Assembly: GCF_000150275.1 (NCBI RefSeq)
Contig: NW_002060977.1
Coordinates: 5,235 to 69,234, forward strand
Direction: 5' to 3'
Length of the DNA stretch: 64,000 bases
Origin: Trichoplax adhaerens
Taxonomy: Eukaryota > Animalia > Placozoa
In this document: in pieces, positions 1 to 64,000 of the stretch
How positions within the stretch are numbered: position 1 is the stretch's first letter
How the letters are laid out: each line of letters starts with the position of its first letter
Position numbers and translations under genes: made by a program
The notes under the pieces: generated by a model
The model's input: the letters and a program-made list of their open reading frames with translations, nothing else
What the model was told of the DNA's origin: nothing
Database searches by the model: none

Positions 1-1082
1 ATTTCTGCAGTTAGGTAAGGCAAGCATACTTGGCAACTTACTTCATCAGCGTTAATTGACGGGTACTAAAGTTTTATTGCGGTATACTCAACAATCGAGA
101 AGTTCTGCTGGAAAAGTATTTTACAAAAGTTCGACAATATGCTGTACTTACACACTTCACAGTCGCATTGATGATCATATTCAATTGCTTTTAAGCACCA
201 ATTTGCCAATCAAAATATGACTGTGCTGCATTAATAACAGAGGCTATTTTACGTATACATTAATTAATTATGAATGCATAATATTAAAATGCTACTAACT
301 GATTAAGCGTAAAATTATCTTAAAAATATGGGCAACAGTTGATAACAATTTGCAATTAAGTGTAAGTAAGTAAAGCAAAGAATTGAGAGAAAGGAGAAAG
401 ATAAGCTATGCGTCATGCTCTACCACGTCAAATCTACAAAATGAATCAAACAGGAAGGCTAAAATTATGAACTTTATGATTATCCAATACGAAGCAAAAT
501 GCCATTATAAAATTATACAAGCACGTCCTATCGATCGATTAAGCCTAATTATGGTACAATAACGAGTTTGATATCAGATACTTCTTAAATAGATAGCCCA
601 TTTTTACATGCAAGTGCTCACCTAGTATCTACCTTTCGATAATAACAATTAATTAGCAGTTGTCTAAAGGGTATAATGCGTATATGCTGTAGAATTTGTT
701 CGTCATTCAGTCATAGGCTATATTCAGTTCATATTAAATGATTATCTCTTTCTAATTTTAGACGCAAATTGCATTCATTCAATCCAATAGCAATAAGAGC
801 GTACATAGAAAGCGTATAATAAATTGCATACCGGTCCACAAAGCTTGAATATGTACCTATTACAGTAATCTCCAACCTATTCGTCGTTGTCGATTATATG
901 ATTATTATCAGTAGTAGGCTGATAAACGTCCCCAATAGTTCGGTAGAAAGGCTGCCTGGTGAATACTACTTGCACGTTAACCTAGCTACAACTGTCGGTA
1001 GTTTAGCATTGGGATAAAAGACATTCGCTAATACATTAGAATTGGTGAAGATAACAAACTTGAAACAACTTCGGATAGTTTA

Positions 1083-1779
1083 CATAGACAAAAAATTCCA
1101 AATTACACGGTGTCCACTATACAGTACAGTACAGTACGGTACAGTACATACTGTACAGTACTTGTAGTGGAGACTTTCCCTACTGTACTGTACACTGTAC
1201 ACTGTACAGTACAGGCTCTTTGGCACAGTGCATCTGTTACCAGTACTGTACATGTGCTGTATGACAGCAATGATGGTCATGACGCACTTGCCTTAATTTT
1301 TTTTTTTTTTAACTTTCAACCGGTCGTACAGTACAGTAGGGAGTACTGTACAGTATAGTAGGTGACAGATAGTTTGTATTAGAAGTAGAAACTTGAAAGA
1401 AATAAAACTACTCATTACTGCAATAGAAAGTAATAAAATCATCAAAATCCAATTGCTAAAGGTTATAATGATCTGTCTGTGTGGAATATGAGCCAAATTT
1501 AAAATATCTTTCTTCAAAATTGAAAGATACAATTTCTAATTAAGGCAACATGAGTGTGTATGTACCATACTGTACATTGTTTCTTTTCAACCGTTTTTGA
1601 ACTCTTCAGTATAGTGTACTGTAATTTTAGAGGTCTCGCCACGCCTCTGTAATACTGATCTTACAGTACTGTACTGTACACAGTACACTTTACAGTACGT
1701 TCGATTTCAAATTTTTGCATCAATTTGTACAAAATTGATCGCAAATGCATGGATTTAATATCTGTACATTGGTGCTATG
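1083..1779. mobile_element. Putative non-autonomous DNA-transposon-like insertion rich in (T)ACAGT/ACTGT repeats
   Basis: Bounded by short inverted ends TA|CATAG...CTATG|TA; interior has many ACAGT/ACTGT units and a poly-T run (about 1296-1310). It appears to interrupt degenerate LRR-like coding sequence. The overlapping ORFs (1080-1532) are low-complexity artefacts. Confidence 0.45.
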
Positions 1780-2620
1780 TAGATTTTTAAAGTCGATTTA
1801 ATTTTAGTACAGTGAACAAGTTGAGGTCTTGGTGGTTGTGTTTAGCTAACTTAGTTTTAATATTACCTGACCTCAATCGCTGTAAAGAAGGGTTCCCATT
1901 TTTACTAGAGAGAAAATGGAAAGGATTGATGTAATTCGACGCAGACCACCGTAAATGTTTCAAAGTCAAAAAACCGACAGTGTTCACAGTACTCGAAATT
2001 AGAGTCTTCTTTCCAATACTGCACATCCTGTTTTAATTAATATACCGGTGACGAAGTGGCCACTAAATAGAGGTAGGTATGCGCTAGTAATGCAGCAGTG
2101 ATTTTAGTTAGTGGCTAGAACTTGGTGAAAGACAACGTCATAATCTGTTGAAGAGACGATGAATAAGCTTTTAATTTAACTACGTAATTACGCGTACATT
2201 TCGAGTGTATTTTATTCGCGTGGACAATTCTAGTTAGAGCACGTACACTAGTACCCTAGTTAACTAACTTATAGCAACTCGTTAAAATGATAACTGTCTA
2301 CCTAGTGTACGTAAAACGCTGTAGCCATAGTTTTGGAATTATGTAGTACGCGTAAATCAATAGAATTGCAGTTAAGATCGTCGTGTACAATTTCGGTAAA
2401 TGAATAATTAATTATAATATAATAACATTCAAAATTGATAGTTAGCACTTCAAAATACTGTGTCCAATTTATAAGAAAATATCTATAGTGTTGGCAATTT
2501 GAAATTGAATCACAAACATTTCTTTAGTGATCAATGCACTACTACACGGTATATCGTAGAATAGATACCAATTTTACAATAAATGACGTCGTTTCATCAT
2601 AATATAATACTCAATGCAGC

Positions 2621-3077
2621 TGTCACGGTAGTGAATCTACCGTGATGAATGATATCTTACTTAATTTAGACATGTATATGTATCACGATAAGATAGTTAT
2701 TAATTTGGATATGAGCATGAATTATTTTATGACTTAATATAGCCGATACAAACTTGTTCTCAATACACCTTAAATTATACTAAATATAGTATAAGAATTG
2801 TCAATGGTAAATTCAATATAAGTCTAAATGATTGATTTTGAATATTAAATTAGACTTGCATTTTCTACAATAAAGATATAGTTAGAAGATTCCGAAAGTG
2901 TATTTCTCAGTTATTGTTACTTATCTAGGGTAATCTAATTAGTTTAGATTAGGCAAGTTTAGTTAAGTAACAACAGCATTTGTTTCTATAATGGCCTGGT
3001 GTGCCAATCGAAGATTTTACTGATCAACTACTACTTAGAGATAGTGGAGCTTGAATTTGTGACGCGAGAGGTTACAA
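2621..3077 (+). mobile_element. Degenerate solo-LTR-like element (hairpin-ended class)
   Basis: 5' end TGTCACGGTAgtgaatcTACCGTGA closely matches the 5' end of the 12566 element. The 3' end is uncertain (TGTGAC...GTTACA) and no matching TSD was found. Confidence 0.45.
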
Positions 3078-4103
3078 TCAAACAGATATTTGCAAGCTTA
3101 TTCCAGGCATGCTTATAACGTAACCAAACTAATGAAAGACGCAACGAATACCTCCTTTACAGAAGTAAAATCAATGATTTTCTCGATTAAAATGAATCTA
3201 TCTGAATTCGATTTGATGATGATTATTTTCGTGTATGAGGAAATAGAAAGCATATGAGGTGGGCAGCTATAAGATAAAATAATAAGGGAAACACTTGCTG
3301 TCACCACTTTAGAGCTAATAAAACAATTCCCATCTACCATATTTTGAATTCCAATTGCTAGCTTAATTCAAAAATTTTTGTTAAATTTTGCTCAGCTTAG
3401 CATCGATTACAGGAACTGTAGATCTTTGGCTGTTTCTATTAAGTATCACGAAATTAGGATAATGTTCGTAAAGTTATCTTTCAGGTTTGCTATTTTCAAG
3501 ATGTTACCGTTTAAATGACTAAATAATTAATAGAATATTTACATTACATTACAAGATGATACTCGCATGTTTATGGATTAGTGATTGGGCTCTTTGAGGC
3601 TTGATGATAAGAAAATTAAAAATTATACGCCATAATTAATTATACGAACCTGCTTAGTTCCAGATACGATCATTTAAACTTTTAAAATATCAATCTTCAT
3701 TATTAATTTAAATGTACTAGCATCAATTTTTTTATAAATATACGTGAATAGCGATGACACATATCTGTATTAATAGCTATGAAATTAGTAGATTTATGGT
3801 AATGTACGTATATATGTTCCACATAGATTATAAACTTCACAATATCTGTTCACACAATTTCAAATATTACCCCTCATATAAACAGTCGAAAACGGCTTAG
3901 ATAATCCGGATAATCAGATTAAATTAAAGTTCATAGTCTATATGGAACATAGATTTACAGGAAAATCGAGTTGTCTAAGATAAACCGGATAATCAGTCTT
4001 ATAGAACAGGGATAGGGATATACAATTATAATTTACGTGGGATATATGCGCGAATATTTGATTGACATAATCGCGCAATAATAAATATATCATAACTGGA
4101 TTA

Positions 4104-4327
4104 GAGATAGAGAAGACCTGGACCAATCGCGAATCTCGTATATAATAACTAAGAGAATTCAAAAATAAATCGTCGACTCAAGAGTTTTTTTACATTTCTT
4201 CTCGCGCGCGTAAGCATATATGCCAAAGAAATATATAAAAAATTTTTAAGCCGACGGCTCTTTTTTTTTCTTTAAATGATTTTTTTTATATTATTATTTT
4301 CGCGTGGGTCCAGGTCTTCCCTATCTC
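4104..4327. mobile_element. Foldback MITE, PIF/Harbinger (Tourist)-like
   Basis: TIRs GAGATAG(A/G)GAAGACCTGGACC...GGTCCAGGTCTTCCCTATCTC, flanked by TTA on both sides (3-bp TSD). The inner arms are also imperfectly complementary. Confidence 0.75.
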
Positions 4328-4435
4328 TTATCGAATCTTTCATATCGTTATTCACATGCTCTGCTATTGATAAGGAGCTACTTGAGGAACGAGTAACCTT
4401 GATATTACTAATACCTCATTTTATCATATTGTTAG

Positions 4436-6157
4436 GGATCTGAATACAAATCAAATCGATATTTTACCTTCCGCCTGCATGGAAGCCTACGAAAACTTAA
4501 AGTTTCTGTAATTCGTACCTGTATATTCTTAACCATAGATTTTAATGATTATATCAGTGCCTGACCTAGTTATAAAAATATATGTAATGAATCAGAATTT
4601 ACGATTACAACGTTTGCGGGTAGTGTACTGTTAAACTGAAGAAATGGTAGTGTGTAAGTAATTTATCTCAGTTATTCTTATAATGCAGAGACCTAACAAA
4701 CAATCCGTTGAGCATTATTTCATCTTCGCCTTTTGCAGGAGCCCAAAGTCTCCTTTCTATGTGAGTACTGTATGTGTTTATTTTAAGAAAATACTCGCGT
4801 AGTGTAACCTAGTGTTCAATTCGTAAGAATACGCTTTCATTTACGCTTACTTAACGGTTTGCTTGAAATCAAATTATAAAATTCAACTTTATACTACGTA
4901 CTAGCTTTGCGATATATAAAACATTAATTAATTGTAAATGGGTCGATTTGCAGTTATTCAAGCCAGGAGTATTTGTGTTGCACGGCACCTTCTACTGTAA
5001 CCTCTTGCACTCCTCGCCGGCTAGACACTGGCTTTACCACTTGTAATGCGTTATTGGCACATTTATCGTTACAGCTCTACGTTTGGATTATAGGATGTGT
5101 CGCTTTTGCAGGAAATATAGTTGCATTTATTATTCAATTAAGAGAACAAAAATGCAAAAAGAATAAAGTTCCATCATTTTTGATTGCTAATTTAGCTGTA
5201 GCTGATTTTTTAATATCAATATACTTATTGATTATCGCTGCTTCTGATCGATCTGAAAACGGGTATTTTTATCAAAAAGCAGAAGCATTTTTTAAAAGCT
5301 GGCGTTGCTTACTTGCCTGCTACATTTGCTGCTCTGCCAGTCTAATGTCAGTGTTTATGATGTTATTAATAAGCATTGATAGGTTCATTTGTATTGTACT
5401 CCCATTCTCTGAACGGAAATTAAATATTAAAAATGCATGGTATGCCATTATAACCTTCTGGACCTTTAGCATATTATGGGTTGGTATTCCAATTTATTTT
5501 AGCATCGGCCAAAATAGGTATAATCGTTTACATGGTGATAGCAGCGTTTGTATGGCAAGTAATATGCAAAATATTTATTATAAGACATGGATTGGACTGT
5601 ACGCATTACTAACTTTCATTTGCTGGATCACAGTTTGTGTCATGCACTACTTGATGTATTTAAGTGTTCGACGAAGTAATTGAAATGTGAGAAAGTCCTC
5701 TACTACTAAAGATAGAAAAATTGCATTACGATTGTTACTCATTTTAATTACGGATTTAATTTCATGGATTCCTTTTTATGTGATTTGCTTGCGAGTATGG
5801 TTTGATAACAAAGCGATTGATATTATATCGTTACAATTTACGACAATTTTCTTTTTACCGATTAACTCAGCGATTAATCCTTGCTTATATACACTTTCAA
5901 GTCCTGCAGTAGTAGTTAAATTACGGTCTTTTGCAAGGTGGTCAAGGACAATTGTGCAAATAGGATCATGTAGAAAATTAGCTAATGGCACTCCAACTTT
6001 CAATTTGAGCCGAAGCAAGTCCAAAGTCAAACCTAAAGAACCTGTGCATGTACAAACAATAGATAGTCAAGATATGCAAAAGAATACGGGTGAACATCAA
6101 GATTCTGAAGTCAATTATGCTGCTGTTGCTCAAGCTGAAATCTTACTTCAGCCATGA
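4436..6157 (+). pseudogene. LRR-containing GPCR (LGR-like) copy 1, 5'-truncated, premature stop in ICL3
   Basis: Two 72-bp phase-2 LRR exons (4436-4507 DLNTNQIDILPSACMEAYENLKFL; 4689-4760 DLTNNPLSIISSSPFAGAQSLLS) splice to a hinge+7TM exon 4954-6157 (YLCC..C..TCNALL, FLIANLAVADF, SIDRF, TDLISWIP, INPCLY). In-frame TGA at 5681-5683 where paralog 3 has CGT(Arg). No intact upstream LRR exons are visible. Confidence 0.85.
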
Positions 6158-8625
6158 GCTAATTAGATCTAGACTTAAAAAATTCTGCTTCGCAATAGGT
6201 GATAAGTCGAACAATATTACTATTGCTTTTTGCTGCGATGTTGGTTAAGCATAAAAATAGCTTATTCTTTTAATTGGCAGTTACAAATCAATATTTTTCG
6301 GCGATAAAGATCGAAATTATTACAACGAAACTAATACTATAAATCTTCTTTCAGGTTTGTTCTCCTAGATATTTAGCTTTAGCATAACTCTATGTGCTGA
6401 CGATCTTCTCATCGTCAGGAGGAACAGTAACCACGAGTGTGTTGTAGATAAAACTAAACCCAAACTTTATTAATTACAAAGACAGTTAATTTATAGTAAA
6501 ATCAATATAAACATAAATTATAACTTCATGAGATATTATTATGAAACTACGCAATTATCTCGTATAAAATTATGTAAGATGTCATAGATAAATTATATAT
6601 ATATACATATATGATTATTATCAATTTACGTACATTCCTAGGTAAGTTATCTCACATTAGTACTACAGCAGCTATGCAGAAGTTTCTCCATAATATTAGC
6701 ATAATAAAACACGTTGAGTGGGAATGCTAAGTATAATTAATGCTTGCTGAATATTTAAAATAGGTTATTGTGCCGATTGCTATTGATCGTAATCATTAGT
6801 TAAACGATTAAGATTTTGATTCATAGAAATTGAATTAGACATAAATCTGGCTTAAATTAAAACTGTGTATGGATAGTTAGTTAAAAATATCTTCTAGTAA
6901 AGTAACTAAATGAAGATAGTATTACATAAGATATATTTCCTAGTATAATATGGTGACACGTTTGGAGCTTACATGTTCAGTGGTTCCTATACGAACAGAA
7001 ACAGTAGAAGTACTTATATTCTGTCTGTAGAATATAAACTGTGAAAATTCTAGAGTGTTAATCGCATCAATATCGCTATATAATTTTTACATTATAGGAG
7101 CTACTAATGGGCAAAAATCGAAGAGTGATGAATTTTGCTTTTGTAATAATTTAGACATTATTATAAAAATTTAGCAATCCTATGGTAGACATAAGTTTTC
7201 CAGTGGCACGAAAAATTACAGTCAATAAAAAGATTAATCTTCAAGTAATCTAATTGTGTTTATTTGATGAAATTATTCGATTTATCTCTAAAGTTGAGTT
7301 AACTGCTTGCTCTTAAGCTTCGCATCAACATCCATATTCTACGGCTTAAAAATCAAAATATTCATCGTAGTGGTAGTCAGGTACCAGTTTAGACGCGGCG
7401 AGAATAAGAAACTTGAAATGGCTTGCATATTATCACTTTACTATTTTTGATGTTTTGTAATTAAATGTAGTTTTACGTAGCCATTAAAATTATAGGAAAG
7501 AACCTACTTATACTTTATGTCTAATTATCTTTGTCTTAAGTTTTAAGGCTAATAAATTTTATAACCTTATAATAATATTTCTTTAAAGTATTTTAAGTTT
7601 CGTCCTGCTTCATTTTTATGTTTTTATGCTATATGATTTTTGGAGTAACCTTACATAAAAATTAAGAATTTTTGAATTTACCGTAGTAGTCCAATCACAA
7701 TATTTTCACTTTATGAGCAGTAAAGTACAACTTAATGCATTTTACAGCAGATTTAGAATCTTTGACGCTAATGTTGGGAATAGTAAAGTTTTAGACTCCA
7801 TATCCTTTTCCATCCATATATTAGAAATAATAGACAATGCAGCATTATGTCTACTATCAAATGCACTTAACATATCGATGGACTTCTAAAAAATGTGATA
7901 GAAGTAATTTAAGAAAATTACTAAGAATGAGAAAGCCCTTTCATCTCTAATGATACATATAGTGATCATTTATATCCGGTATCAGTTCTATTGGCCATCG
8001 GGAAGACTCAAGAAAAGGAAAATAGAGCTGAAATTAAACAATTACATTAACAATGAGAAATAAATAATATACTCTCGGAAAAAGTAAATATTGGAAGTAT
8101 ATGGTAGACTACGGTAAGTAGAGTTTATATATATTACTTACTATTTTTATTAAATAAAATTAATGCATACATTGCTTAATGTCTTATGCATAGCTTCGAC
8201 TTAAGGATCAGAATGACTACAATCTGCTTATTGCAATATGTTAAGAGACTAGGTGTATTAGTCTGCAAACTACTATAGTAATTATCAAAACTACATTATA
8301 TATGGTTTAGCCTAGCCTAGTTACTGACTGCATAATCTGTCTTCATGCAATATCCATTCTGATAATCTAAAGTACAACTTATGCCTGCCAATAATACAGG
8401 AATATCAGCTTTGTTAAAAGAAATTAATACGTAAGTGTTACGCAGTAACTTTTACGTAGCTGTCGTAACATAAATTCCATGAGATAATTTATCTAGGAAT
8501 GTATTTACATGCCGTTATCTGTGACTTTTTACATATTTTTAATAGATCGTTGCATGGCTTTGTAATATTATCTATAAACTAATAATTAATGTTTATATCG
8601 ATTTACTGTAAATTGACCAACTTTT

Positions 8626-8950
8626 TGCCACGAAAGTAATCTTCGTGACGTATACTTTATTTCTGTGTTACGCTCTATATATGTTTATATCTCAGAAATG
8701 TTTTACAATCTCCTTAATTGTAATTTTAGTGGTTAACAGTTGACATCCTTAATTTAGGATTACATAGACTAAAATAGTAATTGCCAACCTGCTAAACTGG
8801 ATTGTATCTATCATCTCCAAGGTTGTTAAGGTTCAAAGTACAATTTCTAACTTTAGAGGAAATTTCTTAGTAGGATAGCTTAATATATATCTTTTAAACT
8901 ATTAATAAGCATTGACTACTTTAATACTGTTACAGTAAATTTAATAAGAT
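8626..8950 (+). mobile_element. 5' fragment of the same LTR family as 10003-10629
   Basis: About 320 bp direct repeat of 10003-10325, beginning TGCCACGAAAGTAATCTTCGTGACG. Confidence 0.75.
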
Positions 8951-9015
8951 GTAATGAAATGAAAAGTATAGAGATCAAGCTACAAAACTTTAACAAACTT
9001 TGATTCTACTTTAGT

Positions 9016-9770
9016 TGCACTCCGGTCGACTTAACGCTAGTACTTTGACACCAAATAAAATTTGGGGAAATAACCGAACAACAATTTATTATAAAACAAA
9101 AATGGAGAGAAGTATAAACCAAACAACCTTACAAATACTTAGCTTTAAGTATTAATAAAATAAGTGACAGACTTAAAAACTGTCAACGACCAAACAACCT
9201 TTCAAAAAGAAGAACGTTTTAACTTACGACAATTCGACCCCGAAGGCCTTTTAAATTCAACAAGTTCTTCAAATAAAATCTTTTTCTGCTCTCCCTCTAA
9301 ATTTTCTAATTGCACTATCATTTATAGGCTTCGTAGAGCCGTCAGAGGTATTTAAAACTAAACATTTGCTAACCAATGGCTCTCAAGGTCCGTTTTAGAA
9401 AACTACTTTGCACCATTTAAGAAAACAATCGTTGAAAGTTCAGACACAATTTACCCTACGATTCCCTTACAAAACACTATAAAAGTAACAAGCTAACTAT
9501 AAAAATACATCAAACTTCACTTCTAACATAATTTCTATCATTAATACACTATAAAAGTCTAAAAATCAACCTTTAAACATCAAGATTTAGTCATAAAAAC
9601 AACATTCTAACTACCTAACAATCAACACAACCTCTGCCAATTTCCATCTTATTTTCTATTTTCCTCACTAAATTCTCCTAATGTGACTTCAAGTCACGTC
9701 ATAAAATTCCAAAATTTCAAATTCATAACAAAAAGTCCAAATTTCAAAAATCAACTCTTAGTCGCTATAT
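9016..9770 (-). mobile_element. LTR-like repeat; partial second copy at 52767-53075
   Basis: Shares TGCAC..GGTCGACTTAA..AAATAAAA..ACAGACTTAAAACTGTCAAC..TTCGACCC..AAATTTTCTAATTGCA with 52767-53075. AATAAA is on the minus strand; flanks ttagt/atagt are an imperfect TSD. Confidence 0.55.
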
Positions 9771-10002
9771 ATAGTAACTACGATCCATACAGATACTAGC
9801 TCGTCTGCTGTAAGTTGCTTAACAGAGATATATCAATAATCCATTTATATGCAGATTAAAATTATAGGTACGATTGTTTCCAAAGTAGTAACTCAGAAGG
9901 TCAGCAAAATCTTGTAGTGGGTCTCGAAATACTGTAATAAGATTTCTAGGCAGAATTAATTTGCTGAGCTTAGATGACGCAATACTAGTCACTTAATCAG
10001 AT

Positions 10003-10629
10003 TGTCACGAAAGTAATCTTCGTGACGTATACTTTATTTCTATATTACGTTCTATATATGTTTATATCTCAGAAATGTTTTACGGTCTCCTTAATTGTAA
10101 CTTTAGTGTATAACAGTTGATGTCCTTAATTTATAATTACATAGACTAAAATAGTAATTGCCAACTAGATAAACTGGATTGTATCTATCATCTGCAAGGT
10201 TGTTAGGGTTCAAAGTACAATTGCTAAGCTTAAAGAAAATTTCTCAGAAGGATAGCTTAATAAGTATCTGTTAAACCATTATCAAGTTTGATTATTTAAA
10301 CACTGATACAGTAAATTTAACAGGATTAAATCAGACTGTATCTAATTTGTATAGATAGAATCTCTTTAGAGTATTAATTTGGTCAACTTCTAATAGACGA
10401 GGTGACTTGTGTAGCCAAACCGCTTTCGGGTACCGAAACCGATTTAAGCGGCGTGTTCGCCGATAATAAATCAGGTTATGATTTTCTAGTAAGTTTTGAA
10501 GGTCTGGCTGTGTTGAACTCTATCTATTTTGGAATACCAATTGACTAATATTCCGAATAACAGTAGTATAGGATAGGAATTGCTCTCTTAATCCTTGTTG
10601 TAAGTTAGCGCTATTTCTAGCTCGTAACA
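10003..10629 (+). mobile_element. Solo LTR, 627 bp
   Basis: TGTCACG...CGTAACA termini, perfect 5-bp TSD CAGAT, internal AATAAA. Confidence 0.85.
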
Positions 10630-11061
10630 CAGATATAGCTACAATATTAATGAGATGAAATGTTTATCATCAATAATCTTATGGAAATGGAATAAATTTT
10701 CGCCGAGATAAATTGAATACGATTGATGACGAAAATGGATTAAAATAATCACCCTGAAGATCAGTTGCAAGTTCATTAACAAACAAAACGAGTTTTTCTC
10801 AACTGCTTTCATATATTTTTTTAATGGTGCTGTTTTTAAAACAGGTCATGTTTATACTAATGTAGCTATAATGCCGTCATTTATTTTTGTTAATCAACTT
10901 TTACATATAACTGCAATTTTTTTTAGTGCTTTACTCAGTTGCACTGTAAAAGGAAACTATAAAGATATCACCAAATTCATACTAAGTTTGGAATAGAAAA
11001 GTCGTAAATGATAAAATAAAGGGGAAGATTTTGTAAAATTACGCAGATATTTGATATATAC

Positions 11062-11551
11062 TGTAGTGCCTCGTAAATTTTAAGATTCCTTCAGTATTAA
11101 CTAGCTAGGTAATATTCTAGTTATAAGTCTTAAGTACTGTAGAAAGTAAAAGTAATCTGTATGATGATTCTACAGTTCTAACTATCAGGATAATTATCCA
11201 GTTTATCTTGACCGGGTATCGTTTCCGGGTTCGATTGATTTTCAAGTAAGGAATTGCTATATAGAGAGTAGAGACTGCTAGATATATGATTTGTATGGAA
11301 TTGCGATTGATTGAAAATTGGCTAACTCTGATTTTCCGGTTTATCTCGGCCACTTTCGACTGTACTTATAAGGGAGGAAAAGTGACTTACAATGGACCTC
11401 ACAGAAAGTGATTTGCATAGTGGTTTAATAAACCTTTTGAATTTGAAGGCTTTATCTATATCGGCTATTCTTATTATGAGATAAGGTAGTGTTTTGCTAA
11501 TTCTAGCAAAATGATCAAGTATAAGTGAAGTGAAGTAAGAGAGATCTTACA
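11062..11551 (+). mobile_element. Possible solo LTR
   Basis: TGTAG...TTACA ends, TATAA then AATAAA. The 5' ~65 bp recur at about 36747-36810. TSD only 3/5 (tatac/ttcac). Confidence 0.4.
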
Positions 11552-12565
11552 TTCACTTTATAGTATCATCAGAAACGACGTAAATTGATGAATTCCTCCT
11601 GAACAAGAACAGCTTTTATTATTTGGAGAAAGTAAGACAAATATGATGGAGGAATTACTTTACAATTCGGAGTAGTCCATTTGAAAGAAGAAAGACTTTA
11701 TGTATTAGTATCATCATTATAAATTAAATATCTAATTTCTATCTAAAGCCACGTAATATTGTTTGATCATGCTAATGCACTTTTATTAATAAGTATCGTA
11801 TAATGACTTCGCTAATTATTACTCTCTTACAATTTTAGTAGATAGAGCAGCACTAACATAGTTTTTAAAATGAGGACCGAAATAATATATTTTTTTTCTA
11901 AACCGCCTGCAGAATTTTGGTATTTTTTTGAAGCTACTGATATCAATATTTTGAGCCTCTCAAATAAATAATAGACACTATGTTGATCCTAGAATATGAA
12001 GTGAAGTACTGACAGAGGTGTTTAATATGAAATAATTCTTGGATCGAAGCAAGTCTTCAACAATGACATTAAATTGTTACATTAGCAGTACTGGAAGTTA
12101 TTACAATATTGTTCAATCAGCTTATTTTATATGCATAAATTTCATAATTTTGCCCTACCTGTAGTTTAAATATCTTTTAATAGCCATTAAAGTAATGATA
12201 TCTGTGCAAAGTAAGGTTAAAAGTGATTAGATGATATTTTTAATTCTTTAGTACTTTACTCTACCGATTAAAAGATAGAAAAAATTCTAGATTTTTCCTT
12301 TAATATTCTACTGTTATTACACGTGTTAGTTATCATATATCATAGCATAGAGTACGTCGTCATTACAGTATCAATGTTTTCGAAACACTTTATTTTCTCA
12401 TATGTCATTGGATACTTTTAGACTTAGAATACGTTAAGGTTAAAATTTTGCATAGCTAGAAAATGACTCTAATTTAAGATTTCACGATTTTATTTAAAGT
12501 GATCTAAATAATTAGCACTAATCGAAATTTTGTTGCAATCTATTCTATCTATATCTATGTCTGAA

Positions 12566-13004
12566 TGTCACGGTACGAACTACCGTGAAGAAATAGATAT
12601 CTAAATTTGGTTAATATAATATAGTAGTGATATTATATTACAACTAGTTACTTACAATAGGAATTACTCTAATTGTAAATGTATTTCAGTAAATTTAATG
12701 CTGTGCTGTAATGTGCACTGAAATGATTCTGTGAATGGACACATTGTAGTCCGACTGTGAAGAATTGGTTAGGTAGATGTTCTCACCTAAGTATGTTTAT
12801 AAGATAACTCGTGAATGTTAGCTGCTGTAGAAGGGTATATAAGCCCTCAGATAGTTGAATAAAGTAGTTCTCAATTGTCTAGTTGAGTTTAACGTAGAAT
12901 CAAAGGCGTCTAAATTCTTGTGAGTAGGGATACTGAATCCCGGAGACTATAGTAATTTAGAGATTTGTTTTACGTTATCCTTGTCACGAAGCCGGTTTGT
13001 GATA
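12566..13004 (+). mobile_element. Solo LTR, 439 bp (family also at 20540 and 44103)
   Basis: TGTCACGG...TGTGATA termini, perfect TSD CTGAA, TATATAAA followed by AATAAA. Confidence 0.85.
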
Positions 13005-15850
13005 CTGAAATAATAAGCAATAAGTTCTTTAAAACTTTTTAGCGTTAATCAATTTTCATTGCTACCCTAACTTAGAAGATGAATAACAGAAAATTTGTTT
13101 AGAGTAGTAGACAAATCTGTTCGATATACTTTTAACCAAATTGTATTATTCGCAATTGAGATCATTAGCATATCATAATTAGTGGTTGGATATAAACAAA
13201 ATATAATGATGGGCACTATCGAATCATTGCTCCTGATGGTTTAGCCTGAATCATTTATGTGTAAGACCAATTATTAAAAGTGCTATCGATTTAGTTAAGC
13301 TCTTGTTATCTGCAACATATTTTAAACATACTTTCATAAACACAGTCCACATTAAGTCCAGGTAGGTTGATTAATAACCGTGATAGATTTTAATGAAGCA
13401 AAATAGTAACTGGACATTTATTATCCCATTTCCCCCGTAAAAATTTCTAAATAAGTAAGAGAAAAAGAGATGGACAATTTGTCCGTTTAAGGTGATTATA
13501 CTATAATTTATACCGTTCCCTCACAGTTATACAATTATTATATGTTCATACTGTACAGGATTTTTTACTGAAGCACAGTTTTACCAAATTGGGTACAGGC
13601 ATTAATGCTCGTATGTATGTGGTTCATTAACATTTTGAAAATTTTGAAAAAGTCGTCGACAATTATTACTCGATTACGATCAGTGTAAAAGATTATTGAC
13701 AAATCATAAACTTTCTCTTCTTGTATATAAATTGTAATAAATTCTAACAAATTCTAAAAATAGTTGAAACTTTTAACGAAAATACATAATGCTAACAAAA
13801 ACGCTATTTAGAATGTTTGAAAATAAAATTCTATTCTAATTTGACTGTGCAACAAAGATTACAACAGTCAAGGCTAATTACTTTTTATCCACTTTCTTTT
13901 TAAGATTTTGAAGGTATAAAAGACTTTATGTCTTAATTGAAGAAGTTAAAATCGGAAGTATTATTTTACCTTATTCTAAGAAATCGTATTTGCTTCATGC
14001 TATCAATACGATGAAAACGTATTTTCGACAAAATATTGCCCATTAAACCATGACTGCCGTGATCTAATTAATTATTAATGGCATCATTTGAAGTAAAGAC
14101 TGAATCTCATTAAGCTTTTCTACGTAACAAATCATAATAATAATGCAAGTAAGCACATCCAGTAAATGAAAGAATAGATGAATAATATCTCTGCGGTATC
14201 GTAGAATACTTCTATTTAGTAGCAACTAAAATTTCTTGCAGGGTATATAAACTAAGGTCAGGTAAGTGGCATAAATCTATAAATTAGTCGATAATTGGTG
14301 CCCAGTATCAGTTGTTATTTTAACCAACTCAATAATTAAAACAGATCATTTTTTGATGATAACTTAATTAATGACTATTGTGCCTTTATTGTACGAAATA
14401 TTAAGAAAATTTTTCACAATTCTTGCAAATTAGCACATAGAATAAAATCTTTTCGACATAATTTTAATATGCAGTCTAGAAAAGAAGTAATTTATTAAAT
14501 AGTTTACTACTCCAAGACTAGTTAATTTATAAATTGATTACATCTATCGTAAATTATCCTTAGGTAGTATGTAATGGCTTTACCCATTCTATGAATTCGA
14601 TAATAAGAAACGTCTATTTTGCTTACAGAAAAAAATTTATTTCTGACAATGATTGCCCTTCCTGTCTAATTAATTAATGGTATTTTGTTTTATTTCTTGA
14701 TCTTTAGTCGCACCGTTGATAAAAATATGGTAAAGTAATATTAAGATAAGGTTCGTCGAACTTGATTTAATCCAAAACTGTTCAATATTTTAGCAGATAT
14801 TGAGAAACAATTTTAATTAAAATCATATGGAATTTGCTTTTCTATGAGCAATATTGAACCTTAACAAAGGCAGCCTTCCGTCTTACATTTAAGGCATGGC
14901 CCTTCAATCAATTGTCTTTTGATGTATAACATTAAAATTAAAGTCATATTAACGCTAGATATCGATACTCATTAATAAAATTTTCATTATTTTAAGAGTT
15001 GCAAGACAAATTTAACGCTATATGAAACTTTCCAACCAGGTAAAAATTTAATTCTCGTTCTCTCCTTCTTTGATGGGTGTATGCTGCTAAAAGCATTCTT
15101 TTCATTTCGTTAATATTGTAAAATTAGCGAAGGCGAAATTATTGTTAGAGTGGGAATAGAATCTTACAATAGCTACTATAGTACTGTAGAAACTAATTTC
15201 AATTATTCATTCCTCTCTGTCATAGCTAATTTTAACTAGCAGGTTCAACTTTATTTTACTGATCTTGATGAACTAGTAAATCACAACAGATTGATCTACA
15301 GATATTGGATAGGGCTTACATAAAAAAGCTAATTTTCTTTCTTATTAACTTAATATCAGTTATCACTCATTTAATGCTTTATAGGTAAGGTAGGCTATAA
15401 ATAAAGTATTAATAAGTGCTATGTATTGACCTGATGAAGTTGCAGTGATCGCCTTGGTGTTAATTGAAAAGTTATTTTTTAATTCACATTTAATAGTAAA
15501 GCTATTGATCTCACGTTAACCTCGAAAAGGTAATGTATGAAAAGCTCTTGATTTATTATTAGATATCGAATAACTAATGAGTTCATTTCAATAGCTTCTT
15601 GTCTTCGTTATTACCTGCACTAGACAACGATTTCTGTCAATAAGTAATTAAAATAAATAATACATGAAACTAGATAATTTGTGATCTATAAGTGGTGTCT
15701 TAATTGTTTATTACAGACTTTCTTCGAATTACGATAAAGAATCAAAATACATTTCATTATTTGATAGGAGCACCAGGAACCATTGAATTTTATTGGAAAA
15801 TTTAAGTGGATAACATTTTCATCAACTTTAGAAGTAGCGCAATAGAAGAA

Positions 15851-18800
15851 ATGGTGTTTAAGCAATGCATGATCATACAGCTATTCAGAAAACTTCTCCT
15901 AATTTTCATGCTTCTACATTGCTTAGGTTAGTCTTGAATTTATTGGCATGTAAAATATTATACAGCGTGCATGGAACTATTGTGAGGTCTTTCGTTAGTC
16001 ATATTTAATGAAAGATTAGTTTTTAATTCTGCAAACGCTATCTATAACAAGCGTACTATAAATGTAGATTACCGCAATCTCAGCACAATCACGTTATTTG
16101 TAGCCTAAAAGAATATAAATCTAACGAATCAATTAGTTTCAATCTAAACAAGTAACATATTATACTTATACGTTTTTAGAGCTATCAGGAGGTTTTAGTT
16201 TGTCATGTTAGATCAAAGATTTAATATTTCCATTCTGCAAACGCTATCAATAACAAGCATACTATACATATCGATTTTATCAATATCAGCAGAATTATAT
16301 TCTTTATGACCTAAAAGAGTATTAATCTAAGTAATCAGCAAGTTTAAGAACTTTTTCTTACTGTAATCTAAGCGAGTAACAAATTAAATATTCGTATTTC
16401 AAAATAATCTCGAATCAATTTTCTTCTCAAATAAACTCGACATTACATATTACGCTATTTCAGTATCAATGATATAAATTAATGAGAAGTATCTTGATTT
16501 AAATTAGTTTTAGATAGTTGTTTATAATAGCAAAAATACAATATTTCCGTAACCATGAAACAAGGCTTGAACTTCTCACAATACCGGTAATTTAGCTCAC
16601 GAATTGAATTGGACTCACTAAATCTTAGACACCTTCGCAGCTTTTTTTCGCCCTAATTTTATTTATTCATGAAGTATGAAGATAAATTTTTTCTACTCAG
16701 TTATTATGCATCAGATAAAATCGAAACCTGCGTCAGAGAGTGATATTATAGTTTAGTATATCTTAATATTATTTAAGCAAATGGGTTAGATAGCCTACTA
16801 GTTGAGCCACATTGACGCACATTTAAATTTATATGACCTGCACTTTGATTTCAAAATCGAGTAGATGCTGGTGTCTGTAGCAACCGATGTTACCATCATT
16901 AAATGGATCTTATATCTATGATTGCTCGTCAAACGGTCTTCTTAAATTTTTGCAGCAAAGAAAAATGAAGGAGATGATTTGTAATTATAGTTAAGTAATT
17001 AATTAGCGAAACAATTGGGCTAAGTAAAATCACTACTAACAAAAATCGAAATCCTTTGTCATGATTGATGATATTCGACTAAAAGATGATTCGCATACAA
17101 AAAATTCAATTTCGAAATTGGGAAAATCATATTAGAAGAACAATCTCTACTTTTAATGAGTGCATTTTAGTTAAATTATGTAATATCAAATTTATCTTTT
17201 CGTTAATGCATTTCAGCTATAAACACGATAATACACCAAGAAAAAGAGGCAGATAAAAAAATTGCACTTTTCCAAGAAACTCATTTTTGCTTGCTAAATT
17301 ATACTCTTGGCAACTATTTTACCCAGCGAACGTAATTTAATTTTCACTAGAATCTATTCATTTGAGTCTATTTAGAATTTAAAATGCTTTAACTACAGTG
17401 AGTTAGAACGGTTTTAAGCCATTAAACACCGCTAATTAGTCAACATACAAGAATATAGAATCCCAGTAAGCTGAAAACTCTTACCTGCAGTTTGGTAAAA
17501 TATCCTGCTTTGCCTGTGTTCTCAGCTGTAGGGTCTCTTAAATTACACTTAAATCGCTATTAGCAATCAAATTCTAATAGTAATGACTCAATAAATCTCA
17601 TAATGCGAATTCATGTGCTCCAGGAGCGATTAAAAATACAGGAATGTCTACATAGCAAAGTGTTGCGTGCTTTCATAACCACACTTAACTAAAACGCTAG
17701 ATAATATACTCTAAAGCGTAGATATTTAACAAAATCTAAGGCTAGAAATGCAATTTTCAAAAATTAGTAACTCATTCGAAGGCTGATACTTTCAAAACTG
17801 AATTATCTAATATGCAATAATTTAACAAATCAGCGGGAAAACTTACAAAAGCTGGACAGATCCTATGTTACTGGAGCCTAGCGTATTAAATTACGTCTAT
17901 TTGTTGTTATTCATAGATGCCATTGCCTTGATATGAAGATATCCAACTAAAATTTTTATAGCATAAGAAATGTCTTGAAAACTGATAAATTCGTCCTGTA
18001 GTGTACAAATTTATTGCAGTAAAATAGCTTAAGACCAATTTTTTGAGATTTCACACGAACAGTTCAATTATTCAGCTACATTATAAGATTATATTTGTAG
18101 TTATTTCTAGGCGATATTCACAGTATGTTATGTACTCTTTTCTGTGGAGGTACTTATAAGTTGGTATCCAATTGCATAGAAATCGTAGGTTTTATTGTAG
18201 ATGGTTTTAAACAGTTTTAAGTTAAGGATACGTGGTCCTGGATAATTTAGTTGATAAGCCAGTTTATGTAATAAGGGGAAATTTTACTAGAAACTAAAGT
18301 GCTATAGTTATGTTTTGGGACACCTTATCGCATATAGTTTAAATAAGTTACTACACAGTATTATTCGCATATACTACTACATAAAATCTATAAATTAATT
18401 TTTCACGTAAGCATAAGTTTTAATATCATTCAATACGACGTGAATTTGTATATGCAATCGGTTCAAAATCGTTAATTTACGTACAGACAATTTGGGACTT
18501 GTTAAGGTACATTTAGGAGCGACAAGTAAAAAATAGAATTTATCTGACCTTCTTTAATTTAGATAAATTGCAGTCAGATTAAGACGCTCTTGTGATGCTG
18601 GACTTAAAATTTCTTACCTGCTGTAATGTAACTTAGTATTATGATTGTAGACTGTTAGCCATGTGTAGTATAATGTACGGTAGATATTTATCCTAAGAGA
18701 TATTTGGTAGCTGTACCTATAGACTGTAGTGGTAGAGACGCTATGCTAGAGTACAGATGACTATATACAGTAAGCTGTTGAGTTACTAATAAGGCTATAG

Positions 18801-21800
18801 GTAAAATAAAACTATAAATCATATATTAAGATATGGTTAATTCATTGTACTTTGGCTGGTGTGAATAATGTCTACGTAAGTACTGTAGTCGTATCCATAT
18901 TGGATCAATGATGGTCCGCAGTAGAATAGTCTTACTAAGAATAATTTAACTATGTGTAAAACAAGGTAAAAGGTTGCCATGCGGATTGTAGCTGCGAATG
19001 CTACGGAAAGTATAAAAGCATGCAACTTTAGATTATTCTGTTAGTTCATTCTAGGAGTCTTTAGTAGTAGTATTCGGCTAAAGTAGAGCCGTGTGTAGTT
19101 AATCTTTGTATAAAATTCAATAAAGCCCTTATTTTTCTAAAATTTGGAATTTCTTGATTGGTATATATCACACCTGCAAAAATATGAATTTAGATAGGAT
19201 GTAACAATCATAATATTTATTGTGTAATAAAAATAAGCTGAAAATTTCTTGTCGTATGCTCAAAATTAGGAGGACAGAACTGGAGACAAACTATATTAGG
19301 TGTCAAAACTTCATTTCATTCACATTTTAAGCAACCACAAACTTGGGAAAATCCAAGCTGGTGTCCAACTAGTTGTAGTTGTAGTTCAAAAATGGATCTC
19401 TACTATTACGAACAAGAGTTAAACCTTACTTGCGTTGGTAAAAATTGGTCTGAAGTCATGTCTTCTAGACTTGAATATTCGAAAATTACAAATTTGTTAG
19501 TTATAAATCTTTGTCATTTTTTGATAATGAAGGATGATCTCTTCATGATAAACTAATGGTCTTTAATGATATTATCTACCTTATTATTTTTATTTATTGA
19601 ATTTAGGGTCTTGAGTCAGGCAAACTTCTACAATGTGACTGAAGATAAATTTCTCAAATTTACAAATCTTGTCTCTCTGTAAGTAATCTTTATAAAACCC
19701 TCCCTACGTAAATTTCGTAAAGGTCGGCATTGTTCCAATAGGAATATAAAATACTCTTATATGGATAGGATCATATTCCAGTTATATGCATCTTCATATA
19801 CTCATCATCAGCCATGTTTTATCTTGCTAAACTGTTTCTAAACGATTTCGACGGTGCATACAGTGACATTGGAAAAACTAATACGGAACATATTGCATCA
19901 ACGGCGTTTTCCAATATGAAAAAATTGAGGCACTTGTGAGCTTAAAATATCGATTTCTTCTATTTTCTACACAATATTTTGATACTTATTTCAGATATAT
20001 TGTATGATAATGAGGATATGAATAGTTTAATTTTCTCTCGTAATCAAGCTTTAAATGTAATCATATCTACAGGTATGTGAAATATAATCATTTACTGAGC
20101 TGGGGCGAGGCTTTCGATAATATAGAAAACTTACAATATCTGTAGGTAGAACAATTGTTATTGATATAATACCATGAGAAGTCTTTGAGTCCGATAATTA
20201 GCTCCCATGATTTCATCGATACCGCAATCATTAAACAACTTATAATCTTTAGGGATATATCTTACAATCCTGGAATTCAATTGAAAGAAATATTTACAAA
20301 GCCACATCATTTGAATACTCTGTAAGCCTTCTTGAAATACTAAGTCGTGATTACTGATCTATGTGAGACTAATAATGTCGAAACGCAATCAATTTCTACA
20401 GCGTGAGTAAAGATATAAGTTTGCGTGAAATTTCTTCCAAGACTTTCTTGAACATTCGAAATCTGCAATTTCTGTAAGTTATAAATCTCGACTTTTTGTC
20501 TACGTAATTACTATAATTATTTTGCAACTGCTATATTATTGTCACAAATCAGCTTCGCGACAACGATAACGTAAAACAAATCTTTAAATTACTATAGTCT
20601 TTGGGATTCAGTATCCCTTAAGTACCTCACAAGAATTTAGACGCTTTTTCTTCTAAGTAGCTATGGAACTCTTCTTCTATTTAACCATCTACCGAGCTTA
20701 AATATCCTTCGGCAGCTGCTATCATGTATGAGTCATTACAGTTCATGAAATTTAGTTCATATAGGATAGCTAAATTAATACAGAAATTATTCATAATCTT
20801 AGACATGTGCTGAAGGATTCTAGATAATTAGATTACTTTATGTCCATACACAGAATTATTTATAGTATCGTCTTTAATTTGAATATCTTCTGGATATTCA
20901 TCACTAGCGTTACAAGACATAACACTATAATCAGTTAACATTAGTTACCATATGAGAACTCTTACTAAAGAACAGCATAATTTACTGTAACAAAATAGTA
21001 GTTACCGTAGTTCTTACAGTAACTTATTATTAGTTATCTCCATATATATGTTAACCACTAAATTTAGTTATTTACTCTTGACGGTAGTTATTACTATTGA
21101 TACTATATATTTTTACTTTAAAAAGGCTATCTTTGGCTAATTTAAACATTAAAAAATTAGACGTTACGATAATTTCGCAATTTTTATTGAATATTTAGGG
21201 ATATCTCTGGTAATCTTATTGAAAAAATCAATTACACTACATTTGAGGGTCTTAAAAATTTGACTTATTTGTAAGACATCTATTCGGTTTAATTTTTATC
21301 CATTTAAAAGCACATAAAATATAAAATCAAATTTCAATAAATAAAGTTAGAATTAGTTAATTTTATAACTTTTATTGAACTATCTAATTGGCACGAATTC
21401 AATTAAATATTTCAATAGCAATTCAGGAAATAATGGTATTAAATCAATTCGATAGCCAATTTTATTAACTATGATATTTCATATCATAAGGTCTTTGTCT
21501 TACAACGAAATACAGGTGATCAGCAATAAATCATTCCACCGAATGAAAAGTTTACAAACTCTGTAAGTTACTCATCAAACATAAAATATACACACTTAAA
21601 TTAGTCAAGGAATTTAAATTATTCCATTATCAGTGACATAATAGAAGAAGAAAGCAATATTATATTTTTACATTCTGAACCTGAATATCGTCAATGCTTT
21701 AATATTTTTTCTCAGTAACTTAAAAATGAATGAACTAACTGAATTAAGCAACTACGCCTTCGATGGATTGAAAAATTTGGAGTCATTGTAAGAGCCTCTC

Positions 21801-24800
21801 TAATTAGTAACGAATGCATCGATCAAAGTAGAATTTTCTATTTAAAACTTTAGCAATAGAAGTGCTTACTTGTAATATGATGAGCGGCCTTAAGGCAATA
21901 ATATTGAGTATACTTACTTACGGTATTACTATAGATACGTGGCTAAAAATCGGATTAAAACCATACAACCAGATGCATTCTCTTCATTATATAACGTATC
22001 ATTTATGTAAGTGCTGTGCATATGATTGAAATATAGCTAATATAAGTTACTTAATAATGTCATCGCTGTCCAATATTAAATTTAATGTACAGAAATTCTA
22101 ATAATATTAAGCTTAGAATGAGGATTATAGCTTATAAGAATATCTTACAGCTACTCAATTAATTTTACTAATGTTATTGCTTGGTTAGTGATTTATCTTT
22201 AAACAGGCTCAAAAATCTCTCTGATCGTACATTCTTAATTAACAAACAGCTCAAGAGACTGTAAGTAACCCCGAAAATTGTCATTTCGATGAAAAATGTT
22301 GAATACAGATGTAAGACTGTGTAATATTGTATTCTAAGTTGATGATATATTTAGTAATGTCTACCGTAGGTGTTGTGTTCAACATGTGATAGATATACTC
22401 GTTAGAAGCTTAAGTATTAAATATAGCTAGCTTAGTAGCTGTAATCCTTTTGAAGAGGAGCGCTACAGTGCTCACACTAGAGCTTCACATGAAAGGTGTA
22501 AACTAGCCTGTATTTGAGATGCTAATACTGAAGTGTGTAGTAAGTAAGGTGCTAAGACTGTAAACGCGGAAAGGTATATAAGCGAATAGTTTAGTATAGT
22601 AAGTTAATTCTTTCTCGTTAGAGGTCCTCAGCTATTTGATTACGTTGTATCTTCGTAAAGGAGGTTTTGTTCAATAAATCTTAATTTACTAAAGTTTTTG
22701 AAGATTCTTGATCTATCAACCTCACAACAGATTTATATTCTTTAAATATCTTTCTCGTTCATATAAATCTTGTATATTTACTTCCGCACATAAATACATC
22801 CGATAAATTTCAACTTCATATTATCATGTTTTAGTTTATTGGCAGTAAACTGGATCCCCAAAATCAGCTCTTCGTTATTCAAAAATTTACATCAACTGGA
22901 ATATTTGTAAGCTAAATTCATTTCATTGCGTCGCAATCCATGTTATCATTACTGCTCATTTTATGCTAGATTATGATCATTTATTAATCAATGGAAAATA
23001 ATATATAGCAATGTCATCAAAATTTGATAACAAATTACTAGATAAATAGCTAAGTTTGAAATTAATATATAATCGACGATATAGCTAGCAATCATGCACT
23101 TTAGACTAGCAGACGCGATGTATTAGCCTAGTCTAGCTTCATAATGTCAGTTTCTGCTCATAGTAGGCTTGTTGTAACTCGGAATTTCTATCCGAGTCGC
23201 AACAAAATAGTTTCTTTGTCACTTCTTTCTATATAATCAACGTAGTATTCCCGCAGCACTTCTAGCGTTTAAGATTATGGAAATCTGTCTAAAATATGCC
23301 GGCTTGCATCAATACAAATGAATATACAGAGTTGAGCTATAAGTGTTTAGAGATAATAATCCTTAAACTATTACGAAATCACCAAACCAAGTATGATATA
23401 AAACAAAGGAAATACTGATAGGTGAAGACTGCATTTTTATCCAAAAAATAATTTAAAATACTCTATAGCGGAATATAAGTTAATTTGTATAATATCGCTT
23501 CTGTCAACCAGCCAAGATTACTTTCCTTTATTTTATACTTGTTATCGAATCTTAGATCATCGTATTTTTCGAATAAAATTGATAAAGTATTTAGAATCAT
23601 ATAAAATCATCTTAATATTTGATTAAGTAGTTTTTCATTATCATAATATTACAAGACAACTTTGCAATAAGACAAGTCAATTTATAAATAATTTTAAGAA
23701 TTTTCTTTATAATCCGGTACACTGCATTTATATGCTTTTCTATAATAATTTACTAGTCCCACTTAGACTATTACATTTGAAGCGTTCCAACAAATTAGAG
23801 GCTAATTTTACCTGTTACTTACTAATGAGGATAATAGTATTGACAAAGATATCTAATGACCAATACAAAATAGCCATATTATAATATGTCCTATTACGTG
23901 ATATTCCTGTAATAATCTACCATAAGTAAGTTACCAACGTGAAATGCAATGTCATGATACTGTGACCCATACCAATATTTTGAATTTGCAATTTTATGAC
24001 TATGAACATTTTGAAATATCTACTTTTTTCCTGCATTTGCAATTTTTGTTAACCTAATCCTAAGCCTAATAATATCGCATCTGTTTTGTTAGGGATATGT
24101 CGTCAAACAAACTTAAAATCATTGAAAAAGACGCTTTTAAAGGATTATGGTCAATACAGACAATGTAAGTGTAAAGATTTCCAACTAAGGATAATGGTGG
24201 ATAATTTTATGAAAAAGATTTCTAGAAATCTAATTTATAACAGAATTATACGAGAAAATTATTTAGTTAACATCCTGGATGGTATCTTTTCACACATGAC
24301 TACACTATCAGTGCTGTACGTTTGCCTGGATAAGTTTAAAAGAATTACTTTTGCAATCTAATTTCGCAACTCAAATATTGTTTGATTTATTCATCAAATA
24401 ATTAACAAGATATTAATTTCAATTATAATGCTTTCATCGTCAGAGATTTATCCCGTAATATGATTCGTGATATTGAAGCAAGAGCTTTCAAAAATTTAAC
24501 ACAACTATCAACGCTGTAAGTCAAGAACGCATATCTAATACAGCTATTCTGTATTAAAGATAAAGTTATAGATTTATAGACTAAAATCAATGAACCAATT
24601 ACTAGGTCGTTGCTGTTAATAAGATTAAATCTTATTTTTTAGACCTAAAAATTTCGCTATCGCATATGATTATTTAAGTAGTGCTAATAAGTAACTGTAT
24701 GAAATGGGATAAGCTTATTAGCAAGTTCATTATTTTGACCATTAATATTATTGAAATAGCAATCGAATTCATATTGTTACATCTAAAAATTGATCAAGAG

Positions 24801-27800
24801 CAAATAATTAAGTAAATTCAGTTCAAAATTCTTTCCTTAGGGATTTGTCTTTTAACGACATTGAAACACTTCTCAATGACACTTTTTCCGATTTATCTGA
24901 ACTGAACGATCTGTATGATTTCCGAATTTAATAGCTGTTTAACTATCGATAGAATCTTGTGCGCGAGGCAAAATTATAGTTGAGAAATATGTATGAAGCC
25001 CTAATTTGTCCTAATGACTTTATTTTAGGATTTTACGCAACGCCCGAGTTAAAACACTTAATCCTCGGACATTTGCAGGATTGTCAAAGCTAAGAAAATT
25101 GTAATAGTATTTCGTTATTTAATATCAAATTAAAAATTGAGCAATTTTTAACGAAAGTGTATCTCATTTCTAATAATATTTATTAAATGCTAATTAATAA
25201 TGCTAATTTTCCAGGGATTTCTCCGATAACAACATTAATAAGGTTCCTCATGGTCTTTTCGAATCACTGCAAAGCTTAGAGAATCTGTATGACTTTGTTT
25301 GATTTTTTATTTTATTGATAGAACTACAAATTAAAGTAATTCAATCTTAAATATCTTTCTATTACTATATCACAGAGATTTGACCAATACCAATTTTTCA
25401 ACAGCTCCCGGCGATATTCTCCTAAATGCAGCAAATCTACAAATATTGTAAGGATCTTTAAGTGTTTTTATGGCATACAAATTTTTGCAGATATTAAGGT
25501 TATGAAATATATATTTCTAAGGCTAACCAAGAATGAACTTTTATTTTTGATCATAAGTAGATTAAGTATTATCATTACTAACATCATGTCCTAGTTCTTT
25601 AATGGTTTCAATATATGTGTCTGTATTATTAACACGACTCTAGAAATGGTGGTGGTTGTAGCTTGAGTAGACCACTACCTAATTCACTTCGAAATATGAA
25701 AGATCTTATTAAACTGTAAGAATAACAGAAAGAATCATTGTGATGATCAATTTTAGCATAGCATAGTTATGATATCGCTCTAAATAAAATTATCTAACTG
25801 TAACTACCGCTGTAGCAGAACTGCTTGTATAATAATTACTTTACTAGATTCTTGTGCCTTACAGCAGCAAATTTACATCTGTTATAGCCCTAAGAAAATT
25901 TAACACCTATTTTAAGGCTTAGCAACGAGTATTTCTATGCTGTAACAACTCAACAACATCCTTTGTCCTAAATATAAAGCAATATACTTTTACATTGATT
26001 TTCAAGTTATTGCGAAAGAATGAAAAAAAACTTAAAACTAGTCTTCATAAGGAGCCAATTCATTCCAATTGTTGCAATCAGGATTTCCGTCAAATTTAGT
26101 TCACTTAACTAAATTATTTAACATATATTAAAACTTGCCTTATATCATAACAGTAGTCGATGGTATTCAATGAATGCGTTAATTTAAATTACAGGAATCT
26201 TTGCGTTAACGAATTGTCTTCTATCCAAAATGATTCTCTGCTTGGTTTAGAAAATTTGAAGGAATTGTAAGTAAACTAGCTCGTCGCGGTGCTTACTAAA
26301 AATCGCTTGCCTGGGTAGAATATAACGAATACTGTTAGATTTCATACTTTCTACTTTATATTTTATTTTAAGATGGTTATAATCACGTTTGGAGGTCCAA
26401 AAATTTCTTAAGATTAACACATGGACAAATAACATGATAAATCTATTTGTATTCGAGTTTCTAACGCTCGAGATATTCCTACATTTAAATTAGCACATTC
26501 GTGGAATAACATATAATCACTTTGTACGGAAGGCAATAATTGCATCTTAAATTAGAACATCCGGCCAGGAATTTGACTACCTAGTCAGGATATTTTCTAT
26601 AGATAAATTATTATAATCTAAATCTCATGCTTTTAATTTAGATCCTTAGAAACAAATAGCATCCATCACATTGCACCAGCTGCCTTTAATCATTTAGCAT
26701 CGTTGGAAATTTTGTAAGTTGTGGGATATCTACAAAGACTACTCCGCATCAAATCGCAGACTGCATTTCTCAATTATTATTTCCTTATAGATTACTGAAT
26801 GGCAATCTCTTAGAAATGGATGAACTTTACTCCATTCAATTTGATGGAAAGAATTTGTAAGTAAATAGTACAATCTATATTTCCGAGATATTGCGGTTGA
26901 ACAATCTCCTTTAAGTAGTATGTAAGAGAGCGATTATAACAGAGCAAATGAATCATAAAATCTGATAATCTATTCATAGCAGTTGAGCTTAATGATCAAA
27001 AGGTATGCTAGGGAAAATAATTGCTAATTAAGTGGACATTGGCTGAATAATTTCAAATTTTGGATAGCATTTGTAATATAGCTTTGATAATTCAGCAGAC
27101 TATATCAGTTTCGTGTTCGAAAGTAATATATAGCAAGAAAAGAAAAGTGTAGGATGTTATCGTCACAAAACAGCTTTGTAATAAAATAACGTAATGTACG
27201 ATCAATAAGTCAATTCCTTGAACAACGTATCAAGGAAAGATATCTGTACTACTAGGAACTTTTTTGCTCTTTTAGCGGACTATACAAAGACTTAGACGCC
27301 TCGTATTTTACGTTAAACACTTATTTTAAGAATTAAGTTTATTGCACGATATATTGCGTTTATTTGCTCTTCCTCTATACTTCAGGAATCATAGTTAGTA
27401 CGATTAGCTTTGAAATCATTTACTGAATTAGACATTAATTTTAGCTACTGCTCTCTAATGCAGATAGCAGTATTTGCGAACATAGACACCTGATGACTAA
27501 TACAGAATAGTCAGATTACGCTACGTCCTATCACGGGATATTTCTACAATAACTTACAATAAGTAAGTTACATTCACAATGATTCGAAATTAGAAGTTAA
27601 CTATATAAGGATAGGCTAACAAAATCATCCTAACATAGATATTTCTACTCCAATACACTATATACGACTGTCACAGTAATACAAAACATAATTCCAGAGA
27701 ACGATTTCATAAACAGTACTCAGACTAAGTTTATCATAAATAAGCAATTTCGATAATATTTTATTTACTAGATACCAATCAATTTGTAGATGTAACCTTT

Positions 27801-30800
27801 ATCTCATAATGATTGCTTACTAAAATTACTAATCAGAAGTCTATTCAACTCTAAAATAGGACATTAAGTAATAATAAATTTACTGAAATTAACTTCAAAC
27901 AATTTCCAAATATTAAAACTGCTTTCTTGTAAGTATTATTGCTTACAAGACATAATTGCTATTTTTGTCCAACTCTTTGCCGAAATGAGATAAAAAGTTT
28001 TTGTTATTTTAAATGGTTTTGTCAGTGTAAAGTTATGAATCTGAGCTCTTAGATAAGATTTTTAGTATATAAATCTTAAAATAAATAAAAATTTGAATGC
28101 TTTAATCGGACTCTTTGGCATTAATGATATTATCATATCCAAATAATTTAGAGATGGGCTATTTAGTTACTAAAAAACTTATAGATTCAGCAATAATAAT
28201 ATCAAAATATATATCTTCTTTTAAAACTAGGGATTTAAGTTGGAATTACATAACTCATGTCCGTAACTTTGTCTTTATGCCGTCGTTAAATAAACTGTAA
28301 GTAATTTACAACAGCTATCTAGAATTGATAAATTTTAAATTTGCCTAAGCAATTAATAAATGTTATTTATCATTTTAAGTTAAAGTAGTTATTTGTTGGA
28401 ATACTTAGTACAACAGCTCAATAACTAGGATAATCAAACTTAATTTTTATTATTATCAAATTTGTAAGGGATATATCTGCGAATCGATTAGATTCAAACT
28501 CAGTTTTGAATTTGGCAAATTTAACTGGTTTAGAAACAATGTAAGCATACTGTGACTCCTTCAATATAGGCATATACCATATCCTACTAAAACCATTATA
28601 TTCTGTTATGTTTCTCTATTTTCTGCGCTCTGGAAAATATTGCAGCCCGCTTCATGTATTGTATCATTTTTGTTTGATAGAGTTTTAAGCCAAAACCAGA
28701 TTAAAATCATATCGGATTCTTACTTTCATCATTTGGGAACTTTGTCAAGATTGACCACTATGTAGGTTAAAAGTTAATCGAACTGCAATCCGATTTAGGA
28801 TATAACTGTATTATATCCTACCTTACCATATAAATAATTAAACTATGAAATCAGAATTCCATAATGAAAATACTAATTGCTGTCTTGAGAAAAATGGTTG
28901 TATCTGTCTCAAGTTTGTATTACTCTGAGCCATAGTATACGATTGCCACAACCTCATTTGCAACTCAAGAAATCTTCTTTTACTACGTAAACTTTCCTAG
29001 CTCCACTACGAATATTGTATAATTACTATATATATATATACACTATCAGTTATCATACATTAGGCACTTCTACTCAAGTAACTTCGCTATGCTTAGTAGA
29101 TATTCCCTATTCGTATACCGAAGCAAAGTCTACAAGAACACAGTATAGGACATACGTAGAAAAGAATTAACTTATTTTTCTCTCTCTTTGCCTATTTACA
29201 ATATGCTTATGTACTTTCTAAAATTCACAAATAAATTATATTGACATATCTACAATGTCAATTATCACAATATATTTACACAAAGTATTCATTATCACTA
29301 AACTTTAATGCTAAATATCAATTATCACAATATCTTAACACGAAATATCCTATTTTTCTCGTCACAACTATGATATCGTCACAGAGACCAACAAGAATTT
29401 TAGAATCTTTTCCCTTTCATAAAATTTAAGTACAGTACCAGAAATATTAGTGAACCAGAATCACTAAAACTCTATGATTAGCAACTAAAACAATAGATCT
29501 GAAAATAAATAGAGTTTTAGATTGACTTAAGATGACATTACGAGCTCACGCCGATCATAAAGCTTTATAGACGGTAATTAGCATATCCATGTGTGGACGT
29601 ATTTAGTACGGAAATGTCATGAATAATCGCTCATTTTTTTGTATTGTAATTAACAACAACTAAAATTTCTTGTTAAGATCTGACACAACTATCTAAGTGG
29701 CATTAACTATCTAGAACTGCCCTCCTAGATAGACTTAAAAGAATAGTAGCTAGGTGTACAACTTACTTTAGGTTACGACTTTATTTTATCAGTACTTTCC
29801 AGCAATCTAAAACAAAGAGAAAAGCAATAGCAGCCAACTATAACTAGATTTTATACTTAGACTTAAAATAAGATAGCATAAAACAAGTGAACAACAGGCA
29901 TTTAATCAAAAAAGTTTAACGTAGACGTAGCATTAGAAGCATGACAGATTGTAACTTAGTCAAACCGTATTATTAACTTAAGTACTATAAGAAATTATGA
30001 TAAGTTAAAATACAGCTCTTAGTAAGAGCTAGGCAAGAATTTCTGCCTAACACGTATCTAATCTACTGCCATTTAATATTATTGACAGAATTCCTAGTAC
30101 ATCCACTTTATGATTCAATCGACATACATAAAGTATCTTAAATTATGGATATAACGGTAACCCGGCATTGTCCGACAGACGGTTATAACCGATCAATAGA
30201 ATACACGAATGGCACCGCACCAACTTACTACTGTAACTTACTGTCACAAAACAGCTTTGCAACAAGATAACGCAATATACGATCAATAAGTCAATTCCTT
30301 GAACCACGTATCAAGGAACGATATCTGCACTATCACAAACACTTTTGTTCTACTAGCAGACTACACAAAGACTTAAACGCCTCGTATTTTACGTTAAAAA
30401 CTAAGTTGGACAATTCTTCTTTATTTCACGATATACTGCATTTATATACTATTCCTCAATAGTTCATGAGTCATAGTTAATACAATTAACATTAGAATCA
30501 TTTACTGAACTAGATATTAATTTTAGCTACTGCTCCCTTAATGCAGACAACAGTATTTACGAACATAGACATGCAGTGACTAATACAGAATAGTCAGATT
30601 ACGATATGTCCTATCACGGAACATTTCCATGATAATTTACAGTCTACCATAAGTAAATTACAATCACAATGATTGGAACTGTAAGCAGATGATTTGCATT
30701 CCCTATTATAACTATTAATTTCAGTATGTGTATAAGTGTCACTGTCATAAAAAGTCAGTGCTATATTAAAATACAGTATATCCAAATTAGAAGTTAGCTA

Positions 30801-33800
30801 AATAAGGATAGTCTAACAGAATTATCCTAACATAGTTATTTCTGCTGTAATACAGTAAATAACACTGTAACACTTACAAAACAAATCTTTTTTGATTTAG
30901 CGTACAGTGTACACTCTTTTATAAAGCTAATATACGGTATATGTACTTACAATAAGTTGCTGAAACTGTAAATAATATGCTACATGATCAGTATAAAAGA
31001 ACTACTGTAACACAATCTTAATATTGGAAACGTAGTTCCGTAACAATATCACAGTATTTTTATCGATAAATATTGGACAAGTTTTCACTCAGCCTTACTA
31101 TGTGAATTTTAAGTACAGATCTACGATACCTTCGAAAAAAGGGCCTTAAATTAGCAATACTAAGATGAGTACAGAATGATCACTCTAAAGTTATATATAA
31201 TACGCTAAGGGTAATAAAATTAAAGTTATGGCATTAAAATCAGCTCAATATTTGATATATATTGTAGCCCACTTAAGCAGCTATTACTGATATTAACTGC
31301 CTTAATACGATACAGTGAATAAATTAAAACTAAATATATGCTATCATCTATTGAAATACTCATAAAAGTAAGGTAATGGTATTGATGATCTAAATGATTT
31401 ACTTCGCTAAGATTAGCATTATTTATTTGACATAAATTAGACAGCAAACTTATTATCTTTTTAATTGATTTATTCTAGATTTTTAGACCACAATTGGATG
31501 CAGCGTATTGCTAAAGGAGCTTTTAAACATCTTGGTTTGACTAATTTGTTAGTATCTAAATACAAATTAAATTGCATACAATAGAAATGCAATCTACTGG
31601 TTAAATACCAGAACCTATTCGCAATAAGACATTTATTAGCAAAATATAACGTCTACGTGAGGTTTCTTTGGCTTTTAAATATTTTTCAGGCATCTAAGTC
31701 ACAACAATCTAATTCACATTGATTTCTTAAGATCAACAAAACATCTGAAGAAACTGTAAGTAGTAGTCATAAATTTAAAAGCTATGTAGTCTAGATCTTC
31801 CATGACACTCTGAGTTTACCCGTAGCATTAATCATTCTAATCAAAATATGCTTACTAACCACGTATATGTTACGGAGCCATGCTCCGAAATATTAATTGC
31901 TATGTTAATTAAAATATCTCATTTAAATTATTGTTTGCTCCAGTAGCTTATTAGATATTAATATTTATTAATAAGCACTTGTTATTGCCACGGTATCAGA
32001 AAGTTAAATATTGTTGACGTGTCGGAGCTAACACGCTTAGTTAGTAAGCGTTAATTAATAACACCTTAAGTATAAGATCAATTACTTTGCAGAGCCTTGA
32101 GGCTCTAGTTGCTATATTAGGATATGCACACTGTAAGTTATCACAAAACAGCTTTGCAACAAGATAACGTATTGTACGATCATAAGTCAATTCCTTGAAC
32201 CACGTATCAAGGAACGATATCTGCACTATCACAAACACTTTTGTTCTACTAGCAGACTACACAAAGACTTAAACGCCTCGTATTTTACGTTAAACACTAA
32301 GTTTGAGAATCCACTTTATTACACGATATACTGCATTTGTATACTATTCCTCAATAGTTCATGAGTCATAGTTAATACAATTAACATTAGAATCATTTAC
32401 TGAACTAGATATTAATTTTAGCTACTGCTCCCTTAATGCGGACAACAGTATTTACGAACATAGACATGTAATGACTAATACAGAATAGTCAGATTACGAT
32501 ATGTCCTATCACGGAACATTTCCATGATAATTTACAGTCTACCATAAGTAAATCACAAACACAATGATTCGAACTGTAAGCAGATGATTTGCATTCCCTA
32601 TTATAACTATTAATTTCAGTATGTGTATAATTGTCACAGTCATAAAAAGTCAGTGCTATATTAAAACACTGTATATCCAAATTAGAAGTTAACTAAATAA
32701 GGTTAGTCTAACAGAATTATCCTAACATAGATATTTCTACTCTAATACATTATATAGCACTGTCACAACAGTGTAAGTTGCTATATTAAGAATATTCGCT
32801 AGTGTACTATCGGCGTTGGCCGAGACTATAAAAAAAGCCGAGCATTAGCTTAGCTTCTCAGTTCCAGTTAGTCATTTGCAGGATCTTTTGACTATTATTG
32901 CTAAGAATATTCTTACGTTTTTCTTTAGTAAATTTTACGACTAAGGTAAATAAAGTGAAGTATTTAAACCTGTTACTCATTAGTAGCTTATTTGTGTAGC
33001 TGAGAGTTAGTTCAACTACGATAGGTCCCTAAGTTAGTTGGGAGCACGAGTACTAGTGAATTTAGTGTTTAAGATCCAGTTTCTTGTTACAAAGGAGATT
33101 TGTAACAGTATAGCAATCTTTTAAAATCTCCTTTATTAAATTAGGACTAATGTATTTTATAAAAAATTTTTTTAACAATAATTAAGCTATTGATTTCTCC
33201 GCAATAATTTGATAACTTGCATTTAATTTCTTACGCTCGTATCTACTAGCTATTTAAATCATAATCGTATCGAAAAGCTTTCTAGAAAAAATATTATGAA
33301 GCTAAAGCATTTGGAAATCTTGTGAGTTTTATGTTAAGATCCAACAAGATATTATAAAATGCCAATAACGTCTCTAAGAGTCAATGCTTCTTATACTAGT
33401 TCAACTAATCTTATGCAATATTGGCTTATCCATCTTTTTATATTTGAATAAAATAGAGATTTATGTCGAAATAAAATTAATGAAGTTGAGGCAAATTTGT
33501 TTAGTAATCTTCATAAGCTAACACACCTGTAAGTATTTCTCAAATGGAATATTGATTTCAAATAAGTTACATTTTATCACACAACCCTATAAACACTACA
33601 GTATAGCTACATATTTTATGATGATACAATAGTTAATTTATGGAATAAATTTAAGAGTTGCGTTTTAATAAATGTCTTATTCATTTCCAGCAATTTATCT
33701 AGTAACCATCTGATGCAACTTCCAACAGGTATTTTCAGTGGCCTTGAAAAGTTGAATACTCTGTGAGTTATGCTTACTACTTTGAAATAGTTTCAATAAA

Positions 33801-36800
33801 CTAGTTGCTAATGATCTGACTTGGCTAGATCATAATGCCTTTATGTTTCAAAGCTGTAGCTTTATTTATTTGAATATCATTTGCTACAATTTCAATAATC
33901 AAGAATTAAAATCATAGCAATATTTTGGTTTTCATTTCTATTTAGAAAATTAGTAGGTTGTCAAATTGAAAATCTGACAAACCTATTCCCCACTTCTATA
34001 TCTGGATTAAAATATTTGTAAGACACTATGAATATGAAAAAGTGTATGGTGCAATATCTAGCCTTACTCTAATGGATAAATTTTATTTATGGTGGTATCG
34101 CAGATATTTGCAAGATAATATTATCGAACATATCAATATCGATACCTTTATCCACTTGAAAAAGCTAAGTGAATTGTGAGTATGATAAAGTGATGGTGTA
34201 GACAATCAATTGGAACATTATAAATTGACTAGCTTACAGCATGTCGAAGCTAAGAATATTTATTTATTTTTGAAAGAATTGTGAATATGATAGACAATGA
34301 TGTAGACGATAGATCAGATCATGAATTGCTTTAATTTATAGCATTTCGAAGCTTAGAATATTTATTTTTTTAAAGAATTTTGAGTATGATAAGTAACGGT
34401 ATACATAATAAATCTGAACATCATAATTTGCTCTGGCTTATAATATATCAAAGCTAAGAATACTTAATCTAATATACTTAGATATTTGGATAATAACCGA
34501 TTGATATCCAGTAGTGCTAAAATATTCACTCCACTTCGATGGCTAAAAGTATTGTATGTTTCAATTAGAGATATTGCTACTATTGGTAGTGATAATGATA
34601 TTTAACCTTTGTACCGTCATGTAATTTAGGTCCCTTAACAATAACGTCAAATTTGGTAATATCTCACTGAATTCTTTGAGGGATCTGAAAGCATTGATGC
34701 ATTTGTAAATATTAATTTCTTCTAAAATAGATATTTATGACTACGAATTTACTATAAATTTACTATATCTCAAGTAATATAAGCAGCATATCAAATTCAG
34801 AAATTTCACAAATTAGATATAGTTAACTTAATTGTACTCATAGGGTGAAAATATAAGATATTTTTAGAAGTTACAGGCAAGAGATGGTTTTGAATCTATG
34901 AAGTTCACTATAATATGGTAATAAATCTCCTGATAAATATCTACATAGGAAAATTTCAAATGTTGGAAAATTCACAACCGAAAGAGGAACTCATGGTATC
35001 TTTTCAAAGATAGAATCATTGTAAGTAGATTATGATTTCTTAATATGAAATCAAATATGAATTTATTTTTATTTATTTTGCCATTATTGTTGCCTGAAAA
35101 TTTAAGTTCACTGTTAAAAATCTTATCAAATCTTCCATCATTTCCACTAATTCAGGAAAGGCATTTAAATCGTTCAATGACTACAGCTCTTTTTAAATAT
35201 TTCGGCGACATTTCAAAAGCTCTTTTATAAATAAATATCGAAATAGCCCAAATATATTCAAATCAATGATTATTTCTGTAGAAGTAATTCCTAATATGTA
35301 ATCATTTAATATCTTTATTTAAAGATATGGGAATAGAAATACTGTCACGTTTCAATTACTGTAATTAATTTGCTACCTTTTATATTAAAAATGTGATTAT
35401 TTCTTAAGAGTTATGGATAAATTAGCGGATATATACTAAAGCATACTTTGTTTTATTTGCAACTTTTACCAACAATGTTAGGGACATAAGTTATAACAAT
35501 TTGACAAGTAATTCTGGTTCTATGAATTTATTTATTTCGAAAGAACTCAGATCAATGTAAGTATCATAACAACATCTAATAAATTTAATAAAATTTTATA
35601 TATTCTTTAAGTCAGATTATGTCGTTAAAATCTTGCGTATGTGAACCTTATTTACTATAATATAGTTTCTCTACACCTTGTTAAGAGGTCAGTTTGACGT
35701 AAATCAACAATTACTAGGAAATTTTGACGACAAATATTCTTTAATCACGATTGCTATTCTTGTTTATTTAAAAACTGATCAAAGATCATTAAGAAAATTT
35801 AATTATAATCTATGATGTAATCTATTTCTATTTCATCTACAATGGACAGCAATATATCCGGAAATCAGTTGACAAAATTTCCAGATGGAATTGAAATAAT
35901 GCTGCATAAGAAATTACACCACCTGTGAGTAGAGTTTTATCTTTATGATACTATTTAATATGTAGTTGCTATGCACATCTTATCTGCTATGTTAACTATA
36001 GCATTCCTTCCTTAGTAACACCACTTAGTGTCTTATTATTGCGAACTAGGAATACTACTAACCTGCATTGAGAGGTTAAGATTGCTCTTCAAATCCAAGT
36101 TACTGTAAATCGGAATAACAATCAGTTCATAGTCTTATATAGATATGATTAAGCATCGTGACGCCTTCAATCTTGCTAGAAAACCATAATCTACTTTATT
36201 GTCGGCGAAGCTACAGCTTGTTTAAATTTAGATACTTAAAAGTGACCTAACTGTACGAGTCACTTCGCCTTTTAGCAATTAACCAAATTAATGTGTTTGA
36301 GAGTTTTCATTTGTACAGTAAGGATTCAATTCAATCTAATCTTATTATATTTACTGTACTAGTATTAAACCAATCAATTCCTAATCAAAGTTTGAAATAC
36401 ATTAGATTACATTATTAAGATTAGGGTTTGAAGCCCGTAAGAATTTTGTTACCCCTCTTCAATATTGAAATTATCCAGGTGTTCGTGTATTGCACTTGGG
36501 TATGAAAGCCTAAGTTGTAATACCTAATTGAGATACTGCATTTTATCTAAGCTTAGAAGCTACACTTTCAATCTTGACATTGTTTGTGGTAATACATGCA
36601 ATCTAGTAAACTACTAGGTGGTTGCTATTTTAATCCATTTAATTCCAAATTAAGAATTGCTTAAATATCATTCATAAAGCACTACAGTTACACTTCAGTA
36701 GACCGTAAACATTACTGGCATAATAGCATATATCAAACGTAACTACGAAGCCGCGTAAATTTTAAGATTCGTTCAGTATTAATTAATTAAGTAATACTCT

Positions 36801-39800
36801 AGTAATAAGTACAGAAAATATAATTTCATGATGCTTATGATTCTATTCATTAATCGATATAGATTAATTTTTAATTTCTTGAAATAATAAAACAGTCGTG
36901 AGCTACCTTACCAAAGGCCTGGCTTGAACCTTCGCCGACATAATTTCCTTCTTTCTTCCAGTAATTTTTCTGATACAGGTATAAGTGTCAAAGAGATTGA
37001 GAACAACCTTAACGTGCAAATTTCAGATTGCCAAAACATGGATGAATCAGAAAGAATTCAAAATTCTTGTGATTTTACTTTGTAAGAAATGTAACTATAA
37101 TCTTAAAATTAAGCCTTTACATATATGAATCAATATGTTAGCGTTGGATTGACATCACCAATTGAAAGTAATAATAAATTCAGTGTGCAAATAAAATTAT
37201 TAAAGTAAAATACTTAAAATCATACGATAATATACTGTTCAGAAACTTAGCCATTGTAAATATATCCTCTTTTGCAGCGAATCTAATTACTTTAATGTGC
37301 TCATATTAGCGATTTCAGCAAGCTGAAATGGATAAAAATACCAAAAGTAATAAATCATTTCCGATTGCATCTGACCCATTTGTGAGTAATTATAACTATT
37401 CTTAATAATTGTGTTGAATAGCCTTCTTTCAGTAATGAAAGCTAGTAATTATTGAAAAGTTATAACTTTCTATCGTTATTACAGGTATTTAAGCCATAAT
37501 AACTTACAGCGTGTTGATATAAGCAATATCTTTCCTAGCAGCGACACGAGACTACGTCAACTGTACGTACATAGGCGTGTAATATCTTTAATTATTAATC
37601 CCTTCCGATACTTTAACATTTTCTGCAGGCAAATTTTGCTAATAATTTATATCTTAAAGCATGAATTTCCAAATTTAGTAGTATAAATTACAGAAAATTT
37701 TGCGAAACTACCTCCGTAAATATTATTTTGCTTGTTAACAGCCTATTCTTAAATTCATAAATGACATTTTAGTTATTGTAGCAAATGCGCCTAAATATAT
37801 TTCACCATTCCAAATTCACAACTTGAAATTTTACCGTTGAATTACTAAATGCTATTTCTAGTCAAAATCTCTTATTTAAGATACCGTATTTATTTATAGT
37901 ATCGATAGATAAAACTGGTTAACATTATAAGATGTAGATTTTTAAACTAAAAAAGAAGTAGTATCAATTATAAAGAAATTGTACGTTTTACTTTTGCTTG
38001 TAATTGTTGGTTGATATTGTCGTATAAATATGAATGTAAAAGGACATGTATTGCGATTGCACTATTAGCAGTTCAAATTCTTTCTCACTTTTTCTGGGTT
38101 TTAAGAGCATAAAATCATCACTGCTAAGCATATTAATAGTATTTTTATCAACTTTTAAAGATTTACATAAACTTTATAAAGATATACGAATCAATTATAG
38201 TGGAAAAATTTTGATCTTAATTAGTCAAAATATTTACTCTGCCTGCTTTACAGAGACCTAAGTTATAACAAACTAAATTCCTTGACTAACATTCAACGAA
38301 TAACTTTTTCAAATTTAAATGTGCTGTAAGTTATTTATTATTAGGATCTTCTGTTATTGCATAAAAGGAAAGGCGAAAGTAAATACAGCTAACGCTAAGT
38401 TGCTATATTATTGTAATATTTGGACTACCTTATGTTAGAGATGTATCCAACAACAATTTAAGCGACATATGTAGCATTTCATGGGTTGGCTTTGCTGAAA
38501 GCTTAAGGCAATTGTGAGTACTTCTAGGTATTTCGTTAAAGCAACTATGATAAGAATAATATAAATAGCACAGAAATAATACTGTAATCAAATATCAACA
38601 CCAATCTAATGCCTAGCTGGACATCAACACAAATGGCGGTGTACTAGAATCAAATATCTAGATGATTACTCCAATAATAGGCCAATGAGATACCTGCATT
38701 AGGATTTAAAGCAAACAGTTTCAATTTAAACAATCTTCCTCTCTTGTATCCTAGACCTACTCTTAAACTTAGATATTCTTACATATTTATGCCAAAGTAA
38801 TTAATGTGATTGTAGTAGTTAGTCAATGATCAATAAAAATTTTAGTCGTTGATTGCGAGCGATAATCATAATATGAAATGTAGCTCACAAATACAAATAT
38901 GAGGCGAAAAATAGTGAATCCTATATAATACTAACGTTTCTTTAAGATCAGGATTTCATTATTGCAGAAAATTTATCATTAATCAAACCTAAAGATTTAC
39001 TTATTGCCTTACCTATAGAATACTATTAAATATTTTCGTTCAATTTTATACTATGATAAAGATATTTGGACCGAAACAATATTAACACACTAAAAGAGAC
39101 TTGTTTTCAAGGATTAAATAAACTGTATTCGATGTAAGTTATGTTTGTAATATCGCTTATTACGTAGAGCAGATAGTGGAGATTAGCCTTTGCGTGTTCA
39201 ATGCTTTAAATTGTGTTATAAATTTTAGAAGCCTTAAAGAAAATTCCATACCATATGTAGCAAAAGAAACATTTTATCGCGTACCAGGACTTATAAAATT
39301 GTAAGTAGCAATGTGCCGTAAACGGCTTCATGACGATATCTGTAATAAAGTAATACACCCTACCTTCATAGCTTAAGTTTTGAAAAAAATCGACTTTCAA
39401 ATATTGCTATAGATGGTACTTTACTATTTCATTAAGATATGATACATGCTTTCAACAAATGGTATGCACTTCAATATTTCTGAAAATATAACAAACTAGT
39501 TCTATCGCAAAATAACGAGCAAGCCATGTCTACAAATCTTCTCACTAAACCTTCTATCAGGGCACTGTTCTGTTTAAAGAAATATTTGAAAAAAATTATG
39601 CACATTGCTTAGTTTTTTGGTGCGCTATGTCAACAAGAATACGATTAGGTAATAAAAGTACTCTATCCATATCTTTTTTTCAGGCAAAGTTCCTTCACTA
39701 AAGTTGCCTATAGCTAAAATGTCGATACAGTGGATTCTGCCTTATATAATTTTACCGTTATGGAAACTCGTGCGAATTTTGATCACACTCATGTTCGCAC

Positions 39801-41656
39801 ATATTATCTAGAATATTTCTACTAATCCCAGACTGATTATTAGTTGTTGTAAAAAAACCTGTTCTACTGATTGTAATTAAAGTATAGTTCACACGAATAA
39901 TTTTTTGAACAGCAGATTTTATTACTGGGAAAACTTCCTACAACAGCAGATCTTAGTAAAAAAGGACTAAGAGCAACAATGACAGAAAAGTGTAGCAGCT
40001 TAAATATGTTATCTAACTTGTTTATAACATGATAATTGCGAAAAACATAATTCAACGCTTACAGAACTTAGTATGAGAATAAAATTATATGATTGGTATC
40101 ATATTCTATAAAGCTGAAATTAACATACTTGAATTATCACAAACATTGCTTATATATAATTATTATAGTTAATGACCCAAGGTTTCGGTATTATTCTTAA
40201 TTTAGGTCTAATTCACTTCTGCATAACATGTTGATAACAATAGCTTGTCTAACAGCTTCACTATAGTTGTGTATAATACATATGTCTTGCGTAGAAATGA
40301 AATTTCTGTATGTCAAGAAATATTAGCAATTCAGTGCAAGCAATGGAATTGTCGTACAAATTTAACAGAGAGAAAATTATATTAATCATAGACTATTGTA
40401 ACTTCTGACAAATCAAGATCTTAGCTGATTAATCCATAATGAATCTTTAATGCTGCCTATATCATCGAATTAAATAGACAGAATTATTTTGTATACTATC
40501 TAGATATTCTTCACGGACCTACTTGTGCTGTATGGTACCAGCATCGGTTAAGACTTGCTATCCCTTACGACGATACGATGGTCTATCGACTTGTGATGGT
40601 CTACTATCCCATTTTGTTCTGCAAGCCTATATTTGGCTGATTGGCTGTACCGCCTTTATTGGTAATATTGCTGTCTTTAGTATGCATGTGAAGGAAACAA
40701 AATGCAAAAAAAACGGAGTTCCATCATTTTTAATCGCTAATTTAGCAGTTGCTGACTTTAGCGTGGCTAACTATATGTTAATTATTGCAATTAGCGATCG
40801 ATTTTACAGTAATAATAAATTTGGAGTCAATTCCGAACAATGGCTACGCAGCATGCCATGTTTATTCGCCTGTTTTATATGTTGTGCAGCAAGCCTAATG
40901 TCTGTCTTTATGATGCTGATTATTAGTATTGATCGATTTATTTGCATGGTTTATCCGTTTTCTAAAAGAAAATTAACACTTAAATCTGCATTATTGTTGG
41001 TTATGGGCTTTTGGCTCTTTTCAATTACATTCGTTGGCGTTCCGGTTGTTTATAGCATTGGTGCTGATGGAGATAATCGATTGCATGGTTACAGTAGTAT
41101 ATGTATGTCTAGTAATGTTCTTAATCCATATTTTAAAATGTGGATTACAGCTTATGTATCTATTACTATTATCTGTTGGATTATTACATGTTTCCTGTAC
41201 ACTAAAATGCTAAATTCGATTCGTCAATCAAGTCAACAAGTACGCAAAAGTGAGAATAGTAAAGATAAGCGTATAACTATACGTCTGTTCCTGATATTAA
41301 TCACGGATTTGATCAGTTGGATTCCGTATTATATCATTTTCATGCAGGTTTTACATACATCAGAATCTGTAAACATATTAACACTGCAATTCGTCATCAT
41401 ATTTGCCTTACCAATCAATTCTGCAGTAAACCCCTGCTTATATACGTTATCCAGCCAAACAGTCATTAATTATGCTAACAGTATTAGCAGCTCTATGCGC
41501 AGTGCATATCAAATTGTTCGCAGTAGCTCTATATTGAGTAAAAGTGGGAAAACCAAAAGCCCATCTACGACTAGCATCAGAATGGATCTAAATACATCGG
41601 AAAATCGATCACCATGGAGACATAGTACGGGAAGCAATCTATCGAGTGAAGTGTAG
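15851..41656 (+). CDS. Giant leucine-rich-repeat-containing G protein-coupled receptor (LGR-like, about 44 LRRs, about 1539 aa), 47 exons
   Basis: Hand-spliced with GT-AG sites, open throughout. Signal peptide 15851-15926 (MVFKQCMIIQLFRKLLLIFMLLHCLG). LRRNT 19270-19495 (WCPTSCSC..LTCVGKNW). LRR exons: 19607-19678, 19864-19935, 20073-20141, 20253-20321, 20402-20473, 21199-21270, 21491-21562, 21716-21787, 21935-22006, 22189-22260, 22835-22906, 24093-24164, 24244-24315, 24444-24515, 24841-24912, 25029-25100, 25215-25286, 25376-25447, 25644-25715, 26195-26266, 26642-26713, 26791-26856, 27860-27928, 28231-28296, 28469-28540, 28681-28761, 31479-31547, 31690-31755, 33250-33321, 33457-33528, 33691-33762, 33946-34017, 34104-34175, 34482-34553, 34630-34704, 34949-35020, 35482-35556, 35850-35924, 37310-37381, 37485-37562, 38254-38325, 38439-38513, 39062-39133, 39229-39300. 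Hinge+7TM exon 40504-41656. Confidence 0.88.
16027..16400. repeat. Diverged tandem duplication (about 205 bp period) in intron 1
   Basis: TTCTGCAAACGCTATC..ATAACAAGC..CCTAAAAGA..AATCTAA occurs at about 16027 and about 16233. Confidence 0.7.
18622..19172 (+). mobile_element. Solo LTR, 551 bp (inverted sister copy at 53337-53904)
   Basis: TGTAATG...ATCACA termini, perfect TSD CCTGC, TATAAAA and AATAAA. This element explains the duplicated 62-aa ORF in the track. Confidence 0.88.
20540..21024 (-). mobile_element. Solo LTR of the 12566 family, intronic
   Basis: Reverse complement matches the 3' part of the 12566 element (GGGATACTGAATCCC..ACTATAGTAATTTA..TTTACGTTATC). Flanked by (T)ATTAT on both sides. 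Confidence 0.8.
22310..22726 (+). mobile_element. Solo LTR, 417 bp, intronic
   Basis: TGTAAG...CTCACA termini, perfect TSD ACAGA, TATATAA then AATAAA. Confidence 0.8.
27161..27675 (-). mobile_element. Solo LTR (630-bp family, internally deleted, older copy)
   Basis: Homologous to 30242, 32139 and 59855; TSD gttat/gtaat (4/5). Confidence 0.8.
28944..29366 (-). mobile_element. Solo LTR, 423 bp
   Basis: TGCCACA...GTCACA ends, TSD acgat/actat (4/5), TATA run inside. Confidence 0.6.
29377..31045 (-). mobile_element. LTR-like element hosting a nested solo LTR
   Basis: CGTCACA...CCGTAACA ends with 4-bp ATAT on both sides; contains 30242-30872. Confidence 0.55.
30242..30872 (-). mobile_element. 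Solo LTR, 631 bp (nested)
   Basis: TGTCACA...TGTAACA termini, perfect TSD CTTAC; near-identical to the 32139 and 59855 copies. Confidence 0.88.
31868..33107 (+). mobile_element. Solo LTR (about 610 bp) interrupted by a nested LTR
   Basis: TGTTACGG...TGTAACA termini, perfect TSD GTATA, TATAAAA and AATAAA in the 3' half. Confidence 0.8.
32139..32767 (-). mobile_element. Solo LTR, 630-bp family (nested in 31868-33107)
   Basis: Near-identical to 30242-30872; TSD imperfect (taagt/acagt). Confidence 0.85.
34171..34481 (+). repeat. Intron built from three tandem ~100-bp units
   Basis: GAATT(G/T)TGA(G/A)TATGATA...AAGCT(A/T)AGAATA repeated at about 34171, 34276 and 34375. Confidence 0.75.
40504..41656 (+). 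CDS. Terminal exon of the giant LGR: short Cys hinge plus rhodopsin-class 7TM domain
   Basis: The 377-aa ORF has seven hydrophobic segments, GN (TM1), NLAVADF (TM2), SIDRF, TDLISWIP (TM6) and NPCLY (TM7). The track's start is an internal TTG just after the AG acceptor. Confidence 0.93.
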
Positions 41657-43399
41657 TTTAAAAAAGATCAGTTACTACCAATATTGGCTTTATTATCTAC
41701 CAATGATTATAATTAGTATATTAGTTCATTGTGTTTGAGTAGAAATAATCAGGCCAATCGAGCATTTAGAATTAATTGCCGTTATATTAGTACTTTAGGC
41801 TAAGGCAATAATCGTCGCTGGAGATCGAAAATTTATCGCAAACACTAGTATGCATCAACTCATCTAATCATTTTTCAGTATTTTACAAGTATAATTTAAC
41901 ACCTTTAACCTCTGTGATCTTAAGCCACACACATACATATATATATTTTATGATTTAAAATTAGAAAATTAGGGCTACGTAGAAATGTAGCTAATTTCGA
42001 TAGCTCAACACTATAAATTTTCAGCCATCATGTGTTATTAGCTTAAATACTGTAATCCATTCGAACAGTTCAATACGCGTACCGAAGGCTACACACAGTT
42101 TAATCACTGGTCTAAAAACTTAACTTCCTTATTAATTATATACTCTTACGTACTGCAAATTACAGTAATTTATTGCTGATACAGTTATAACTTTGAGATA
42201 AAGTAGTTTTAGCTATCTTTGATAGTATCAAAATTGGCTTTTAAGTATTACATATAGAATTGTTGTATTTACGACAGTGCTATATAGTATTAGTAGATGC
42301 TTAGTTTCGCATTACTCAAAAATAATTAATGCTTGCACTATTCTTATGATGATATTTTAATTGCTGTGGATTAAATGGAAGTTAATAATTTGCGACTGCT
42401 TTTATTTCTTTTACGACTTCTTTAAAAGGCATATATTCTGAGTTGATTTAAATATAAATTGCTATCAATAGTGTATTACTTACACAATAACTTCATATGC
42501 ATTTCCGAATTAAGTTAGTTAGACGGCGTAACTTCCATATATGCGTAAGAATTTAATCAGTACGTTATTAATTGGAGTGCATTCTGTATTTTAGAATTTA
42601 TTTAATAGAATTGAATTTCTGCTTTAATTTCTGCTGTTATGTTATGAATATTCTTCCGTAATAGTTTAATCGTAATTCATGTATTTCATCATAAATTTAA
42701 TGCAAAATTAAATTTCTTTACTTAACGTAATTTGTTTTGGCTATGACCAGGAATCTAATAAAGGCATTGAAGTAGGTGAATATAGAATAATGTAATAAGT
42801 GAATTTGAATTTTTTAAGGCCTATTGTATATTACCAGCCTCAATTTGTGGAAACTAGCAACTCGGGTTGAGAAAGTAATTTCCACTCTTTTATTGCTACT
42901 ACCAACTATTCGAAAATAGTATATACCGTAATACGATTAAAGGATCTTCTGTACTGCAAATATCTTCTGCAGTCAGATTCCTAATCGATAGTTCTAGATA
43001 AAAGTTAATGGCTTCCATAATCTTGGCTGTCTAGGTAATATATTCGAATAAATGGTTAGCGTCCTGAAGCTGTTCGTTTTACTGACCTTTTGTTAAATTG
43101 GGTGTTAGCAATTGGTTATTGGAACTAAGCTCATCCAATTAACCTACTGAAACTGTCCCTTGTCTTCTGTACCAAAGGATAACCTCAATACCTATTGAAT
43201 ATGTCTCGAATTTGTAAGTTCTGCTTCGCAGATTTACTGCATATTTTAACTGATCAAACATCAATTTGCAATAGAGAAAGAATTTACCTCATCATCAATG
43301 ATATGAAGGTTTCGGCTACTTTCGAGCTATGTCATCACTTAGCTACGATACTTCGCACTCACTAACACTTCGTTTAATAAGCTACGGACATGACAAGTT

Positions 43400-45670
43400 T
43401 AAATTATCTTCACGTATCCATTAATTTTCAAAAACATCATTAATCATTTATTCAAGTCTCCTATCTCAACCCATAATTTGCAACACTAATAAAAGGGTTT
43501 TCACTAGTAACCTAAGAGCTGTAATTAAAACGTTCTTGATTATATTTTAAAACGAAAAAGATATAATACTTTTTGATCAAGCAGCCATAACAAGACTAAT
43601 AACAATTACGAAATACGGAATGAATATAAAGCCATGGCTGTAGACTATTTACAATTGATTAGAAGTTAATAGGCAGTTTATTATCTAATTTGGATATTAC
43701 GAAGTAACTTTTGCTCAGCTGTCGTAACGTTGGTTTAATATAATAATTTATCTAGGAAAGAATTTACATACCGTTATCTATGACGCTGTACATAATTTTA
43801 ATAGATAACTACATACTTGAATAATATTATCTATAAACTGATAATGATAAATCTTCATGTAGATATAAATTGACTGACTTTTTCAATAAAGTTTGAGTGC
43901 AGTTTTGGCAAGAGAGACTAGTATCGTTTTACTGTTTCTCCTGATGATGGCAGATCGTCAGTAGATAGAGTCTTACTGTAGGTTAATGTAAGGGAAGACG
44001 AATCTAGCAGAAGACTTAGAGCTACTTATCATAGCTTTTAACTATGCCGATTTACAAATTTCGATTTGTAAACTGGAATATTAAATAAATTAGATAAGTA
44101 ATTGTTACGGTATGTACTATCGGGAAGAGTTAAATGACTAAGTTTAGCGAATCAGCATTCAGTCGTAACTGTAATTATGATTAATACTAGAATATAGATG
44201 TATTACGATGACTTTGTGAATCGACATACTGTGGTCCGATTACGTAAAATCAGTCAGTAAATGTCCATATCGATAATAATTGTTGTGTAATGATTCATTA
44301 ATGCTAGCTACTGCTAAAAGCTATTAAGGCTTGGCAGATCATTGAATAAAGTTAGTTCTCTAGTTTTGTAGTGTAGAAGCAGAGGCGTCTAAGTTCTTTT
44401 AAGTAACTAAGGGATACTGAATCCAGGGAACTTTAGAAATTTCGAGATTTTTTTACGTAAACCTTGTCGCAAAACTGGTTTGTGATGGTAACCTGCTTCG
44501 TTAATTGATGAAGCAAAAACAATCGTGATGACTACTTTGCCATATTATTAAGAGTTCAGTTAAAACACTGATTCTCCAAAGTAAAAACTTCCAACTTTTA
44601 TAAATCTTAAGTCTCATTACTGTTAATTTCGACATATGTCAGGTTGGTTTCAGAAGCATTTTAAGAGTAATATTCGCACTTGAGTCATGAAGGTATGAAA
44701 CAGTTAAGACGACTGGCTAAATTCTATTAAAGATTTTCGATTACATAACAAAACTTTAAAGTATAAGAGAGCATACTTCGTTTCAATAGTCGAATATTAG
44801 AATATTATTATAGACCAATACATGTGTTTACAGTTATATGAGGATATAATTAGCATTGTTAACCTAAAGACATTAAGTTAGTATGTATTGCTATGATAAA
44901 TGTAACTACATATTAGATACTACAGGCATTAATAATTCTTGATTTAGAGAAGAAGTAAGGCGAAATTATAATTCTTCACGAGCATATATTTACGTATTTA
45001 TCAATTTCATGCAGCATAAATTAAGGCTTGTATAATCGATAATAACTTATTATATGCAGATTGTATTCTATGCTATAAGAACTCTTTAAGAAGTAAAGCC
45101 AGTTCTACGATTTTTGAGTCCAAATAATTTTTGTGATACCAGATAGCGACTTCTGCGTAATAATCACTCAGTATGACTCAAGAATATGTTGAAGCCTTGT
45201 CAGGGCAAATTGATGAGAAATTACTAAAAATTCAATCAAAATCTGTAAAATGAATCAATTCCGCGTAGGTGTTTATAATTTGAAGAATACGGTAAGGAAG
45301 GAATTTATTATTTATAAGGTTATGGTGCAATAAATAATGATATAATAAGAAATTCTTTAAGACTTATTTGCAAACAAAACATGACTGCATCAAGCTACTA
45401 TTAAACTTTAGGTAAGTGATTACTTGGACGTGATTTTCGATTCAAGTATCATTTTATAATATTCAATATTATAAGCAAAAATATCTAATTGCAACTTTAA
45501 AGAATTAAATTATTGAGAACTTGCTTATTATCAATGACCTCCAATTAAATATGCTGTTCAATAAGGTAAACGAGTGATCGAAAAAATTAAGTTTTAGTCG
45601 GTCCCTCGAGAGCTCAAATTTTTTTCCTTTGCGTCATCTATTAGATTTCAGTTTAAATACGGTATTACAG
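43400..45670 (+). repeat. Paralogous upstream/promoter region (matches about 54940-56560; part also matches about 8440-8625)
   Basis: Colinear diverged blocks: 43400-43690 vs 54940-55232, 44540-45670 vs 55390-56560, and 43700-43880 vs 8440-8625. Confidence 0.75.
44103..44487 (+). mobile_element. Solo LTR of the 12566 family
   Basis: TGTTACGG...TGTGATG ends, TSD gtaat/gtaac, and the 3' region shared with 12566. Confidence 0.75.
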
Positions 45671-45733
45671 GGGCAGTTTGCAAAATGACCGACTTTGCAT
45701 ACGGTCACGTTCATATATACTAGCAGATTATAT

Positions 45734-45783
45734 NNNNNNNNNNNNNNNNNNNNNNNNNNNNNNNNNNNNNNNNNNNNNNNNNN
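45734..45783. other. Assembly gap (50 N)
   Basis: Run of n. Confidence 0.99.
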
Positions 45784-46026
45784 AACAATAACAAAAATAA
45801 CTTCGATACCTCATTACACATGATTACGACTAAGAGATAGCATGAGATTATTCTATTAAATCGTAGTAATCATTATTACATATTACCGATACTGTCAAAC
45901 AATCCATTTAACATAACATGGTCATATATCGACAATAATTAGTAAACAACATCAAGTTATCATCAGTTCTACCATATTAGCTAAGATTACGTAAATCTAT
46001 TCAAATGGTGAGATAACACCGTAACA
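45784..46026 (-). mobile_element. 5' end of an LTR-like element, cut by the gap
   Basis: Ends CCGTAACA exactly where homology to 48506 begins; the element is absent from the other copy. Confidence 0.55.
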
Positions 46027-46618
46027 GGAAAATAGCCGTTTCGCATTGATGATTAGCTTATAGTATGGTATCATACTATAATAAGAAAAATAAACTTAAT
46101 AAAAAATCAATGGATTATTTCATAAAGATAGTAGTCCACAATCTAAAGAGCTAAATAGTACTTACATCAAAAGTTCGTAGCAACACTTATCCTAGCGAGC
46201 TGGTTGATGTCAATCAAAGTAAAATAATTTTTATTAGCAAATAATCTGATTTCAAAGTTAGAGTTTAAAAACTGATCTGTTAACGAATTATTCAAATTCG
46301 GCTGTATGTATTTAATCAATGAAGGAGTTACATTCTATCAGTAGCTACTCTACAAATTCTCACCCACATTGTACACCCTTACTTTAGCACCAGCCCTATT
46401 TTACACAAATCCTTTTGCTCAACAAAATCTTCATATACCAAAAGGGATTTACAGTAAAGAGAAATTTATTGTTAACTAGTCCCTGATGCTAAGTCTCTCA
46501 CAGATTTACTTATTGACTTTATCATAAGTAACGAATCAAGATATTAAAGTATAGATAGCTTTGAATCTAATATTAGCATTAAATCTAGCTAATGACGTAA
46601 TATATTACTACTTTACAG

Positions 46619-47003
46619 ACGCTCAACACGTTTATACTTGTGTTGTATGGTACCAGCATCTATCCAGACTTGTTATCCATTGCGGAAATACGATGGCCTA
46701 TCGACATGTGATGGATTATTATCTCATGTAACACTGCAAATGTATATTTAGTTAGTTGGTTGTATCGCTTTTATTGGTAACATTGCCGTCTTTCTTTTAC
46801 ATATTAAAAATATAAAAACAAAGAAGAATCCTGTCCCATCGTTTCTAATCGCAAATTTAGCTATTTCTGACTTTATTGTTGCTAACTATTTGTTAATTAT
46901 TGCTATTGGTGATCGTTTCTATAGTCATTAAAATTTCGCTGTCGAATCTGAACACTGGCTACGTAGTATACCATGTTTACTTGCTTGTTTTATATGGTGT
47001 GCA
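46619..47003 (+). pseudogene. Disrupted near-duplicate of the copy-3 hinge/TM1-3 exon
   Basis: 46027-47003 is nearly identical to 48506-49478 but has TGG>TAG (46749-46751) and TAT>TAA (46929-46931); truncated by the gap. Confidence 0.85.
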
Positions 47004-47053
47004 NNNNNNNNNNNNNNNNNNNNNNNNNNNNNNNNNNNNNNNNNNNNNNNNNN
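47004..47053. other. Assembly gap (50 N)
   Basis: Run of n. Confidence 0.99.
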
Positions 47054-47115
47054 TTTACGATTTAAAATAGTATGAAGATTTATTACACTTAATGTTCATT
47101 TTAATAATTTACAAG

Positions 47116-50114
47116 AAATTTAACCGGAAATAATCTACGAAGCTTTGATTTTGGATCTATGTTTCTTAGAAACGATAGGGGATTGCAGCATCTGTATGTA
47201 CTAGGATATGATTAAATTTATTAGAATTACATTTGTACAGCATTGAGTAAAAATTAGAAATTGAAATCTGCAGCTATACTTATCTTAGCATAAAGGATAC
47301 GGCAGCTATCAATAAGAAGTTAGAATCTTAAATAAATATTTCAATATTCGTGTGTACTAATTTACCCTCGCCTACATAGATATCTGAGAAGCAACAGCCT
47401 AAATTCATTAACAAATGTCCGCAAAATTACATTATCAAGTTTGAAATCAATGTAATTATTGCAAAGAAATATTGCTTTTAACGTATAATTGGAATTTGAA
47501 CTGAAATTACTGTACTTACCCATAGATCATTCTTTTTTTAATAAATTATATTAGAAACGTATCCAAAAATAATTTAACTAACATATGTAACATTCCATGG
47601 GCAACTTTTACTGATAACCTAATGACCATGTAAGTCATAATTGGTAGTAGTTTTATTTATTAATTTTTATCTCTGGTACTGTCGAAATGTAATAGTAATA
47701 GCAATTATCATAAGTTCGCTGAGATTAATTGAAAGGAGTGTTGTACATATCCTTATGCCTATTCTATTGTAGTAAAGTTACGATCACGTTTACTACATCG
47801 TAAATTTCTACTCAAAAGGCATTAAACTGATGATAAATCATCGCATAAGTGAGTAAAAAGTTAATATAATTCGCGCTAAACGTGTAATTTACATTCATGA
47901 TTAAGAATAATCTATATCTAATGAAGTGGAATGATATTTTATTCGTAATCATGATAATAACTAATTCTGTCATTTACATTATTTACTAAATAATATATCG
48001 AATCGATATCTTGATGATATTATATTTAAAGGGACTTTAGTTGGAACAATATTAAGATTTTAAAAACTACCTGTTTCAAGGGTTTAAAGAAGCTTACTTA
48101 CTTGTAAGTAACATACTCTAAAGTAACAAAAGCATCGTAATATTTCATCAAAATTAATTATTATTATAACAAGTATCGTACTAGTGTTGATAATGTTCTT
48201 TATAAATAATACTATCTGATACCTTATAACAATATATAAACTTTTTTTTAAATTGTAAATTCTTTATCTTATCTGGTAAATCTATTTGTAGATTCATGGA
48301 AGGAAATTCACTAGTTGAGGTTCAAACGGAATCATTCTTTTATACACCTAAAATTGAACATATGTAAGTGCCAATATGATTTATAAGAGTTTATATTTTT
48401 TGATATTATACACAAAATAAGATTTTTGTTTCACTGTGTAAATGCTCTTGCCGTAATCTGTTTCTACCTTATTGGATTATCTATGGCAATGAATATATAT
48501 CTTATGGAAAATAGCCGTTTCGCATTGATGATTAGCTTATAGTATGGTATCATACTATAATAAGGAAAATAAACTTAATAAAAATTCAATGGATTATTAA
48601 GATAGTAATCCACAATCTAAAGAGCTAAATAGTACTTACATCAAACTTTCGTAGCAACACTTATCCTAGCGAGCTGGTTGATGTCAATCAAAGTAAAATA
48701 ATTTTCATTAGCAAATAATCTGATTTCAAAGTTAAAGTTTAAAAACTGATCTGTTAACGAATTATTTAAATTCGGCTGTATGTATTTAATCAATGAAGGA
48801 GTTACATTCTATCAGTAGCTACTCTACAAAATCTCACCCACATTGTATACCCTTACTTTAGCACCAGCCCTATTTTACACAAATCCTTTTGGCTTAACAA
48901 AATCTTCATATACCAAAAGGGATTTACAGTAAAGAGAAATTTATTGTTAACTAGTCCCTGATACTGTGTCTCTCACAGATTTACTTATTTGCTTTATTAT
49001 AAGTAACGAATCAAGATATTAAAGTATAGATAATTTTGAATCTAATATTAGCATTAAATCTAACTAATTACGAAATATACTACTACTTTACAGACGCTCA
49101 ACACGTTTATACTTGTGTTGTATGGTACCAGCATCTATCCAGACTTGTTATCCATTGCGGAAATACGATGGCCTATCGACATGTGATGGATTATTATCTC
49201 ATGTAACACTGCAAATGTATATTTGGTTAGTTGGTTGTATCGCTTTTATTGGTAACATTGCCGTCTTTACTTTACATATTAAAAGTATAAAAACAAAGAA
49301 GAATCCTGTTCCAATATTTCTAATCGCAAATTTAGCTATTTCTGACTTTATTGTTGCTAACTATTTGTTAATTATTGCTATTGGTGATCGTTTCTATAGT
49401 CATTATAATTTCGCTGTCGAATCTGAACACTGGCTACGTAGTATACCATGTTTACTTGCTTGTTTTATATGTTGTGCAGCAAGCCTGATGTCGGTCTTTA
49501 TGATGCTAATTATTAGTATCGATCGATATGTTTGCATCGTTTATCCTTTCTCTGAACGAAAATTAACAGTTAAATCGGCGTTCTTATTGGTTGCATGTTG
49601 TTGGCTATTTTCAATTATCTTTGTTGGTATTCCAGTTATGTATAGCGTTGGCGCTGATGGAGATAATCGATTACATGGATACAGTAGTATATGTATGGCT
49701 AGTAATGTTTCTAATCCATACTTTAAATGGTGGATTACAGCATTTACACTTATTACAATTATCTGTTGGATTATTACATGTATTCTATACGGTAAAATGC
49801 TAAGTTCTATTCGTCAATCAAGTCGTAATGTACGCAAAAGTAAAAGTATCAGTAAAGATAAGCGTATAGCCATACGTCTATTCTTAATATTAGTCACCGA
49901 TTTAATCAGTTGGATTCCTTATTACATTGTATTTATGCATGTTTTATCTACATCGCATTCGGTTGATATGATAGCTTTGCAATTTACCATTATATTTGCT
50001 TTACCAATCAATTCTGCGGTGAATCCATGCTTGTATGTTATACACTTTCGAGTCAATCCCTTATCAATAAGATTAATAGAATTGGTGGTGCTTTTCGAGG
50101 GGCATAGTAGTTGA
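47116..50114 (+). CDS. LGR-like receptor copy 3 (5' part missing at the gap; C-tail frameshifted, possibly a pseudogene)
   Basis: LRR exons 47116-47193, 47380-47451, 47555-47629, 48032-48103 and 48292-48363 (sizes 78/72/75/72/72, the same as the last five of copy 2). Hinge+7TM exon 49094-50114 is highly similar to copy 2; 5-bp insertion after NPCLY. Confidence 0.8.
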
Positions 50115-51659
50115 TACGAAACAGTATGCAATCCTCTGAAGATCTAAGCGATTTATCGGCTAACAATAGTAAAATGGAACTCCATACGAAAATAAAGGAT
50201 ATATTCCGTAGATACTCGTATAACACAAGGACTAACATTAATATCGGAAGAAATATGTCGTCAAAAGTATAGAATAGCTTATTGAATTTAATGCTTTCGT
50301 TAATATATTACCTAGTTGCTTGATCTTTACGAAGCTAAGAACATACTTAAGGCTACGTTCAGGCTATGACATTGCCTGTTACGATTTTTCTTTGAACTTA
50401 TTCCTATGATCATTATTAATAATACGATAAGTATAGTAGTGCAAGTTGTCGATGTAAAATTATAAAGTAATTTATCGTACTGATTTCACGAAGTCTCCAG
50501 CCGTTTAAGTTTAAATTCGTAATACTTATATAAGGATGTCAAGTTGCAAATATATCATGAGTCGTGGTATAGATCAAGTATTTGTGTTGTAGTAGACTTC
50601 TGCCTATGTAGGTTAGGTTGACCAAACTTTTATTATTGACTTGGAATTACGAATGTTGTTCGTTAGTAACTAGTTTTAAAGTTCTCATGAGTAAATAGCG
50701 TTGGTCGTATTAGTCGGAATAAAGTAGAAGTATCTCGTCATGGTGAAGTTTGCCTGTGTGACTGCAGTCTAAAGGGGTAGGTTCTAGGCCGAAACTAAAA
50801 TACGCGTAGTAGTTGGTAAAAGCAACTTAGAAGAGTACAATACTTCTCTTCATCCTTTGTCAGGAGAGTAGTCCGTGGCAATGGAATATATTTTTGTTCC
50901 TAGGTTATACATAGTACAATTTCTTGTAATCAAAAGATACGCTTACTTCTCAAGCAACTCGTCCATACAAGTAATAGACTTTGTAATTTCGTTGAAATTC
51001 ATTTCTTTACGATAATATCTTGCCTAATAATCATAAGCAAGATAGTTTAAATTCAGAGTATTTATGTATGAAATGTAAGTTTTTTCCCTTAGTTGTACAA
51101 TCCATTACAATCCGATAGAATATGCTTACTCCCAAGACAAGATGTATATTCAATTGATAGATATTATATCTACCCTGGTATCCAGTTCCCTAACATTTTG
51201 CCTAATAATCATCAATAAGATAGTTTGAATTCGGAGTATTCGTATATGGAATGTAACTTTGTTCCTTATTTGTGCTATTTATAACAATAAGACAAGATAT
51301 CGCCTGGCCATACATATCAACACAAATTGCGATATGCTAGAAGCAAGTAGACAAACAATTGCTTCAATAGTAATGGTCTAGTAAGATAGCTGTACTATGC
51401 AATCAATCAGGATGAGAGCATTTCTACTTATTCACTCTCACTTTAACTGTAATCAAGGCAAAGTTCTTTCTATTTATGTGCATGCTATTAATTCGATCAA
51501 TGTTATCATTTTGACTACAGCTTCATCATTTGTGAGCTTCTAACTAGTTTTAGGCTTATGTGAGTAGTTCAGTATATTTTTGCATGAGTTCTTATATACA
51601 AGTGCTACTTCTGAAAAGTAGACTAATAAAGAATTGATCATTCTAATTGCAAGTAATCT

Positions 51660-52274
51660 ATCACCTTTCATCCCTAGATCTACGTTTAAAGGATAGATAT
51701 TCCAAAGTATTTATGCCAAAGTAATGAATGAGATTACTGAAGTAGCTAGTTAATGATCACTAAATATTCTGGTAGTTAATTGCGAGCGATGATTAAAATA
51801 TCAAATGTAACATCAACACAGTGCACTATAACACTAACGGTATATTTGTGAATCCTGTATGATACTTATATTTATTTATGATTACTATACGATATTTTTA
51901 AATCTTTGCGCACAATTTTACGCTACGATAAAGATATTTGGGTCGAAACAATATTAAAATACCAAAAGATACTTGTTTTCAAGGATTAAGTAAACGATAT
52001 TTGATGTGAATGTAACGAGTAAAGCAAACAATCTATTTCAATTGGTCTTGGTACAGTTAAGTATGTCGTGACGCTAATCAGTTTATCAGCTAATTAACTA
52101 AACTAAGCCTAACTATGCATTATAGTATCCTATCAATGCACTACAAGATAATGAGGTATAATGGAGATTAACCGCTGTATATTTAATACTTTGACTTGTG
52201 TTAGAAATTTTACAAGCCTTCAAGGAAAAGCTATACCATATGCAGCAAAAGAGACATTCTATCGCGTACCAGAG
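51660..52274 (+). pseudogene. Orphan remnant of the last two LRR exons of an LGR paralog
   Basis: Colinear with about 38745-39290 including intron sequence. Exon 51934-52005 reads YLGRNNIKIPKDTCFQGLSK; the second exon has acceptor AG>AC and is truncated at about 52274. Confidence 0.8.
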
Positions 52275-52766
52275 TGTAGTGTATGGGTTCTTAATGCTAG
52301 GCTCACAATCTGATAACTTAAAATTTGAGGTGTTTAATAGAGTAAATCTTTAATGTGATACATATAGTCAGCACTATTTTATTGAATTTCAGATTAATGT
52401 TTATTGTATCTGTTTGTCGGAGAAGAATTCCAAATTTCTTCCCCTTATAGGAGCCGCCGAAAGAGGCTAAGACAAATCAAATACATGACTTAGCCTTTAC
52501 GATAACAATTCCATCAGCTCATATTAATTGCAATCGAATATTCCTGGTCATAGAAGTCATCAATCGCATTATGACATTGCTTTATAATAGCACTTAATAT
52601 GGCAATCAGCTGCGGCCTTGTATAGCCCATAGTGCATGTGAACCGCTTCATCATTCTAGCCATAATTAATCAACACTTACTTTACTAAGATATACAGTTC
52701 TACATTATATACTGTACTATCACTGTATTTTCATAACACATAACTACTGCAATTAGCTGAAATCAT

Positions 52767-53075
52767 TGCACTGGTCGACTTAATGAAACTTAGACACGAA
52801 ATAAAAACTGGGAAAACAACCTAATAAGAATTTATTTTAAACGTGAGAGAGATATGCTGTAGACTAAATAATCTTTCAGATACGTAATTATAAGTATCAT
52901 AAAGAAAAAATAAGAAAAAGACGACAGACTTAAAACTGTCAACCACCAAACAACATTACAAAAAGAACAACGCTTTCACTTACTACAGTTCGACCCGAAG
53001 GTCTTTAAAATTTAACGAGGTCTTCAAGGAATCTTCTCCCGTCTTTCTCTCTAAATTTTCTAATTGCATCATCTT
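52767..53075 (-). mobile_element. Partial copy of the 9016 repeat
   Basis: Direct similarity to 9016-9325. Confidence 0.6.
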
Positions 53076-53336
53076 TTATTTTCTAAAAATTGCATAATCG
53101 CTTATCAAAATATTTTATGCGACGGCTATAACTTTTCTGACTTTGTATTGACAGTTGCTGTTTTAGTACGAAGTTGTACAGTAACCATGTTACCGTATTT
53201 ATTCAAAAATTTGTCATTTACAAAATCACTTGGCATTTTGTAAAATGACGTTAACAACCATACGATAGTACCATACACTACAGTACCTTGCCATCAAGCT
53301 ATAAAACCCCTTACTTTAATAAAAAGGCTATGCTAT

Positions 53337-53904
53337 TGTGATATATACCAATCACGAAATTTCCAAATTTTAGAAAAATAAGGGCTTTATTGAATCTTAT
53401 ACAAAGATTAACTACACACAGCTCCACTTTAGCCGAATGCTACTACTAAAGACTTCTAGAACGAACTAACAGAGTAATCTAAAGTTGCATGCTTTTATAC
53501 TTTCCGTAGCATTCGCAGCTACAATCCGCATAGCAACCTTTTACCTTATTTTATACATAGTTAAATTATTCTTAGTAAGACTATTCTACTGCGGACCATC
53601 ATTAATCCAATATGGATACGACTACAGTATTTACGTAGACATTATTCACACCAGCCAAAGTACAATGAATTAACCATATCCTAATATATGATTTACAGTT
53701 CTATTTTTACCTATAGCCTTATTAGTAACTTAATAATTTATCACTTTACTGTATATAGTCATCTGTAGTTCTGTACTCTAGCATAGAGTCTATACCACTA
53801 CAGTCTATAGTTATAGCTACCAAATATCTCTTAGGATAAATATCTACCGTACATTATACTAAACATGGCTAACAGTCTACAATCAAAATACTAGTTACAT
53901 TACA
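53337..53904 (-). mobile_element. Solo LTR, 568 bp (sister of 18622-19172)
   Basis: TGTGAT...ATTACA termini, perfect TSD GCTAT. Confidence 0.88.
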
Positions 53905-56833
53905 GCTATAGATTCAAAATCATTTATAATCTCAATAGACTATCAAAGGCTCTTTCTTTAGATTAGGTGATTGCTCCTAGATCACTTCTATAGTAATACA
54001 TACACATAAAACCTTGTAAAATAGTAAAGAAGAAAAGATGGCAACATCGTGACTTGGCAGGGTAAAACTTAAAAATACGTTTCACTTTCTATGTATTTTC
54101 TATAGTAAAGTAACAGTAGCTTCATACTAAAAGCTATAAAGACTTCGCTTTTAGTCCTTTACTGCAAATGAATTTAATTTCAATTGTTTAGGCCAATTTC
54201 GTGTGCATATAAAATAATCATAAGATCACTGTCAGATCTGTATACTTTTGTTTATTGTTCTTTACCAAGTACGGTACCGTACTAAATTTTGAACATTAAT
54301 TTGTTTTATATAGAAGATTCTAGCCTTTAGCCATGAATTGAAGGGCTAAGGAGCTTGTAGTAACCACACGTTATAACCCATACAGATATTTGCCCTTAAA
54401 CAAACGTAAATGATCTGTACTAGTAATTGCTATTCGATAATTAAAATCTATCCATGGTTGGCCCGATCCGGTAAGTGATAACTTTAACATATTCGTCGAT
54501 TATAGAATTACAGAATCTAAGCAGTTTACAATTATAATTATTGAAGTAATTTCTTGCAATACATTATGATATTATCGAAGCATACGTTATTAAGAATTTC
54601 TGATAACGTAAAATAAGTAGTTTTCCAAGCACGAGTTTCTATGTAATTATCACTAAATTCAATAGTTAAAAACAGATGAAAAAAATTGAACGTAGAACAA
54701 GAACAATTCGTTAATGTTTAGAGAAAAATCCCTTCACTATCGCTATACAAAATTTGCGATTTGTGGTTAAAAGATTTGCTATATTTTTTTGCTTAACTAG
54801 CCTCCGTTTGTAATAGAGACATTTTACTCGAAAACAATGATATATCAAGGTTTCAGCTCGTTGCCCAGCTGTGGTGCTATCTAGCCATGAGGCTTGGGGC
54901 TCGCGAAGACTTTATTGAAAGGTGCAGACATAATGAGTTTAATTTACGTTTACTCATCCATTAATTTTCAAAAATATCATTAATAATTTATTTAAGTCTC
55001 CTATCTCAACTCATAATTTATAACACTAACGAATAGGGTTGTCAGTAGCAACCAAAGAACTGTAACTAAAATATCTTGGATCATGTTTTACAGCGAATAA
55101 GCAGTTAATGCTTTATGATGAAGCAGCCATAATAACACCAATAGCAGTTACGAAATACATACTAAATATAAAACCATGTCTACAGACCACCTACAATGAG
55201 CAAGAAATTAATAGGCAGTTTATTATCTAATCTGGAAAAACAAACAAATTAGATAAATAGACTATTTATTAATTGGTTAAACAAAAATAGTCGAGATGCT
55301 AATTTGCCGCAGTTTGATGATTTTTATTTTTATCACTAGTTAATGCAACTTACAATAGCTTAATAATTTACCAGTAACATTTAATGGACTATGCTATTAA
55401 GTAGGAATTCAGTTGAAACATTGATTCTCTAAAATAATATGTTCCAACTTTTATAAGTTTTTTAAGTCTCTTTATTGTTAATTAGAAATATTTCAGGTTG
55501 ATATCAGAAGCTTTTTAGAGTAATATACTCATATGAGCCATGAAGGCATTACATAAATTTAGATTTTTAATTAATGTCTATTAAATATTTCGCTCGCATA
55601 ACAAAGTTTTATCGCAGAAGCCTGCACAGTACCTTTTAATACTTAAATTTTTGAACATGTCATCATAATACGTGGTATGATCCCATTTGTTGCAATACTA
55701 GATAAACACTAATTTAGCCAATATGGAAATATGTCGCTATATTCGTTTTTAAATAGAATTATCTAAATATAGCTGGATGCCGTATTTTTTAAGATTAATT
55801 ATGGTAAACAGTACCTTCTTTGTTCAATATACGTTAGCTAGATATGTATGTGCTTGCAGTTAGAAAGATATATATATTTACACATACGAGCATGTAGTTA
55901 GCGATGTTCGATTCAAAACGTTAAGGCAAAAATAATTGATTGAGACAAGAAGAAATGCGAAATAAAAATTATTTAGGAATATATGGTATATTTATGTGTT
56001 TAACAATTTTATGAAGCCTGCATTAAGGCTTGTACAGTATAATCGATAACATCTTCACAAACATCACTCCGTATGATCCGAAACTCTATTGAAGCTTTGC
56101 TAACACTAATCGATGAGAAATAATTAAAACTTCGAATCAAATTTGTAAAGCAAATCAATTCAGTGTAGATGTTTATAGTTTAAAGAATACGGTAATGAAG
56201 ACATTTATTATTTATAATGCAATAAACAATGAAATAATAAGAATCCTACTAGTTTAATTACAAAAAAAATTTGACTAAATTCAGGTACGATCAAGCTTTA
56301 GATTAAAAATTATACAGAAGCGATTTTCAATTTAAGTGTTGTATCATAATATTTAGTACTACGATCAAAAATATCTACTTGCAACTTTAAATTAATTAAT
56401 TATTAATAATTTGGTCATTATAATTTTCTCTTATTGAATGCTGTTTGCTATTTAATAAAGCAGACGATCGATTGAGAAAATTCTTAGTTTCAAACGGCAT
56501 CTCGAGAGTGCAAATTTTTATCCTTTCTAATCATACTTTAAATTCATGTTTAGGTATTACAAAAATAACTTTTATATGTTGTGTTGTTACTAATATAATT
56601 ATTATAAACGTGTATACTAGTACATTATACAACTCTTTGATATTTAAAATGTTTAGCTGACTTATAACTGTGTAGCTGCAATTCAATTTCCTATAAGTAG
56701 AGTATTGCTTTATGTGAATATGAAAACGTTTTAGCAGATCTCTAATCAAAATCTTTGACTATTCTCCATTTATTAGAGAAATTAATAAGAACTGGTGAAA
56801 GTTATTCAGTCAAATTCGGAACTTTATGAAATC

Positions 56834-59800
56834 ATGTTAATATCGCTATTTCTTAGAACACTATCATTGAACATGACGGTAATATTTCTGATGGTCCATT
56901 TTTCAGGTTGGTTAATTCTCACTAACAGTAAAATGTTGATTACATACAGCCTAAAATCTTATTTAACTACGCTGTAATATCGCTTAAAAAATTAGCCATT
57001 ATAGATTAATTTGTTTTTGAACTATCATTAAGAATCTTGCACGATTTGGCAAGTGATTATCAAGCTGTAATAAAAGTATCTCATAGCTACTCTATTAAAT
57101 CCAAGTGTATTTCTCTTAAAATAATTGTCTCAGTCAAGATAGAATTTAAAAAGTTGCTTATGTTATAGAGTTTAAGAATGGTAAAACACTAATTAGTTAG
57201 TAGTAAGAATCTAATCTAAGGTTTCTAGAACTCAAATAAGTAAAGAGATTCAAACCAACCTTTGCAATTCTTAAATACATTTCATTTGATCTATATACGA
57301 TATTGTAACAATGTAGCCTACGATCAGACTTCGGTCATCAAATACAACACTTCTTAATCAGAAATTTAATACACTTATCATACAAATCAATCATCTCAAA
57401 ATATTTTACTCTTGCACTAATGTGCAACTCTGCAATCTTCACATCTAAAGTGCATCAAGCAATATAAATCTTGCATCATAATTGACTAACTCGCAGTAGG
57501 AAGGAATTCATATATATTATGATAGCTTAGTTATGAATTTTCTTTTAATGTAATGCTTTGTGTAGAATACGTTCCCGTTCGTAGTCAACAATTTCTAATA
57601 AAAATTTTAGCAATCATCCAATGTTAGCGTAACGATAGTCATTATTTAAGAAATTAAAAAAGTTAAATTTGGCATTTTAGTCAGCAAAATGATATAACAT
57701 CCAGCTACAATCTGTTATTAGAAACCTAACTATATGAAATATAGCTATCGATACTCGTGTAATAAATTAAGGGGTGCATTACATCACTGTACAAACTTTA
57801 AGGTACTGTATAATGGATCCTATCAGTAGTTCTTTCATGCCTTATTTTATCGTAAATTTTTATAATATTTACTGTACTTATTTCACAGTATTCATCCTCA
57901 GCTTGTTAAATATTCTAACATTTTTCGAGTTATTCAATTTTAATATTTTTCGTTTTGTTCGGCCTCATTAATAAATCTGATGCCTTCAATTTGAATTGTA
58001 TGAATATTTGTTTGTCACTATAAATTATTGAAGCACTTGCTAGTTATTGCTACTATCATATGAAAATTAGAGTAAAAATTATAATAGTTGTTATATTCTG
58101 GAAGATTGAGAGTCTATCATATTCACAAGAAGTTATAACTGAATAATGAAATGAAAAATTAGTCTGTATTTTAGTTTAAGTGGGAAGGAAACCGTGTAAG
58201 GTATAGCATTTATAACGACTAAACTAGTCGAGTAGCTATGGTAAAGTAGAAAAGATAAATTCAAACAAGCTTACCATGTAACTAGTAAACTAGCTAACTA
58301 ATAAGATAAATGCCTGAAGACGCCTTTTAAAATGTGGGAAGCAAGGCAAGACAGGATTTTAATGAGAAATAATAATATTCTTACTTCTATATTCTATTTA
58401 GAATACTATAGTGAATGTTATTACTGCTGTTGATTAGCCTTGTTAAATATCAACCCTCTTGTAATTAAAGTGTCTCGCAATAGCTGTCTCAGTCAAATAG
58501 TATTTTCCAAAAGGCTTTTATTACAAGATTTTAGGAATAATAGAGCAATAATTAATTATTACAAGAATCCAGTAGGAACCTTAAATATTTCGAGCTCAAA
58601 GCGAAGCGAAATCTCTTCTCTCTCTCTCTCTCTCTGATCTCATATTCACAATTCTTAAATACATTTCACTAAATCCTTTTATAACAGCTTTATTAATCTA
58701 TAATCAGACTTGTGTCAAACAGTATACTATTGTTAACTAGAATATCAGTATCTTTTACAATCTGAAATCACTCTACGTAAGATGTTACAACTCTTCTATT
58801 AATTTCCAGCACATTTCGGTGTTGGGCACCTTCATAATTACAGTATTTCTAGTCTTATAAATCTTGTAACATAATTAGTCAATTGGCTAATATTAGTTAT
58901 CAGCAATTTCTACAATAGTTATCAATCATCTTATACTACTACAAATTCACGTCGCTTTGCTGACGGTTTACGATAATGTACTTATTTGTTAATAATTAAC
59001 AGATTGTATTACCATTCGACATTATTTATATCCCAGTAATAGCTAGACACTACTATATTCACAGCTATGCTTGTAGAATACTACTTTTCAATAATGACTT
59101 GACGGATGAAATACTATATTAAGATTAGTTAATGGTTCAAAGCACATTATGATAACTAATGTACGGTGATGGACATACCAAGTTAAGATTAGCAGGTACT
59201 GTAAGATATCTACAGTGCGGTACAATGCCCTTCGTACTGTGGTCAATTCTATACCAATCATTATAATGTGTCTAAGGATCGCTTGAGTATGCAAGCAAAG
59301 CTTGCTCTGTCGATAGTAACCGTTATAAGAAAATGTAACTATCAAAATGGCTGTGTAGAAAACTCTATAAAGATTCTATGTTTATTCAATTTTCATCAGA
59401 ATATTACATCAAATCAAATGGGTGGGATTAGCTTCACGATAATATCCATGTTTAGTAACCTAACTAGATACAAATATTGCCATTAACATAAACAAATATA
59501 ACTACGCTAATGGTCAAATATTATAGACTAGCTTACACAATCCTTTTTAAATATTGTAATGAAAGTAAAATTTTAGCTAAAGTTCGTAGGCCTAACTTTA
59601 TTGTGGTTTAGTAAACTTATACAGGATAAGAAATAGTCTGCCGCATTACACACACAATTTGATGTATGCAAATATTTCTGCAATTTAAACTTAGCTATAC
59701 TATTGAAAGATACTCTCGGGTATTTTAGTAAACTAGTTAGCCATGCATTAGGAGTAAGTATTCTCGTTTTAATATGTCATTATACATTTTTAGAAGTTTA

Positions 59801-62800
59801 GATTTATGACGTCTACAAAACCCGGACCTACGCTTATTTAGAACTATGCACAGTTGTGACAGTATTGAATACTGTATTAGAGTAGAAATATCTATATTAG
59901 GATAATTCTGTTAGACTATCCTTATTTAGTTAACTTCCAATTTGGATATTCTGCGTTTTAATATAGCACTGACTTTTTATGACAGTGACACTTATGCACA
60001 TACTGAAATTAATAGCTATAATAGGGAATGCAAATCATCTACTTACAGTTCCAATCATTGTGATTGTAATTTACTTATGGTAGATTGTAAATTATCATGG
60101 AAATGTTCCGTGATAGGACATATCGTAATCTGACTATTCTGTATTAGTCATTACATGTCTATGTTTGTAAATACTGTTGTCTGCATTAAGGGAGCAGTAG
60201 CTAAAACTAACATCTAATTCAGTAAATGATTTCAATGTTAATTGTATTAACTATGGCTCATGAACTATTGAGGAAGAGTATATAAATGCAGTATATCGTG
60301 AAATAAAGTGGATTCCCAAACTTAGTGTTTAACGTAAAATATGAGGCGTTTAAGTCTTTGTGTATTCTGTTAGTAGAGCAAAAGTGTTTGTGATAGTGCA
60401 GATATCGTTCCTTGATACGTAGTTCAAGGAATTGACTTATTGATTGTACAGTACATTACGTTATCTTGTTGCAAAGCTGTTTTGTGGCAATAGTTTTAGC
60501 GGTAGTTTAAAGATTACAACTTACTAAATTATTTATTTTGCTAGTGCTAACTGATCTAAAATGCTAAATATCTTATAATTATGTAATAAACTTGTAGTCT
60601 GCTATACTAGTAGCTGTTCTTGTATCATATTATGATGTCTGCAGATAAGTATTTCTAACTGTCGTTCTATAGTAATATATTGATTTAATATCGTGATTTG
60701 CCATAAATAATTTAAATGGATTCATCAGTTTATTGCAATAATGAATAAACAACTGAAATTGAATTTCATTATCAAAACAATAGACCAGCAAGAAAGCAGA
60801 CCTTTCAAAGCAATAATTCCATTCAACGCAATTCCTAAACCTCAGCCTGAGTTTAAGCCAAAATGGTGCCCAATGAAGTGCAGTTGTGAAGTTATCAAGA
60901 TTAATAGAATTTATGAATCGAAAGGTGAAATGGTCTGCAACTTCGGAAATTGGACTTTAACTTCTGCTTGGAAACCGGAATTCTTGAACATTACTGATTT
61001 GTAATAATTTCGTATATGATTTATCTTTCAATCTGTACACAACAATAAATAGTTGACTTGTAATGAACCAAATATGTACTAAAATCTTGTTCCATAACTT
61101 GATATATATGTAATTTAGAAAGGTGAAACAAACAGTGATTGAGGCAGTAACAAGTGCCACATTTTATTCCTTTGCGAATCTTATCAAGCTGTAAGGATTA
61201 ACTGATTTTCTGTAGTGCTAGTTAAGTTTTTCAAGCTCTGGCTTTTATGTACCCAAAGTTTGAATACATTCGTTCTGAGGAAACAAATTAATCTTTTCGA
61301 GAAATACTATCATGAATTCTAAATGCATTGATGTAATGATTTCGATCATTATTTAGCCAAATGTCAAAGACGAAAACCAGCTATATTGGGCCCCATTCAT
61401 TTTCAAATCTAAAGAAATTGAAATATGTGTAATCTATTAATTATATTCCATCAATTTAGCAACTAATAATTTTTTCTGTACGAATTTATTAATGGGTACA
61501 ACCAAAATATTTCAAATGCCTAACATTATTATATTACGAATATATTAGATCTATTACGGAGAATCGACTGCAAAGTTATTCTGATGCCTTTCACAGAATT
61601 CCGGAATTGTTGGCCTTGTGAGTAATTCAATGAAGATAGAAAAGCTTCGTAATTATATTAGAAAATAGCCATTAGGAAAAATCTAAGTTGTTGAAGAAAT
61701 CACTTGCTGACTATACGAAATTATTTCAAAAATTTAGTAAATAAACGAATTTTTTTCTGTACGGTATTAATAGAAAATTCTTCAATATAATCTATCAATA
61801 TTTAACTTTCAAAATATAGGAAGTTATCCAACAACTTGAAAATTGAAGTACAGCACTTGTTTTCTAGGCCGAGTAGATTAATTACTTTGTAGGAAATTTT
61901 TCAATTTTAAATATCCATAGTGTTACCATAAAAAGTACATAATGTATCCGTATTGCACCTATAGTATTAATCTCATGCTACTAAAATAGGCAGGCTAGAA
62001 ATACTCGCATAGCCAGTGTTTCTTCTGAGCATTTTACAAATTTAAGGCATCTCCATACTTTGTAAGTTACTAATTTCGTATTAGGTAGCACACAAGGGAT
62101 CCTTTATAATTCTTTTCAATTGGTTTAAAATTTCATTAAAGCCCTGATTTTCTACAGAAATGTTCTGAAAGTAAAATATACTTGTTTCTCTGTGTAATAT
62201 TAGGGACTTAGGCGTTAATTTAATTACTGAACTTGATAATGATTCATTCAATGGGCTTCATGAACTAACTAAATTGTTAGTAATTTACGAAAAGAACTCT
62301 TTGATATCGTTTAATATCACATATATAAATTAAATTTATAAACAAAAAGACTTTTTATTCAAGTAATTACTTCAATATGCTTTCGCTAATATATGTTTCT
62401 ATTATCAGGAAATTATTCTCTAATAAGATTAGAATGATTCATGATTTAAGTTTTAAAGAGCTGATAAGCTTAAAAATTTTGTAAGTTATCAACAAGTAAC
62501 CAAATAGCATTAAGTTAGATGCTTTAAGATTTCGTACTAAAACCGCAGATTTGAATTTTCAAAAGAATTTTAAGTTAATATAGCGGATGAAATATTGAAT
62601 TTTCTTTTCCTGTTTCTAGAGATTTAACAAGGAATAGGCTATCTACAGTTAACAAGAATTTACTGCACTTTTTAGTCAATTTACAAAAATTGTAAGTAAC
62701 TATAGAATAAGAACAAATCTAATAAAGTAAAAAGTAGCTACTTCGCTCGTTATAACTTTATGGTATTATTATCGAAATTTTATGGCACCAATAATGTGAA

Positions 62801-63481
62801 AATCAGCATAATAATTGCTGCATTATACTCTGTACTAATTTCATCCCACTTAGATATAGATTAAAAAGCCTTAAAGTAAATCTTACAGGATAATTTGGGA
62901 GCTTCTAATTTACCCGTTACCATAGGTACATGAATAGTAATTATATTTCCACTATACATCCAGAAGCATTTTCTTCTTTGACTTCCGCTACATTTATGTA
63001 AGTCACTAGTGATATTATACAAATACTCTTTCGTACATTAATGTCAGTATCCTTAAAAGGTTAAAAACTGTATTACAAGACTAAGATAATTGATTCATTT
63101 TATCAAATTCCAATGCTATTTATTGTAGTTTATTTTGGGAAAAATTATATGACATTCTATGAAGAACTTTAATTGATCAATGCGATCTATTTCGTTTCAG
63201 TTATTTATCGAACAACAGAATCTCGACGCTTTCCGATGATACCTTTAAAATGACCCATAATCTCAGATATTTGTAATAAATTAATCTTGAAGCCTATTTT
63301 GAGAGCAAAATGCATCATAAATAAAGCAATAATTGCACAAAGTGTCATAATTCGTTGGTACATACGAGTACGAGTAAACTAAATTTGAATTTAAAAATTT
63401 TAATTCTAGGTATTTAAATCAAAACCAAATAACGAAAATTACGGCATCACTATTCAGAAAGTTACACCAGCTAAGAAAATT
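56834..63481 (+). CDS. LGR-like receptor copy 4, N-terminal part (continues past the window)
   Basis: Signal exon 56834-56906 (MLISLFLRTLSLNMTVIFLMVHFS, phase 1, resembles copy 2 exon 1). LRRNT exon 60784-61000 (WCPMKCSC..MVCNFGNW). LRR exons: 61119-61190, 61357-61428, 61549-61617, 61820-61888, 61990-62061, 62204-62275, 62409-62480, 62620-62691, 62926-62997, 63201-63272, 63410-63481; size pattern identical to copy 2 (72,72,69,69,72...). The 7TM is not in the window, so GPCR status is inferred from paralogy. Confidence 0.82.
57095..58880. repeat. Diverged direct repeat (about 390 bp) in intron 1 of copy 4, with a (CT)n tract at about 58612-58635
   Basis: TGTCTCAGTCAA..CAATTCTTAAATACATTTCA..ATCAGACTT..TATAAATCTTG at about 57095-57490 and about 58465-58880. 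Confidence 0.6.
59855..60489 (+). mobile_element. Solo LTR, 635 bp (630-bp family)
   Basis: TGTGACA...TGTGGCA ends, TSD acagt/atagt, TATAAA then AATAAA; source of the repeated 63-aa ORF. Confidence 0.88.
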
Positions 63482-64000
63482 GTAAGAGAAATAGACTTTT
63501 CCTATTTTACTTTAAAGTAGATCTTTTAAAATTCGCCCGTTTGGTGTTAAGAATCAATCCAAAATTTAGCTAATATACGTACAAGAGACACTCATAAGAA
63601 CTAGACAGTAATAGGAGTAGCATACTTTCCCTTATTTTGAGCTGAAACAGTCAATATTGAAGTTATTTCATATAGCTTAAGGTATCATCATACCCTATCA
63701 ATTAAATATTTTCTCTGAGAAGTGATCAAATTTACCGTTGGTTGACATAAATGCTACTACCGTATAATATGTTTATTAAGCTAAAAAGGGGAAAAGCTAG
63801 AAGTGATTTTATAATATAATTTAAATTAATCCAATTAAGTTCCAATGATATATTACAAACTTTAACGAGTTTTAATATAGTCAAAAGTAAATAATTTAAT
63901 GATTAATATTGCATTAGTATTGAATCAGTTGTTAGCTATCATCATTAATCCAATTTTTACGTAGGAATTTATGAATAATGTATAAAATACCTATAATTTT

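What the first reader, a model, noticed from the sequence alone, without database searches (positions are those of the whole stretch)
15851..41656. Giant LGR-type GPCR with about 44 LRRs, invisible to the ORF track
Seen: 44 consecutive in-frame LRR exons between an LRRNT exon and a hinge+7TM exon, with no stops, about 1539 aa. Known: glycoprotein-hormone receptors and RXFP1/2 have roughly 10 LRRs and LGR4/5/6 about 17. The short CC..C..(S/T)C..LL hinge resembles type-C (RXFP/GRL101-like) LGRs, yet no LDLa module is present at the N-terminus. Inference: the ectodomain would be a very long solenoid suited to a large or polymeric ligand (microbial surface, matrix or cell contact) rather than a small hormone; this may be an undescribed LGR subclass.
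Basis: partly seen in the sequence, partly recalled or inferred. Interest (0 to 1): 0.85.

Follow-up and report, generated by a model that had tools for sequence, protein, structure and literature searches.

The report
Giant 45-repeat LRR receptor gene, Trichoplax
This is a real, transcribed gene of the placozoan Trichoplax adhaerens for a hormone-receptor-type GPCR whose outer part carries about 45 leucine-rich repeats, one per tiny exon; the public gene model shows only part of its last exon, but this family of oversized placozoan receptors was already described in 2022.

Summary
On the + strand, 15851-41656, I rebuilt a 48-exon gene. The CDS is 4710 nt and encodes 1569 aa with no internal stop. 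All 47 introns are GT..AG. The 46 introns from the LRRNT exon on are phase 2, and each split codon encodes L, I or F.

Spliced RNA contigs from four studies confirm the last eight joints, including the last LRR exon to the 7TM exon. A loose end confirms a ninth. One contig of 3834 nt reaches 3051 spliced nt further upstream, which fits the whole chain.

The genome is Trichoplax adhaerens. The public model of this gene is 289 aa, part of the 7TM exon only.

The "undescribed subclass" claim fails. A 2022 review (PMC9545775) reports 46 T. adhaerens LGRs. Forty-one are placozoan-specific, with their own hinge and unusually many LRRs (example: 34). Trichoplax sp. H2 records hold "GRL101-like" relatives up to 1270 aa. 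This scan had already reached the same verdict on three paralogs elsewhere in this genome.

This is a new, corrected member of a known kind. The ligand is unknown.

The parts
15851..15926 (+). Exon 1: ATG plus signal-peptide-like MVFKQCMIIQLFRKLLLIFMLLHCL, donor GTTAGT, phase 1
   Evidence: It is the only signal-peptide-like first exon in 13000-19300. It is in phase with the acceptor at 19300. An in-frame stop lies 15 codons upstream. Inferred; not covered by reads.
19300..19495 (+). Exon 2: LRRNT cap (..WCPTSCSC..x..C..)
   Evidence: The acceptor at 19300 is inferred (19358 is the alternative). The donor is phase 2. Pfam LRRNT gave no hit. A similar LRRNT exon exists in the next gene at about 60855-60995.
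19607..19678 (+). LRR exon 1 (72 nt)
   Evidence: AG/GT, phase 2-2, split codon L
19864..19935 (+). LRR exon 2 (72 nt)
20073..20141 (+). LRR exon 3 (69 nt)
20253..20321 (+). LRR exon 4 (69 nt)
20402..20473 (+). LRR exon 5 (72 nt)
21199..21270 (+). LRR exon 6 (72 nt)
   Evidence: Pfam LRR_8 E 0.0015 for the single exon
21491..21562 (+). LRR exon 7 (72 nt)
21716..21787 (+). LRR exon 8 (72 nt)
21935..22006 (+). LRR exon 9 (72 nt)
22189..22260 (+). LRR exon 10 (72 nt)
22835..22906 (+). LRR exon 11 (72 nt)
24093..24164 (+). LRR exon 12 (72 nt)
24244..24315 (+). LRR exon 13 (72 nt)
24444..24515 (+). LRR exon 14 (72 nt)
   Evidence: Pfam LRR_8 E 0.0014
24841..24912 (+). LRR exon 15 (72 nt)
25029..25100 (+). 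LRR exon 16 (72 nt)
25215..25286 (+). LRR exon 17 (72 nt)
25376..25447 (+). LRR exon 18 (72 nt)
25644..25715 (+). LRR exon 19 (72 nt), irregular repeat (NGGGCSLSRPL..)
   Evidence: good donor, phase and split codon fit. No Pfam hit. This is one of the less certain exons.
26195..26266 (+). LRR exon 20 (72 nt)
26642..26713 (+). LRR exon 21 (72 nt)
26791..26856 (+). LRR exon 22 (66 nt)
27860..27928 (+). LRR exon 23 (69 nt)
28231..28296 (+). LRR exon 24 (66 nt)
28469..28540 (+). LRR exon 25 (72 nt)
28681..28761 (+). LRR exon 26 (81 nt)
31479..31547 (+). LRR exon 27 (69 nt)
   Evidence: The 2717-nt intron before it holds a dispersed repeat.
31690..31755 (+). LRR exon 28 (66 nt)
33250..33321 (+). 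LRR exon 29 (72 nt)
   Evidence: The 1494-nt intron before it holds the same repeat.
33457..33528 (+). LRR exon 30 (72 nt)
   Evidence: Pfam LRR_8 E 0.0026
33691..33762 (+). LRR exon 31 (72 nt)
33946..34017 (+). LRR exon 32 (72 nt), irregular
34104..34175 (+). LRR exon 33 (72 nt)
34482..34553 (+). LRR exon 34 (72 nt)
34630..34704 (+). LRR exon 35 (75 nt)
34949..35020 (+). LRR exon 36 (72 nt), irregular
   Evidence: No Pfam hit. Less certain.
35482..35556 (+). LRR exon 37 (75 nt)
   Evidence: Its last 26-30 nt are the loose end that the RNA contigs of all four runs carry before 35850 (table 7).
35850..35924 (+). LRR exon 38 (75 nt)
   Evidence: RNA joint 35924>36962 in X1, X3 and X8.
36962..37081 (+). 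LRR exon 39 (120 nt): a repeat with a 16-residue insertion that holds two Cys
   Evidence: RNA joints on both sides.
37310..37381 (+). LRR exon 40 (72 nt), irregular
   Evidence: RNA joints 37081>37310 and 37381>37485 in all four runs.
37485..37562 (+). LRR exon 41 (78 nt)
   Evidence: RNA joints.
38254..38325 (+). LRR exon 42 (72 nt)
   Evidence: RNA joints 37562>38254 and 38325>38439.
38439..38513 (+). LRR exon 43 (75 nt)
   Evidence: RNA joints.
39062..39133 (+). LRR exon 44 (72 nt)
   Evidence: RNA joints 38513>39062 and 39133>39229 in all four runs.
39229..39300 (+). LRR exon 45 (72 nt), last repeat
   Evidence: RNA joint 39300>40504 in all four runs.
40504..41656 (+). Last exon: Cys-rich hinge (YLCCMVPASVKTCYP..DGLSTCDGLL), 7TM domain (DRF, SWIP, NPCLY), C-tail, stop at 41654-41656
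   Evidence: Pfam 7tm_1 E 4.5e-28. PDB best match RXFP1 at E 5.6e-27, with the hinge aligned. Seven hydrophobic segments and the motifs. Covered by RNA contigs in four runs.

Best explanation
A functional, transcribed gene of Trichoplax adhaerens for a leucine-rich-repeat-containing rhodopsin-type GPCR (LGR). It belongs to the placozoan-specific LGR expansion. The protein (about 1569 aa) has a signal peptide, an LRRNT cap, about 45 LRRs of the 24-residue type forming one very long glycosylated solenoid, a short four-Cys hinge of type-C appearance, and a 7TM domain with DRF, SWIP and NPCLY motifs. One repeat (exon 39) carries a Cys-Cys loop insertion. Proposed mechanism (inferred): an extracellular ligand binds the LRR solenoid. 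The change is passed through the disulfide-tied hinge segment just before TM1, which aligns with the tethered-agonist 'p10' region of TSHR. The 7TM bundle then activates a G protein. It cannot use the LDLa tethered-agonist route of RXFP1, because it has no LDLa. The one-repeat-per-exon, all-phase-2 layout explains how repeat number grew by exon duplication, and why ORF-based tracks and the 2008 gene models miss the ectodomain.
For: Gene structure:
- 48 exons. All introns are GT..AG, and all 46 split codons from the LRRNT exon on encode L, I or F.
- The reading frame stays open for 1569 aa.

Transcription and splicing:
- Nine joints are confirmed, among them last LRR exon to 7TM exon, in contigs of four studies. 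One of these runs (X8) is on record as RNA-Seq.
- A 3834-nt spliced contig reaches 3051 nt upstream of exon 38. The model needs 2921 nt to reach the ATG.
- No second locus at or near 100% identity exists in the genome, so the contigs do not come from a retrocopy.

Family:
- Pfam 7tm_1 at E 4.5e-28.
- Best solved relatives are RXFP1 (98 bits, hinge included), TSHR (95 bits), LHCGR and FSHR.
- The closest proteins are all Trichoplax (44-77% identity). They include LRR+7tm_1 models and H2 'GRL101-like' proteins of 953-1270 aa.
- About 55 full hinge+7TM paralog exons lie in the 105.6-Mb genome.
- PMC9545775 describes the family.

Constraint:
- 7 of 16 strain differences in exons are synonymous, against 22% expected by chance. 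Most replacements are conservative.
- Against the neighbouring paralog, dN/dS is 0.17 for the 7TM exon and 0.23 for four LRR exons.
- The ectodomain holds 21 N-glycosylation sequons.
Against: - Only 9 of 47 joints were seen in RNA. Exon 1, the LRRNT acceptor and 38 joints rest on sequence logic and on the length of one contig.
- Four to five repeat exons are irregular. Exons 19 and 36 are neither recognised by Pfam nor covered by reads, so the count could be 43-46.
- The ligand, the G-protein coupling and the hinge-relay mechanism are inference from type-A and type-C LGR structures. Nothing here tests them.
- Three of the four runs are only guessed to be RNA, although their GT..AG joints argue for it.
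Confidence: 0.88

Rival explanations
1. Same gene, different job: an environment-facing pattern-recognition or chemosensory receptor rather than a hormone receptor. It would sense microbes, algal food or conspecific surfaces. The giant LRR solenoid would do what TLR ectodomains do, wired directly to G-protein or arrestin signalling.
For: The family shows birth-and-death evolution. In this window alone there are four related copies, among them one 7TM exon with an in-frame stop, one truncated fragment and orphan LRR exons. About 55 paralogs lie in the genome. Between neighbouring paralogs the LRR exons are 44% identical and the 7TM exon 78%. True TLRs are absent in placozoans, and most of their C-type-lectin scavenger receptors are GPCRs (PMC6321704). 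That is a precedent for a recognition domain on a 7TM.
Against: There is no direct evidence. dN/dS of the LRR exons is 0.23, not above 1. The authors of PMC9545775 treat the family as orphan hormone-type receptors. No expression site is known from this work.
Confidence: 0.25
2. The exon array is a cassette system. Because every LRR exon is symmetric (phase 2-2, multiple of 3), exon skipping would make many receptor isoforms with different repeat sets. This is the reading of the parallel first-stage note s1-790481.
For: All 45 LRR exons have lengths that are multiples of 3 and the same phase. Any subset could be skipped without breaking the frame.
Against: In the 6 kb laid, four runs from four studies show only the constitutive path. 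No exon-skipping joint was listed (table 5). The 3834-nt contig length fits full inclusion. Contigs drop rare variants, so rare isoforms are not excluded.
Confidence: 0.07
3. The LRR exons belong to two or more genes, or the 5' part is a decaying pseudo-array that is not part of the mature mRNA.
For: Large introns of 2.7, 1.5, 1.2 and 1.0 kb interrupt the array. 38 joints were not seen in reads.
Against: No stop occurs in 1569 codons. No second LRRNT, LRRCT, 7TM exon or Cys-rich segment lies inside the array. The large introns are explained by copies of a dispersed repeat of about 600 nt. A spliced contig runs 3051 nt upstream of exon 38.
Confidence: 0.04

Closest known systems
Trichoplax-specific LGRs (Tadh-LGR6 to -46) of the 2022 review PMC9545775; example Tadh-LGR-15 with 34 LRRs
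   Same: Same species. LRR ectodomain plus own short Cys-rich hinge plus rhodopsin-type 7TM. Unusually many LRRs, no LDLa. The nearest sequence relatives are all Trichoplax LGR-like proteins.
   Different: This gene has about 45 LRRs, more than the 34 given as the example. Its public model is a 289-aa piece of the 7TM exon (P0001). I could not map it to a TriadITZ identifier of the review's Table S2, so I do not know whether it is one of the 46.
Type-C LGRs: RXFP1/RXFP2, Lymnaea GRL101
   Same: RXFP1 is the best solved-structure match (7tmw, E 5.6e-27). The hinge aligns: (Y/C)C..(A)P..V(R/K).C.P..DG(I/L)S(S/T)...LL. The nearest non-placozoan relatives are mosaic LDLa/CUB-bearing LGRs of echinoderms and Nematostella.
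   Different: No LDLa module, which defines type C and which RXFP1 needs for activation. About 45 LRRs instead of about 10.
Type-A LGRs: TSHR, LHCGR, FSHR
   Same: The 7TM domain is nearly as similar (95 bits). The segment before TM1 (LSTCDGLLSH) aligns with the FNPCEDIMGY tethered-agonist region of TSHR.
   Different: Type A has 9-11 LRRs and a long hinge with a sulfated-Tyr loop. Here the hinge is about 35 residues and there are about 45 LRRs.
Type-B LGRs: LGR4/5/6
   Same: LRR ectodomain larger than in types A and C (about 17 repeats), one LRR per exon.
   Different: No LGR4/5/6 chain was among the PDB matches at E of 1e-10 or better. About 45 repeats instead of 17.
Long-LRR receptors of other architectures: Toll-like receptors, plant LRR receptor kinases, Drosophila chaoptin (from my own knowledge, not tested)
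   Same: Very long extracellular LRR solenoids (about 20-41 repeats) that bind ligands on the concave or lateral face.
   Different: Those have a single TM with TIR or kinase, or a GPI anchor. Here the solenoid sits on a 7TM GPCR.

Membership tests
LGR (leucine-rich-repeat-containing GPCR, rhodopsin class) | Rhodopsin-type 7TM domain | tested here: met
   Pfam 7tm_1 at E 4.5e-28, covering positions 1-260 of the 260-position profile. DRF, SWIP and NPCLY motifs and seven hydrophobic segments.
LGR (leucine-rich-repeat-containing GPCR, rhodopsin class) | N-terminal LRR ectodomain on the same polypeptide as the 7TM | tested here: met
   The frame stays open across 45 LRR exons into the 7TM exon. 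RNA joint 39300>40504 and seven further LRR-LRR joints in four runs.
LGR (leucine-rich-repeat-containing GPCR, rhodopsin class) | Cys-rich N-cap (LRRNT) and Cys-rich hinge flanking the LRRs | tested here: inconclusive
   The CPxxCxC...C pattern is present in exon 2, but Pfam LRRNT gave no hit on the single exon. The four-Cys hinge aligns with the RXFP1 hinge.
LGR (leucine-rich-repeat-containing GPCR, rhodopsin class) | 7TM closest to known LGRs among solved GPCRs | tested here: met
   RXFP1, TSHR, LHCGR and FSHR score E 6e-27 to 3e-20. The next family (galanin receptor) scores 4e-14.
Type-C LGR (RXFP/GRL101) | LDLa module(s) N-terminal to the LRRs | tested here: not met
   No LDLa-like pattern, DxSDE motif or open segment with 5 or more Cys in six frames of 6200-19400. 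Exon 1 is a plain signal peptide.
Type-C LGR (RXFP/GRL101) | Type-C hinge consensus before TM1 | tested here: met
   HMMER alignment to RXFP1 residues 378-415.
Type-C LGR (RXFP/GRL101) | About 10 LRRs | tested here: not met
   45 LRR-type exons.
Type-A LGR (glycoprotein hormone receptors) | Long hinge (over 100 residues) with conserved Cys boxes and a sulfated-Tyr site | tested here: not met
   About 35 residues lie between the last LRR and TM1. The TSHR alignment starts only at the Cys just before TM1.
Placozoan-specific LGR expansion (PMC9545775) | Trichoplax gene, non-A/B/C, own hinge, unusually many LRRs | tested here: met
   Species: a TRIADDRAFT paralog lies on the same 417,558-bp contig, and the assembly has 105.6 Mb in 1414 contigs. 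45 LRRs. The nearest relatives are Trichoplax proteins at 44-77% identity, against 35% or less outside placozoans.
Placozoan-specific LGR expansion (PMC9545775) | Placement inside the 'red field' clade of the review's Figure 6 tree | not tested
   No tree was built: human and Nematostella reference LGRs were not on hand as named sequences. The review's TriadITZ identifiers cannot be resolved with these tools.

The most novel reading that the evidence does not exclude
The giant LGRs, this 45-repeat one among them, are the LRR-based recognition arm that placozoans otherwise lack (they have no true TLRs). On this reading they are a rapidly duplicating family of TLR-like solenoids wired straight to G-protein or arrestin signalling, sensing microbes, food algae or non-self surfaces.
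Probability: 0.15. Interest if true: 0.7.

Novelty: new member of a known kind. Interest (0 to 1): 0.3.

Why it matters
The gene model matters for annotation. The public T. adhaerens model of this locus is a 289-aa 7TM fragment, so about 80% of the protein, the whole ligand-binding part, is missing from databases. With about 45 repeats it exceeds the 34 quoted for this family and is among the largest LRR ectodomains known on any GPCR. Three earlier follow-ups of this scan found 44, 49 and 50 repeats in paralogs. That suggests published LRR counts for the placozoan LGRs are systematic underestimates. The biological question is why an animal with a handful of cell types keeps dozens of such receptors, and what they bind. 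It remains open and has already been posed in the literature.

Tried and rejected
1. An LRR-like open segment in the last intron (39371-39414, LSFEKNRLSNIAID) was rejected as an exon. Its only donor gives the wrong phase. Paralog proteins P0028 and P0029 go straight from the last LRR to the hinge. RNA joins 39300 directly to 40504.
2. The GTTAGT donor at 15927 with the acceptor at 19300 fits better. Neither is verified by reads.
3. A search for further exons in the large introns with splice-site matrices and an HMM built from the chain found none. Those introns hold copies of a dispersed repeat.
4. tblastn of long Trichoplax paralogs (P0026, P0028, P0033, P0037) against the window could not guide the LRR chain, because the repeats are too diverged.
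5. Pfam on single exons gave only sub-threshold LRR_8 hits (E about 0.002) for regular repeats and nothing for irregular ones or the LRRNT.
6. An Rfam hit in the last intron (snoRNA snR60/Z15, 22.8 bits against a gathering score of 41) was rejected as chance. The very deep RNA signal there comes from a dispersed repeat with 40 or more genomic copies.
7. The proteins of 1600-3300 aa among the 7TM relatives are not giant-LRR receptors. They are a double-7TM scallop model and mosaic LDLa/CUB/lectin/MAM LGRs with few LRRs.
8. It was assembled only inside local scripts to check frame, stops and repeat counts. So there is no InterPro-style LRR count, no AlphaFold model of the ectodomain and no search for a full-length ortholog.
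Full report
WHAT IS THERE

The window is AT-rich (about 30% G+C). In 15000-43000 only one ORF of 100 aa or more exists, 40523-41656 (+). It is a rhodopsin-type 7TM domain (Pfam 7tm_1, E 4.5e-28).

I scanned the + strand for AG|..|GT segments that stay open when 1 nt is left at the start and 2 nt at the end. This gave a long series of 72-nt exons encoding 24-residue LRRs. With splice-site matrices and an HMM trained on the clear exons, I extended the series to 45 LRR-type exons between 19607 and 39300. Thirty-two are 72 nt. The others are 66-81 nt, plus one of 120 nt.

An LRRNT exon (WCPTSCSC...C) precedes them. The hinge+7TM exon, which starts at 40504, follows. Every one of the 46 split codons encodes L, I or F, which is the first leucine of the next repeat. 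All introns are GT..AG, and 28 donors are GTAAG. 33 of the 45 units match LxLxxNxL strictly and 41 loosely.

The only signal-peptide-like first exon in 13000-19300 is 15851-15926 (MVFKQCMIIQLFRKLLLIFMLLHCL, donor GTTAGT, phase 1). It is in phase with an acceptor at 19300. Its CDS of 4710 nt encodes 1569 aa with one terminal stop.

IS IT ONE TRANSCRIBED GENE?

The 7TM exon is held by 19 public runs from 7 studies. I laid contigs of four runs from four studies on 35657-41656, the 6-kb limit. One run, X8, is on record as RNA-Seq.
- All eight predicted joints appear at the exact borders with GT..AG ends: 35924>36962, 37081>37310, 37381>37485, 37562>38254, 38325>38439, 38513>39062, 39133>39229 and 39300>40504.
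- Five of the eight are seen in all four runs. 35924>36962 is seen in three. For 38325>38439, X8 places the cut one base further on.
- The loose end before 35850 in all four runs equals the tail of exon 35482-35556, which gives a ninth joint.
- The odd 120-nt exon 39 and the irregular exon 40 are thereby confirmed.
- One X3 contig of 3834 nt runs 3051 spliced nt upstream of exon 38. My model needs 2921 nt to reach the ATG, which leaves about 130 nt for a 5' UTR. That fits the whole chain being one mRNA.
- No exon-skipping joint was listed.
- The genome has only one locus at 100% identity to the 7TM exon, so the contigs do not come from a retrocopy.

The large introns (2717, 1494, 1186 and 1003 nt) each hold a copy of a dispersed repeat of about 600 nt. 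They contain no further exon candidates and no Cys-rich caps. This argues against a hidden gene boundary.

WHOSE GENE IS IT?

- The protein search returned the window's own public model, P0001. It has 289 aa, is 100% identical, and covers only 77% of the 7TM exon.
- On the same 417,558-bp contig lies TRIADDRAFT_62166 of Trichoplax adhaerens (77% identical).
- The assembly has 105.6 Mb in 1414 contigs.
- All close relatives are Trichoplax proteins. Among them are H2 'G-protein coupled receptor GRL101-like' records of 953, 1062 and 1270 aa.
- About 55 full hinge+7TM exons (E below 1e-55) are spread over the genome, ten of them on this scaffold.

WHAT KIND OF LGR IS IT?

Among solved structures RXFP1 is best (E 5.6e-27). 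Its alignment starts in the hinge: [25 protein letters not shown] against CCMVPASVKTCYPLRRYDGLSTCDGLL. TSHR, LHCGR and FSHR follow closely, but they align only from the Cys before TM1. There LSTCDGLLSH lies opposite FNPCEDIMGY.

The nearest non-placozoan relatives are mosaic LDLa/CUB-bearing LGRs. No LDLa-like, DxSDE or Cys-rich segment lies in any frame of 6200-19400. So the receptor has a type-C-like hinge and 7TM but fails two type-C criteria, LDLa and repeat number. It is not type A either, because the hinge is short.

IS IT KNOWN?

Yes, as a family. The review PMC9545775 (Front Endocrinol 2022) re-annotated T. adhaerens and found 46 LGRs. Forty-one are Trichoplax-specific. [quoted passage not shown] The example, Tadh-LGR-15, has 34.

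Three earlier follow-ups of this scan on other pieces of this genome reached the same verdict for paralogs with 44, 49 and 50 repeats. I checked the species and the paper myself. What is new here is the corrected model of this locus, and a repeat number above the published example.

HOW IT LIKELY WORKS (INFERENCE)

The 1141-residue ectodomain has 21 N-glycosylation sequons. It should form one long LRR solenoid. With 45 repeats it cannot be a flat horseshoe and must be a superhelix. Irregular repeats lie at exons 19, 32, 36 and 39-40, and exon 39 adds a Cys-x13-Cys loop.

Ligand binding would be relayed through the disulfide-tied hinge segment to the 7TM bundle, as in glycoprotein-hormone receptors. 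The LDLa route of RXFP1 is not available.

The gene looks constrained:
- 7 of 16 strain differences in exons are synonymous, against 22% expected by chance.
- dN/dS against the neighbouring paralog is 0.17 for the 7TM exon and 0.23 for the LRR exons.
- The LRR exons have diverged about three times faster in protein sequence (44% against 78% identity).

From my own knowledge, long LRR ectodomains of plant receptor kinases bind small ligands.

A pattern-recognition or chemosensory role is a live alternative. The family shows tandem birth-and-death evolution, placozoans lack true TLRs, and they already use lectin-GPCR fusions (PMC6321704). There is no direct evidence for it.

STEP LEFT OUT

Exons were searched singly by reference. 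The joined translation was used only inside local scripts.

Noticed in passing
window 2500-6154 (+); 7TM exon 4928-6154: An upstream paralog with a few LRR exons. Its hinge+7TM exon is 55% identical to the studied one and carries an in-frame TGA at 5681-5683, in the third intracellular loop. A copy of equal similarity without the stop lies on the small contig G000:C987:239-1246. The stop may therefore be an allele, an assembly error or a young pseudogene.
   Followed up: partly
window 47380-50111 (+): A duplicate of the 3' end of the studied gene: four LRR exons (47380-47451, 47555-47629, 48032-48103, 48292-48363) plus an intact hinge+7TM exon (49068-50111, 78% identical). It is probably TRIADDRAFT_62166 (P0003). 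No long LRR chain was found upstream, and assembly gaps lie at 45734-45783 and 47004-47053.
   Followed up: partly
window 46623-47009 and 51934-52273 (+): Debris of further duplications. One piece is a hinge+TM1-3 fragment with two stops, next to the N gap. The other is two orphan LRR exons that copy the last two repeats of the studied gene with no 7TM exon behind them.
   Followed up: no
window about 60855-64000 (+), continuing beyond the window: The next giant LGR gene starts here. It has an LRRNT exon (KWCPMKCSC..) at about 60855-60995 and at least ten 72-nt LRR exons up to 63481. Its hinge+7TM exon (72% identical) lies at G000:C1380:86523-87617, about 17 kb past the window end.
   Followed up: partly
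window 23703-23921, 27157-27689, 30238-30886, 32134-32781: A dispersed repeat of about 600 nt (70-97% identity between copies) sits in four introns of the gene and accounts for the four longest internal introns.
   Followed up: partly
window 39850-40110 (last intron): A short dispersed repeat in two pieces (about 79 and 180 nt) with at least 40 copies in the genome at 78-96% identity. RNA contig depth there reaches 1812 in run X1, so some copies are highly transcribed. The weak Rfam snoRNA hit (snR60/Z15, below threshold) is probably chance.
   Followed up: partly
window 16021-16139 and 16227-16345 (intron 1): A direct repeat of 119 nt, 77% identical, spaced 206 nt apart.
   Followed up: no
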